Made by a program: the position numbers and the translations under genes. From positions 1 to 49,750 of the forward strand of contig JBPCNK010000093.1 of assembly GCA_051001345.1 (NCBI GenBank): a stretch of 49,750 nt of DNA. Reading direction: 5' to 3'. Source of the stretch: Acidobacteriota bacterium (GTDB taxonomy: Bacteria > Acidobacteriota > UBA6911 > JACQSX01 > JBPCNK01). Shown here piece by piece: positions 1 through 49,750 of the stretch; position 1 is the first letter of the stretch, and each line of letters opens with the position of its first letter. The notes under the pieces are model-generated. The model was not told the DNA's origin. It made no database searches and was given only the letters and a program-made list of their open reading frames with translations.

Positions 1-104
1 GTACCCGGTTGGCAACGCCCCTTTTGAACCAGAGAGCAAATCCCTATCAGCGGATTTCGGGTTAATTCGTTTAATTCGTGTAATTCGTGACTGCTTTTGC
101 TTTT
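1..104. repeat. Right part of a nonamer-arm hairpin element (cut by window edge); direct sister of 3696-3875
   Basis: Shares the core CCGGTTGGCAACGCCCCTTTTGAACCAG and the arm TTCGTGTAATTCGTGACTGCTTTTG with 3696-3875. Confidence 0.85.
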
Positions 105-201
105 CCTTTCAACCATTCCGCCATAAACCGTCGCAGCGGGCGATGTGAAGTCGACGTTACCATTACAGAAAACACGGCACAGAGCCGCTGTGCCACTTGG
201 G

Positions 202-1728
202 CTAGGGGGGGGGCGGGAGTCGCGGTCTTACGTTGTAGAAAACCACGTAGCGGCCGATGCGTTCGTGCTGGTAGTGGCGTCCGGATTTCTGGAGTTTTTC
301 CTGAAAGCCGGGCGCCTCGCTCTCCCAGGCGATATAGGAGGGGTTTGGATCCTGGTCGACACGCTGTTTGAATTTCGGGTAGCGCTCTCGGGTGATGTCG
401 AAATAATTGGCCCCGACGAGTTCCTCCTGGGTTTCAAACATCAGTCGATACACGATCCAATAATTGGCGTAAAAATGTTTGAGGCCCTTTTCGCGCGCAA
501 ATCGGATGACGGCCGTATTGGGTTCCGCAAAGATGGTGTTGAAGACCTCGGCGGGAACGGTCACGCTTCCATAGACGGACACTCCCGTGACCAGAATCAT
601 CGCGGTTGCGGCCAGGAGCTTGGATTGCCGCCACAGTTCCCACACAAACCAGGCCAGCACAAGAGACAGGCCCACGCACAGGCTCATCAGGTAACGCGGC
701 TCGGCGGCAAACCACGCAAAAGAGCTGAACGCGAAAATCGGCGGGCAGGAGACAATCACCATTGCCAGCAGCACCTTGCCATTCCGCAACGAGACTCGAT
801 CCCGCACGATCCGAAAGAAAAAAAACAGCAGAGCGCCACCATAAATAAAGACGACGAGCTTCGAGAATACCGGAACGAGATCCACCTGGTGGAAACTCCA
901 GCGAGTGCCGGCCAGTATTGGGAAACCGACCAGAAGGAAATTCTTCAAACCAATCCAGGGATCAAAGAACTTCAGCCCCGCTGAGCCAAAGGGTGGGAGG
1001 TCGAAGTACCGGAAGACAAAAACCCAATAGAGGAGCGAGCCGGCCAAAAAACCGCCTGGAGCCCATAGCAGAGGTCTCCACGCTAGAAGCTTTTTGTTCA
1101 GCAGCAGAAACAGGACGCACGGGGCGATGTAAAAGATGGAAATGTAGTGCGTGTACCAAGCAAAGCCCACGAGTGCTCCCCACCCTGCCCATGCCAAACC
1201 TGAATTCACTTCGCGGCCGCTCAGGCGGCACGTCAGCCACATCAGCAGCGTTCCCAGAAAGAGTGTTTCCGGATGGGGTCCGCGCTCGCGTACGCCCATG
1301 GCGGTCAGGAAAGCGGATGAGAACGATACCAGAGCGACTGCGATCAAACCCACAGCGGTATTGAAGAGTTGCCGGCCTAGAGCAAAGAGACTCGCCGCAA
1401 ATAGAACGAAAAACAGCAGCGGCGCCAGCTTGATACCCAGGAAAGGAGATCCGGTAAGGAGTGTAAACAAACTGATGACGGCCACGCCAAGACAACCCCC
1501 GTACGATTCGCCGGCGATGAAGATGTGAAACTTCCCGTCGCGAAGCAAGTGCAGCGCCATCAAACCAAGATTGGCTTCATCGGAGTCAAACCAGAGATCG
1601 GGATACTTGAGCAGCAAATGAACCCTCAGCACGATCCCGCTCAGGACGAGCAAAATCCAAATGATTGCAGGGCCAAACTTCGCCTGCAGTGCACGGTCCG
1701 GAGGATGGTTGGGCAAAAAGCTAGTCAC
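202..1728 (-). CDS. ArnT/PMT-like (GT-C, GT39/GT83-like) membrane glycosyltransferase
   Basis: N-terminal TM followed by DSDEA..GLMA acidic loop, many TM segments, EPRY motif, YANYW periplasmic tail; start uncertain because the GTG lies in the neighbouring repeat end. Confidence 0.85.
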   Translation of the reverse strand: MTSFLPNHPPDRALQAKFGPAIIWILLVLSGIVLRVHLLLKYPDLWFDSDEANLGLMALHLLRDGKFHIFIAGESYGGCLGVAVISLFTLLTGSPFLGIKLAPLLFFVLFAASLFALGRQLFNTAVGLIAVALVSFSSAFLTAMGVRERGPHPETLFLGTLLMWLTCRLSGREVNSGLAWAGWGALVGFAWYTHYISIFYIAPCVLFLLLNKKLLAWRPLLWAPGGFLAGSLLYWVFVFRYFDLPPFGSAGLKFFDPWIGLKNFLLVGFPILAGTRWSFHQVDLVPVFSKLVVFIYGGALLFFFFRIVRDRVSLRNGKVLLAMVIVSCPPIFAFSSFAWFAAEPRYLMSLCVGLSLVLAWFVWELWRQSKLLAATAMILVTGVSVYGSVTVPAEVFNTIFAEPNTAVIRFAREKGLKHFYANYWIVYRLMFETQEELVGANYFDITRERYPKFKQRVDQDPNPSYIAWESEAPGFQEKLQKSGRHYQHERIGRYVVFYNVRPRLPPPP

Positions 1729-2128
1729 GAATTATCTCTTAAGAAAGTCGCGAGTCGCGAGTGGCGAGTTATCAAAGCCGTGGGCCAGGGCAGCTTTTTG
1801 AAATTGCAAGCCCGGCCCAAGGTACTCGAAGCTGTTCATAGATTCGTGATCATTCGTGAAATTCGTGACTAGCTTTTTCATCCTGTGAATAATCCGAGTA
1901 ACCCGAATTATTCACAAAAAAGAAAAAAGCTAGTCACGAATTATCCGAATTATCCCGAATGACGCGAAACATATCGGCGTCTACCAACTGGTGCCCAAAT
2001 CCATGACCAAGGCAGCCGCTGAATTTGCAAGCCCGGCCGACGGGCGCTCGAAGCCGTTCAGAGATTCGTGTTCATTCGTTTCATTCGTGAAATTCGTGAC
2101 TAGCTTTTTATCCTGTGAATCATCCGGG
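1714..2128. mobile_element. Two head-to-tail nonamer-arm MITE-like elements (1714-1898, 1902-2128)
   Basis: AAAAAGCTAGTCACGAATT ... AATTCGTGACTAGCTTTTT inverted arms, outer TGTGAATAATCCGRG ends, shared core TGCAAGCCCGGCC. Confidence 0.85.
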
Positions 2129-3568
2129 CTAATTCGGCTTGGGAGGCAGAAAGACCTCATAGCTTCCGACGCGTTCGGCCAGAAAATCATTCGGCGGCTT
2201 GATTTCGGCATGCAGGCCCTCGTAACGCGGCGCATTCAGACGGATATAAGCTACTGTTTGGGCGGACTTCACCATCTCCAAATACGGCGGGTAGCGCACC
2301 ACGTCCGCTTCCGGGGGCGTGCAGATGATTTGCTCACCACTCTCAAAAGTCAACCGGTAGGCGACCCAGTACGGAGCGTACGCTCTGGTGACATTGTGCT
2401 GGCGCAGGTAATCGAGGAGCGCTTCGTTCGATTCGACGTTGGTGTAGCCGGTGAAATCCTCAAGTTTCGTCAGAAGGCTGCCGGTTACGTTGAGGGCCAG
2501 AAAAAAGAGACAAAGTCCAATCTGCAGGGCCCTTCTAGAAACGGCGCCCAGAATCAAAATGTAGACGACCGAATAGAGAGGGATGAGATAGCGCGGCTCT
2601 CGAAAAAACCACGCGAATCCACTTGCGGAAAACAGGAGGGGAAAGAAGAAAAAAAACAGTCCCAGCAGATGCCTTCCTTCAAGATTGGCTGGACCGACGT
2701 TTCGAAACCACTTCCACAACAGAGTGGCGACACACCCCAGCAGGATTCCCAGTACTAGAAAGCCTGCAAGGGGGAAAAAATCGGCCCCACCCCAATTGCG
2801 CCGGGCTCCAAGGAAAATAGGAACGGCCGTTCCGAAAAAGTTCAGAAAATCCGAAAGAAATTCGGTCTGTTGTCCTCCTTCCATTCTCAAGGACGCCCAC
2901 GAATGGGAAAGGTTGTACATCCAGAAGGGCAGGCTGCCGAAGAGAAGGCCCCCCAGAAAAACCATCCCGGTGGCCGAGAGTAGCCGCCGTTCGTTCTTAA
3001 GCAGGAGAACGACGAGAATCGGGACGATGTAGACGATCGACAGAAAATGTGTCCACCAGGCCAAACCAAGGAGAAGTCCCAGGTAAGCCGCTTTGCGATG
3101 AGAGTAGCCTTCATTGAGCATCCTGGCGGCAACCAGAAGCGCCATCGTGCCCAGGACCAGAAGGGCCATGTACCCGCCGCGGGATTTGAGGCTCCAGATG
3201 TTGAGGAACGCCGGCGAAACGGCCACCAGCGCTGTGGCCAGAAGGGCGGTTTGGCGATTGACCGCGGCAGAGGCCAGTAAATAGTGGACAACGACAAAGG
3301 CGCAAAGAAGAACAAAAGGTACCAGCTTCAACACAAGTACTGTGGCGCCGAAGATTGCGAAAAAAGCAGCGGTCAGAAAGGGCTCAATGGTGCCCATGTA
3401 ATTCTGGCCGTAATAAAAAATGGGCAGTTCACCCCGCAGGATATGCCGGCCCATCAGACCCACAATCGCCTCGTCGGATTCGATAAGGGCGGATTGGAAT
3501 TTGACGATCAGGTAGATCCGGGGAAGAAGAATTCCCAGGACCAGTCCGGAAATCCAGAGCGGGCGCAT
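2129..3568 (-). CDS. ArnT/PMT-like membrane glycosyltransferase (paralog of 202-1728)
   Basis: ESDEAIVGLMG loop, EPRYL, YAPYWVAYRL; ATG at 3568 preceded by TATAAT; the longer ORF extension is repeat-derived. Confidence 0.88.
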   Translation of the reverse strand: MRPLWISGLVLGILLPRIYLIVKFQSALIESDEAIVGLMGRHILRGELPIFYYGQNYMGTIEPFLTAAFFAIFGATVLVLKLVPFVLLCAFVVVHYLLASAAVNRQTALLATALVAVSPAFLNIWSLKSRGGYMALLVLGTMALLVAARMLNEGYSHRKAAYLGLLLGLAWWTHFLSIVYIVPILVVLLLKNERRLLSATGMVFLGGLLFGSLPFWMYNLSHSWASLRMEGGQQTEFLSDFLNFFGTAVPIFLGARRNWGGADFFPLAGFLVLGILLGCVATLLWKWFRNVGPANLEGRHLLGLFFFFFPLLFSASGFAWFFREPRYLIPLYSVVYILILGAVSRRALQIGLCLFFLALNVTGSLLTKLEDFTGYTNVESNEALLDYLRQHNVTRAYAPYWVAYRLTFESGEQIICTPPEADVVRYPPYLEMVKSAQTVAYIRLNAPRYEGLHAEIKPPNDFLAERVGSYEVFLPPKPN

Positions 3569-3583
3569 GCGGCGAATTATATC

Positions 3584-4020
3584 CCGTATGCCGAGGCCGT
3601 ATGCCGCAAGCCGTATGCCGTATGCCGCAGGCCGTATGCCGGGAGTAGGCGGACGACGGAGCACTAACAGAGCTGCAACGGTTTGTCGCTGCCGTATTGA
3701 AAAGAAAAACAAAAGCAGTCACGAATTACACGAATGAACACGAATTACTCGAACGCTCGAAGATCGATCGTATCCGGTTGGCAACGCCCCTTTTGAACCA
3801 GGGCGTAAATCCCCTTCAGCGGATTCGTGTTAATTCGTTTCATTCGTGTAATTCGTGACTGCTTTTGTTTTCAATCAGGCAGGCATAAAGGCAGGACCTT
3901 CTAGCGAGCCGGCCACGTCCACGTGCACGAGCACGTCAAGGTCCGCCCGGAGCTTCCAAAGGCTAAGTCAACTGCGGCATACGGCATACGGCCTGCGGCA
4001 CGCGGCATACGGCATACGGC
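3584..4020. repeat. Inverted GCCGTAT/ATACGGC heptamer arrays (3584-3641 and 3973-4020) enclosing a nonamer-arm element (3696-3875)
   Basis: Tandem 7-mers visible on opposite strands; inner element ATTGAAAAGAAAAACAAAAGCAGTCACGAATT...AATTCGTGACTGCTTTTGTTTTCAAT. Confidence 0.9.
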
Positions 4021-4021
4021 T

Positions 4022-6856
4022 CTACTGCCGCACGCCCATGGCCTGGTGGATACCCAAACGACCGGAGAACTTCATGGTGCGCTCGACGACGACGGGCTGG
4101 TCGGAGGTCACCTGGGTGCTGACGGATGTTCCCGGGATGCCAGGAACCGTGTTTACGTGCACCGTCAAACGTCTCTTTGGAGCCAGCGCAAAGTTTTGTG
4201 TGACCGTGGTTCCGTTTTGCTGCAAGAAATCCATCGTAATGTTGGCGGTTTGGCTTCCAGGATTGCTGACGATCACCCAGGTTTCAAATCCGAACGCCGT
4301 AAATCCTTCGGCCAGATTCCAGACAAAGGCGGTGGTGGGAGAGCCGATCGAATCACCGACGTCCGTCCCTGAGAACATCAGCCGTTCGGCCACGATTGGG
4401 TTGTCGGAAAGCACTTCCATGGAGAACCGCACGCCTGCGCCGACCTCGCTGGCCGCGTTGACAGTCAGGCGGCGTTCGGCCGAAATGGTATAGGTTCTGG
4501 GAATCACCGTCCCGCTTTCGAGCATGTAATTGACCGTGACGGTGGCGGCCGAAAAACCGGGATTGAACATCTCCAGACGCGCAGTCACCGGGGCGAGGCT
4601 GGTCAGAGACGAAGTGTCCCCTTCCGCGAAATACCAGGTCTGACTTGTGGAAACCGCGCCAATCCCTCCGGCGCCGCCAATGCGATTGTTGATGTAATAG
4701 GCCCGCTCCGCCGCAATCGGCAGTGTTGATTCCAAACGAACCGATACGCGGTTCCCCTGCGTGACGCCATGCACGGGAATAGTAAAGCGGCTGTTTGCCG
4801 CTACAGGAAAGCTTTGGACGGAGGGTGCCTGGCTCTCGAAGAAGAAGGTTGCCGTAACCGTAGTTGCCGACGAGGCAGACGGGTTTACGATCAGGATGAA
4901 ATCCTCTTCGCCCAAGAAAGTGTAGTTGGCTGGAAAGTACCACGTTCTGTTTGTTCCAATCGCCCCGCTGCTGTTGTGAGCGCCGGCGTTGGCGCTAAAG
5001 TACATAGCCCGTTCCACGATGATGGGCAAACTGGCAGTGACTCGGGTGCTCACACTGAACACACCAGGCACTCCTTTGATGGGATCGTGGATCGGAACCG
5101 TAAGCCGAGTTCGAGCGGGAACGACCTCGCTGTGAAGCTTGGTCGTGCCGTCTTGGCGAAAAAACGTAAAATCCACCGTTACAGGCGAGAAATTGGGATT
5201 CTGGACTAGAGCGTAGGCTTCGAACCCCACCGTGCTTCCCTCGGCCAGAAACCAGGAAGTGCTCACTTCGGGAATAGTATTGTTCACTCCGAAAGAGCCC
5301 GTCACCGCCGCTGCGCTATTGCCCCGAATTCGGAAAGTGTACATCCCATCGTTGGCCAGCCATCCAGATGACGTAATTCCATTCCAGGCGACCGTGTGGG
5401 TCCCGGCGCTCAAACTGGAGCTGACCAGGGGCTGGGCGATCGCCGTGCCGTTGCGGTCCAGGATTTCGACCGTCACGCTATTGGATCCGGTGATCGTGAA
5501 CTGGAACGTGAGTAGGTCGTTGATGCTGTCGCCATTGGGCGAAATGACAAACGGTAAGGCGCTCACTCCGGAAATCAGAATCGGAATTAACGTCCCTGAC
5601 GGATAGACGAATTGCGCGAGCTGGACATCGTCGGTCCGCACCGACGCTCCCCGGCCGTCGCCATGGGCACGGAAATACATCAGCGCATCGCTCAACAGGA
5701 AGTTGCCTTCCGCGGGATTCTCCGAGGAATGTCCAAACCCGAGTGTATGTCCCACTTCGTGACCGCAAACCTCGGCGAGGCTGCTTGCGATCCCCAGGAC
5801 GCAGCTAAAATTGTCGTTGAATACGATGTCGGCTTGAATCAACTGCCGGAAGTTGACACCGTTGACTACTTTGTTGGGAGCGCTGAAGAACTGGATGTAG
5901 GCTACGGCAAGGGTTCCTGAGCACCCCACAGGGTCTTGAATAATCTCCTGGGGGTCGTTAAAGGTAATCACGTTGACCCCGTCGTTGAAGTCGCGGCCGC
6001 TTAGCGCCGTCGTGCCGCCGTTGACCAACGATATGCGGGCTCCGGAGATCGTGTTCCAAGCTTGCAGTGCCTGGTCGACGGTCGACAGGGTGGCCGAGGT
6101 ACTGCCCAAGGGGGAATTGGTAGGATTTACACGGAACGTAACAGAGCCTAAAACCGGAGCGTCAAAGTCATGCCAGCGTACTCCCCCGAGAGTGAGCACA
6201 TTGAACTTTGTCCCGGGTTCACTCCCTTTGTCCGCGCTTACGGCCGTGTCGCTGACACCCTGCAGGGAGAATCGAGAAAAACGCTCCCATCCGGCGGGTT
6301 CCAACTCAGTCGCGAATACACCCAAGACAGGCGTGGGTGTGGCGCGAGTCCGCTCCTCAATGTCTCGTAACGTTGCAAAGCGCCGCACCTCTCGGTTGCC
6401 AATGACGACGTCGTCCGGTCTCTCCTGCCGCAGGGCGCCGAAAGGAAGTACGGCGAACTTTCCCTGAAACAGGTGCGCGACGCGGAAGAAACCATTGGGG
6501 TGAAGCTTCAAAAAAACAACCACGTCCTCCCCGATTTCAAATTCGGGAGCCCCAAAAGCCCATCCCGAGACGCCCTGAAATTTGCCCCCGGGCTCCCTCA
6601 AATAGATGGTTGTTCCTGGAGCTAACCCACGGAGAAAGTCGCGTGCTACTTCAATTGCGATGAAGCTGTCGATGTTTCCGTTATCGTCCAGCGTGCTTTG
6701 AATGGACGAGATGCGGCCTTGCACGACCGCGTCGGCAGAGGAGACCAATTGATCCCGTGACAGGAGAACAAAACTGCTGGCGAAACCAAAGGAGCAGGAA
6801 AAGAGGAGGGAAAGGGCTAGACCAAGTGACCGTATGCCGTATGCCGTATGCCGCAT
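4022..6856 (-). CDS. Secreted matrixin-like (M10/metzincin) metalloprotease with FlgD-Ig-like domain and repeated WYFAEG (DUF5719-like) C-terminal domains
   Basis: Signal peptide; HEVGHTLGFGH zinc motif and ALMY Met-turn; SPNGD...WNG...DGMYTF FlgD-Ig pattern; four W(F/Y)(L/F)AEG-like units each ending in V(A/V)ER. Confidence 0.85.
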   Translation of the reverse strand: MRHTAYGIRSLGLALSLLFSCSFGFASSFVLLSRDQLVSSADAVVQGRISSIQSTLDDNGNIDSFIAIEVARDFLRGLAPGTTIYLREPGGKFQGVSGWAFGAPEFEIGEDVVVFLKLHPNGFFRVAHLFQGKFAVLPFGALRQERPDDVVIGNREVRRFATLRDIEERTRATPTPVLGVFATELEPAGWERFSRFSLQGVSDTAVSADKGSEPGTKFNVLTLGGVRWHDFDAPVLGSVTFRVNPTNSPLGSTSATLSTVDQALQAWNTISGARISLVNGGTTALSGRDFNDGVNVITFNDPQEIIQDPVGCSGTLAVAYIQFFSAPNKVVNGVNFRQLIQADIVFNDNFSCVLGIASSLAEVCGHEVGHTLGFGHSSENPAEGNFLLSDALMYFRAHGDGRGASVRTDDVQLAQFVYPSGTLIPILISGVSALPFVISPNGDSINDLLTFQFTITGSNSVTVEILDRNGTAIAQPLVSSSLSAGTHTVAWNGITSSGWLANDGMYTFRIRGNSAAAVTGSFGVNNTIPEVSTSWFLAEGSTVGFEAYALVQNPNFSPVTVDFTFFRQDGTTKLHSEVVPARTRLTVPIHDPIKGVPGVFSVSTRVTASLPIIVERAMYFSANAGAHNSSGAIGTNRTWYFPANYTFLGEEDFILIVNPSASSATTVTATFFFESQAPSVQSFPVAANSRFTIPVHGVTQGNRVSVRLESTLPIAAERAYYINNRIGGAGGIGAVSTSQTWYFAEGDTSSLTSLAPVTARLEMFNPGFSAATVTVNYMLESGTVIPRTYTISAERRLTVNAASEVGAGVRFSMEVLSDNPIVAERLMFSGTDVGDSIGSPTTAFVWNLAEGFTAFGFETWVIVSNPGSQTANITMDFLQQNGTTVTQNFALAPKRRLTVHVNTVPGIPGTSVSTQVTSDQPVVVERTMKFSGRLGIHQAMGVRQ

Positions 6857-7113
6857 TGCCGCATTCGGGTCATTCGTCTTCATTCGGGTCATTCGTGGCT
6901 GTTTTTGCTTTTCAGGCCACAGGGGAAAGCTCTCTCAGCTCCCCGAGTACGTGCCGGGAGTATTCATGAACTTTGATCGCCACACCGATGAACACCATCG
7001 GACGGAAGGTGTGCCCGGCATACGGCCCGCGGCATACGGTTGGCAACGCCACTTTTTGAGCCAGCGGGCCTGCGGCATACGGCCCGCGGCATACGGCATA
7101 CGGCCTACGGTCA
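6827..7113. repeat. Inverted GCCGTAT heptamer arms (6827-6863, 7015-7113) plus a half nonamer arm (6863-6912)
   Basis: GTGACCGTATGCCGTATGCCGTATGCCGC at 6827 matches the reverse complement of the 7113 end. Confidence 0.85.
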
Positions 7114-10100
7114 CTACCGTACCCCCATGGCCTGGTGGATGCCCAGCCGGCTTGCAAACCGCATCGTGCGCTCGACAACGACGGGCTGGCTGGAAGTAAC
7201 CTGCGTGCTGACGGATGTTCCCCCGATGCCAGGAACCGTATTTACGTGCACCGTCAAACGTCTTTTTGAAGCCAGCGTAAAGTTTTGTGTGACCGTGGTT
7301 CCGTCTTGCTTCAAGAAATCCATCGTAATGTTGGCAGTTTGGTTTCCAGGATTGCTGACGATCACCCACGTTTCGAAACCGAAAGCGGTGAATCCTTCCG
7401 CCAGGTTCCATACAAACGCCGTGGTCGGCGATCCGATGGAATCCCCAACATCGGAACCGGAAAACATGAGGCGTTCGGCCACGATGGGATTGTTGGCCAG
7501 CACTTCGATCGAAAATCGTACGTTGGGACCAACTTGGTTGGAAAGATCAAGAGTGAGGCGTCGCTTCCCGTCGATGATGTAATTCCTGGTGATGACGGTC
7601 CCGTCCTCGATCATATAGTTGGCCGTGATGGTGGCGACCAGATCCCCGGGATTGAACATTTCCAGGAAGGTGGCAGCTGGAATTGTCGTGGGAGAAAAGA
7701 GATTTGAAGTGTCCCCTTCCGCAAAGTACCACGACAGGCTCGGCGAAACGGCCCCAATTCCACCCGCTCCGCCCGCACGATTGCCCACGTAGAAAGCTCG
7801 CTCTGCCGCAATCGGCAGGGTCGATTGCAATGAGACAGAAGCCCGAGTTCCAGCCGCGATCACACCGTGCACCGCGATGGTGAATCGGCTGTTGGCGGCG
7901 ACTGGATAATTCACTACCTGAGGGTTTAGACCCTCTTGAATGAAAGTTGCCGCAACCGTTGTCGATGACACAGTGGATGGATTGACGATGAGAATGAAAT
8001 CCTCATCGCCGGCGAAGGCGCGGTTTGCCGGGAAGTACCAACTTCTGTTGGTCGAGGTGACGCCGCTGCTGTTGTGGGCGCCGCGGTTGCCATTAAAATA
8101 CATGGCCCGCTCCACCAGAATGGGGGCGCTGGCCTGGACCTGAGTACTCACACTGAAAACATTGGGGACACCCTTGATGGGGTCATGAATGGGAACGGTG
8201 AGACGTGTTCGAGCAGGAATAATCTCGCTGTGGAATTTGCTCGTACCGTCCTGTCGGAAGAAGGTGAAATCCACCACAACCGATGAGAAATTTGGATTCT
8301 GGACCAAAACATACGCCTCAAAGCCGACCGTACTCCCTTCAGCCAGAAACCAGGACGTACTGGCTTCGGGAACCGTGTTGTTCAGGCCGAAAGAACCCAG
8401 AACGGGCGCCGCGCTATTGCCGCGGATGCGAAACGTATACATGCCATCGACGGCCAGAGCGCCGGATGAATTGTTCCCATTCCAAGTGACGTTGTGGGTG
8501 CCGGCGATCCTGCTTGTGGCGTTGAGCGGAACGGCGATGATGGACCCTGTGCGGTCCAGAATGTCCACCGTGATCGTGTCGGTGCTTGCCAGCGTAAACC
8601 GAATCGTCTCGGTGTCTGCAATCCCGTCACCGTTTGGTGAAAAAATAAACGGGCTGGCCGTGGCGGCCGAGATCAACGCGCTTCCACCGGTGCTGGCCGC
8701 CGTGTCATTGGTCGATCCTGTTCCGCGATTGCTGCGATGGAAGCGAGCCCAGGGAGCGGTACTCTGAGACACACCTGTTTGACCTAGAGGTGCGGTCCCT
8801 GCGGGGCCCGTTTCGTGATAGACCTTGACGAAGCCAATGTTGGCGGGGGCCGCATGGACACCGTCGGTACCTTCACGACCGGTTCCTATAAGCAGTTCAA
8901 TCAAACCGTCGCCGTCGACGTCGGCAATAGTCGGAGTACTCCAGGTGAAGACAGGCGGAAAGGGAACCACACCTTCTCCGGTGTAGATCGAGTACTTTAG
9001 AACCCCGGTCGCGGCATTGAATGCATTGAGATGAAAACCGCCGCCAATGACGACATCCATGGTCCCGTCTCCGTCAATGTCGCCGACGACTGGGGAGCTT
9101 AAGAAGGCAAAACTGGCCGAGTTGCCCACCTGCGGAGTCTGGCTCCAGCGGATTGTTCCATTGGAGTTTATGCAATGAAGAAATCCGAACATGTCGCCGA
9201 CGAAGGTTTCCAGGGTTCCATTTGCGTCGATGTCAGCCAGGGCTGGAGATCCGTAAACACGGTTATCGGTCGACAAATTGCCGTCGGACAGGCTGGCCGG
9301 CCAACCGGTCACCTTGGCGCCGTTGGCTTCGTAGGCGCTCACGTACTCTCCGGGATGCTTGGTCGCTGGCGCGCTGCCGGCGTAAAAGATGCCCGAGCCA
9401 ATCACGATTTCCAACAGGCCGTCGTTGTCAATGTCGCCAATGGCGGGGGACGATTGCAGGATCTGGTCGACGAATTGGGGCCAACCGGACATCTGCTCGC
9501 CGGTGTTCCGAAAAACCCGCAAAAGTCCTCCCGCCGGAACAGTCGAGTCGCAACCAATCACAATTTCCAATGTACCGTCCCGGTTCAGATCGGCCACAGC
9601 CGGCGAAGACCACACTGTATCCGTATTATCGAAGGGCCAGCCGGGGTAGACAGTACCGTTCTCAGCGTTCCAAACCCAGATTAGATGAGAGAAGGCGCCG
9701 ACGATGACTTCGAAATTCCCGTCGCCATCGATGTCGGCTACCGCAGGGGAACTGTGGACTCCATAGTTCCCGTCTCCAGTTGAGACCCCGGTAAACTTTG
9801 GCCATCCGGAAAGAGCGACTCCCACGTTGTTGTAGCCGTAGACCCAGCCGTCTCCGGAGCCGACAAAGATTTCAAGGTTTCCGTCGGCGTTAATATCGAC
9901 CAGAGCCGGCGTGGAGTTCACCTTATCGTTGTAGGCCCTGTGGATGCCACCAGTTGGGGTGGCGCTTCGGTTCGGGAGCGAAACGGGAAAGCCGGCAATC
10001 TCGACACCGCTGGGGTTCCAGGCATGCAGGAAGCCGTTGCCGTCCCCTACTACTGTGATCATCTGACTGCTGGAGGCAAACAATTTTCCAACAGCGATTC

Positions 10101-10227
10101 CGGGATGCTGTATCCATCTGGCGGCGCCTGTAAACGTTTGGTTGCTGGTGATGCCTGCGGAAACCATTAGAGCCGCTGTACTAAGCGAGAAGATAAGTAG
10201 AAGGACGATGGACTTTTTCGGGATCAT
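7114..10227 (-). CDS. Secreted FG-GAP/VCBS beta-propeller protein with the same FlgD-Ig + WYFAEG C-terminal module
   Basis: Signal peptide; repeated SSPA(V/I/L)(A/G)DID(G/N)DGxLE(I/V) and GWP motifs; C-terminal ~520 aa clearly homologous to 4022-6856. Confidence 0.88.
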   Translation of the reverse strand: MIPKKSIVLLLIFSLSTAALMVSAGITSNQTFTGAARWIQHPGIAVGKLFASSSQMITVVGDGNGFLHAWNPSGVEIAGFPVSLPNRSATPTGGIHRAYNDKVNSTPALVDINADGNLEIFVGSGDGWVYGYNNVGVALSGWPKFTGVSTGDGNYGVHSSPAVADIDGDGNFEVIVGAFSHLIWVWNAENGTVYPGWPFDNTDTVWSSPAVADLNRDGTLEIVIGCDSTVPAGGLLRVFRNTGEQMSGWPQFVDQILQSSPAIGDIDNDGLLEIVIGSGIFYAGSAPATKHPGEYVSAYEANGAKVTGWPASLSDGNLSTDNRVYGSPALADIDANGTLETFVGDMFGFLHCINSNGTIRWSQTPQVGNSASFAFLSSPVVGDIDGDGTMDVVIGGGFHLNAFNAATGVLKYSIYTGEGVVPFPPVFTWSTPTIADVDGDGLIELLIGTGREGTDGVHAAPANIGFVKVYHETGPAGTAPLGQTGVSQSTAPWARFHRSNRGTGSTNDTAASTGGSALISAATASPFIFSPNGDGIADTETIRFTLASTDTITVDILDRTGSIIAVPLNATSRIAGTHNVTWNGNNSSGALAVDGMYTFRIRGNSAAPVLGSFGLNNTVPEASTSWFLAEGSTVGFEAYVLVQNPNFSSVVVDFTFFRQDGTSKFHSEIIPARTRLTVPIHDPIKGVPNVFSVSTQVQASAPILVERAMYFNGNRGAHNSSGVTSTNRSWYFPANRAFAGDEDFILIVNPSTVSSTTVAATFIQEGLNPQVVNYPVAANSRFTIAVHGVIAAGTRASVSLQSTLPIAAERAFYVGNRAGGAGGIGAVSPSLSWYFAEGDTSNLFSPTTIPAATFLEMFNPGDLVATITANYMIEDGTVITRNYIIDGKRRLTLDLSNQVGPNVRFSIEVLANNPIVAERLMFSGSDVGDSIGSPTTAFVWNLAEGFTAFGFETWVIVSNPGNQTANITMDFLKQDGTTVTQNFTLASKRRLTVHVNTVPGIGGTSVSTQVTSSQPVVVERTMRFASRLGIHQAMGVR

Positions 10228-10591
10228 ATTCTGCTTTTTCTTTCTGAAAGGTTTTTGGGCCGAGGCGTTAAGAGTAGCAGGAAACGTCGCGCGATTCGGT
10301 AAGCAAAGTCACAGTGAATTGTACCATGGTTGGCCCGTTTCAAAATTGCCGGGGCACGTGATCGGCAATCGTAAATGCCTGATTCAGTGGGATCTGCCAG
10401 AAATCGGTGACGCGTAGAATAAGACTTCGGGTCCGCAGCAGCCTGTCGATTTTCAAAGCGACTTTTCGTCGGCCCCGCGCCGTGTATTACTAATCGGTGA
10501 AACCTTGTTATTTCAGCAAACATTTCCGATCCCGCCTCCTAAATCTACCGGCCCGCGACCTTCCGGTCGCGGCTCTGCCAGCGCGGCCGCA

Positions 10592-10638
10592 TCCCGCCGT
10601 GTTGCCCGTTCATCTTGCGACCGGCGACCGGCGACTGT
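10592..10638. repeat. ~47-bp repeat with GGCGACC heptamers; inverted copy at 12801-12847
   Basis: Its reverse complement ACAGTCGCCGGTCGCCGGTCGCAAGATGAACGGGCAACACGGCGG is nearly identical to 12801 ACAGTCGCCAGTCGCCGGTCGCCAGATGAACTAGGCAACAGGGCGG. Confidence 0.8.
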
Positions 10639-10721
10639 CGACTTTTTGGTGCGGCTATGCCGCGCTGGAACTGGCAGCAATTGTTGGCTCATTTAGCGAA
10701 ATTCGTGTTAACTAGGGACTT

Positions 10722-11516
10722 ATGTCCGCAGTTGTGACCAGGGCGCTTCAGTTGAAAGATCTCGTCTGGCAAATGACCTTGCGAGAACTCCGGGGGAGGT
10801 ATGTGGGCAGCGCCATGGGGTTGTTCTGGAGCGTGCTCCATCCTATGATCACGCTGGTAGTTTGGACGTTTGTGTTCTCCTACATTCTGGACATTCGCTT
10901 CAGCGCGGAAGGGGGCATCACAAGCTTCGCGCTTTATCTGTTTTGCGGGATGGTACCTTTTCTCTCCTTCCAGGAAACCGTCCAAAACTGCACCGTCTCG
11001 GTTACAGGGCATGCACCCCTGGTCAAGAACCTGGTCTTCTCTTCAAAGTCCTTGCAGCTCTCCATCGCCGTGGCGGCGCTGGTCACCCAGTTGATCGGGC
11101 TTGCAATCCTGGCTGGCGCTCTGGTCCTGGTGCGCCAGCAGGTTCCAGTCTATTTGCCCCTTGTCTTGCCGTTTGCATTCATCCTGATGTTGTTCAGCCT
11201 GGGACTGGGCTTTCTCACCTGCACGCTGCACGTATTCCTTCGGGACACCTCGCAGTTGGTAGGAGTCATGCTCATGGTCTGGCTTTACGCCACTCCGATC
11301 TTCTATCCGGCCCACGCGCTTCCGTCCCATTTGCAGTTTCTGATTTATGTCAACCCGCTGGCGTATGTGGCCAACGTCTACCGTTCCATGATCTTGCTGG
11401 GAAATCTTCCCTCGGCGCAGGGGTTCTTGATTTTTGTGGGGATTTCGGTGGGGACGTTCTTGTTGGGTTACCGGGTCTATACGAAGAACTATCCGAAGTT
11501 TATTGATGAGCTTTAG
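10722..11516 (+). CDS. wzm: Polysaccharide export ABC-2 permease
   Basis: RELRGRYVGSAMGLFWSVLHP, YATPIFYP and NPL motifs; upstream of wzt. Confidence 0.93.
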   Translation: MSAVVTRALQLKDLVWQMTLRELRGRYVGSAMGLFWSVLHPMITLVVWTFVFSYILDIRFSAEGGITSFALYLFCGMVPFLSFQETVQNCTVSVTGHAPLVKNLVFSSKSLQLSIAVAALVTQLIGLAILAGALVLVRQQVPVYLPLVLPFAFILMLFSLGLGFLTCTLHVFLRDTSQLVGVMLMVWLYATPIFYPAHALPSHLQFLIYVNPLAYVANVYRSMILLGNLPSAQGFLIFVGISVGTFLLGYRVYTKNYPKFIDEL

Positions 11517-11572
11517 CGGAATTGTCAATCGTATTCACCGCGCGTCAGTGGCCACTAACTCAACGACTACAC

Positions 11573-12799
11573 ATGATTCACGCTCATAACCTAAGCAAGA
11601 AGTTTCGGATTTATCGCCGCCCCTCCGAGCGACTCAAGGAAGCCTTGTCGTTTGGAACGCGTTCGTATCACACCGAATTCACTGCTCTGGATGGTGTGGA
11701 CCTGAACGTGGAAAAAGGAGAGACCGTAGGTCTGATAGGGCAGAACGGGTCGGGGAAAAGCACGCTTCTGAAAATCATGGCCCGGTTAATGCTCCCAACC
11801 AGTGGCAGTGTTGAGGTCAAGGGCAGAGTCGCGTCGTTGATCGAGTTGGGAACCGGATTTCATCCGGAGTTCACCGGCCGATCCAACATCCACATGATTG
11901 CGACGTTGATGGGATTCTCCAGGGAGCAAGTTGATCGCCTGGTGCCGGCAGTACTGAATTTCTCAGGCCTCCATGAATTTATCGACAGACCGTTGAAGAC
12001 CTATTCTTCGGGAATGTGGGTACGGCTCGCCTTCTCGATGGCGATCTCGGTAGACCCGGATGTCTTCCTGATTGACGAAGCTCTGGCGGTTGGCGACATG
12101 CTGTTCCAGCAAAAATGCGTCGCCAAGCTCAGGGAATTCCAAGAACGAGGGACAAGCATCGTTTTTGTGTCTCACGACCTTGGGGCGGTCAAGACTCTTT
12201 GTGACCGCGCCGTTCTTCTGGATAGCGGGAAGAAAATTCGCGAGGACTCTCCTGAAGCAATCTGCTCCGAGTACATCTCCTTGATGGCCCAGCGCGCCAG
12301 CCGGGAGAAGTTTTCAACCCGTGTGGATGCTCACCACCGGCGCTACGGCAACTATCAAGCCGAAATTGAGCGGGTCGAGCTTTCAAACGCAAAAGGAGAA
12401 ACCACGGAAGTTCTGATTTGCGGCGAGAGATGCGTGGTGGACGTCGTGGTGAAGGTTTCTGGGGCGATCAGGCAATCTTCGGTCGGCATCTTGATCCGGG
12501 ATCGGCTGGGCAATGACATCTTTGGGACCAATACGTTTCTCAGTGGGGTACGCATTGAGGACGATCTTGAAGATTTCACCGTGAGATTTGAGTTCGACAT
12601 GGACTTGGGACAGGGCAATTACTATTTGAGTGCTGCCGCCCATTCCGGACGCGATCACTTGGCGGATTGCTACGACTGGATCGATAATGCCGTTGCGTTT
12701 CAGGTACTGCCTACGGTGCCCGAGTTTTTGGGCTATGCGCGGCTGAAACCAAAAATCTCTGTCCTTTCAAGTGTTCGAAAGTCAGGGGTCGGGAGCTGA
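11573..12799 (+). CDS. wzt: Polysaccharide export ABC ATPase with C-terminal Wzt_C domain
   Basis: GQNGSGKST Walker A, TYSSGM signature, IDEALAVGD, extended C-terminal domain. Confidence 0.95.
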   Translation: MIHAHNLSKKFRIYRRPSERLKEALSFGTRSYHTEFTALDGVDLNVEKGETVGLIGQNGSGKSTLLKIMARLMLPTSGSVEVKGRVASLIELGTGFHPEFTGRSNIHMIATLMGFSREQVDRLVPAVLNFSGLHEFIDRPLKTYSSGMWVRLAFSMAISVDPDVFLIDEALAVGDMLFQQKCVAKLREFQERGTSIVFVSHDLGAVKTLCDRAVLLDSGKKIREDSPEAICSEYISLMAQRASREKFSTRVDAHHRRYGNYQAEIERVELSNAKGETTEVLICGERCVVDVVVKVSGAIRQSSVGILIRDRLGNDIFGTNTFLSGVRIEDDLEDFTVRFEFDMDLGQGNYYLSAAAHSGRDHLADCYDWIDNAVAFQVLPTVPEFLGYARLKPKISVLSSVRKSGVGS

Positions 12800-12800
12800 C

Positions 12801-12910
12801 ACAGTCGCCAGTCGCCGGTCGCCAGATGAACTAGGCAACAGGGCGGAAGGCGCTCCGTGGCCGGCCCGGCGCTGCCTACTGCCTACTTTGGTTGCGGGTG
12901 GCCGAGCTGA
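12801..12910. repeat. Inverted partner of 10592-10638 plus CTGCCTA heptamers
   Basis: CAGTCGC/CGGTCGC tandem units; CTGCCTACTGCCTAC; TTTGGTTGCGG motif also seen near 10643. Confidence 0.75.
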
Positions 12911-12931
12911 GTCTTTGTTCCGAGATAACCC

Positions 12932-13741
12932 ATGATCGATGGCAAGAAACTGGTTGTAGTGCTGCCCGCCTACAATGCGGCCCAGACTTTAAGAGTCACC
13001 TACTCGGAACTCCCGTTGAAGCTGGTCGATGAAGTGCTCCTGGTCGATGACGCCAGTATCGATGAAACCGTTGCGGTTGCCAGAGAACTGGGAATAAAGA
13101 CGTTCGTGCACACCGAAAATCTAGGGTACGGTGGAAATCAAAAAACCTGTTATCGCGAGGCGTTGAGGGTTCAGGCTGAAATCGTTGTCATGGTCCATCC
13201 GGATTATCAATACACTCCCAAACTGGTCGGAGCGCTGGCGTCGATGATTGCCAGTGGTGAATATGATGTAGTTCTGGGATCGCGAATCCTGGGGGGCACG
13301 GCCCGAGCGGGCGGAATGCCCTTGTACAAGTATGTTTCCAACCGTTTTCTTACGACATTTCAAAATCTTCTGCAGGGCGCGAAGCTCTCCGAGTACCACA
13401 CCGGATTCCGGGCGTTCAGCAAAATGGTCCTGGAGACCCTGCCGCTGGAGGAAAACTCCAATGACTTTGTATTTGATAACCAGATGCTGGCGCAGGCGCT
13501 GGTATTTGGATTTCGCGTCGGCGAGATCAGTTGTCCGACGCGTTATTTTCCCGAAGCTTCCTCCATCAACTTCTTTCGGTCAGTGCGTTACGGGCTGGGA
13601 GTGGTAAAGACGTCCCTGGACGTTTGTGCGAAGCGTCTGGGGCTGACCAGTCCCCGCTATCTCTCACCGACGGGTACGAAATTGCGCCGGGCTGGCGACG
13701 GAGCAAAAACCGTCACGAATGACACAAATGAACACGAATGA
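12932..13741 (+). CDS. GT2 polyprenol-phosphate glycosyltransferase (DPM1-like)
   Basis: [35 protein letters not shown] motifs; last codons and stop come from the adjacent repeat. Confidence 0.92.
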
Positions 13742-14047
13742 CACGAGCGCCACTGCTCCTTGGCCATTCTCAGCGCTTGCATCTTTCGGGTCATTCGAGA
13801 CAATTCGTGACTGGCTTTTTGAGTTTTTCGGCATCGTGGGGCTTGGGCAATTGGGTAAAAGCTTAGTCACGAATTACACGAATTACACGAATGACACGAA
13901 TGACACGAATGGCACGAAAGAACCCTTGCACTGTAGCCGCCTGGCTCTGGCACGCGCTTGAATCAAGATTCGTGATCATTCGTTACATTCGTGAAATTCG
14001 TGACTAACTTTTTGCTTTTTTGTGAATAATCCGGGCTGCAGAATCCT
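13705..14047. mobile_element. Composite of two nonamer-arm elements ending TGTGAATAATCCGGG-CTGCAGAATCC
   Basis: ACACGAAT(G/T) arrays; inverted relatives at 17117-17302 and 18422-18668. Confidence 0.85.
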
Positions 14048-14054
14048 GGAGGCA

Positions 14055-15236
14055 TTACATCCCTTCTGAAAGCTGTTCGATCGCGGTCCGATAAAGTTTG
14101 ACGACGCGATCCCAGGAATATTTGTGACGGACGTACGTGCGACCGCGCTGGCCCATTTCCTGGACAAGGGCTAAGTCGTTGGACAACTGATCGAGCGCTT
14201 GATGCAGAGAGGCGGCATCCTCAAAGAGCAGGCCCGCGGAGTTGGCGCTTATATGTCCTTCCAAGACGGGAGAGTTCCGGCGCGCGATGACCGGTTTGCC
14301 GTGCGCCCAAGCCTCCAGAGCCGCCAGGCTAAGGCTTTCGTATAGCGAAGGAACAATCAATCCCCGGCATTGCCTCAGCAACAAAGTCTTTTTTTCTTCG
14401 CTGATTTCGCCGAGCAGTCGAAGTCTGGGATGATGTGGAAGTTTCATAACAGGAGTACCGGCGACGACCAGGGAATAGGCTTCGGGTTTTGGGAGTTGGG
14501 TCTTCTTGATGAATGGAGGATTCAGGAACCACTCGGTAAGCTCGCTGATGCCTTTGTCGATGTCGACGCGGCCGAGGTAGAGAAAAAACGGCTCAGAGGA
14601 CGGCTCCTGAACCACCTCGGCGGGAACATCAACGCCGACTCCCACGACTTCCGATGGCACATCGTGATTTTGGAAGATACGCTGCACCAGGGATCGTTCT
14701 TCGTCGGTGTTGTAGAAGATTCTCTTTGGGAGATGGAATACCGGTCGGTAAATCGCAAGATACAGCGCCGATTCATCGTGCGCGGTGGGCACCAAAACGC
14801 TCCGCTCGGGGGCGATTGTGATGCCATCGACAGTGGTGGGATAGAGATAAGTAAAAAAAATGACGGCAGCGTAGCGGGCTCGGGTTTTGTCAAGGTGTTG
14901 GTGCAAACTCGGAGCAATGGGGCCCTGGTACTGCATCCAGAGCCGCTCTTCCTCGATGGAATGCGGGCGTGTGTAGACAATGTTGCTCAGTTTGTGAAAA
15001 CGACGGAGCTGCCGCAACCCCTCCACCCGAAAGCGATGCACCTGCACCCCGTTGCATTCGGTCAGCCCTTCGGCGAACTGGTTCTTCCAATCGTAGTAGT
15101 CAAGAGCGCAGGTTGTGAGGGCGTCGACGTGGTAGAACGAGGTGAGATGCTCTGCCACGGCGCGGCACAGGGACTCGGAACCCCCGATGACTTCTTCGCC
15201 GTAGCGCTGAACGACAAATGCGATTTTTTTCTTCAC
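14055..15236 (-). CDS. GT4 glycosyltransferase
   Basis: FVVQRYG..GGSE N-terminus; YESLSLAALEAW EX7E motif; start placed at GTG before KKKIAF (approximate). Confidence 0.88.
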   Translation of the reverse strand: MKKKIAFVVQRYGEEVIGGSESLCRAVAEHLTSFYHVDALTTCALDYYDWKNQFAEGLTECNGVQVHRFRVEGLRQLRRFHKLSNIVYTRPHSIEEERLWMQYQGPIAPSLHQHLDKTRARYAAVIFFTYLYPTTVDGITIAPERSVLVPTAHDESALYLAIYRPVFHLPKRIFYNTDEERSLVQRIFQNHDVPSEVVGVGVDVPAEVVQEPSSEPFFLYLGRVDIDKGISELTEWFLNPPFIKKTQLPKPEAYSLVVAGTPVMKLPHHPRLRLLGEISEEKKTLLLRQCRGLIVPSLYESLSLAALEAWAHGKPVIARRNSPVLEGHISANSAGLLFEDAASLHQALDQLSNDLALVQEMGQRGRTYVRHKYSWDRVVKLYRTAIEQLSEGM

Positions 15237-15334
15237 TGGCACGATGGATTGGACCAAATGATAATGGAAAAAACGGGTTGCTGACAGCCGAAAGCTGGTG
15301 GCGACCGTTCGCCTAGGATGACAATCGACAACCG

Positions 15335-16507
15335 GTGACAGACAACGCACAGCCTTGGAAGATTGGAATCGATTTTCGCCCGGTGCACAAACCAGCATCC
15401 GCTAGGCGCGGGATCGGCAATTACACCAGGAATCTAACTCGAGCCATCGTCGCAGCGGCCACAGAACGTGAGACCTATCTGTGCGTGTCGCGTTCAGGAG
15501 ATGCTGAAGGCTTGGGCGTTCCTGTGGAAGTGAGGTGGCCTCCAAAGCCCGGCAGAATGCACTGGATCTGGGACTCCCTCTTCTTGCGCCGCAAGTTGGA
15601 ATTTCTGAACCTGGACTTCTACCACGCGACCGACCAAATGTCGGTCCCCAGGGGAATGAAGCAAACCAGGGTTCTCATGCACCTTCATGATGTCATTCCC
15701 TTCTTATTTTGGCGCCAGTACGCACCCAGTTTTCCGCGCGATTTTAGAGTGGGTCTGAGACTGAGTTTGCGGGCGGCCGCACGGGTGGATGCCGTCATTA
15801 CCGACTCGGAATGCTCCAAGAAGGATATCGTCGAGTGGACCGGAGCTGACCCCGATCGGATCCATGTCGTGCCCTTTGGGTGTGATGAAGAGTTTCGGCC
15901 GGTTGAACAACTCGCAGAGCGTGAAGCCTTTTTGCGTTCGAAACAAGTGACGTCTCCCTTTATTTTGTACGTGGGCGCGACCGACCATCGCAAGAATCTT
16001 CCTTTTCTGGTTCGTGCTTTCGAGCAGCTCCGGGAGTCCGGTTATCCGGGGAGCCTTTACCTGATCGGCGAGGAATTCGGCTGGACGCATCTGGCGGAAG
16101 TAAGAAAGATACACGAAGAGATTGGCCGGTCGAGGTGCTCCGAGGCGATCCGAATGCCAGGCTATGTGAATTCCGAGGAGCTGGCAATGTACCTTGCTTG
16201 TGCCGATGCTTTCGTGTTTCCCTCCCTATACGAAGGGTTCGGCCTGCCGGCCTTGGAGGCGATGAGTTGCGGCGCCGCGGTAGTGGTTTCCAATCGATCC
16301 TCGATTCCTGAGGTGGTGGGAGATGCTGGTCTTTACTTTGATCCGTCCAGTCAAGATGAATGCGTCAGGCAGCTGATTGCTGTCACGTCCGACCGAGCCC
16401 TGCGTCAGGAACTGGGACGCCGAGGACTGCAGCGCGCCAAACTGTTTTCGTGGCGACGCGCCGCTGAACAGATTTTTGAAATCTACCGGGGTCTTAAATC
16501 GAAATGA
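15335..16507 (+). CDS. GT4 glycosyltransferase (MtfB/WbpY-like)
   Basis: [31 protein letters not shown]. Confidence 0.93.
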
Positions 16508-17100
16508 AAGCACCTGGCGCGTCGGCAAGGTCTCGGCGGTTTCGCTGGATCGTCGTGTTCGTCTATGTCGCCCTGATCTACACGACGATTCCCTACACCT
16601 CGCGACTGTGGTCAGAGGCGCGCTATCGCTTGGATGTTCAGTATGCGACGCTGGCGTTCTATCTGCTGGCGCCGGCGGGACTGATCGTCGCGCTGATTGC
16701 GCTTCGGGCAACGCGGTTTCAGCCATGGAGAGTGGCCGCACTGGCGGCATGCGGGGGCGTGTACTATGGCCTCTACGGAAATATCTTCCAAACACCCGGC
16801 GAGAAAATTCACCTGCTCGAGTATGGCCTGCTCAGCTTTATTATCCTCTGGGCAGTCGACAACCAGCTCGTGCCGCCAGGACGCCTTTATCTTGCGCGCC
16901 GCGTCGGGCTGGCCTTGCTGCTGGCATTCTTGTTTGGCATCTGGGATGAGACGATTCAAAATTACATTCCGGCCCGCCATTACGATCTTCGAGACATCTG
17001 GATCAACTGGCTCAGTTCGATCCTCGGCATGATTGTTTGTCTGCTCATGAGAAGAAATGCGACAACTGATCGCGCTAGGGTTGTTCCTGCGGCTGATTAG
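16504..17100 (+). CDS. VanZ-family membrane protein
   Basis: EKIHLLEYG, DETIQ...R..DLRDI motifs; ATGA overlap with upstream GT4. Confidence 0.8.
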   Translation: MKAPGASARSRRFRWIVVFVYVALIYTTIPYTSRLWSEARYRLDVQYATLAFYLLAPAGLIVALIALRATRFQPWRVAALAACGGVYYGLYGNIFQTPGEKIHLLEYGLLSFIILWAVDNQLVPPGRLYLARRVGLALLLAFLFGIWDETIQNYIPARHYDLRDIWINWLSSILGMIVCLLMRRNATTDRARVVPAAD

Positions 17101-17116
17101 CGGGCTGGCGAGTGGT

Positions 17117-17302
17117 CTAGGATTCTGCAGCCCGACTATTCACAAAAAAGCAAAAAGCTAGTCACGAATTTCACGAATTTAACGAATTATCACGAATCCT
17201 TGATTCAGGCGGGTTGCCGGTTCGGAGCCAGGCAGATAGTGCAAAGCTTTTTTCGCGTAATTCGTGTAATTCGTGTAATTCGTGACTAAGCTTTTACCCA
17301 AT
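17117..17302. mobile_element. Nonamer-arm element, inverted sister of 13851-14047
   Basis: CTAGGATTCTGCAGCCCGACTATTCACAAAAAAGCAAAAAGCTAGTCAC...GTGACTAAGCTTTTACCCAA. Confidence 0.87.
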
Positions 17303-17332
17303 GCCACTCACTGCGTTCGTGGCACTGACAAG

Positions 17333-17629
17333 TCAGACTGGCTTGAATCGGATCCGAAAGGCAGCTTCGTTAAAGCTGTCGTAAACCTGAACTCGATACT
17401 CGTACTGCTTGCCATCGACGACAAAGCGCTGCTTCTTCCTGGGCTGATCGGAAAGTACTTCTCGAAGCGCGCGGGCTTCGGGTCCTTTGAAGGTGGCGAT
17501 GCCGACGCCGAGTCCATTCCTCATCGCGAATACTCTCTCGCAGCCGTCCTTGTACTCGATTTCCACCATTTGCGCCCCGAGGTGAATCGCCTTGGCCAAA
17601 ACTTCCAACAGTAGGTTGCCTTGACGCAT
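17333..17629 (-). CDS. Small hypothetical protein (98 aa)
   Basis: Protein-like ORF filling the space between two repeats; weak resemblance to GspE/PilB N2-type subdomain (inference). Confidence 0.65.
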   Translation of the reverse strand: MRQGNLLLEVLAKAIHLGAQMVEIEYKDGCERVFAMRNGLGVGIATFKGPEARALREVLSDQPRKKQRFVVDGKQYEYRVQVYDSFNEAAFRIRFKPV

Positions 17630-17700
17630 AGGAAGGTTCCCTTTGAATGCGTATAATAACCCGGTCCACAATTGACGATCTGCAATTATTGATAATCGGC

Positions 17701-17772
17701 TTCACCGCAGAGACGCAGAGGCCGCAGAGGGGGCGCAGAGAAGCGCAAAAGATTCCTCCCTTTCCTCTGCGC
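17701..17772. repeat. CGCAGAG-type ~9-bp periodic arm
   Basis: CACCGCAGAGACGCAGAGGCCGCAGAGGGGGCGCAGAG ... CCTCTGCG. Confidence 0.7.
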
Positions 17773-17826
17773 TGGCTGGCCCGTCTTCCCCCGTCCCGTC
17801 CCCATGCAGGGTTATAATCTTTCGCA

Positions 17827-18381
17827 ATGACGCCCACAAGGCCTGAACTGAAGTTTACCTACGAAGACTACCTCTTGTTGCCCGAAGATAAGCGGTACGA
17901 GCTCATCGACGGAGATCTCTGCATGGTTCCTGCTCCCAGTTTGTATCACCAGATCGTCTGTCGCCGCATCGGTGTAGCCCTCACCCAATTTGTAGACGAC
18001 CGTGATCTGGGAGAAGTGCTGTGGGCGCCCTGCGATGTTTACCTTTCCCAATTCGACGTGGTGCAGCCCGATATGTTCTTCATAACGTCCGAGAGGCGCG
18101 GCATTATGAAGGAAGCGTTTGTTGAGGGGACACCCGATCTCATCGTGGAAATCATTTCTCCGTCCGATCCAAAGAAAGACCGGGATCTGAAGCGGAAGCT
18201 CTACGCGCGCTTCGGCGCGCGTGAATATTGGATTGTCGATCCGGCGGCGAGAAGCATCGATGTGCTGGTCCGGGAGGAAGACGACTTGAAGGTACTGCAG
18301 ATCTTCGTGGTGGAGGAAACGTTGAAATCAATGCTACTGCCGGATTTCCGGCTTCCTTTTGGGGGTGTCTTCGCCCGATAG
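17827..18381 (+). CDS. Uma2/DUF820 family PD-(D/E)xK endonuclease
   Basis: RYELIDG, P..HQ, VVQPD, PDLIVEIISPS, DR..K..LYARFG.REYWIVDP. Confidence 0.95.
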   Translation: MTPTRPELKFTYEDYLLLPEDKRYELIDGDLCMVPAPSLYHQIVCRRIGVALTQFVDDRDLGEVLWAPCDVYLSQFDVVQPDMFFITSERRGIMKEAFVEGTPDLIVEIISPSDPKKDRDLKRKLYARFGAREYWIVDPAARSIDVLVREEDDLKVLQIFVVEETLKSMLLPDFRLPFGGVFAR

Positions 18382-18421
18382 GGCGAATGAGGAATGAAAA
18401 TCGGCCTCCTACTTGCCGTTG

Positions 18422-18668
18422 GTGACCAGGTTTTTCCTCTGCCACGGCCTCGCGACACCGGAAAAGCAAAAAAGCTAGTCACGAATTCCACGAATTTAAC
18501 GAATTATCACGAACCTTAATTCAGGCGGGTTGCCGGTCCAGAGCCAGGCAGCCGAAGTGCAAAGATCGTTTCGTGTCATTCGTGTAATTCGTGACTAAGC
18601 TTTTTTCGAATTGCCCGAGCCCCGCGATGCCGAAAAAGTCAAAAGGCCAGTCACGAATTGTCCCGAAC
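18422..18668. mobile_element. Nonamer-arm composite element, largely the reverse complement of 13790-14010, truncated at the brnA start codon
   Basis: Shared internal GCCCGAGCCCCGCGATGCCGAAAAA and TTCAGGCGGGTTGCCGG cores. Confidence 0.83.
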
Positions 18669-18902
18669 ATGAGAAAGTACTACGATTTTTCGAAAGCCAC
18701 GCGCAACCCGTACGCCCGGCGGTTGAAACAGCACGTCACGATCCGGCTCGACCAGGACACCATCGCCTATTTCAAAGGTCTTTCGAAGGAAACCGCCATC
18801 CCATATCAGACGCTGATCAACCTGTATCTTCGAGAGTGCACATCGAGCCGAAAGGGGCTTTCGATCGCTTGGCGGCCCATACGCAATCACGGCGAAGCCT
18901 AA
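18669..18902 (+). CDS. brnA: BrnA-family antitoxin (orphan)
   Basis: MRKYYDFSKA.RNPYA..LK..VTIRLD...IAYFK....IPYQTLINLYL; no BrnT upstream. Confidence 0.88.
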   Translation: MRKYYDFSKATRNPYARRLKQHVTIRLDQDTIAYFKGLSKETAIPYQTLINLYLRECTSSRKGLSIAWRPIRNHGEA

Positions 18903-18928
18903 CGAATTAAGGATTCTTGTCGCCCTTG

Positions 18929-19126
18929 TTAGGCTGAGACCTGTTCGTAGGAGAAGGCTGGAATCTCCGTACGGTCTCGGGCATGTTCGATCGTGATGCC
19001 ACAAATGTTTCCGTCCTGGTCGAGATCGAGAAGAGTGTTCTCATCCAGATCCTTGGTTTCAGCAACCGCGGCGCGCCGGAACTCGATGTACAGCGTATCT
19101 GTGTCTTGAAAATATTTGATTCTCAT
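18929..19126 (-). CDS. DUF2283 family protein (putative antitoxin)
   Basis: MRIKYFQDTDTLYIEF...LDLDQDGNICGITIE pattern. Confidence 0.85.
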   Translation of the reverse strand: MRIKYFQDTDTLYIEFRRAAVAETKDLDENTLLDLDQDGNICGITIEHARDRTEIPAFSYEQVSA

Positions 19127-19359
19127 AGCTCAAATGACCGGTCAAAGAACGCGTTGTGCACGGTCTCTCCATCTGGCAACAGTATAACCCGCAGATATTT
19201 TCCCTCCATCTCGGAAATTGGCGCCCAACGGCGAATTCGACTGTCCGCCTGAACAACCTCCCTTACTGGACTCTTCACAACGCGCTCGATCCACTCGATT
19301 TGAATCGCCGCGCGATCCGGACGTTGGCGGACTGCCTGGAAGTATTGGGTGAACTTCAC
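19123..19359 (-). CDS. DUF4258/RelE-like putative toxin paired with DUF2283
   Basis: 78 aa, ATGA overlap with DUF2283 gene; LRVILLPDGETVHNAFFDR tail. Confidence 0.75.
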   Translation of the reverse strand: MKFTQYFQAVRQRPDRAAIQIEWIERVVKSPVREVVQADSRIRRWAPISEMEGKYLRVILLPDGETVHNAFFDRSFEL

Positions 19360-19368
19360 AAGCTGGTT

Positions 19369-19923
19369 TTACGGTTTGAAAATGTTGGACAGCGAAAGCT
19401 TGAACTCCTGCAGGAGAGGCGAACTCAAATTGTCGTCCGCCACGAACACCTGGACGGTTTTCAGGTCGCCTTCCTGTCGCGTGAGCACGTCGACGGTTTT
19501 GGCGTCGGGGTCGACGATCCAATACTCGCGCACACCAAAGCGAGCGTAGAGTTTGCGTTTAAGTTCGCGGTCTCTTTTCGGATCGGAGGGCGAAAGGATC
19601 TCAACGACCAGATCAGGAGCCCCGTCAACGTAAGGGCCTTTGATGATGCCCAGCCGATCCGAAGAGACCCACAGAATATCGGGCTGTACGACGTCGTACC
19701 TTGAAAGATAGACATCGCATGGGGCGGCAATCACCTGCCCAAATAGGTTCTTATCGACGAAGTCGTTTAGCGCCGCTCCCATTCTCACTGAGACGATTTG
19801 ATGGAAGGTCCTGGGAGCGGGAACCACATAGAGGTCTCCGCCGATAAGTTCGTAGCGCTTCTCTTCGGGGAGTAGAAGATAGTCGTCGTAGGTGAACTCT
19901 AGTTCGGGTTTCGTGGGCGTCAT
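19369..19923 (-). CDS. Uma2/DUF820 family endonuclease (paralog of 17827-18381)
   Basis: Same motifs; both 184 aa with near-identical N-termini. Confidence 0.95.
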   Translation of the reverse strand: MTPTKPELEFTYDDYLLLPEEKRYELIGGDLYVVPAPRTFHQIVSVRMGAALNDFVDKNLFGQVIAAPCDVYLSRYDVVQPDILWVSSDRLGIIKGPYVDGAPDLVVEILSPSDPKRDRELKRKLYARFGVREYWIVDPDAKTVDVLTRQEGDLKTVQVFVADDNLSSPLLQEFKLSLSNIFKP

Positions 19924-20031
19924 TGGGGGTCATTATACGCCTTGTCAGTCGGTAGCGGGCAGCGGGCAGTAGGCAGATTTCAAGATCGAAGGGGATTCGA
20001 TTTTCTTAGGGTTCCTTGCTAGAGTGGATGC

Positions 20032-20247
20032 GTGAAAGTAATCACCGGTCACGTCGCGAATGGCAAGCTTCCCCCTGATATTCAAGACGGCACAATCGTT
20101 GCGGTTCTGGCGCCCGACGATGCAGGCTTCACCCTCTCGCCGGAACAGGAATCCGAGCTCGCAGCTGCGCTCGAGGAGATTCGAGCAGGAGACTACGTCG
20201 ACGGCCGTGTCCTTCTGGAGGAGCTAGCGGGACGCCCGGACAAGTGA
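20032..20247 (+). CDS. Small putative antitoxin
   Basis: 71 aa, acidic C-terminus LSPEQESEL..ALEEIRAGDYVDG..LLEEL; GTGA overlap with a toxin-like start. Confidence 0.6.
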   Translation: MKVITGHVANGKLPPDIQDGTIVAVLAPDDAGFTLSPEQESELAAALEEIRAGDYVDGRVLLEELAGRPDK

Positions 20248-20290
20248 CCTACGAGCTCCGGACGTCTCTGCGCGCTAACACCCAGATTGC
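20244..20290 (+). pseudogene. Probable RelE/ParE toxin N-terminal stub
   Basis: MTYELRTSLRANTQIA resembles ParE N-termini and then runs into a REP-like CTTACGCGCGCGGC. Confidence 0.45.
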
Positions 20291-20583
20291 TTACGCGCGC
20301 GGCGCCGCTGGGCGCGGCACGGTACATGCATCGGGTCGGCCGATTGACAATCCACAGTTAGTCGCCACTTTCCAATTTTCATTCCCCAATCTGGTGGCCG
20401 GAATTGCCCGCTCGCTGACGCGCGCGGCCCGGTACGTGTGCGCGACCCGGTACGTGCGCGCAGCTCGGTGCATGGTGCCGAACCCCAAAAAAGCCACCGG
20501 CTGCAAGCCGGCGCCACCACCGCCGCAATCGGCAATCCGCAATAAATCCCCAATCCCCAATCCCCAATCCCCAATCCCCAATT
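20289..20583. repeat. Cluster of REP-like palindromes, 21-bp tandem units and AATCCGC/AATCCCC heptamer arrays
   Basis: CCCGCTCGCTGACGCGCGCGGC (similar at ~30322 and ~46397), CACCGGCTGCAAGCCGGCGCCAC, (CCCCAAT)x5. Confidence 0.8.
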
Positions 20584-20607
20584 TGATTTTGTTATCATCA
20601 ATCTCGA

Positions 20608-23600
20608 ATGAAACACATGGCTCACGTCTCCGGCCGTTTGGGTTTGCTGGAGGAGGCGCTGCTGCAGGCGCTCGTTGACGCCAAGAAAAAAGATCCCTTC
20701 AAACCGCTGACCGTTCTGGTCGGATCGCGCCTGGTGGGCTTGTATCTGCAGCGTGCGCTGGCGTTGCGCGGCAACTCCCATCTCAATATCGACTGGCCGA
20801 CGCCGCCGGAGCTGGCGCGCAGAATCGCCGGCCCCTGCGGCGAGACGCTGTCTCCCGTGGCGGAAGCCTTCCTCGTTAGAAAACTGAAGGCGCGGGGATA
20901 CTTCGACCCGGTGGCCGAACGGCGCGGCTTCTACCGGGTTCTCCACGCCACATTGAAAGATCTTCGCGACGGAGGATTCCGTAGTTGTCCGGTTCCATCA
21001 GGTGATTCCAACGGCAAGATTCGGGAAGTAGCGCAGCTTCATAAGAGGTATCTGGCGGCGCTTGAGGGATTTGTAGACGACGCTGGTGTATTGGACAGAG
21101 CCGCCGCCAGCAGTGTGTCCTTTGACCGTCTGTGGATCTACGGTTTATATGACTTCACCGAGATGCAGCGCCGGCTGATCGAGGCAATCGCCCGGCAGGT
21201 TCCAGTGGAATGCTTCTTTCTGGAACACGAGTTTTCCAAGCCGACTCTGGAGTGGTTCGAGTCGATCGGGTTTGAGAAGAGCGTCGAGAAAAGCCGCAGG
21301 CTTGTCGAAAAAAGCCGCAGGCTGGAAGCCTGCGCTACTGCAACCTGTGTCGTGCTGAGTGCTTCGACCGAAGTTCGCGAGGTCACCGAAATCGCGCGCG
21401 AGATCTACAAGATGTGCCGCGACGAGAATTATCATTTTCACGAGATCGGCGTGGCGCTGCGCAATTCCGAAGAATACTCCGCCTTGTTCCAGCAGGTTTT
21501 CGAAAACCTCGGAATACCAGCGTTTGTCCAGAAAGGAAACAATCTAGCGGCGCACTCGCTGGGGCGCGCCGTGCTGCTGCTCGTCGACCTGGCGCAATCG
21601 GAATACCGGCGCGAGGCGGTCGTCGAGTGGGTCAAGTTTGCCGAAGTCCAACAGGCGGCGCTGTGGGACCGGCTCAGTCTTGAGGCCGGCGTCACTGAGG
21701 GCAAAGAGAACTGGCGCAGAAAATTGAAGTCACTGAAGGGCGCTTATTACCGCAGGCGCCGCAGACTGCGAGCCGAACGCGGCATTCTGGACGAGTCCAC
21801 ACCCGATCCGCCCGACGTCGCCTTGCCGGCCGGTGAGCAAGCGCTGCTCGACCGGATTAAGGCGATCGACGAGTTCGTGAGTTTTCTTTCCCGTCTGTTT
21901 CAGCATCTGGAAAGCCTGCCGCCAGTTGCGTCTTGGAGCCGTTTCTCAAAACTGGCCGATCAACTCGTGCAGTATTTCCACCCGCGCGACCCTGATCTGG
22001 AACGAGTGTCCGAGGCGCTTGCCAGCCTGGCGCAAATCGAGCGGCTGGAAGCGGAGACGACCTTTGCGACGTTTCGCGAAATGGTCCACGAGGCATTCGA
22101 GCAGGTCAGCTGGCACTCGGGCGCCTTCCAGCGAAACGCTGTCAGCGTATTCGCCTTGATGGCAGGCCGAGGCGTTCGTTTTCGGGCGCTGTTTGTACCC
22201 GGAATGGTCGAGAAATCGTTTCCAGCGCAAGTCCGCCAGGACCCGATTCTGCTCGATGAAGAACGAAAGCAAATCAACACGTTCGGCCAGGGACGGCTGC
22301 CCCTGAAGTTGTCACGACTGGACGAAGAAGCGCTTCTGTTCGATCTGATCCAGGACTCGGCCACCGAGCGCGTACTGTTTTCGTACCCCCGCATGGATGC
22401 CGCCACCGGACGGGACCGTGTCCCTTCTCCCTTTCTTTTGAAGCTGCACTCCCCGCCGCTTGAGACCTACGACGCCCTGTCGAGATTGCCTGGCTTTCGC
22501 AGAGTGGGAACCTCCGAAGTGGCGCCCCAGCGCGCCGCCGATTCGCTTCGCCGGCAGGAATACGACCTGTATTGCATCCAGCGTTCGACCGGCGAAGAAC
22601 GCAAGGACCTGGGCCGTTACCTGATGCGCGCTGATCCGTGGCTGCGGCGTTCGCTTGTGGCGCACGAGACGCGTTTTTTCTCGGGGACCTTCACGCCCTT
22701 TGACGGAATCGTATCCTCTCGGCTGAGCCGGGGGCGCCTGGCGGCGCGATTCGACCCGGAGAGCCACACATTCTCCGCCACGCAACTGGAAACCTATGCC
22801 ACGTGCCCTTATCGCTTTTTCCTGCGCGATGTGTTGCGTCTCGATCCACAACGAACTGAGGAAACCATCCAGGGCCTTACCGCTCTGGACCGGGGCTCGC
22901 TGGCCCATGAAATCCTGCGCGATTTCTTCTCGCGCGTCAGCCCGCCGCTCGACCCGGACCAAAAGCAGGAGCTGTCCGACAAGCTCAATCGAACGATCGA
23001 ACAGCACTTCGCGCGCGCCGAGGCCGAAGGCATTACCGGCTATCGCCTGCTGTGGGAGATGGATCGGCAGCGGCTGCGCGAAGACCTTCTAGAACTTCTC
23101 GACCGGGAGCTGGCCGAAAGCCGCTGGATACCGGCTGAATTTGAAGTCTGGTTTGACACCATCGTGGTCGATTCGCCGGTCGGGCCGGTGCGCTTCAAAG
23201 GGAAGGTGGACCGAATCGATCGCTCCGGCGGATACACAGGACAGGGCGCGGCGCCACAGGCCGTGCGAGTCATTGATTACAAGACAGGAAAGGTTTACCA
23301 AAAAGTGAAGGCTCCTTTTGGCGGTGGACGCTCGCTGCAGCTTCCCATCTACATGTTGGCGGCTCAGCAGCGCTACGGTCTCTCCGACATGGAGCGGTCC
23401 ATTGCAGAGTATTACTTTATTTCGCGCCGGCAGAAGTTTAAGAAAATTGAATTTCCGGGCAGGGACTGGCCGCGCCAATCCGCGTCGCTCAGCCACGTTG
23501 CGGGAACGCTTGTGGCGGGAATTCTTCAGGGACAATTCTTTCCATTTCCCGGCCACGACGCCGAGAACTGCAAATTCTGTGATTTTCGGTCGGTCTGCGA

Positions 23601-23685
23601 CCGAAGAGTTGTGACCCTGTTCGACAAGAAGCGGGATGATCCTGTGGCGGAGAATTTCCTCGGCTTGAAAAAAGAGCCGGAATAG
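20608..23685 (+). CDS. addB: AddB-like nuclease subunit (inactive helicase fold + PD-(D/E)xK nuclease with 4-Cys Fe-S staple)
   Basis: SATQLETYATCPYRFF, RGSLAH, GKVDRID, IDYKTG, LQLPIY, C..C.....C; precedes an AddA-like gene. Confidence 0.85.
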   Translation: MKHMAHVSGRLGLLEEALLQALVDAKKKDPFKPLTVLVGSRLVGLYLQRALALRGNSHLNIDWPTPPELARRIAGPCGETLSPVAEAFLVRKLKARGYFDPVAERRGFYRVLHATLKDLRDGGFRSCPVPSGDSNGKIREVAQLHKRYLAALEGFVDDAGVLDRAAASSVSFDRLWIYGLYDFTEMQRRLIEAIARQVPVECFFLEHEFSKPTLEWFESIGFEKSVEKSRRLVEKSRRLEACATATCVVLSASTEVREVTEIAREIYKMCRDENYHFHEIGVALRNSEEYSALFQQVFENLGIPAFVQKGNNLAAHSLGRAVLLLVDLAQSEYRREAVVEWVKFAEVQQAALWDRLSLEAGVTEGKENWRRKLKSLKGAYYRRRRRLRAERGILDESTPDPPDVALPAGEQALLDRIKAIDEFVSFLSRLFQHLESLPPVASWSRFSKLADQLVQYFHPRDPDLERVSEALASLAQIERLEAETTFATFREMVHEAFEQVSWHSGAFQRNAVSVFALMAGRGVRFRALFVPGMVEKSFPAQVRQDPILLDEERKQINTFGQGRLPLKLSRLDEEALLFDLIQDSATERVLFSYPRMDAATGRDRVPSPFLLKLHSPPLETYDALSRLPGFRRVGTSEVAPQRAADSLRRQEYDLYCIQRSTGEERKDLGRYLMRADPWLRRSLVAHETRFFSGTFTPFDGIVSSRLSRGRLAARFDPESHTFSATQLETYATCPYRFFLRDVLRLDPQRTEETIQGLTALDRGSLAHEILRDFFSRVSPPLDPDQKQELSDKLNRTIEQHFARAEAEGITGYRLLWEMDRQRLREDLLELLDRELAESRWIPAEFEVWFDTIVVDSPVGPVRFKGKVDRIDRSGGYTGQGAAPQAVRVIDYKTGKVYQKVKAPFGGGRSLQLPIYMLAAQQRYGLSDMERSIAEYYFISRRQKFKKIEFPGRDWPRQSASLSHVAGTLVAGILQGQFFPFPGHDAENCKFCDFRSVCDRRVVTLFDKKRDDPVAENFLGLKKEPE

Positions 23686-23987
23686 GCCGGAGTAGGCCTG
23701 GAGTAGGCCGGATTATTCAGAAAAAAGCTAGTCACGAATTACACGAATTACACGAATGAACACGAACGTTCTCAGCACCAGCGGTGGAACCGATATATTT
23801 CGCGCCCAGTCGGGATAATTCGTGACTAGCTTTTTGCTTTTTGCGAATAGGTTAGGTACTCGGATTATTCACAAAATAAAAAACTTAGTCACGAATGATA
23901 GAAATTTGTGAACAGGCGCTGAAGTGCAAAGGTTTTTCGTGTAATTCGTTTAATTCGTGTAATTCGTGACTAAGCTTTTTTGTGAAT
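23686..23987. mobile_element. Two tandem nonamer-arm elements between addB and addA
   Basis: TAGGCCGGAG-type stutter x3 leading into GCCGGATTATTCA; second unit starts CTCGGATTATTCACAAAA at 23859. Confidence 0.87.
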
Positions 23988-24007
23988 GTCAGAGCCGGAC
24001 GAACTCG

Positions 24008-27000
24008 ATGACGTCGAACACTGAACCCCTCGACCTGGTTGACCAACGCGACCGCGATCGGGCTTGCCGCGATCTCGATTCCAGCCTTGTCGTCGAGGCG
24101 GGAGCAGGGACGGGGAAAACAACGGTGCTGGTCAGCCGGGTACTTCACATTCTGGAATCCCAGCGGGCGGCCCTTCCTGAAATTGTCGCCATTACGTTCA
24201 CGGAGAAGGCTGCCGGCGAGTTGAAGATTCGTTTGCGCGAAGAGATCGAAAAGAGGGGACTGCGCGAGCCGCTGCAGCAACTTGACAGGACCAACGTCTC
24301 GACCATTCATGCCTTCGCCTCCGCGCTGCTGCGCGAACGCCCGGTCGAAGCCGGCGTCGATCCGGGCTTTGAACAACTGGACGCGCTGTCGGGAACTCTG
24401 CTGGAGGAAGAGCTCTGGAAAGAATGGATCGGCCTTCAGTTGGAATCCGCCCACCCGGTTTTGAAGGATGCCTTGGCATCCGGCATCACCATCAAACACA
24501 TGAGAGGGATGGCCAGCCAGCTGTATGAGAACCGGGATGTTGCCGAAGGACTTGGGGCCGTAGAGCCTGTCGAGCTACTCGATCGGGTATTGCACTGGTT
24601 AGCAGGCCAGGGATCAGGGGTCAGGGGTCAGGGGTCAGGGAGGGGTCAGGGGTCAGGGGTCAGGGGGCTGCCGGCTGCCGACTGCCTACTGTCGTTTGTG
24701 TCGTTCGCCCAGCGGGAGAAGGAACGGCGCGGGCTGGTGGATTTTCAGGATCTGCTGATTAAGGCGCGCGACATGCTGCGCGACAATCGCGAGGCGCGCC
24801 GGTACTTCCAATCGAGGTTCAAATACATCCTCGTCGACGAGTTTCAGGATACCGATCCGCTGCAGGTCGAAATCGTCTTTTTCCTGGCGGAGGAGCGACC
24901 GTTGGCCGACTCGTGGCGGAGCGTGCAGCTCAAACCGGGAAAGTTATTTGTGGTGGGCGACCCCAAGCAATCGATTTATCGCTTTCGCCGGGCCGATATC
25001 GAAATGTACGCGCAAGCCCGGCGCCAGATTTGCGGCCAAAACGAGCCGCTGAAGATCGTCCAGAATTTTCGCAGCGTGCCCGCCGTGATCGGTTGGATCA
25101 ACGAAGCCTTCAGCAAATTGATCGTTCCTTCCGATTACCAGCCTTCCTACGAGCCGCTTGCCGCGGCGCGCCAATTGCCCGCATCCGTACCCGCGCGGCC
25201 CTCGGATGCAGCGCTGCGACCGCGCGTGCTATTTCCCAGCAATGCAAAGGAACAACCCGCTTCCGCCCCCGAATATCGCGCAGCCGAAGCGGATGTTATC
25301 GCCCAGGTCGTGCTCGCGGCGTTGGAGGAACAGTGGACGATCACGGAAAAGAGCGGCGGGGTGCGGCCGGTGCGACGGCGTGATATTGCAATACTATTTG
25401 GCCGCTGGAGCAAGGAGATCGACATCTATGAGGCGGCCCTGCAGGCGCACGGACTGGCCTATCACATGGACGGCGGCAAGAATTTTTTCGTCCGGCAGGA
25501 AGTTCGTTCTCTGGCGGCCTGCCTGTCGGCGGTAGAAGATCCGATGGACGCCGTGGCGCTGGTAGGCGCCCTGCGCTCTTCGTTCTTCGGCTTCTCCGAT
25601 GAAGATTTGTTTTTGGTTGTTTCAGGCGGGAAAAAACTCAATTACCTGGAAGATCCCGGCGAAGAATGGCCTGAACTGCGCGCAGGGTTCCGACTGCTGC
25701 GATCGCTGCACGAAGAACGCAACCGCAAGACGATTTCACAGACTGTCGACGGACTGCTGGACTCGACGCGTGCGCTCCAGGCGTTGGCGCTGCAGCCGTA
25801 TGGCGATCAGGCCGTTGCCAACCTGTTGAAAGTCGCCGAACAGGCTCGCGCGTTTGATCGGCAGAGGCTGACAACGTTCGGGCGGTTTGCGCGCTGGATT
25901 TCCAAAATGGAAGACGAGCAGAAGGACGAAGCCGAGTCGGCTCTGATCGAAGCGGAGGAAGATGTTTTGCGGTTGTTTACGATCCACCGTGCCAAGGGTC
26001 TGGAATTTCCGGTGGTCATTCTTGCCAACTTGAATTTTGGCAAAGCTCGCGCCGATCGGCTGATTGTCGAGCACGTAGGCGCGAAGCTTCACGCCCGGAT
26101 CGAAGTGCAATCCGAGGACGGCAAGTCGCTTACGCTTGCAACTTCGGACTTCGAAGACGCGGTCGAACGCGAGCGCCAGCGCGAAGCCGATGAATTGAAG
26201 CGGCTCTTCTATGTCGGCGCGACTCGCGCCCGAGACTACCTGGTACTTCCGGTCCTGCCGTATCAGAAGAAGCCGGTTGGTTTTCTTCAAATGTTGTTGG
26301 AGAGCCAGACGGCGGTCCCCTCGCAAATCAGCAGGCGATTGGGTGAACCCCCTCCTCCTCTGAAGATTGATTTAGCCGATCAGGCCGACTACGACCCGGG
26401 CATTCTGCTCGAGCGCAAACAGTGGGAAGCCGAGCGGGAAAACACCTGGCAGCGGGCCCGGGGCGGAATCGAGTGGGCCAGCGCGACAAGCCAAAAGGAC
26501 GCGCTCTGGGAGGAACTCGAAACCGAGCATTGGGGCACAGGCGACGGAACGGCGCTGGGAGCCGCCTTTCACGAAATCATGGATCAGATCGACTGGAGCG
26601 ATCCGGCTGGCCTCGATCAACTTTGCCGGGATCGCGCCGGTTTCTTTGGGATCTCCGCCCGAGCCGCTTTGCTGGAAGAGATGGCGCGCTGGTGTTTGAA
26701 AAGTGATCTGGTCAGGCGGGCGCTGGCCTCGCAGAATTACTGGAAAGAGATGCCGTTCGCCTGTTTTGATCCGCCGCGGATGATGGAGGGCGCAATGGAC
26801 CTCGTCTTCCGGGAACCCGGCGGCTTGGTCATTGTCGACTTTAAGACGGACGCCACCCCGAAACGTCTCGAATCGGTCTACCGGATCCAGGGCGAAACCT
26901 ACGCGCGCGCGCTGACAAAGATCACAGGCCAGGCGCCGCGAGAGGTCTGGTTTCTATTTGTGCAAGCCAAGACTGCCGAGCGGCTGGAGTTGGGCAAGGG

Positions 27001-27019
27001 GCAGATGAAGTTGTTTTAG
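24008..27019 (+). CDS. addA: AddA-like UvrD helicase-nuclease
   Basis: AGAGTGKT, ITFTEKAA, TIHAF, VDEFQD, VGDPKQSIYRFR, QNFRS, TIHRAKGLEF, YVGATRA, C-terminal G..D.....VDFKT nuclease. Confidence 0.92.
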   Translation: MTSNTEPLDLVDQRDRDRACRDLDSSLVVEAGAGTGKTTVLVSRVLHILESQRAALPEIVAITFTEKAAGELKIRLREEIEKRGLREPLQQLDRTNVSTIHAFASALLRERPVEAGVDPGFEQLDALSGTLLEEELWKEWIGLQLESAHPVLKDALASGITIKHMRGMASQLYENRDVAEGLGAVEPVELLDRVLHWLAGQGSGVRGQGSGRGQGSGVRGLPAADCLLSFVSFAQREKERRGLVDFQDLLIKARDMLRDNREARRYFQSRFKYILVDEFQDTDPLQVEIVFFLAEERPLADSWRSVQLKPGKLFVVGDPKQSIYRFRRADIEMYAQARRQICGQNEPLKIVQNFRSVPAVIGWINEAFSKLIVPSDYQPSYEPLAAARQLPASVPARPSDAALRPRVLFPSNAKEQPASAPEYRAAEADVIAQVVLAALEEQWTITEKSGGVRPVRRRDIAILFGRWSKEIDIYEAALQAHGLAYHMDGGKNFFVRQEVRSLAACLSAVEDPMDAVALVGALRSSFFGFSDEDLFLVVSGGKKLNYLEDPGEEWPELRAGFRLLRSLHEERNRKTISQTVDGLLDSTRALQALALQPYGDQAVANLLKVAEQARAFDRQRLTTFGRFARWISKMEDEQKDEAESALIEAEEDVLRLFTIHRAKGLEFPVVILANLNFGKARADRLIVEHVGAKLHARIEVQSEDGKSLTLATSDFEDAVERERQREADELKRLFYVGATRARDYLVLPVLPYQKKPVGFLQMLLESQTAVPSQISRRLGEPPPPLKIDLADQADYDPGILLERKQWEAERENTWQRARGGIEWASATSQKDALWEELETEHWGTGDGTALGAAFHEIMDQIDWSDPAGLDQLCRDRAGFFGISARAALLEEMARWCLKSDLVRRALASQNYWKEMPFACFDPPRMMEGAMDLVFREPGGLVIVDFKTDATPKRLESVYRIQGETYARALTKITGQAPREVWFLFVQAKTAERLELGKGQMKLF

Positions 27020-27021
27020 AA

Positions 27022-27282
27022 AGTGGCCAGTGGTCGGTGGCCAGTGGCCAGCCGGCAGAGTGTGGCTGCGCTAGCAGAGCAGTCGGATTATTCACAAAAA
27101 AGCTAGTCACGAATTACACGAAAGCCTTTGCTCTTCAGCGCCCGCCCACAGATTCGTGAACATTCACGAATTATCCCGAATGGACGCGAAATATATCGGT
27201 TTCCGCCACTGGCGCTCAGAACGTTTCGTGATCATTCGTGTCATTCGTGAAATTCGTGACCAGGTTTTTGCTTTTTTGTGAA
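27022..27282. mobile_element. AGTGGCC heptamer arm (27022-27055) and nonamer-arm element (27083-27282), the latter a fused inverted copy of 23707-23987
   Basis: Cores CTTCAGCGCC and GCGAAATATATCGG are reverse complements of cores in 23707-23987. Confidence 0.85.
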
Positions 27283-27347
27283 GCTCACAATCCCTAATGA
27301 GGCGTAAAATCGACATGGTAGGTACATTTCAGCGGAGAAAACCTTTC

Positions 27348-27554
27348 ATGCACGGCATTCAGTATGTAACGGACAGCAAGGGTAAGCGCGTCGCCGTCGT
27401 GATCGACCTAAAGGAACACAGCGAACTCTGGGAGGACTTTTACGACGGCCTGATCGCTCGCCTTCGTGCAAAAGAGCCCCGTTACTCTTTGGAAAGCGTA
27501 AAGGCGGAGTTGAAGAAAAGCGGCAAGTTGGCTGTTTTTGGAGGATCGATATGA
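27348..27554 (+). CDS. Small putative antitoxin (RelB-like)
   Basis: IQYVTDSKGKRVAVVIDL...WEDFYD pattern typical of addiction-module proteins. Confidence 0.75.
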   Translation: MHGIQYVTDSKGKRVAVVIDLKEHSELWEDFYDGLIARLRAKEPRYSLESVKAELKKSGKLAVFGGSI

Positions 27555-27751
27555 CTAAGCTTGAAGAATTGGAACTAGCGATCGAATCTCTTCCGGAAAA
27601 GGAGTACAGCCAGTTTCGGCGGTGGTTCCTGGAGCGTGACTGGGAGAGGTGGGACCGAGAGATCGAGGCTGACTCAACGTCCGGCAAGCTTGACTTCCTA
27701 GTCGAGGAGGCCCAAGACGCCAAGGCCAAGCGAACCCTGAATGACCTTTGA
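27551..27751 (+). CDS. Small putative antitoxin
   Basis: MTKLEELELAIESLP...WDREIEADSTSGKLDFLVEEA pattern; ATGA overlap. Confidence 0.75.
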   Translation: MTKLEELELAIESLPEKEYSQFRRWFLERDWERWDREIEADSTSGKLDFLVEEAQDAKAKRTLNDL

Positions 27752-27779
27752 TTGCATCGAACGACGGACCATCCGGGTG

Positions 27780-28094
27780 CTCGAATCATTCACAAAAAAG
27801 CTAGTCACGAATTACACGAATTATCCCGAATGACACGAAACATAGATAGAGGTTCGACAACTGGTGCTGAAAGCCGTGTTGAAAACTGCAAGCCCGGCCC
27901 AAAGGTGCTCAAAGCCGTTCCATTAGATTCGTGATAATTCGTGAAATTCGTGAAATTCGTGACCAGGTTTTTGATTATGTGAATAATCCGGGTACCCCAT
28001 TTATTCACCAAAGCAAAAACTAGTCACAAGTGACCGGTAGCAAGAATACAAGTAAAAGCCTCAGCCCTAACTGGCCACTGGCCACCGGCCACTG
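27780..28094. mobile_element. Nonamer-arm element (27780-27992), TA, partial left end (27995-28028) and GGCCACT heptamer arm (28071-28094)
   Basis: TGTGAATAATCCGGG-TA-CCCCATTTATTCAC junction; core related to 1714-2128. Confidence 0.85.
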
Positions 28095-28096
28095 CT

Positions 28097-29926
28097 CTAC
28101 CGAACCTTCACAACCGCCGCCTGTAAGACATTCTTGCTGGCGTCGTCCTGAACGAACGCCACAACCGACAGGTTTTCGCGGTTGATCTCGTGTTTGCGCT
28201 CGGGGAACTTCGAGCTCTCCTTTTTTTCGAACTCGTCGGCGTAGTGTTTCAGGCTTTCCTGCAGGGCTTTGAGATCGACCGAGTCGGATACTTCGAACTT
28301 ACCGCCGCCCAGACTCACGGCGCGTCCGCCCGCTCCCCCCAACATTTTGCGGACAACGTAACGGTGCAAGTGCACCTGGTTGTATCCCGTGTAATGAACC
28401 GGATCCTCGACCAGCGCGATGCGCAGCCGATGCTTGGACGCATCGAATTCCGTCACAGCCTTCAACGTGACTTCCACGCTCAGCGCGTCGCCGCGGCGCT
28501 CGGTCTTGATGGCAACTTCGTAGCCCGGTTTGGCAGCCAACTGTTTTTCGATCTCAAGCCGGTAGCGTTCAAACAGGATCGGCGCTGCCGGCGCCGCGCC
28601 ACCGCCGGAGTTGCGGGCCTGCCCGTCAATCAGCGAGGTGGGGGTGCCGTTGATCTGGTAATACTCACCGCGCTCCTCCGTGTCGGCGTTGGTCATCGGG
28701 TCGGGCCGCGGGATGTGTTCGTGGTACTCCACGACGGCCAGCGTCGAGGCGTCGAAACGGTCCAGCAGCGCATCGTAGGCTTTGTCGGCGCCAAAGCAGG
28801 GTCCGCATTCCGAGCCGGTGAAGAGCTCGGCTAAAACGACCTTTCCCGTTTTCGCCGCGGGAGCAAATGGTTCGGTCTTGATCAGCGGAGGTTGTTCGGC
28901 CGCCCTCTTGTCAATCGCTTCGTGCAGTCCGCTTAACGAGCCATGCGCCTTGCGATAGTTCTGCTCGAGCATGCGAAGCAACGATTCGCCACCGAGCTGG
29001 GCGTATGCCCCGAGGTAGTAATCGGCGGCTTGTACGAACTGTCCTTTGGCTTCATGGATCTGCGCCAGTTCCAGCGAAGCTTTGGAATTGCGCGGATTGG
29101 TTTCCAGCGCTTTTTTGTACAGTTCCTCGGCGTCAGCGATCTTGCCAGAGCGGCGGGCCAGCAGTCCCTCGGTGAGCATCAGGTCGGAACGGGCCATGGC
29201 GGGAGCGTCGTCTTTAAGCAGCGGGGCGGCCCGTAAGGTCAGCTCTTCGGCTTTGGCTAGCAGCCGGCTGTTTTCGGCCAACAATTGGGCCGTGTCTCGA
29301 TAGACGGTGAACCGTGCCGCATCGTCCAGCGTCGGGATTTTCTCAAACTCAGCCAGGAAACGGTCGAGCGTCTTGGCGAGCGCCAGATCGTCGGGTTCGG
29401 CCTGCAAACTAGCTTCGAAGATGTTGGCCAGCGACGCGGCCACGACCGTGCTCTTTGGATAATCGCGGACGAATTTCTCCAGAGCTTCGATCTTCTTTTT
29501 CGGGTCCCGCTGGGCCAGCGCAGCCTGGTAGGCGTTGCGCTCGGCGTATGGGTCCTCCAGTTGTGCCTTGTCGGTCCGGACCGCTATGAAAGGAACCGGG
29601 CGGCTCTTGTCATCGGCGACGCCGCGGATTGTTCCGCCGGCAAGCTTTCCCTTGAAGTGGATGTTCATTTCGGCGCCGAATGAAATGACAAATTCGATCT
29701 CATCGCCGCTGACCTTCAGCGCCGCGGGCGCGTCGGGACCGGCGCCCAGCGCGTTGGCGATAAACTTGCCCGAATAACCGTCCGTGCCTGCCGTCAAATC
29801 GACGATCCACATCGGAATTTCCCGGCTCTGGGTAGTCGGCGGCAAGATGGAAATCTGCCAGCGGCCTGAGAAGTCAGGAGCTTGGGACAAAAAGCTAAGG
29901 CACAGTACAAATATCAGGCTCTGCAT
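28097..29926 (-). CDS. Secreted TPR protein with C-terminal thioredoxin-fold/Omp28-like domain
   Basis: Signal peptide, TPR-like helices (AEELYKKALETNP), ELFTGSECGPC, YQINGTPT, VVAFVQD. Confidence 0.8.
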   Translation of the reverse strand: MQSLIFVLCLSFLSQAPDFSGRWQISILPPTTQSREIPMWIVDLTAGTDGYSGKFIANALGAGPDAPAALKVSGDEIEFVISFGAEMNIHFKGKLAGGTIRGVADDKSRPVPFIAVRTDKAQLEDPYAERNAYQAALAQRDPKKKIEALEKFVRDYPKSTVVAASLANIFEASLQAEPDDLALAKTLDRFLAEFEKIPTLDDAARFTVYRDTAQLLAENSRLLAKAEELTLRAAPLLKDDAPAMARSDLMLTEGLLARRSGKIADAEELYKKALETNPRNSKASLELAQIHEAKGQFVQAADYYLGAYAQLGGESLLRMLEQNYRKAHGSLSGLHEAIDKRAAEQPPLIKTEPFAPAAKTGKVVLAELFTGSECGPCFGADKAYDALLDRFDASTLAVVEYHEHIPRPDPMTNADTEERGEYYQINGTPTSLIDGQARNSGGGAAPAAPILFERYRLEIEKQLAAKPGYEVAIKTERRGDALSVEVTLKAVTEFDASKHRLRIALVEDPVHYTGYNQVHLHRYVVRKMLGGAGGRAVSLGGGKFEVSDSVDLKALQESLKHYADEFEKKESSKFPERKHEINRENLSVVAFVQDDASKNVLQAAVVKVR

Positions 29927-29950
29927 AGACTCCCATTGTGACACAGAAAA

Positions 29951-30125
29951 GCAGGGTTCAGGCTTCAGGGGTCAGGCGTCAGGGGACGAGGTAAGGGACG
30001 AGGGACGAAGGACGAGGTACGAAGGACGAAGGACAAAAGACGAGGTACGAGGTACGAAGGACAAAGGAGGGAGTACGACGAGACTTGTCCCTCGTCCCTC
30101 GTCCCTCGTCCCTCCCCTGGAGCCT
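29951..30125. repeat. Nested heptamer hairpin (CAGG(G/C)(G/T)T outer arms, GGACGAR/TCGTCCC inner arms)
   Basis: More than 15 tandem 7-mers visible. Confidence 0.88.
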
Positions 30126-30270
30126 GTTTCTGAGACATTTGGAGTGCCGTCGCATCCCTATTAAGGACGGGCGAGCTTTGTGTGCCGCTAGGGGCTTTCG
30201 AAATTGAACTCCAAACACCAACGAAGTTGTTGTAAAATAGTAGGTTAGCTTTAGAAGGAAGTGTCGTTCT

Positions 30271-33200
30271 ATGATCTGGGTTCAGCCGGAAAAACCCCTT
30301 TTCGCAATGTCGGCATTGATTGCCCGCTCGCTTACGCGCGCGGCCCTGTGTTGGGAGGCCCTGTGTCGGAGGGCTCTGTGTTTGGTGGCCCTGTGTTGGG
30401 TGGCGCTGTTTTGTTTGCCGCTTATGGCCGCCGAGGCGGCCGGCGAAGAAATCCTGATGATCCATCTTTCAGGCAGCGCCAAGCTTTCGCTTGAAGGGGG
30501 AATGATTTCACCGGGACGCTACCGCGCTGTCTCGCATCCTCCCGCCGAGCAGAGTTTTCAACTGGAATTGCTCGACGATTCGGGCTCGGTTCTCACGTCT
30601 CAGCACGTGCCCGACTCGCGCCAGGTTTTTGCCGAAATGGCCGCGGCCGGACAAACTCATGTGCTGCCGGCGGCCGACGGCCGCAGCTTCTCGCTTCGAC
30701 TGCCCTGGATTTCAGACGCGCGCCGTTTGCGCGTGCGCGACGGCGCGGGAACGCTGCTTTTAGATGTGCCGCTTTCCGATCTTTTTGTCCGCCGCGCCCG
30801 CGACCGTTACAAGGAGGTTCTGGCCGAAATCTCCGGGCAGGAAAAACTGGTGCGGCGATCGATTCAGCAGGCGCCCGCGCGGATCGAGAACTCCGTCGAG
30901 ATTCCCGAACTCTATGAGCTCGAAGCGCGCGACCGCAGCGCCCGGGACCTTGAGACCGCGCGCTTGCCGGCCAGCCGCGCAGTCGCGCCTGCCGACAGCG
31001 GTCCGTCCTATGTAACCGTATCGGTGCGTGTCCTCGATGTGTCCGGTCAACCGGTCACCAAGGCGGGCGTCGTTCTTTTGGATGCCTCGACCGGTTTAGC
31101 GCTGGGAGGCGCCGATACCAACACCGAGGGCAGAGCGAATTTGAATATCGCCGACGTCAAAGCGCGCCTATACGTCTTCCCGCCCTTTATTTTGGCTGGC
31201 GTTCTGCCCACGTACGCGCGCAAGATCGTCGAGATCGATTTGAAGACCTCCCCGAATCTGGATATTACTCTCGAGCCGGGAGTCCTGGTCACAGGACAGG
31301 TCACCCGCGCCGAAGCCGTTCCGGGCAGCAACTTCTCCGTGACGGCCGTGGATGCCTCGACCAATCAGTCGATTGAGTACGCACGGACCGATGCGAATGG
31401 ATTTTTCCGGTTGCGGGTTCCGCCGGGCCAGTATCGCTTCTACGTCGGCCCGCGTCCCGGCTTCGGCCTGCTGGTGTCCGACGCGCGAGACATCGGCGGC
31501 GATCAGGTCCAGGCCGACTTCCGGGTCGCTGTCGAAACGATGACCGAGCTGCGCGGCAAAGTGGTTGCGCCAGGCGGCCAGCCGATCGCCGGCGGCCGCG
31601 TCGTAGTCTTCGATAAGGCCGCCAATACGTTTGCGTCGCTCACAACCGCAACGGACGGTTCGTTCTCAGGAACCGCACCGCAAGACGGCTTCGTCTTCGT
31701 CTATCCCAACTCGTCTACGGCGTTTCAGAGCGTCACCCGCAACGTTTCGCAGCTGGCGGTGGGCCAGGACATCGTTCTTCCCAAGCTGCCGGAGATCCAA
31801 ACGCCCGATCCGAGTAAACCGCTGGTAGGACTTGTCTACGGAGACGCCAGCGATTCGACACGCTTGAACATGGTGCTCATCGGAGACGGCTACACCGATT
31901 TGAAGGAAGACTTTACCGACAGCAACAGCAACGGCCGCTGGGACGGCGACGTGTATCTCGACGAGAACAAGAACGGCAGTTATGACTCGGGCGAACAGTT
32001 TTTCAATCGGGATGGGGTCAGCGGCTACCAGCCGCCCGAACCCTTTGTGGACACCAACGGCGACGGCTACCGTAATAACAACGAGCAGGCGCTATTTGAT
32101 CGCAATCTTCTGGACTATGTCCGCGTGCTGCTCGGGACCTCCCCGTGGCCCGATTTGCTGTCGCGGATTAATTTCTGGCGCATTCGAACGGTGTCGCCTC
32201 AGACGGCTGGTAATTTTGCGGAGTTTGAGATTACGCGCGACACGGCGCTGAGGACCAGCTACGGTCCGAAGGCTACGGGATTTATTATTTCCGTCAGCAG
32301 CGCAGTCGTTAATCCTATCGTGCAAGTTCTAATTCCGGAATTCGATCACGTGATGATCGTCTCCAATTCGCCGCTGAGTGTCGGGCGCGCCAACGCAAAT
32401 TTCGGCGGAAACCTTCGGCTGAAGGGCGGCGATTTCGACAATCTTTCGACCGTCGCCACGCACGAGCTGGGTCACGTCGTCGGTTTTCTGGCCGACGAGT
32501 ACAGCGATTCGACGATCATCGACACGGCCTACATCTATAAGTTCGTGGAATCGACCCGTCCCAATATCTCGACCTCTCCGTTTGCGAACCTGACAAAATG
32601 GGCCGCAGAGTTGGATGGGACGCCGCCCTATCCAACGCCGCCGGACCTGGGCGGAGTTGGGATATTCGAGGGGGGCAATACCAATTATCGCGGGATGTAT
32701 CGCCCTGAATACAACTGCATGATGCGGCATAACACGCCGCGCTTTTGTGTGGTCTGCAACCGCGAAATGCGCGCCCGGATCATCGCCCGCTCCAGCACCG
32801 ACGCGCTGGTCTTTCCACTGCTGGCGTTCAACGACAATGCCGTTGCCGGAGAGCGGCTGTTGACGGCTTTCAGCGCGGTCAACCCGGATCCGGCCAGGCA
32901 CCTGGCGCTCGGTTATACCGCATACAACACCCTGGGAAAACTGTTGCTGGGCCGGACTGTGATCAATCCGGCGCTGCGGGAACTCGGTCCGTTGCGGCAG
33001 GAAGCGGCCCTGGACCGGGAAATCTTCGGTTTTACCACGCCGCAGTCGGGTTGGGTCGAGGCGGCCAGCAACGGGCCGGGCAAAGGCTTTTATCTGATTG
33101 CCGACTCGAGTTTCTCCGAAAAGGTCGATGGGGCCGCGGCCAATCCAGAGGCCGCAAGCGATTTGGCGATTCCGTTTGTTCCATCCGGCCAGAACACGAA

Positions 33201-34161
33201 GTTCTTTTTTTCTGTCGTCAACCCCGACACGCGTTCCTCGGGAGTGATCATCACCTACTTCAATGCGACCGGGGGGACGGTGGGAACGCAGACGACCACG
33301 ATTCTGTCTAAAGGCCAACTCTATCTGACGCCGCCGACGGGAACCGCCTGGATTCGCGCTCGCTCGACAACCAATCCGCCCGTAGCGCTGCGGGCCGCGG
33401 CATTCCACTATGATGCCACGACGCTGGCCGTGCAGTCGGGAGCGGCTCTGAACAAGCCGGTAGACTCGCTGATTTTTCCGCACTACGCCGTCGGCGGCGG
33501 ATATGAGACCCGCCTGGTGATTTCCAGCCTCAGCAACGCCGTATTTCACCTGGAGGCGCGTCGCAGCGATGGGTCGTTGGCTGGGGCTGCTAAAACTCAG
33601 ACCTTCCAGCCGGGACAGCAGCTTTCTGTTTCCGTGCGAGACTTCTTTGGTCTGGATCCTGGCTCCGGAATCGACGTCGGATATATCGTCGCCACCAACC
33701 CGACGGCCGGACCTATCGCGCTGCAAGGAGTGGCCGGGCTGACGTACTTTACGTACGGGCAGTCGGCGGTTGCCGATTCCGCTGCGGTCTCACAGGCCGA
33801 GACCACTCCCAAGACGACGCTGACTTTTTCACATGTAGCCAACGATGTGCCGGCCGGCGGCGGCCGCACGTTTCTGACCGGCATCACGCTGGTCAATTCG
33901 GGATCAGCCGACGCGCGCTTCAAGATCAGGTACTTCCGCAAGAACGGCGAGGCGACGCAATTCGTGCGAGACATGGTTCTGCCGGCCGGTCAGAAGATTT
34001 CTCGATTGCTTAGCGGCGATTCGTCCAGCAGCGCTTTCTTTGAAGGTTCGCTCTCGGCCGGCGAAGGGTACCTCGTCGTCACGTCCGATCAGCCGCTGTT
34101 TGGATTCGAGTTGTTTTTTACAAATGATCTGAAGCTATTGGCGTCAGTGCCTGCCCAGTAG
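30271..34161 (+). CDS. Large secreted peptidase M64 (IgA peptidase-like) protein with carboxypeptidase-regulatory-like and C-terminal beta-rich domains
   Basis: LIGDGYT, HELGHVVGFLADEY, GIFEGG, YRP..NCMMR....FCVVC; DxNxNGxxD Ca-binding-like loops; exact start uncertain. Confidence 0.82.
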   Translation: MIWVQPEKPLFAMSALIARSLTRAALCWEALCRRALCLVALCWVALFCLPLMAAEAAGEEILMIHLSGSAKLSLEGGMISPGRYRAVSHPPAEQSFQLELLDDSGSVLTSQHVPDSRQVFAEMAAAGQTHVLPAADGRSFSLRLPWISDARRLRVRDGAGTLLLDVPLSDLFVRRARDRYKEVLAEISGQEKLVRRSIQQAPARIENSVEIPELYELEARDRSARDLETARLPASRAVAPADSGPSYVTVSVRVLDVSGQPVTKAGVVLLDASTGLALGGADTNTEGRANLNIADVKARLYVFPPFILAGVLPTYARKIVEIDLKTSPNLDITLEPGVLVTGQVTRAEAVPGSNFSVTAVDASTNQSIEYARTDANGFFRLRVPPGQYRFYVGPRPGFGLLVSDARDIGGDQVQADFRVAVETMTELRGKVVAPGGQPIAGGRVVVFDKAANTFASLTTATDGSFSGTAPQDGFVFVYPNSSTAFQSVTRNVSQLAVGQDIVLPKLPEIQTPDPSKPLVGLVYGDASDSTRLNMVLIGDGYTDLKEDFTDSNSNGRWDGDVYLDENKNGSYDSGEQFFNRDGVSGYQPPEPFVDTNGDGYRNNNEQALFDRNLLDYVRVLLGTSPWPDLLSRINFWRIRTVSPQTAGNFAEFEITRDTALRTSYGPKATGFIISVSSAVVNPIVQVLIPEFDHVMIVSNSPLSVGRANANFGGNLRLKGGDFDNLSTVATHELGHVVGFLADEYSDSTIIDTAYIYKFVESTRPNISTSPFANLTKWAAELDGTPPYPTPPDLGGVGIFEGGNTNYRGMYRPEYNCMMRHNTPRFCVVCNREMRARIIARSSTDALVFPLLAFNDNAVAGERLLTAFSAVNPDPARHLALGYTAYNTLGKLLLGRTVINPALRELGPLRQEAALDREIFGFTTPQSGWVEAASNGPGKGFYLIADSSFSEKVDGAAANPEAASDLAIPFVPSGQNTKFFFSVVNPDTRSSGVIITYFNATGGTVGTQTTTILSKGQLYLTPPTGTAWIRARSTTNPPVALRAAAFHYDATTLAVQSGAALNKPVDSLIFPHYAVGGGYETRLVISSLSNAVFHLEARRSDGSLAGAAKTQTFQPGQQLSVSVRDFFGLDPGSGIDVGYIVATNPTAGPIALQGVAGLTYFTYGQSAVADSAAVSQAETTPKTTLTFSHVANDVPAGGGRTFLTGITLVNSGSADARFKIRYFRKNGEATQFVRDMVLPAGQKISRLLSGDSSSSAFFEGSLSAGEGYLVVTSDQPLFGFELFFTNDLKLLASVPAQ

Positions 34162-34266
34162 GCAGTGGCCAGTGGCCAGTGGTCAGTGGCCAGCAACAAC
34201 CGGCGATAATTTTCGTACTTTTTTGCGAAGGAAACGCTGACCACTGGCCACTGACCACTGCCCACT
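34162..34266. terminator. Hairpin formed by CAGTGGC/GCCACTG heptamer arms between convergent genes
   Basis: Four units per arm, abutting both stop codons. Confidence 0.6.
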
Positions 34267-35434
34267 AGGCTAACAACAGTCGAATTTCACGGCATGCCTG
34301 TCTAATGCGCTGCTGATTTTCTACCAGCGCGAACCGCACAAATCCCTCCCCTCCCTCGCCAAAGCCGACGCCTGGTGACACGGCCACGTGCGCGCGCTCG
34401 AGAAGCAACCGAGTGAAGGCAAGCGATCCCATTTTCAGAAAGCGCTCGGGCAACGCTGCCCAGGCGAAAATGGTTCCTTCCGGCGGCACAATCGGCCAGC
34501 CGGCCCGATGCAGGCCGGTCACCAAAACGTCGCGGCGCTTACGGTAGACCTCCAGGGTCTCGGCCACATAGCGGTCGCACTCACGCAGCGCGATCGTGGC
34601 GGCAATCTGCACGGGCTGAAACATGCCGTAATCGAGATAGCTTTTGATCCGGCGCAACCTGGAAACCACCTCACGGTTGCCCGAACAGAAGCCTACGCGC
34701 CAGCCGGCCATGCTGTAGCCCTTCGAAAGGGAATAGAACTCGACGCCGACGTCCATGGCGCCGCCAGTTGCAAGAAAACTCGGAGCGGCGTTGTCGCCGT
34801 AGACCAGGTCGGCGTAAGCGAAATCGTGGATGACGATGAGATCTTCCGCTTTGGCCAGCGCCACGATCTGATCGAACAAACCGGGAGGAACACAGCGCGA
34901 AGTGGGATTGTTCGGAAATGAAAACACCAGAAGTCGTGGCCGCGGTTTCGTCGCCGCCAGGGCCTGTCGAATGCGATCGGCAAAATCCGTCAGATCGCCC
35001 ATGGGCACCGCCGCCGGCTTGCCGCGCGCCAGGATGATGCCATAGTGGTGAATCGGATAACACGGGCTGGCGACCAGCACCGGCTCGCCCGGTTCGATGA
35101 GCGCCATCAGCAGGTGAGCGAAGCCTTCCTTGGCCCCCAGGCACACGACGACCTGGTCCTCCGGATCCAGCGTGACGCCTTGTTTGCGCCGGTACCACAG
35201 CGCCATCTCGTTGCGCAGCGAGCGAATCCCGCGAGACATCGAGTAGCGGTGATTTTTCCGGTTTCGCACCGCTTGGCGGAGCTTATCGACGACTTCTTGA
35301 GGAGACGGCAGATCGGGATTGCCCATGCCGAGGTCGACAATATCGTCGCCGCGACGGCGGGCCTCCATCTTGAGCAGATTGACTTCTTCAAAGACATATT
35401 TGGGCAGGGTGTCGACCAGGGAGTGGATTTTCAT
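34265..35434 (-). CDS. alaC: PLP-dependent class I/II aminotransferase (AlaC/LL-DAP aminotransferase-like)
   Basis: DLGMGNPD, HRYSMSRGI, FPNNPT, HDFAY, SLSKGYSMAGWRVG, KSYLDYGMF. Confidence 0.8.
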   Translation of the reverse strand: MKIHSLVDTLPKYVFEEVNLLKMEARRRGDDIVDLGMGNPDLPSPQEVVDKLRQAVRNRKNHRYSMSRGIRSLRNEMALWYRRKQGVTLDPEDQVVVCLGAKEGFAHLLMALIEPGEPVLVASPCYPIHHYGIILARGKPAAVPMGDLTDFADRIRQALAATKPRPRLLVFSFPNNPTSRCVPPGLFDQIVALAKAEDLIVIHDFAYADLVYGDNAAPSFLATGGAMDVGVEFYSLSKGYSMAGWRVGFCSGNREVVSRLRRIKSYLDYGMFQPVQIAATIALRECDRYVAETLEVYRKRRDVLVTGLHRAGWPIVPPEGTIFAWAALPERFLKMGSLAFTRLLLERAHVAVSPGVGFGEGGEGFVRFALVENQQRIRQACREIRLLLA

Positions 35435-35469
35435 CGGAATGGGTTTCCGTCATTCATGATAGCAGCTAG

Positions 35470-35685
35470 CTCGAATTATTCACGAATCACCACAGACACA
35501 GAGGACACAGAGGGACACAGAGAAAAACAAAAGCTTTTGGGTATCTTATGATCGCGATCCTTCTCCGACAGCTAGGCTGTCGTGGCTTTGTAGAACTTGG
35601 TTGTTGCTATGCGCGTAAGCCCTCCCCTCTAAGCCTCTGTGTCCCTCTGTGTCTCTGTGGTGAATGAACTTGTGAATAATTTGGG
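35470..35685. mobile_element. Element with the same CTCGAATTATTCAC...GTGAATAATTTGGG termini but CACAGAG-type arms
   Basis: CACCACAGACACAGAGGACACAGAGGGACACAGAG / CTCTGTGTCCCTCTGTGTCTCTGTGGTG. Confidence 0.82.
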
Positions 35686-35689
35686 CTAA

Positions 35690-35809
35690 GGGTTAGGGGT
35701 TAGGTGATTACGAATTACGAGTTACGAATTACAAGGCGGTTGAACTCAATCCGCAATCCGCAATCCGCAATTGCCTAACCCCTAACCCCCGACCCCTAAC
35801 TAACCCCTG
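35690..35809. repeat. Nested heptamer arrays (GGGTTAG/CTAACCC arms around TTACGAR and AATCCGC)
   Basis: Directly visible tandem units. Confidence 0.85.
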
Positions 35810-35812
35810 CTT

Positions 35813-37066
35813 TTAAAACACATACGAAAACTTCATAAACAACGTATCGCCTTCGTCGGAGCGCTGCCCGAAGGCCGCCGTGCCGCGCTGGTAGGCCAAC
35901 TGAACCGTACCGAAAGGAGGCTTGTAGCGCCACACGAACACCGCCTGAAGGTTCTTGCGATCGATGACGGAGTTGGTCTGATAAAAAACCTTCAAGAAGA
36001 GATCCTTGGTGAAATTGTGGACTCCCCGGAAGACATGAATGACAGTCGACGACGGTTCGGGATCGGGATCCAGCCAGAGACGTTCGAGTTCATACTCGAC
36101 GGAGAAATCGTCGCTGATTTTTCGTCGCAGAACAGCTCCCAGCAGCCGGAAATCCGAGTCGAAGTTATGCCCGAACTCGTATTTGACAGCCACCGACTGC
36201 CACTGTCGCGTGTTGTATCCCAGTTGGACCTCGCTGCTGTGATTCCGGAATTTCTTCTCGAACAATTGATACCCGCTGGTATGGTCCAGTTCGATCGACC
36301 AGCGGTTCCGGAGGTCGAATTCGACGCTTTGATCGATCTGCCAGCTGCGCAGGACATTCTTCTGGCTCCAATAGGCGTTGTAATTGGAATCGTAGCCGAC
36401 GCGCTCGACCGGCCCCTTTTGAAAAAAGAGACGCTTTTCGACCGCGCTGTCCAATTCCTTGCGGTCGTCGTCGCGGACAAAACCGATGGCGTTGACGTGA
36501 TCGCCGAAACGGTCGCCCAGGTGGGAGTAGCGGAAATGTACGTGACTGGAGTTGGTGTCACGCGCGGGCCACTGTCACGGGAAACCGCAATCGGGTCAGA
36601 CTGCGCTGTCAGCAGCGAATACTGCCAGCCGCCGCGGCGGCCGAGCAGCTTGCCGCCAAAGCGAATGTCGGCGATTCGGCGGGAGTAAAAAGTCTGGATG
36701 CGCTGGCGGTACTGCTCGGAGCCTTCCAGGAAGAACTGCCGCTTCTCGGGCAAGCTCACCTCAAAACGCGTCAGGTTCACTTCTTCCTGGTCGGCCTCGA
36801 TTGTGGCAAAGTCGGGATTGAGCGTGAAGCTGGCGACGTTCTCCGGATTGATGGCGTAGCGGGCGTCCAAGCCGGCCTGGACCTCTGCGTCGCTGTCTTG
36901 GGCGAAGCGCCCGAGAACGTACGGAATCACTTCGGATTTGCGCTGAGCCGATTCCAGGTCCAGTCCTGTCAACGACCCGTACTGAGAAATTCGAAAACGC
37001 TCCTCGAGCGGTCCGGCCCAGAAGCTGGTCTCCAGCAGCCGCCGCGTCGTACGGCCGACGTTGAGC
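35813..37066 (-). pseudogene. Degraded DUF5916-type outer-membrane protein gene
   Basis: TLNPDFATIEAD, EKRQFFLEG, FYSRRI in one frame; beta-barrel C-terminus ending KFSYVF in another; N-terminus missing; frame break near 36545-36565. Confidence 0.75.
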
Positions 37067-37190
37067 GGTGACCATCGAGTTCTTGCTCCGTGTGCCACTA
37101 CCACCGCTCTCTGCGTTCGTGGCACTGACGTGACACGACACTTCGGCGGTGTCGATTTCCTCCTGCAGTAGTAAAATAGAAAATCCGCGC

Positions 37191-37280
37191 GGAGGAGTGG
37201 GTGAGCGGCTGAAACCGGCGGTCTTGAAAACCGCTGTACCCGTAAGGGTACCGTGGGTTCGAATCCTACCTCCTCCGCCA
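37191..37280 (+). tRNA. tRNA-Ser (anticodon UGA)
   Basis: GGAGGAG acceptor, GCGGT-CTTGAAA-ACCGC anticodon arm, long variable arm, GGTTCGAATCC, 3' GCCA. Confidence 0.97.
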
Positions 37281-37330
37281 TTCAAGGGGCAGGTGACAAG
37301 GGGCAGGAATACAAGTGAATCAAGGAAAAT

Positions 37331-37515
37331 ATGAAATTTGTGATCACGTATTCCAAGATGAGGATGGGGTGTTTATCGCCGAATGTCCCAGGGCAGGACC
37401 GAACAGGATGCGGAAAAGAATATTCAAGAGGCCATCAAGGAGTGCTTGGAGGTGCGAGCTTAAAAAGGGCATGCCGCTGACGGTGGCCACTCGCGAAGTG
37501 GAAGTCAAAGTTTAG
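37331..37515 (+). pseudogene. hicB: HicB antitoxin pseudogene (frameshifts, internal deletion); following HicA apparently reduced to a stub
   Basis: Pieces MKFVIT / FQDEDGVFIAECP / QGRTEQDAEKNIQEAIKECLEVRA / GMPLTVATREVEV in different frames. Confidence 0.75.
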
Positions 37516-37604
37516 TGCCGCCTGTTTCTGGAAGCATTACACCAGTGATTCAGTCTGGCACTGACCGGAAATATCCTCTCGTTTTCAACCAAAGGAGAAT
37601 TCAC

Positions 37605-37961
37605 GTGCGATATGTAGATGGATATGTTTTGCCCGTCCCGAAGAAAAAATTGCAGGAATACCGCCGCATCGCGGAGAAGGCAGGCAAAGTTTGGCGGAAG
37701 CACGGCGCCCTGGAGTTCCGGGAATGCGTTGGCGACGACCTCAATGTGAAGATGGGAGTTCCGTTCCCGCGCATGGTCAAGCTCAAGCGCGGGGAGACCG
37801 TGATTTTCTCGTTTATCGTATTCAAGTCGCGCGCGCATCGCGACAGCGTCAACGCCAAGGTGATGAAGGATCCGGCAATGGCCGACATGATGGAAATGCC
37901 GATGCCCTTCGACGACAAGCGCATGGTCTACGGCGGTTTCAAGATTCTGGTCGACGCTTAG
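37605..37961 (+). CDS. DUF1428 (YbaA-like) protein
   Basis: YVDGYVLPVP, GALEFRECVGDD, MPFDDKRMVYGGF; AAGGAG RBS before GTG. Confidence 0.92.
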   Translation: MRYVDGYVLPVPKKKLQEYRRIAEKAGKVWRKHGALEFRECVGDDLNVKMGVPFPRMVKLKRGETVIFSFIVFKSRAHRDSVNAKVMKDPAMADMMEMPMPFDDKRMVYGGFKILVDA

Positions 37962-37963
37962 GG

Positions 37964-38093
37964 GCAGGCTCCAGGCTCAAGGGAATTGCGGATTGCGAAT
38001 TGCGGATTGGGGATTGATTGTGATTGAACGACACCGCAACGTCTTTCCAATTCGCAATTGCCTGGGGCCTGAAGCCTGAAGCCTGGAGCCTGC
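37964..38093. repeat. Composite heptamer hairpin element; inverted copy at 38796-38912, further copy at 41250-41365
   Basis: CAGGCT(T/C) arms around ATTGCGG/CCGCAAT with shared loop GGAAAG...GCGGTGTCG. Confidence 0.85.
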
Positions 38094-38121
38094 GTTCTGA
38101 CACATATCTAAGGAGGAACCT

Positions 38122-38796
38122 ATGAAGGCTTATCGTTGGGCGATTGCCTCGGCAACGTTGGTGCTGTTGCAGGGGACAGGTCTGGCCCAGGACCCCGTCA
38201 AGGTCGCAGCCACGCAGTACAAAGTTGTTGCCGAAGACTCCACCGTACGCGTGCTGGAGGCAACGCTGGCCCCGGGCGCCAAAACGGCCATGCATACTCA
38301 TCCTTATCTTGTCGCCGTGATGCTCGAAGCGGGTTCAGTACGCTGGACGATGAAGGACGGCAGTGTTGTCAACTCCCAACCGGGCGAGAAACGGGGCACG
38401 GTCCTTGCCATGGATGCGCAGTCGCATGCGGCTGAGAATACCGGGAAAACGACGGCGCGGGTCATCCTCGTGGAATTCAAAAAACCAGCTCCGGCCGCAG
38501 GCAAGGCCCGCAATCCGACGATGCCGTCGCCCTTCAAGACGGTTGCCGACACCCCGTACGCCCGTGTCTTCGAAGGGGAAGTGGCGCCGGGCCAAAGTAC
38601 GCCGCAACACACGCATTTCAGTGACCATATGCTTCTCTCGCTCAATGACGGCACCGCCGAAGCCGTCGGCGCCGATGGCCAAAAGCAGATCCTTGTCATG
38701 AAGAAGGACACTCCAGTGTTGGCAAAAGCGGGCTCCCACCGGACCACTAACACCGGCAAGACCGCGACAAGGGTCGTGATTGTTGAACCTAAGTAG
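38122..38796 (+). CDS. Secreted bi-cupin protein
   Basis: Signal peptide; two PG..T..HTH ... H...NTG.....VI.VE.K cupin repeats; AGGAGG RBS. Confidence 0.85.
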   Translation: MKAYRWAIASATLVLLQGTGLAQDPVKVAATQYKVVAEDSTVRVLEATLAPGAKTAMHTHPYLVAVMLEAGSVRWTMKDGSVVNSQPGEKRGTVLAMDAQSHAAENTGKTTARVILVEFKKPAPAAGKARNPTMPSPFKTVADTPYARVFEGEVAPGQSTPQHTHFSDHMLLSLNDGTAEAVGADGQKQILVMKKDTPVLAKAGSHRTTNTGKTATRVVIVEPK

Positions 38797-38912
38797 CAGG
38801 GGTCGGGCTTCAGGCGTCAGGCTCCAGGGAATTGCGGATTGGAAAGGCACTGCGGTGTCGCTCAATCCGCGATCAATCCGCAATCCGCAATTGTTTGGAG
38901 CCTGAAGCCTGC
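38796..38912. repeat. Inverted copy of 37964-38093
   Basis: Reverse-complement similarity across arms and loop. Confidence 0.85.
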
Positions 38913-38927
38913 TATGGAGTAATCAAC

Positions 38928-39020
38928 ATGCCCAGGGTTATCCATTTTGAAATCCACGCCGAGAATCCCGAACGCGCCATTGCGTTTTACAAGAAGGCTT
39001 TCAACTGGGAGTTTACAAAA
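38928..39020 (+). pseudogene. VOC/glyoxalase gene truncated after ~31 codons by a repeat element
   Basis: MPRVIHFEIHAENPERAIAFYKKAFNWEFTK, then element sequence. Confidence 0.8.
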
Positions 39021-39262
39021 ATAAAGAGCCTAGTCACGAATTACACGAATGATACGAATTACACGAAAAAAGCTTTGCCGTTCAGCTGCTTGGCTCAAAA
39101 CCGGGATCCCGTCTGAATCAGTGTTCGTGATAATTCGTTAAATTCGTGAAATTCGTGACTAGGTTTTGCATTTTGTGAATAATCCTACGAATTACGAGTT
39201 TACGAATTACAAGGCTAAATCCGCAATCCCCTGGAGCCTGAGGCCTGGAGCCTGAAGCCTGA
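39012..39262. mobile_element. Nonamer-arm element (39012-39185; same subfamily as 13851/17117/18465) followed by heptamer arrays
   Basis: CTAGTCACGAATTACACGAAT...ATTCGTGACTAGGTTTTGCATTTTGTGAATAATCC. Confidence 0.85.
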
Positions 39263-39285
39263 GAGAAACCAGCTACAATTAAGGT

Positions 39286-41247
39286 ATGACCGAAGATGCG
39301 GCCGGCCGGAGAAGAACCGGCCTGGTCGAAGTTCTTTTGGATGACGCCGGTTGTCTGGCGGGCATCCGACTGGCCGGGCGGGCGCTCTACCTGACGGCCG
39401 ATCCGGGCAGGCTGCGCCGGCAGTTCGACGGAGAGACACTCGATCCTGTCCCGAAGATCTCGGAGTTGGAAGCGCATGTCTCGACTGACGCAATCATCAA
39501 GGCCAATCCCGATTGCTATTACTACGATGACCGCCTCGGGCGCCTCGTGCTGCGCTCGCTGGGCGGGGATGGGCGCATTCAGCCCGGCGACATTCGCCGC
39601 GGAGGCTTCGGCATGCTGCTGGCCGGACCGGGCTGGGGCGAAGGCTCCTCGCGCGAAGTCGCCGCGCTGGCTTTGCTGTACGCCGGCGTCGCCATCGTGT
39701 TTGCTCCGAGCATCGCGCCGATTCACCGTCAGAATCTGATCAACAACGGGATGTTTCCCGTCACCGATGAGGCGCTTGCAGTGCGCCTTGCGGCTGGCGA
39801 CACCGTCGACTCTGGCACGCTGGCAGCAAGTTTTGATCCACTGTCGGCGCGGGTACTTGCGCGCGGCGGTCTATTTCCCTACATGGAAGCCCGCGCCGCC
39901 GGCGCCGAGACAGTGCCGGCCATTGACACGCCGCCCCGCGCAATGACGATCACCGAAAAAATCCTGGCGCGCCACATGGACACGCGCCACGGAGCCGTCG
40001 CTCCCGGCGACGCCGGATTCATCCGCGTCGACACCGGCTTTTCCCACGATTACACGACGGCGCCGGCTGCCGCCGCTGTCGAGGCGGCGCTGGGACGGCC
40101 GCCGCGTGTCCGGCGTCCCCAGTCCATTCATAGTTTTCCCGACCATCTTACGCTGGCGCCCCAGTTGCCCGGCGTCACGTCCGAAGCGCTCGAAGGAATA
40201 CGCGATCTACGACAAAAACAGCGCGAGTTTGCCCAGCAGACGGGCGTAAGGTTTCACTCAACCGCCAGCGGTGGCAGCACCGGCATTTGTCACACCATCG
40301 TCCGCGAAGAGATCGCGCTGCCCGGCCAAGTGGTCCTCGGAACTGACTCGCATACCTGTTCAGCCGGGGCGCTCAACTGTCTCGCTTACGGGATCGGCAA
40401 CAGCGAGATTGCCACCATCTGGGAGCACAACGAAGTTATTGGAAAGGTTCCTGTGACGGTACGGATCGGACTCCAAGGGCGGCTGTCTCGTTCTTGCACC
40501 GCCAAGGACATTATTCTTGAATTGGCGCGACAAGCCAAAGACACCGGGCAGTTCACCGGAAAGGTGATGGAGTTTGGCGGCGCGGGACTGGCGACCCTGT
40601 CGTTGGAGGAACAGGCGGTTCTAGCGAACATGGCCACCGAGTGCAACGCACTGACAGCCGTGATGGAACCGACCGGGTCGCTGGTTGAGTATCTTCAGGC
40701 GCAGCGCGGGCTGTCGCGCGAAGTGATTCTGCCTATGTTGGTCTATCCTGACGGCGGTGCTCTTTACGAACAGATCATTCGTCTTGACCTGACCACCGTA
40801 CAGACTTTGGTGGCGCTGCCGGGGCATCCGGGCAATGGAGTGCCGCTCGACGCTGTGAGTGGGACTCCGGTCGACATGGCGTACGCGGGATCGTGTACCG
40901 CCGGCGACATCGAAGATATTGCCATGTATGCGAGTGTCCTGGTGGGTCGCCGCGTCGTCATTCCAACCATCATCCAGTACGGGTCCGAGCGCGTCCGCGA
41001 TGAAGCCGTCCGTCGCGGTTTGCACCGGCAACTCCTCGATGCCGGAGTGACTCTGATTTCCGAACCGGGCTGCGGCGCCTGCATCAATGCGGGTCCGGGC
41101 GGACCGCGCAAAGGACAGGTTGCCATCTCGGCGACCAACCGCAACATGCCGGGCCGCATGGGCGAAGGCGGCGCCTATCTGGCCAATCCGCTTGTCGTGG
41201 CGGCCACTGCCGTCAAGGGTGTGATTGTGGGGCCGGAGGACCTTTGA
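39286..41247 (+). CDS. Aconitase-family hydro-lyase, LeuD-like swivel domain fused N-terminally to a LeuC-like Fe-S domain
   Basis: STDAII, GEGSSRE (swivel); MTITEKIL, DH, GICH, DSHT, GSCTAG, GCGAC, ATNRN.PGRMG. Confidence 0.88.
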   Translation: MTEDAAGRRRTGLVEVLLDDAGCLAGIRLAGRALYLTADPGRLRRQFDGETLDPVPKISELEAHVSTDAIIKANPDCYYYDDRLGRLVLRSLGGDGRIQPGDIRRGGFGMLLAGPGWGEGSSREVAALALLYAGVAIVFAPSIAPIHRQNLINNGMFPVTDEALAVRLAAGDTVDSGTLAASFDPLSARVLARGGLFPYMEARAAGAETVPAIDTPPRAMTITEKILARHMDTRHGAVAPGDAGFIRVDTGFSHDYTTAPAAAAVEAALGRPPRVRRPQSIHSFPDHLTLAPQLPGVTSEALEGIRDLRQKQREFAQQTGVRFHSTASGGSTGICHTIVREEIALPGQVVLGTDSHTCSAGALNCLAYGIGNSEIATIWEHNEVIGKVPVTVRIGLQGRLSRSCTAKDIILELARQAKDTGQFTGKVMEFGGAGLATLSLEEQAVLANMATECNALTAVMEPTGSLVEYLQAQRGLSREVILPMLVYPDGGALYEQIIRLDLTTVQTLVALPGHPGNGVPLDAVSGTPVDMAYAGSCTAGDIEDIAMYASVLVGRRVVIPTIIQYGSERVRDEAVRRGLHRQLLDAGVTLISEPGCGACINAGPGGPRKGQVAISATNRNMPGRMGEGGAYLANPLVVAATAVKGVIVGPEDL

Positions 41248-41403
41248 ATCAGGCTCCAGGCTCCAGGGTCGTTGCAGAATTGGGAAGGCGCCGCGGCGTA
41301 GGCCAATCCGCAATCAATCCGCAACCCGCAGTTACCCTGAAGCCTGAAGCCTGAAGCCTGAAGCCCGTGCTACAATTCGCCCACCACCTGGGAGGAACAC
41401 GCC

Positions 41404-42024
41404 ATGCTGAAGAGGCTGTTACGGAGCAGGCAAAACGAGTTTTTCGGGATGCTTATCGAGATCGGCGACAATGTTGAAAAGGGCGTGGAGTTGCTCGCAC
41501 AGTTGGTTAGTTCCCCGCGCGATGCGGATGTTCTTATCAGCCAGATCAAACAGCTCGAGACGCGCGGAGATGACCATACGCGCGCGCTGGTTCGCGCGCT
41601 CAATTCCACTTTCATCACACCCTTCGACCGCGAAGACGTCCACAAACTGGCTGAAATGATGGACGACATCCTCGATTACGCCAACGAAACCGCCACCCGT
41701 TTCAAGCTATTCGGGATGGTCGATCCCGTCCCGGATTTGATCGCCATGACGCAAGTGTTCCGTGAACAGGCCCAGCACCTGGCCGCCGCAATGAGGCGTC
41801 TGGAGAACCATCGCGAGTTGTTCGATTTGTGCGCCCGTGTAGACGAATTGGAAACAAGGGCCGACCACATTTACAACGCCGCCATCGCGCGCCTGTTTCA
41901 ACAGAAGCTCGACCCGATCGAACTGATCAAGCAGAAGGACTTGATCGAGATCCTCGAAAAAGGCACCGACGAGTGCGAAGACATTTCCGATCTGATCAAA
42001 TCCATCGCCATCAAATACGCCTGA
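41404..42024 (+). CDS. DUF47 (PhoU-like) phosphate transport regulator
   Basis: E.RGD, TFITPFDRED, DDILD, E..AD, E...D.CED motifs; upstream of PiT. Confidence 0.92.
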   Translation: MLKRLLRSRQNEFFGMLIEIGDNVEKGVELLAQLVSSPRDADVLISQIKQLETRGDDHTRALVRALNSTFITPFDREDVHKLAEMMDDILDYANETATRFKLFGMVDPVPDLIAMTQVFREQAQHLAAAMRRLENHRELFDLCARVDELETRADHIYNAAIARLFQQKLDPIELIKQKDLIEILEKGTDECEDISDLIKSIAIKYA

Positions 42025-42039
42025 GTCACACCCTCTGCC

Positions 42040-43047
42040 ATGGATCAACTTTCTGCCTACGCGCTGATCATCATTCTGATTGCGCTCGCCTTTGACTACA
42101 TCAACGGATTCCACGACGCCGCCAACTCGATCGCGACGGTTGTATCGACGCGTGTTCTGACGCCCCGTCAGGCCGTCGTCTGGGCGGCCTTTTTTAACTT
42201 TATTGCCGCCTTCTTCTTTGGGACGGCTGTCGCCAGGACGATCGGCAAGGGGATGATGGACATCAACCTGGTGACCAACGAGGTCATACTCGGAGGGCTG
42301 ATCGGCGCGATCTCCTGGAACCTGATCACTTGGTATTACGGGATTCCTTCCAGCTCTTCACACGCGCTGGTGGGCGGGTATGCGGGTGCAGCCGTGGCCC
42401 ACGCCGGTTTGGGCGTGATCATCCCTTCGGGCTGGGTGAAGACCGTGTTGTTTATCTTCCTGGCGCCGGCTATCGGCTACGCGCTGGGATACTTTCTGAT
42501 GGCGCTGGTCTATCTGACGCTAGGCCGCCAATCTCCATCGAAATTGGACCGCTATTTTCGAAAACTCCAGCTCTTGTCGGCGGCCGCCTACAGCCTTGGA
42601 CACGGCACCAACGACGCGCAGAAAACGATGGGAGTTATAACCGGGGTCCTGGTGACTTCCGGCTACCAGCAGAATTTTGAAGTTCCCTGGTCGGTGATCC
42701 TGACCTGTCATGCGGCGATGGGGTTGGGCACAATGTCAGGAGGCTGGCGTATCGTCAAAACGATGGGCAGCCGCATTACGCGGCTGACGCCGATGGGAGG
42801 CTTTTGCGCGGAAACTTCCGGCGCGGTCGCCATTATCGGGGCTGCCTTGGGCGGAATCCCCGTCAGCACGACGCACACAATCACCGGGTCGATCGTCGGT
42901 GTGGGCAGCGTCCACCGAACGTCAGCCGTACGCTGGGGCGTGGCCCGCCGGATCGTGTGGGCCTGGATACTGACGATCCCCATGTCGGCGCTGATGGCCG
43001 CGCTGGCCTATGGGATTGTGACGTTAGTCGTTAACGCGAGATCGTAG
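42040..43047 (+). CDS. pit: PiT-family inorganic phosphate transporter
   Basis: NGFHDAANSIAT, PSSSSHAL, HGTNDAQK, PVSTTH. Confidence 0.95.
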   Translation: MDQLSAYALIIILIALAFDYINGFHDAANSIATVVSTRVLTPRQAVVWAAFFNFIAAFFFGTAVARTIGKGMMDINLVTNEVILGGLIGAISWNLITWYYGIPSSSSHALVGGYAGAAVAHAGLGVIIPSGWVKTVLFIFLAPAIGYALGYFLMALVYLTLGRQSPSKLDRYFRKLQLLSAAAYSLGHGTNDAQKTMGVITGVLVTSGYQQNFEVPWSVILTCHAAMGLGTMSGGWRIVKTMGSRITRLTPMGGFCAETSGAVAIIGAALGGIPVSTTHTITGSIVGVGSVHRTSAVRWGVARRIVWAWILTIPMSALMAALAYGIVTLVVNARS

Positions 43048-43083
43048 AATTAAGGACTAAGGACTAAGGACGAGGGACGAACA

Positions 43084-43406
43084 GCGGTGCCCCGAGCGTA
43101 AGAACGTGTGAAAAAAATCGAGGCCACCCCATTTCTTTCGCCCCTCTGGGGCTCATGGAGGCGACGAACCCTAAACCCAGGGCTCGCGCCCTGGGCTCTA
43201 TTATTTGCCCCCTTCGGGGGCACGTCATTCGCCCTCCGCATCGCAGCGGTGAGAGCCGTTGGGCCGTCGCAGGAGTCGAAACGAAAGTAGCCCCGCAGGG
43301 GCGAAGGATTAAAGCCCAGGGCGTAGCCCTGGGTTTCCGTTCGTCGTTTTGACAAGCCCCGCAGGGGCGAAAGATTAAGCCCCGAGCGGTACGCTCGGGG
43401 CACCGC
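43084..43406. mobile_element. REP-palindrome MITE/BIME-like element; deleted derivative at 46108-46288
   Basis: Terminal IR GCGGTGCCC(C)GAGCGTA; internal GCCCCNNNGGGGC and CCCAGGGC..GCCCTGGG palindromes. Confidence 0.82.
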
Positions 43407-43482
43407 CGTCTACACCAACAGACCAAAACCAATTCAGTGGGCCGTTGCACGCGTCCATCGCTACACGATAGGATCTGTCTGG

Positions 43483-43902
43483 ATGTCGTCGCTACCGATA
43501 CGTGAGTTGCTCCGCCAGGCGGGCTGGGTGCCGGCGGCGGTTTTTGGTTTCCACGCTGTCCTCTCGCTGTCGGGCGCCTACCAACGTCACCCAGCGCTTG
43601 ATATCCCGATGCATATTGTTGGCGGAGCTGCGATTGCATTTTTCTTTGACCGTTGTTTCGTCCGTTTGGCCCGACCCGAAGTGTCATTGCAAATCGTAAA
43701 CATAGTCAGGAATTCGGTTGTCTTCGCACTGACGGTCTCGGCCGCGACATTCTGGGAATTTGGCGAGTTCTTGTTCGATCGCGCCTTCGGCACGCACACC
43801 CAGGCAGGCCTTGAGGACACGCTTTTCGATATGGTTTTGGGAATCATCGGCGGCGTTTCCTATCTGTGTGCGGCTGCCTGGGCGAGCAGGGCTCGGACTT
43901 GA
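43483..43902 (+). CDS. Small membrane protein (DUF2238/VanZ-like)
   Basis: DIPMHIVGG, WEFGEF, DTLFDMVLGIIGG. Confidence 0.75.
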   Translation: MSSLPIRELLRQAGWVPAAVFGFHAVLSLSGAYQRHPALDIPMHIVGGAAIAFFFDRCFVRLARPEVSLQIVNIVRNSVVFALTVSAATFWEFGEFLFDRAFGTHTQAGLEDTLFDMVLGIIGGVSYLCAAAWASRART

Positions 43903-43951
43903 TAAACGCGAGCACATAGGTGCCGCTTCGCGCCTGTCCTGCATCGAATCT

Positions 43952-44036
43952 CGTGAATTATCCGGGTTAGTCCTTAGTACTTCGTACTTCGTTCTTCGTA
44001 CTTCGTACTTCGTCCTTAGTCCTTTGTACTTCGTCC
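43952..44036. repeat. Solo terminus GTGAATTATCCGGG plus TTCGTAC/TTAGTCC heptamer array, inverted partner of TAAGGAC/GGACGA array at 43050-43080
   Basis: Directly visible. Confidence 0.8.
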
Positions 44037-44051
44037 ACTTGTATGAACCCG

Positions 44052-45677
44052 TCACTCTTCTAACTTGAACTCGATGGTGACGGCGATGACGACCGCGATG
44101 GGATTGCCGTTGAGCAGTGTCGGCCGGTAACGCCACTGGCGAACGGCCTCCATGGCGGCGTCCTTGAGCAGTTCATGGCCGCGCTCGAGCCTGACTTCGC
44201 TGACTTCGCCCTGTGCGTTGATCGTCACCTGGAGTATGACGGAGCCCTCGACCCCAGCCCTTTTTGCTTTTGCGGGATACACGGGATCGATCTTGTGTAT
44301 CAGCTTAGGACCTGCGGCGTCTGCTTTGAGGCGCAGCGGCTCAGCGGATTTCGACGGCGAGTCTTTGAGAACGAAGTGCACCTCCACGCTGGCCTGCGAG
44401 CGAACCGGCTTTCCGTCCAATCGCGCCGGAAAGAACTTCCATTGCTTTAGAGACTCGGCTGTGGCCTCGCGAAGTAGTTCATGACCGCTTACGATCTCGA
44501 CGTCAACGGCGGAACCGTTTTCGTCGACGGTGACCTGTGCGACGACCTCTCCGTGGACCTTATCTTCCTTCGCTTGCATTGGATAAGTGACAGGTGTGCG
44601 TTGAGCGACCTCCGCGGGTTCCATCTGTCCGGCCGCTGCTTTGGACTTCTCCTGAGGAGTGGACTGTTGCGGCGGTTGTGCCGGCTGAGCGGGCGCCGAC
44701 TGTTCCTCGATAGGACTTTGCGAAACAGCCAGAGGGAAGGACCAGGCCGCCACACCCGCCGCGACAAACAGAACGCTCGACATCACAAAAACGGAAGCCA
44801 GAATTTGACGTTTTGACATAGACACCTCCTGCAGCATTAGGGCCACGCGCGCGGCCAGTTGAGATTCTTTTAAGAACAGCGGGCTCGGAAACAGGCGTGC
44901 TTTCCGCGTTGGTACAGCCGCCTGCAGCAATGCTTCCAAATAGAGGCGCCTGTCTCCGGTCACGCGGACGACCTCTTGATCGACGACTTGTTCCCGCGCC
45001 AACTGGATACGTGCAATCGTCGCGCGCACCAGAGGGTGGAACCAGAAAAAGGCTCGAATCAACTCTTCGCCGAGAGTCCAGGTCCAATCCCGTCGCTGCA
45101 CGTGCAGCAGTTCATGACATGTGATGGCGGTCTGAGCGGAGGGGTCCAGTTCGGTAAAGTTGGCGGGAAGGAGGACCACCGCCGGGCGGATGCCGAACGT
45201 AACCGGCATGTCAACCGAACTCGAAAGGCAGATAGTGGAGCGAACTTTGAGGCGTCTTTGCATCTCCTGGACGGCCGCGGGCAAAGGCTGTAGCGGCCGG
45301 GCCCGGCGCCTATAACTGCGCAACTGACAAAGCCCGACGCACATTCGTGTCAGGCGCCATGCGATGCCTGCCAGGAGAACCCAACCGGCCATTTGCGCGA
45401 TCGGCCAGTCGCCCAAACGGGCTGAAATGGCCTCCGCCCGAGATGCCGTGATTTGCGCCTGAGAAAAATCCACGCGTGAGACGGCTGATTCCATTTGTTT
45501 CCAAGGCTGCACAGCGGGCAGCAGCACCGAGACCAGCAGTAGCGCCTGCCAATACCGCAATGCAACCTGTGGCAGCCGCAGCGGCAACACCGACGGCAGC
45601 AGGATCCCGATTCCTGCAACGACTGTGATCTGCAAGGTCCAGGCCAGTCAATTATCGATCCAATGAACCGGAATCAT
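44052..45677 (-). CDS. BlaR1/peptidase M56 protein with two TonB C-terminal domains; in-frame TGA at codon 10
   Basis: PVTFG..P.VLLP, HELLH, FWFHP, REQVVD; two YP..AK...V.G.V TonB_C domains; ATG at 45677 overlaps blaI stop (ATGA). Confidence 0.82.
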
Positions 45678-46048
45678 CCATTCCCCCGAATCAGCAGACG
45701 GATCTTCTGGACATCTTTTTCGGAAAGCTGCCGTTGTTCCACCAGGTGCAGCAACAGGGGCTCAGCCGAGCCGTTGAACACGCGGTCGACGAAGTCACGT
45801 ACCATGGCCGCAACGATATGCTGCTTGGGACGCGCCGGCCGGTACAGAAAGGCCCGATCGACTCGCGACTTCTTCAGGTATCCCTTGGTTTCGAGGATAT
45901 TCATCATGGTCATGACCGTCGTGTAGGCCACCTTACGCCGCTTCCTCAGAGTCTCGTACACGCCGCGCACCGTCGACCTCTCGAGATCCCAGACCACCTT
46001 CATGATCTCCAGTTCCTGCTCCGTCAAGGTGCGGCTTTTCGATCGCAT
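45674..46048 (-). CDS. blaI: BlaI/MecI/CopY transcriptional repressor
   Basis: LTEQELEIMKVVW, AYTTVMTMMNILETKG, RAFLY, FNGS. Confidence 0.92.
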   Translation of the reverse strand: MRSKSRTLTEQELEIMKVVWDLERSTVRGVYETLRKRRKVAYTTVMTMMNILETKGYLKKSRVDRAFLYRPARPKQHIVAAMVRDFVDRVFNGSAEPLLLHLVEQRQLSEKDVQKIRLLIRGNG

Positions 46049-46083
46049 ACTAATTTATTAGTACTAAAGATTACCTACGTCAA
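46048..46083 (-). promoter_or_regulatory. Probable blaI promoter/operator
   Basis: On the minus strand TTGACG, then the palindrome TACTAA-TAAA-TTAGTA abutting the ATG. Confidence 0.55.
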
Positions 46084-46107
46084 GGAAATAATTTTGGAGG
46101 GGGACTA

Positions 46108-46288
46108 GCGGTGCCCCGCGCGTAAGAACGTGTGAAAAAAATCGAAACCACCCCATTTCTTTCGCCCCTCTGGGGCCTCATGGAGGCGACGAACCCTAGA
46201 CCCAGGGCTCGCCCTGGGTTTCCGTTCGTCGTTCCGACAAGCCCCGCAGGGGCGAAAGATTAAGCCCCGCGCGTTAAGCGAGGGGGCC
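46108..46288. mobile_element. Internally deleted copy of the 43084-43406 element
   Basis: Near-identical 5' and 3' parts joined at GCCCTGGG. Confidence 0.82.
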
Positions 46289-46422
46289 CCACTCCGCAAC
46301 TTCGAACCTGCATGGCCTTTGAATGGCGGGGCTCAAGTCTTGGCGGAGATGTTGCTGGCAACGGCAGATGAGGGCAATTAGCATTTCTGCCGAGGGGCCG
46401 CTCGCTTACGCGCGGCACAGCG

Positions 46423-49400
46423 TCATTCCCCGTAGGCGCTGCGGCGCGTGTTCTTCAAAAAGGCCAGCAGGTCGGCCAACTCCTGGCGGCTCAATTGCTC
46501 GTCCATTCCGGCCGGCATCACCGACACGGTGCTGGGTCTCAAGTCGGCGATGTCGCCGCGAGGGATCCGCTCTTCGGCATTGGCGCCCGTGGCCACAATG
46601 ATTTCGTCGTCGCTCTCTTTTCGGACCACGCCGTTGTGGATCTCGCCCGATCTAGTACGGACGACCACCGGCTCGTAGCTGCGGACAAAACTGATGCTGG
46701 GAAAAACAATCGCTTCCAGCAAGTCGCGTTCCGTGCGGATCTGCCCGATTTTTGTCAAATCGGGACCGAGCCTGCCGCCAAGATATCCGATCGCGTGGCA
46801 CGAAGAACAAGCAGCCTTCGCTCCATTGAAGACAGCTTGGCCGCGTCGCACGTCGCCACCTTGGAGGCTGGCCAGCAGAGTCTCCAATCGTTGCCGCTGC
46901 TGCGCGCTGCTGAGGTCGAGGGCCTCGAGCAATTCCTCGCCTTTTTTCTGCACATCCGCCGGAAACCCGGCCAGCCGCGGCCTGACAACGTCGGCGCGCA
47001 GAGCGGCGCGCCCTTTGGAACGCTGCAGCGCGTCAATGAGGCTAAGCCCCAGCTGGCGGTCGCTGGCCTTCTGGTAACAGGCCAGCAATTTGGGCAATTC
47101 GAGCGGACCTGCTTCCTGCAGCGTCCCGGTCAGGTTCAGCAACTGTGTTGTGGAAAGACTTGCGCGCGCCAACACATCGGCGGCGCTGCCGCGGATGGCG
47201 AGCGGCTGGGACGGGCCGGCATGCGAACACAAAAAATCAAATAGCTGTGAATCGACCGTGCCGATCCCGTCTGCCAATGCCGCCAACGCCCGCAGGCGCA
47301 GATCCGCCGGCCTAGTTGCGTCGCGCCCCGCCTGCAGCAAGGATGCGCGCAGTCCCGTCGCTTCCGGGCCGATCCGCAAAGCGCGTGCGGCGGCGATGGC
47401 CTGGCCGGCCAGCTCGGGATCTCTTGCAACCACAAGCCCGGCCAGGGCCGCTGTCCACGCTGCTGGTGTCACCTTCAAGGAAGCCTGCGACATGGCCTGC
47501 AGCGCCGCCAGTTGCCAATCCCGATCGGATGTCGGCCGGGCCATCGCCGCCAGCAACTTCTGAATTTCGGCAGCTCCTGCCAACCGCGCCATCTGTTGCG
47601 CGGTCTCCTGCCGTTCTGTGCCAGACAACTTGGCGTCGCGCACGCGCGCGCGAAAAAAGTCTGCTAACGCAGCGCCCCACTCAGGATGCTGATCGACAAT
47701 CCACCACGCAGTTTGCCGCAGCGTTTCGTCTTGCGATGTCAGCAGCGGCGTGACCGCATCCGGTTTCAGTCCGCCTCCGTCCATCTGATCGAGCGCGACC
47801 AGCGCCGCACGCTGAGTGGTAGAAGAGGCGCTTTGCAAACCGGCGGCAGTCGCAACGGGGTCAGCGATCTCGATGAGCGCATACACGAGGGAATGCTCCA
47901 GTATGCGATCCGGCCGCTCGGCGGCGCCTGCCAGCAGCTCTGGAACGGATCGAGGGTCGCCGATGCGGCCGAGCGCTTCAGCTGCGGCGCGGCGCACAGC
48001 GGGTGAGCCGCTGCGCAACAGCTCGGCCAGCTGTTTGAGCGCTTCGGCGTCGCGCCAAACACCGGCGGAATGAGCGGCGGTTTGACGGACACCAGCGCCG
48101 GAATCCGACAAGGCGGTTCGCACCGCGGCGCGCGCCGCCGGGTCTTCGACTCGTGTCAGCGCCCAGAGGGCGTTGCGGCGGGTTTGAATGGAGCCGGAGT
48201 TTTTCAGGACAGAGGACAGCGCCGGGACCGCCGATTGGCCCAGCTTGCCCAGCTGATGAATCGCGCGGTTGTAGACGGCGCTGCGGTCGTCACCCAGCAG
48301 GTCTGCCAGCTCGTCTGCAGGCATCGCCTTCCAATTCAACTTCAACCCGCGCGCGTCGCGCGGCCCGGAGGCGCCCTTCCTGCGGATGCGATAGATCGCG
48401 CCGAGTACGTCCGGCTTGGCCAACTGCGAACTCGGGCAGCAAATTTTGTACCATCCGCCCGTGTCGATGACCAGGAGGCTGCCGTCGGCGTCTTCGAGAA
48501 CATCGGTGGGATGAAAATCAGAATTGTCCGAGGCTACGAAGTCCGTGTCGTGCGTCTTAAAGGTCGAACCGGCCGGTTCAAGGACATGACGGGTCACCTT
48601 ATGCAAGTTAAAGAGACAAACAAACAGGTTGTCCCGATAGCCGTCGCCGAATCCATCGGAACTGTAGCGCGTCAGACCGCAGGGCACGGCCGGTCCCAGG
48701 TGCGAAAGCACCGGCATCAGGTCGCCGGTTCTTTTGTGGCCGTCAATAACGCCATGTTTCTTGCCGTAAACGCCTCCGTAGATTGCGTGGATAAGTCCAT
48801 CGCGCAGGCCGGCTTCGGGATGTTGCACAAACGTAGCCGTCAATATCCTCTCGCCTTCGGGCGTAAACGCGATATCGACGGGATTGTCCATACCGCCGGT
48901 CATCACCGTCTCGACAGCAGAAGTGCCAGGACGGCGCCGGAAGATGTGCGATGCGCGGGTAACAAGCGGCGGCAGTCCTTCGCGCTCGTGAGTTTGTTCG
49001 GCGAATGCTCCTTTGCACCAGTAAATCCATCCGTCCAGGCCGAGAAATGGGCCGTGCAGGTCGTTGGCGCAATTGGTCAGCGTCTTTCCCTGAAACCATT
49101 CCTCGCGCTGATCAGCGACGCCGTCTCCGTTCGTGTCAGTAAGCTTCCAGATGCTGGGCGGCGCAGTCACATAAAGCGATCCGTCAAACCAGAGCGTCCC
49201 CTCGGGAAACATCATGCGGTCGGCAAACACGACGCTTTTGTCGAAGCGGCCGTCGCCGTCGCTGTCCTCCAACCGGACGATACGGTGGGTCCTTTCTTCC
49301 AGCTGCTTTTGGGCTTTCACGCTGGATCCGGAAGAGTCAGCCACGTAGAGCCGGCCCAGTTCGTCAAAGTCGGCGGCGATCGGGCGATCGACCAGCGGCG

Positions 49401-49551
49401 GTCCGGCCACCAGTTCGATTTCGAATCCATCGGGAACCTTCGGCAGACGATCCGGAGACTGGCCCGTCAGTCGAGGGCCGGCAAAGTACCACACGGCCAG
49501 TGCCGCCACACAGACAAGTACCAGCATGCCCGCCAGCTTGGAAAGTTTCAT
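46423..49551 (-). CDS. PVC-type heme-binding CxxCH protein (membrane-bound dehydrogenase-like beta-propeller + HEAT repeats + cytochrome c)
   Basis: VPDGFEIELVA, LEDSDGDGRFD, FHPTD, HEAT repeats, CSSCH..GPDL, SVMP. Confidence 0.92.
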   Translation of the reverse strand: MKLSKLAGMLVLVCVAALAVWYFAGPRLTGQSPDRLPKVPDGFEIELVAGPPLVDRPIAADFDELGRLYVADSSGSSVKAQKQLEERTHRIVRLEDSDGDGRFDKSVVFADRMMFPEGTLWFDGSLYVTAPPSIWKLTDTNGDGVADQREEWFQGKTLTNCANDLHGPFLGLDGWIYWCKGAFAEQTHEREGLPPLVTRASHIFRRRPGTSAVETVMTGGMDNPVDIAFTPEGERILTATFVQHPEAGLRDGLIHAIYGGVYGKKHGVIDGHKRTGDLMPVLSHLGPAVPCGLTRYSSDGFGDGYRDNLFVCLFNLHKVTRHVLEPAGSTFKTHDTDFVASDNSDFHPTDVLEDADGSLLVIDTGGWYKICCPSSQLAKPDVLGAIYRIRRKGASGPRDARGLKLNWKAMPADELADLLGDDRSAVYNRAIHQLGKLGQSAVPALSSVLKNSGSIQTRRNALWALTRVEDPAARAAVRTALSDSGAGVRQTAAHSAGVWRDAEALKQLAELLRSGSPAVRRAAAEALGRIGDPRSVPELLAGAAERPDRILEHSLVYALIEIADPVATAAGLQSASSTTQRAALVALDQMDGGGLKPDAVTPLLTSQDETLRQTAWWIVDQHPEWGAALADFFRARVRDAKLSGTERQETAQQMARLAGAAEIQKLLAAMARPTSDRDWQLAALQAMSQASLKVTPAAWTAALAGLVVARDPELAGQAIAAARALRIGPEATGLRASLLQAGRDATRPADLRLRALAALADGIGTVDSQLFDFLCSHAGPSQPLAIRGSAADVLARASLSTTQLLNLTGTLQEAGPLELPKLLACYQKASDRQLGLSLIDALQRSKGRAALRADVVRPRLAGFPADVQKKGEELLEALDLSSAQQRQRLETLLASLQGGDVRRGQAVFNGAKAACSSCHAIGYLGGRLGPDLTKIGQIRTERDLLEAIVFPSISFVRSYEPVVVRTRSGEIHNGVVRKESDDEIIVATGANAEERIPRGDIADLRPSTVSVMPAGMDEQLSRQELADLLAFLKNTRRSAYGE

Positions 49552-49581
49552 GTGCGCGCCCTCTGATTGCCGCTCAATCTA

Positions 49582-49750
49582 GTGTAGTGTCCAACAAATA
49601 ACTGGACTATCCAATCGGCTGCGGCTATCCTGAAGTTGTGTCGAGAACAGCGGCGCTTTCTTTTCAAGAGTCCGACGAGCAGCAGCTTCGTCAATGGGTA
49701 TCTGCTTTCGGAACGCCGCAGCAGGTGGCCCTGCGATGCCGCATCGTCCT
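49582..49750 (+). mobile_element. Left end and transposase start of an IS630-family element (cut by window edge)
   Basis: TA followed by GTGTAGTGTCC; GTG at 49638 reads MSRTAALSFQESDEQQLRQWVSAFGTPQQVALRCRIV, typical of IS630 N-termini. Confidence 0.7.

Follow-up and report, generated by a model that had tools for sequence, protein, structure and literature searches.

Elevated similarity between neighbouring intergenic hairpin repeats points to short-range propagation around resident genes in an uncultured acidobacterium

Introduction

Cyanobacterial STRR sequences are intergenic tandem heptamers of many unit types, and the insertion sequence IS630 targets the TA within CTAG. Bacterial MITEs are mainly intergenic and reliant on external transposases according to PMC11602168, and PMC3116915 and PMC3337134 describe REPINs and REP sequences as hairpin-forming doublets of inverted units that are extragenic, high-copy and vertically persistent. 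Composite transposons and invertons carry genes with an inverted copy of a repeat on either side.

Here we describe a window of 49,750 nucleotides from an acidobacterial metagenome-assembled genome (MAG), in which genes are flanked by repeats in a similar manner. One of its repeats, F1, resembles MITEs, for example those derived from IS630/Tc1-mariner elements, in that it is short, lacks coding capacity, occurs in many intergenic copies, and has terminal inverted repeats, a hairpin fold and termini that are often flanked by CTAG, but it differs from them by its arms of tandem 9-mers, unusual for a MITE, and by the lack of a matching autonomous element in the MAG. The elements here share the traits named for REPINs and REP sequences, and the direct bias and carry-over of flanking bases seen here have a likeness in the accounts of those elements. 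A preliminary description had listed six gene blocks of the window as bracketed by inverted, locally matched repeats, and had proposed either local copying of the repeats or invertible or mobile gene cassettes.

Results

The 4.87 Mb MAG (92.8% complete, 378 contigs) contains 2257 repeat regions, together 354,509 nt, when a region is defined by 15-mers with at least 5 occurrences; a looser setting (13-mers, at least 4 occurrences) gave 29,678 regions, far too many, and was dropped. Intergenic repeat regions number 1891, intergenic hairpin repeats make up 7.3% of the MAG DNA, and repeats were found in 332 of 489 convergent, 240 of 509 divergent and 894 of 2186 co-directional gaps. The repeats, which were compared by chunked all-vs-all blastn (scoring 2/−3, word size 13), are of two main kinds, F1 and heptamer-armed hairpins. 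DNA fold z-scores of −6.5 to −7.5 identify each element as a hairpin, so that any two copies of a family match arm-to-arm in inverted orientation, and their relative orientation can be read from the loop only. Since the gaps are mostly filled and every element is self-complementary, same-family copies routinely flank genes with an inverted match, and the brackets are probably a by-product of this saturation rather than a functional unit.

F1 is a MITE-like element of 160–260 nt with arms of tandem 9-mer units. An alignment of 24 copies gave terminal inverted repeats, one terminus reading CCGGATTATTCACA... and the opposite one ...TGTGAATAATCCGG, and a variable interior loop without an ORF; genome-wide, the left-end motif had 208 matches and the right-end motif 191. 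CTAGC was found before 23 of 109 left ends, and 20 of 106 right ends had GCTAG after them, which fits a TA or CTAG target with a possible target-site duplication and an extension of the inverted repeat equally. The following copies were placed in the window.

1904..2128, strand not given: F1 copy
3711..3866, strand not given: F1 copy
13794..14050, + strand: F1 hairpin with variant left end (GT_L), left of the GT4-GT4-vanZ block
17116..17302, − strand: F1 (GT_R), right of vanZ, inverted relative to 13794..14050 (208 nt, 80.3%)
18462..18667, − strand: F1, third copy of the local GT4 cluster, direct relative to 17116..17302
23707..23987, + strand: F1 doublet (addA_L), within the addB-addA spacer
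27083..27282, − strand: F1 composite copy (addA_R), after addA; its part 27164-27272 lies in inverted orientation to 23719-23825
27779..27995, + strand: F1 of another subfamily with a long loop
39008..39190, + strand: F1 of the youngest subfamily, 93–95% identical to copies on C119, C62, C27 and C207, inside a truncated glyoxalase-like ORF

F1 loci are physically clustered. Among 83 loci in the genome (at least 60 bits against the window reference copies), 10 lie on the contig of the window, with 0.85 expected, and off this contig 13 neighbour gaps of 0.3–8 kb were counted against 5.4 ± 2.1 in 500 random placements. This spacing differs from that of Pseudomonas fluorescens REP sequences, whose next-neighbour distances above 200 bp fitted a random model. 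A cognate autonomous F1 or transposase was not found in this 92.8%-complete, 378-contig assembly: the eight ORFs between F1 ends 0.6–4 kb apart looked housekeeping-like, judged by eye rather than by a family scan, the inverted ends of three of four DDE_3 (IS630-type) loci were unlike the F1 end, and DDE_Tnp_4 gave no match. The genome has five Y1_Tnp matches; the strongest gene, on C75, carries neither F1 nor heptamer hairpins in its flanks. In contrast to a REPIN/RAYT arrangement with the window repeats, it is flanked by its own private palindrome (five genome matches, three of them on C75), which is unrelated to them.

The second kind of repeat consists of hairpins with arms of tandem heptamers. 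Once overlaps among the 2194 period-7 rows reported by TRF were merged, 2082 arrays remained, of 84 canonical units, which resemble STRR sequences in being tandem, intergenic and many per genome, but occur in another phylum and pair as hairpin arms: among 829 pairs of arrays less than 300 nt apart, 392 have the same unit inverted and 28 have it direct. At 1–8 kb, same-unit inverted pairs (359 of 4994, 7.2%; background 7.0%) and same-unit direct pairs (366 of 4994; background 6.8%) are both at the level of the background, and brackets made of heptamers only thus occur at chance rate. At 0.3–1 kb the excess is modest (43 inverted and 35 direct of 302).

The elements and genes of the six bracketed loci, apart from the F1 copies given above, are as follows.

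10588..10638, + strand: GTCGCC-type array with a short unique part, upstream of wzm
10722..12799, + strand: wzm-wzt ABC transporter genes
12801..12852, − strand: inverted partner of 10588..10638, downstream of wzt
14033..14047, + strand: 15-mer beyond the F1 end, matched exactly at one further genomic site only, 17119..17133 (−)
14055..17100, mixed strands: block of GT4 (−), GT4 (+) and VanZ (+)
20608..27019, + strand: addB-like and addA genes
27022..27051, + strand: AGTGGCC heptamer array, after addA
28070..28094, − strand: inverted heptamer array of AGTGGCC type, partner of 27022..27051
37964..38093, + strand: heptamer-armed hairpin upstream of the cupin gene, fold z −6.75
38122..38796, + strand: cupin gene
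38796..38912, − strand: inverted heptamer-armed hairpin of the cupin-upstream family, downstream of the cupin gene, fold z −6.47
43043..43081, + strand: TAAGGAC/GGACGAA heptamer array
43967..44036, − strand: inverted CTTCGTA heptamer array, partner of 43043..43081

All six inverted pairs are present where they had been placed, but only three are substantial. The GT4-GT4-vanZ pair (13850-14050 against 17302-17116) aligns over 208 nt, with an inverted HSP of 159 bits and a best direct HSP of 48 bits; compared with loci across the genome, its partners rank 1 of 86 and 4 of 97. The addA pair (23719-23825 against 27272-27164) aligns over 109 nt at 87.2% identity with partner ranks 2 of 111 and 2 of 60, and the cupin pair (37998-38093 against 38892-38796) over 97 nt at 83.5% with ranks 7 of 139 and 3 of 145. 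Of the four loci for which partners had been said to be more alike than most distant copies, these three bear the statement out; the two copies of the wzm-wzt pair (52 nt, 86.5%), with partner ranks of 131 of 157 and 16 of 33, are not especially alike. The antitoxin bracket consists of 24 nt of bare GGCCAGT-type heptamers and the REP+membrane bracket of 39 nt of heptamers alone (79%), and neither gave a partner-to-partner match in the comparison of the window with the genome. The preliminary description listed inverted pairs only.

The two inverted halves of a bracket could also be read as coming from a single older hairpin into whose loop genes were inserted. The AGTGGCC pair (27022 and 28070) speaks for this: each array follows closely on the stop codon of one of two convergent genes, and two F1 copies and two small ORFs separate the arrays. 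However, GT_L, GT_R and the addA and cupin copies are complete two-armed hairpins, same-unit inverted arrays at 1–8 kb do not exceed the background, and in the modest excess at 0.3–1 kb direct pairs are raised as well, making a split hairpin a very unlikely origin of the inverted halves.

The genome-wide comparison confirmed that near copies are more alike than distant ones. Of 571 directional pairs of intergenic copies 0.3–8 kb apart, 112 had the partner among the top 5% of matches, compared with 5.0% for copies on other contigs, and such near copies were mutual best matches 46 times with 5.6 expected; with tandem arrays excluded, 18.1% of near pairs fell in the top 5% (bootstrap CI 11.9–23.9%) against 4.9%. 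Together with the clustering of F1, these similarities support the proposed local propagation of the repeats. They also weigh on the view that the brackets reflect pure chance and a reader's selection, neighbours being no more related than any two copies. The background rate of heptamer-only brackets and the rank of the wzm-wzt partner (131 of 157) speak for that view, as does the listing of inverted pairs alone when seven of the ten complex-element pairs 0.3–8 kb apart within the window are direct and three inverted. Against it stand the top-5% share, whose interval excludes 4.9%, the 46 rank-1 partners and the F1 clusters outside the window. The chance reading is refuted for complex elements and stands for heptamer arrays; as an account of the whole it is scarcely tenable.

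Segmental duplication was considered as the source of the near sisters and rejected: aligned flanks of 80 nt or more occur in 13 of 120 near pairs, and the excess remains after the flank-aligned pairs are removed. Gene conversion between pre-existing nearby copies, rather than new local insertion, would account for a similarity that is raised in both orientations and falls off with distance, and 48 of 58 near-sister comparisons stay within the family boundaries. It leaves unexplained, however, that consecutive intergenic regions have a family in common in 128 of 1397 cases (9.2%; 54 inverted, 74 direct) against a background of 4.9%, that F1 is physically clustered, and that GT_L and GT_R share a unique 15-mer flank; we consider it unlikely. 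The remaining 10 of the 58 comparisons overrun the family boundary by 10 nt or more, compared with 2–6% for distant top pairs. Allowing one or two mismatches, the 15-mer has 14 matches, near the 11 of a reversed-pattern control. The unique 15-mer and the 10 overruns indicate that simple cut-and-paste or copy-and-paste transposition, moving nothing but the element, is insufficient in those cases.

Orientation was scored pairwise, as single reference copies left too few confidently oriented elements. The expectation that neighbours are more often inverted was not borne out: near unique pairs are direct in 79 and inverted in 41 cases, the gene calls being crude (82% coding, GT4b overlooked) and some 'intergenic' direct pairs possibly lying in uncalled genes, and sister pairs with no aligned flanks are direct in 16 and inverted in 6. 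Gene direction was rejected as a cause of the direct excess, as element orientation follows the genes weakly (51–54%).

The compared relatives belong at best to the same order and to different genera, and a search of metagenome contigs found no close relatives, only proteins 21–31% identical. Order and orientation of FG-GAP/wzm-wzt are kept in G003/L014 and L015, the order of GT2/GT4a/GT4b is kept in G001, and addB and addA are adjacent and co-directional in G002 and G003. The spacers at these three loci are much shorter in the relatives than here: the GT2 and GT4a matches are 41 nt apart in G001 and separated by a 313-nt spacer in the window, and the addB-addA spacer is 47–56 nt in the relatives and about 367 nt here. 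One bracketed block varies in presence, since wzm-wzt is absent between FG-GAP and GT2 in G001.

These observations bear directly on the proposal that invertible or mobile cassettes, composite-transposon-like or inverton-like, have the inverted sister repeats as their ends. In its favour, the GT4 block, addA and the cupin gene are flanked by truly inverted same-family copies with matching loops, GT_L and GT_R share the genome-unique 15-mer, and wzm-wzt is missing at the corresponding site of G001. Yet the near pairs are predominantly direct genome-wide, heptamer brackets are at chance level, and the wzm-wzt, GT and addB-addA genes hold their order and orientation in relatives; flipping addA alone would break the conserved addB-addA pair. 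A third copy, at C11:3830-4045, matches addA_L and addA_R as well as they match each other, or better, and the outer ends of GT_L and GT_R are unlike each other and so provide no common cassette termini. Pfam scans of 37 window ORFs found no recombinase or transposase family, in agreement with the preliminary description. The window thus differs from composite transposons and invertons in its lack of a recombinase among these ORFs and of common outer termini, in the synteny of its genes and in the absence of a genome-wide inverted preference. These comparisons gave no evidence of invertible or mobile gene cassettes, and we judge this explanation highly improbable. Measured against the refuting conditions set out in the preliminary description, the greater likeness of neighbours goes against refutation, and the lack of an inverted preference and the synteny of the genes both speak for it.

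Discussion

Taking these observations together, we consider it quite likely that the window carries ordinary non-autonomous hairpin repeats with short-range copying, and that the genes between them are ancestral, fixed residents. New copies would arise preferentially near the parent copy, possibly by local transposition with a transposase acting in trans, and among the products of copying direct ones would outnumber inverted ones by about two to one. A smaller share of copies may stem from a copied segment that takes a few flanking bases with it. The repeats would in this way spread mostly to nearby gaps while the genes stay put.

A less probable, though not negligible, possibility is that the short-range, direct-biased copying is something other than ordinary transposition, for example template switching between hairpins at the replication fork. 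Such switching could drag along a few flanking bases, as seen in the GT 15-mer and the boundary overruns. If this reading is true, repeat families would diversify locally, gap by gap, with no need of a dedicated transposase.

No paper in the literature collection searched combines acidobacteria with intergenic tandem heptamer repeats. Repeat-bounded cassettes that work with no recombinase would have mattered; the genes here appear not to be packaged in that way. For readers of raw sequence the case is a caution, since palindromic repeats always resemble inverted brackets, and it is equally a caution for the assembly and annotation of such MAGs. What emerges is a well-documented case, an uncultured acidobacterium rich in intergenic hairpin repeats with measurable short-range propagation, and with it a modest addition to what is known of the spread of repeat families in bacteria.

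Repeat load of the genome and anatomy of the elements

The window is one entire contig (C93, 49,750 nt) of a fragmented MAG (G000; 4.87 Mb, 378 contigs, 59% G+C, 92.8% complete), and interspersed repeats lie in nearly all of its intergenic gaps. Comparison of the window with the genome by blastn yielded 4419 non-self HSPs clustered in 31 stretches, and TRF returned 68 rows, most of them with a period of 7 or 9. With repeat regions defined by 15-mers occurring at least five times, the genome contained 2257 such regions totalling 354,509 nt, which were compared all-versus-all by blastn. A simple model of codon usage called 3562 genes (82% coding). On these crude calls, 1891 of the 2257 regions were intergenic, and repeat regions were found in 332 of 489 convergent, 240 of 509 divergent and 894 of 2186 co-directional gaps. 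Both this imperfect caller and the ORF list placed a DUF5916 ORF over the tRNA-Ser (UGA) at 37191-37280, which is 90-95% identical to stretches in the order-level relatives G001 and G002.

The elements fall into two kinds, both of which form long hairpins as single strands (z −6.5 to −7.5 versus shuffles). F1 elements are 160-260 nt long, with termini CCGGATTATTCACAAAA...AGTCACGAATT, arms of tandem 9-mers (CACGAATTA), a variable loop and several subfamilies; with terminal inverted repeats, many copies and no ORF, F1 is built like a MITE. The sequence CTAG often adjoined the F1 termini (23/109 and 20/106). IS630-type elements target TA or CTAG, and the adjoining CTAG is compatible with such a target, falling short of proof of target duplication. 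F1-like ends gave 42 matches in G002, and thus also occur in relatives.

The second kind, the heptamer-armed hairpins, has many unit types and includes both elements flanking the cupin gene. We found 2082 non-overlapping heptamer arrays of 84 canonical units in the genome, most commonly ACCCCTG (317), ACGGCAT (179) and ACTGGCG (169), which pair as hairpin arms, alongside 494 period-9 TRF rows. These arrays resemble the STRR repeats of cyanobacteria, although the host phylum here is Acidobacteriota. In G001 and G003, another order-level relative, the same gaps are occupied by heptamer hairpins with other unit types. A literature search returned nothing on such repeats specific for Acidobacteria, and we did not find an earlier description of the present families. 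One heptamer array (CAGGGGT, 8.9 copies, 24608-24666) lies within the long addA ORF; since AddA of relatives aligns on either side of it but not over query residues about 170-216, the array sits within a lineage-specific, frame-preserving insert.

Neighbouring copies are similar and more often direct than inverted

Similarity was assessed on intergenic regions that had 20 or more family hits. Of 571 directional comparisons between copies 0.3-8 kb apart, 112 placed the partner among the top 5% of matches, versus 5.0% of 173,850 pairs on other contigs, and a near copy was the single best match 46 times versus 5.6 expected, an excess that faded past 8-16 kb. With HSPs restricted to those having 50 nt or more outside tandem arrays, the top-5% share among 248 near pairs from 81 contigs was 18.1% (contig bootstrap CI 11.9-23.9%) versus 4.9%. 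Likewise, 128 of 1397 consecutive intergenic regions (9.2%) had a family in common, versus a background of 4.9%. F1 occupied 83 loci, ten of them on the window contig versus 0.85 expected, a count biased in the window's favour by references drawn from it; outside the window, 13 neighbour gaps of 0.3-8 kb were found versus 5.4 ± 2.1 in 500 random placements (maximum 13). The local propagation proposed in the preliminary description is statistically supported, without a preference for inversion.

In the array-free set, 37.1% of near pairs were inverted (CI 29.8-45.5%) versus 49.8% of distant pairs, and the unique near pairs comprised 79 direct and 41 inverted, an excess opposite to the inverted preference first suggested. 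When the 13 pairs whose flanks aligned over at least 80 nt were set aside, 70 direct and 37 inverted pairs were left, among them 16 direct and 6 inverted sisters, and consecutive regions of one family were direct in 74 cases and inverted in 54. Element orientation agreed with gene direction in 51-54%, a coupling too weak to explain the direct bias.

Heptamer arrays less than 300 nt apart shared the unit in inverted orientation in 392 of 829 cases and in direct orientation in 28; the inverted ones represent both arms of a single hairpin. Over 1-8 kb, pairs sharing a unit were at background (359/4994 inverted and 366/4994 direct; backgrounds 7.0% and 6.8%), and therefore heptamer brackets around genes are chance coincidences.

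Three of six inverted brackets are substantial

Six gene blocks had been described as bracketed by inverted sister repeats, in a list made up of inverted pairs only. The match was substantial for GT4-GT4-vanZ (inverted HSP of 208 nt, 80.3%, 159 bits versus 48 bits for the best direct one), addA (109 nt, 87.2%, 112 versus 55 bits) and the cupin gene (97 nt, 83.5%, 92.5 versus 48 bits), whereas it was weak for wzm-wzt (52 nt; partner ranks 131/157 and 16/33) and, with heptamer arrays only, for the antitoxin (24 nt) and REP+membrane (39 nt) blocks. Among genome loci, the partners ranked 1/86 and 4/97 for GT4-GT4-vanZ, 2/111 and 2/60 for addA, and 7/139 and 3/145 for cupin; a third copy on another contig, C11, was as close to the addA copies as their partner, or closer. 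The ten complex-element pairs 0.3-8 kb apart in the window comprised 7 direct versus 3 inverted.

Features around the GT4 block
13794-14050, F1 copy
14055-17100, GT4a (−), GT4b (+) and vanZ (+)
17116-17302, F1 copy
17827-18381 (+), Uma2-family (PF05685) gene
18462-18667, F1 copy
19369-19923 (−), Uma2-family (PF05685) gene

These two are the genome's only Uma2 genes; they point in opposite directions, 1 kb from each other, and are separated by an F1 copy. Their proteins are 63% identical and both match one G003 locus, and the arrangement resembles an old duplication in inverted orientation.

The bracketed genes compared are largely syntenic in relatives

We compared synteny with relatives of the same order. 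G001 has the order FG-GAP (−), GT2 (+), GT4a (−), GT4b (+), with 41 nt between match ends in its GT2-GT4a spacer versus 313 nt with F1 in the window. FG-GAP (−) is followed by wzm-wzt (+) in G003, the further Acidobacteriota MAG L015 and the window alike, with a spacer of 132 nt in L015 versus 494 nt in the window. In G001, wzm-wzt is absent between FG-GAP and GT2; that contig carries a pair with 66-70% identity at a distance of ~230 kb. Genes addB and addA are co-directional neighbours in G002 and G003 (47-56 nt between matches), and their spacer of about 367 nt in the window contains an F1 doublet; the queries used recovered neither of them in G001. No inversion was seen for the blocks compared in these order-level relatives, and none of 37 window ORFs scanned matched a recombinase or transposase family. 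Taken together, the synteny and these null results do not support a reading of the blocks as invertible or mobile cassettes.

No autonomous partner of F1 was found in the 92.8%-complete MAG, and ORFs between distant F1 ends appeared housekeeping-like when read by eye. The genome has four IS630-type transposase genes, two DDE_Tnp_1 hits and five Y1_Tnp hits. The ends of the IS630-type genes are unrelated to F1, and the best Y1 gene is flanked by a private palindrome. This RAYT-like gene (contig C75, 1958-2410; 88 bits) has the palindrome CCGCCCTCACGGGCGGGG on either side, and 3 of the palindrome's 5 genomic hits fall at this locus, adjoined by a 60-nt tandem array.

Other repeats and genes of the window

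A ~320-nt repeat lies at 43083-43404 and 46107-46414 in mutually direct orientation and occurs at 58 loci in the genome, with 23 near-full-length copies (median identity 91% to the window copy). An Rfam match to the Acido-Lenti-1 sRNA (43289-43333, −) falls inside it, and in this genome the motif may belong to a mobile or repeated element. At 44052-46048, a BlaR1-type M56 peptidase fused to TonB_C domains adjoins a Penicillinase_R (BlaI-type) repressor gene, an ordinary sensor/repressor pair. Tandem paralogue pairs at 202-3712 and 4022-10227, encoding PMT_2 glycosyltransferases and large FlgD_ig/CHU_C surface proteins, form direct DNA repeats (72-87% identical, ~3.09 kb apart); this is a segmental tandem duplication, which duplicated intergenic repeats too. 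A short ORF from 38928, with a sub-threshold match to a glyoxalase/bleomycin-resistance N-terminus (19 bits; residues 3-34), runs into an F1 copy of the youngest subfamily (39008-39190) and appears to be what is left of a gene that F1 interrupted or truncated.

How local copies may arise

In 48 of 58 comparisons, near sisters ended at the family boundaries, compatible with local element insertion or inter-copy conversion. In the other 10, similarity ran at least 10 nt beyond the boundary, an overrun found in 2.2% of 400 top-5% and 5.7% of 297 rank-1 distant pairs. The F1 copies around the GT4 block are of the same variant as the one at 18462-18667, the three making up a local trio. Beyond the element end, the two copies around the block share the 15-mer GGGCTGCAGAATCCT, which adjoins the GT4a and vanZ stop codons and has no further exact copy in the genome. 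Overrun and shared 15-mer would require that a segment was copied rather than the element alone.

As a general observation, most repeats in bacteria originate as direct copies lying close together, a pattern that the direct bias here recalls. A second parallel to the bias is provided by P. fluorescens, in which REPINs form tandem clusters that include flanks (PMC3116915). Overall, these are non-autonomous intergenic hairpin repeats of an ordinary kind, which probably propagate locally, without inverted preference.

Follow-up and report, generated by a model that had tools for sequence, protein, structure and literature searches.

The addA-like helicase-nuclease gene analysed here carries, in frame and as assembled, an 87-nt block of heptamer repeats of a kind ordinary for its genome. 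The gene lies in the window, the whole 49,750-nt stretch of contig JBPCNK010000093.1 from an Acidobacteriota bacterium. It sits within a conserved helix of the AddA protein, which is devoid of its 1B arm. It is likely that the repeats are translated into a tolerated loop and that the reading frame is kept by purifying selection. What counts against this reading is that an insert in the middle of a helix is harder to tolerate than one in a surface loop.

Heptamer arrays within an addA-like gene

The 1017-aa open reading frame (23966-27019) contains two heptamer arrays, one G-rich and one C-rich, and stays open through both. They are situated between the TIHAF (residue 113) and DFQDLL (residues 259-264) helicase motifs. 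Both TRF and the sequence itself thus bear out the in-frame heptamer repeat described between these motifs by a first-pass annotation of this DNA. Its period of seven holds as well; its span of 24607..24691 gives way to the insertion delimited by comparison with orthologs, and both arrays are imperfect (Table 1). Both of the longest perfect runs (3.9 and 3.7 units) belong to the G-rich array. The C-rich array is not complementary to it, and no stable hairpin was found at the arrays (z-scores of +1.1 and +1.7 relative to 200 shuffled sequences). That gain or loss of one unit shifts the frame, as had also been stated, proved right: a change by one or two units leads to a stop within 49-50 codons, before the DEFQD motif.

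Two further features were noted at the left edge of the insert. The junction is where a mini stem-loop of 6 bp closes (24595-24610), and an out-of-frame TAG (24600-24602) stands just 5' of the G-rich array. Since arrays elsewhere in the genome begin at stop codons, this TAG may have been the seed of the addA array.

Table 1. Features of the addB-addA region, in coordinates of the window
Feature	Position	Strand	Description
addB-like partner gene	20608..23685	+	intact; nuclease motifs; four nuclease-domain cysteines (733, 988, 991, 997)
addA-like helicase-nuclease gene	24008..27019	+	reading frame opens with GTG at 23966; start of the ortholog corresponds to ATG at 24008
Six-residue link	24551..24568	+	residues 196-201; takes the place of some 107 1B-arm residues in orthologs; no repeat
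N-terminal half of split helix	24569..24607	+	residues 202-214, including conserved Trp211
In-frame insertion relative to orthologs	24608..24694	+	87 nt, 29 codons, residues 215-243 of P0001
G-rich heptamer array	24608..24666	+	TRF: period 7, 8.9 copies, 87% matches, score 90
C-rich degenerate heptamer array	24668..24691	+	TRF: period 7, 3.4 copies, score 34; last-arm-type class
C-terminal half of split helix	24695..24730	+	residues 244-255; leads to DFQDLL

The identification of the gene as addA, made from its letters alone in the first-pass annotation, agrees with database comparisons. For the window's protein (P0001), B. subtilis AddA is the best solved relative both by sequence (E 1e-46, with the ortholog P0003 as query) and by fold; PDB entries 3u44 and 4cej are top matches by sequence and fold. 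As in AddA of AddAB, all SF1A motor motifs listed are present together with C-terminal RecB-type nuclease motifs, and an addB-like gene with four nuclease-domain cysteines is adjacent. On the other hand, the protein differs from AddA of AddAB in having a 1B arm short by about 100 residues and in scoring below every NCBIfam AddA cut-off (TIGR02785, 296.8 against 707.65; TIGR02784, 231.9 against 860.75). Because these cut-offs are not reached, the designation "AddA-like" is used here. A tblastn search of the assembly with the gene's own product found no second addA copy, the other match being a 25%-identical UvrD-like gene.

The partner protein P0002 has addB_Gpos as its best match (E 1.6e-33, below the cut-off of that model). 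Its four cysteines would fit the Fe-S nuclease domain of AddB, and cluster binding is putative. addB also carries an in-frame 21-nt tandem duplication (21283-21323), by which a 7-residue peptide is doubled.

Absence of the 1B arm

The TIHxF and DExQD motifs are separated by 178 residues in the window's protein, 149 of which remain if the insert is disregarded. The spacing is 242-272 residues in 18 of the 19 loci of relatives, the range excluding one locus with spacing readable from the alignment alone, and at least 236 in 257 of 270 fetched homologs. Residues of 1B are thus missing, a point that the first-pass annotation had raised. When the protein was compared with a PSSM built from 111 homologs, residues up to Gly195 matched columns 63-82, residues 202-214 matched columns 190-202 and residues 244-263 matched columns 203-222. 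The 1B arm therefore appears to have lost about 100 residues between positions 195 and 202, where the six-residue link is the presumable junction of the arm deletion.

Ten other homologs have a spacing of 151-178 residues and no repeat peptide (one outlier with a spacing of 104 was set aside). Natural repeat-free armless AddA-like proteins are P0297, P0300, P0285, P0353, P0123 and P0144/146/148/149/152. A quick tree was constructed from 76 rows, comprising 11 armless proteins and 65 of the 224 armed ones. It displays armless homologs on several branches and requires six arm changes, at least three of which are forced by strong branches; P0001 and P0003 are placed beside two armed proteins. Given the armless homologs free of repeats and the six changes in the tree, loss of the arm is likely to be recurrent and independent of repeats.

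Searches of shorter proteins and of 50% representatives revealed neither a third close allele nor a sister with an empty site, the next best match after P0003 being P0243 (60% identical, with full arm). Used as query against metagenomes, the downstream 302 aa retrieved 80 loci, the best of them 48% identical, and no close relative; none of the 40 relatives compared shares the family or genus of this organism. The 1B arm of B. subtilis AddAB contacts the duplex and has been proposed to aid unwinding, according to the available portions of PMC3321194 and PMC4614115. Neither armless AddA nor repeats in AddA were found in the literature covered, main texts with few subscription journals among them.

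Two other proteins may be mentioned here. P0301 has a peptide with 7-residue periodicity at the start of its 1B arm, which, judged from the protein alone, resembles a translated heptamer array. Residues 41-329 of PDB 6ppu chain B (AdnAB complex) align with residues 26-314 of P0003 in one stretch of equal length, and this motor may have a short 1B too.

A conserved helix split by the insertion

The repeat appears to split the last conserved helix of 1B, between Gly214 and Phe244. From the conserved Trp to the D of DFxDLL, 19 residues are counted in 90 of 115 homologs, 48 in P0001 and 32 in P0003. In the PSSM, the 9- and 13-residue peptides preceding the insert end at column 202, and the peptide following it begins at column 203. 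In a MAFFT alignment with P0003 as first sequence, Trp197 falls into a nearly invariant column. The native heptapeptide before the insert scores 13.3 bits; natural homologs have a median of 17.4, and their range includes this value. Since the residues before and after the insert fit consecutive profile columns, loss of the arm, about 40 nt upstream of the repeat, would be an event separate from the insertion. The profile fit of the pre-insert residues is modest (5-13 bits), and widening the window to 20 residues shifts their best position to where the arm begins, with negative scores.

An initial alignment had spread the repeat over the arm, as if the one had replaced the other; this arrangement was overturned by the profile tests. 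The first-pass annotation had left open whether the repeat inserted into 1B or replaced part of it. Insertion stands, and replacement is probably wrong, the arm having been lost upstream and its loss being shared with P0003 and having parallels in homologs free of repeats.

A deletion junction would be another way to account for the repeat: the arrays replaced the arm or recombined it away, and their peptide now links the start of the arm to its end. The arm deletion and the repeat are as close as some 40 nt, both alleles with the deletion carry a repeat, and MAFFT with P0001 as first sequence, together with the 20-residue PSSM window, aligns residues 205-214 with the first helix of the arm. 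However, Trp-Leu-x-Gly fits the terminal helix, exactly in register with what follows the insert, and repeat-free armless homologs keep this terminal helix whole. We consider the junction unlikely.

AlphaFold models were compared for both proteins. For P0003, pLDDT is 87, 51 and 91 across helix half, insert and helix half, and the insert is predicted to loop out with both halves of the helix still folding. The model of P0001 has a mean pLDDT of 85, with residues 197-235 mostly below 50 and the insert residues 214-235 below 50. Residues 236-255, including the C-rich array peptide, are drawn as one helix, for which the underlying alignment is locally ambiguous. As MAFFT with P0001 as first sequence places the pre-insert residues at the start of the arm, this model is unreliable over residues 197-235. 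The peptide of the G-rich array is predicted to be disordered.

Scored post hoc against the helix profile, the C-rich peptide beats 99% of the peptides derived from arrays when 7 residues are taken and 95% when 9 are taken, and stays below every natural homolog; its helix fit is only a hint. On a bolder reading, the 1B arm was shed several times independently, and the scar was rebuilt here by heptamers, with the C-rich peptide recruited as a replacement helix turn. We hold this to be improbable. If true, it would mean that a core motor of DNA repair acquires new structure through repeat turnover.

Heptamer repeats across the genome

The addA arrays belong to a genome-wide family of heptamer repeats. 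There are 776 exact arrays of at least three heptamers in the genome, as compared with 0-68 for periods 4-6 and 8-12. Classified by copy number, 527 perfect heptamer arrays have three units, 202 have four and 48 are longer. An array is present at the 3' end of 490 of the 2004 long ORFs (at least 300 aa). First arms at gene 3' ends fall into 57 unit classes, and arrays form mosaics of dozens of classes. First and last arms are of non-complementary classes in 175 of 247 pairs and of complementary classes in the other 72; adjacent arrays of differing class were counted 152 times.

The G-rich array of addA shares its orientation and its unit class with the first arm most often seen at gene 3' ends (64 of 490; found once as last arm). 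One unit of the C-rich array is known four times as last arm and never as first arm. Because of the genome-wide excess of period 7, and because its unit class is that of the commonest first arm, the addA array does not represent a chance repeat.

Further, we examined arrays inside coding sequences. In the cores of ORFs of at least 300 aa, stronger arrays are depleted about 40-fold (14 of 1482, with 612 expected), which fits the arrays being harmful when translated. Inspection by eye of the 58 clusters, out of 1030, in which arrays are flanked on either side by coding-like sequence showed no apparent case of one gene split out of frame by an array. Twenty-two long ORFs have a deep array; besides AddA, 20 were scanned against Pfam and one was left out. 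No match was obtained for 13 of the 20. In five, the array lies upstream of the first domain match; four of these are likely to have over-long starts, and the fifth is a Cas10-like gene that may have one. One of the remaining ORFs has a weak short array within a domain and the other (LigD) has arrays in an interdomain linker. On the basis of this survey, cases like that of AddA are rare in the genome.

In the LigD gene (G000:C307:1129-1198, L115), the linker joining ligase and polymerase holds two in-frame heptamer arrays, both G-rich; this is the second clear in-gene case of the genome. In the Cas10/Cmr2-like ORF (G000:C110:15276-15308, L105), a weak in-frame heptamer array precedes the palm domain match. 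Inverted 9-mer arrays constitute a second repeat family of the genome. In the window they bracket ORFs at 17827-19923, which we take to be two Uma2-like genes and one small antitoxin-like gene, and the addB-addA spacer at 23733-23968.

A second allele and the maintenance of the reading frame

The ortholog P0003 is 92% identical to the window's protein and has the same short 1B arm. At the G|F bond where the window's protein has 29 extra residues, it carries 13, PASRQSPVASRQS. This is the peptide encoded by the second commonest first-arm unit class (42 of 490), and the insert of P0003, a cluster of one known from its protein sequence, would be encoded by a heptamer array of that class. The content of the site thus appears to turn over between alleles. 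Since P0003 has an insert at this bond and a short arm as well, neither is an artefact of assembly.

A contig of run X4 matches the window from 24691 on, with 62 differences in 751 nt; towards the array, 26 letters of the contig remain unmatched. Within the 40 of 136 difference rows that were compared, 28 codons differ from the window synonymously and 11 non-synonymously; the amino-acid differences fall on the same 11 positions as in P0003, ten of them with the identical residue. Since substitutions are mostly synonymous, the addA-like gene looks to be under purifying selection. The known alleles are two, both found as intact proteins, and the impression that the insert is always in frame may reflect the way they were found.

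The first-pass annotation proposed a phase-variable recombination switch, in which slippage of one 7-nt unit would toggle addA off and on and both states would be kept in the population. The early stop after a change of one or two units agrees with such a device. At least three copies of one pentanucleotide are counted as hypermutable in Table 1 of PMC4235727, and about four perfect heptamers may slip likewise; in the accessible part of the same paper, heptanucleotide tracts control the H. influenzae hmw genes, at promoter level. The addA array, however, is a degenerate mosaic with perfect runs of ordinary length for this genome. P0003 has another unit class and another length at the site, neither of the two known alleles is out of frame, and none of the 58 inspected clusters looked like a gene split out of frame. 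A single-copy repair gene of what is presumably a soil or sediment organism is, moreover, no surface antigen. An invariant unit number combined with a similar low-complexity linker in orthologs had been named beforehand as speaking against a switch; the ortholog half of this was found, the insert of P0003 being of comparable low complexity. A recombination switch is not supported, and we regard it as quite unlikely.

It is very doubtful, too, that a real site holds a partly misassembled array, wrong in unit number or in the join of two classes, as short-read graphs tangle at repeats. The assembly consists of 378 contigs, and the addA unit class is found near contig ends. Runs X1-X3 hold pieces identical to the window, no piece among those listed for X1-X4 bridges the array, and X1 is uncovered at 24667-24748, a hole that proves nothing. 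Yet the block is shorter than 90 nt and both its flanks are in register with P0003. Mixed classes are normal in this genome, as seen in arm pairs and adjacent arrays, and a wrong length would preserve the frame one time in three. Removal or skipping of the block at the RNA level, by a tiny intron or ribosomal bypass, would restore the helix in ortholog register, as the block splits it exactly, but it is extremely improbable: a stable hairpin is absent, both alleles are multiples of three, which would be needless in a block that is removed, and arrays are depleted in coding cores as if harmful when translated.

Discussion

The translated and tolerated loop remains the reading that we prefer. 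The following order of events is conceivable. The 1B arm would have been lost first, and its loss would have relaxed packing on the N-terminal half of the helix, rendering the site permissive. The process that builds arrays, slippage along with copying of units from other arrays, would then have struck the site, which would have undergone turnover since. Frameshifted products would arise and be purged, because this is the sole addA in the genome, and in-frame results would survive.

Bacterial heptameric repeats include the cyanobacterial STRR and those treated by Mrazek et al. 2007. Heptameric long SSRs of Xanthomonas (GGGAATC) and Nostoc (GGGGA(C/T)T) are described in the available part of PMC4692102, where intragenic arrays are already known as a minority class, and the accessible text of PMC4679880 describes TAACTGA heptamer repeats in Beggiatoaceae. 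The genome analysed here has in common with these the period of seven, short arrays peaking at three to four units and a mostly intergenic position. The G-rich strand is also the sense strand near stop codons, inverted pairs are frequent and a minority of arrays is intragenic. It differs in its dozens of unit classes arranged in mosaics, and in having a copy that lies within a helix, in the catalytic part of a helicase for DNA repair. The hairpin of inverted pairs, an optional feature of heptameric long SSRs and STRR-like repeats, is absent at the addA arrays.

In-frame tandem repeats create disordered regions in Borg proteins, as far as the available portion of PMC9879509 goes. Like the addA insert, they combine fast turnover within ORFs with a preserved frame and disordered segments. 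Intragenic Borg units are divisible by three, whereas the addA unit is 7 nt long and only its total length is a multiple of three. Translational phase variation by SSRs, in the part of PMC4235727 at hand, shares with addA a non-triplet unit in coding sequence and truncation upon a one-unit change; the addA array differs in being a degenerate mosaic with a unit class not conserved in the ortholog. Phase-variable loci are marked by a long pure tract with the same unit in relatives, in contrast to addA with its runs of fewer than four units and the differing insert of P0003.

What is new here is modest, the heptamer arrays themselves being of a known kind: an armless AddA and a repeat site in the middle of a helix. 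Natural armless variants of AddA lend themselves to the question whether unwinding, which the available text of PMC4614115 proposes as the role of the arm, depends on it. The addA site also offers a clean two-allele test of the origin and turnover of the unexplained heptamer arrays. Even in the motor region of a repair helicase present in single copy, different blocks of 7-base repeats can be accepted at one and the same peptide bond.
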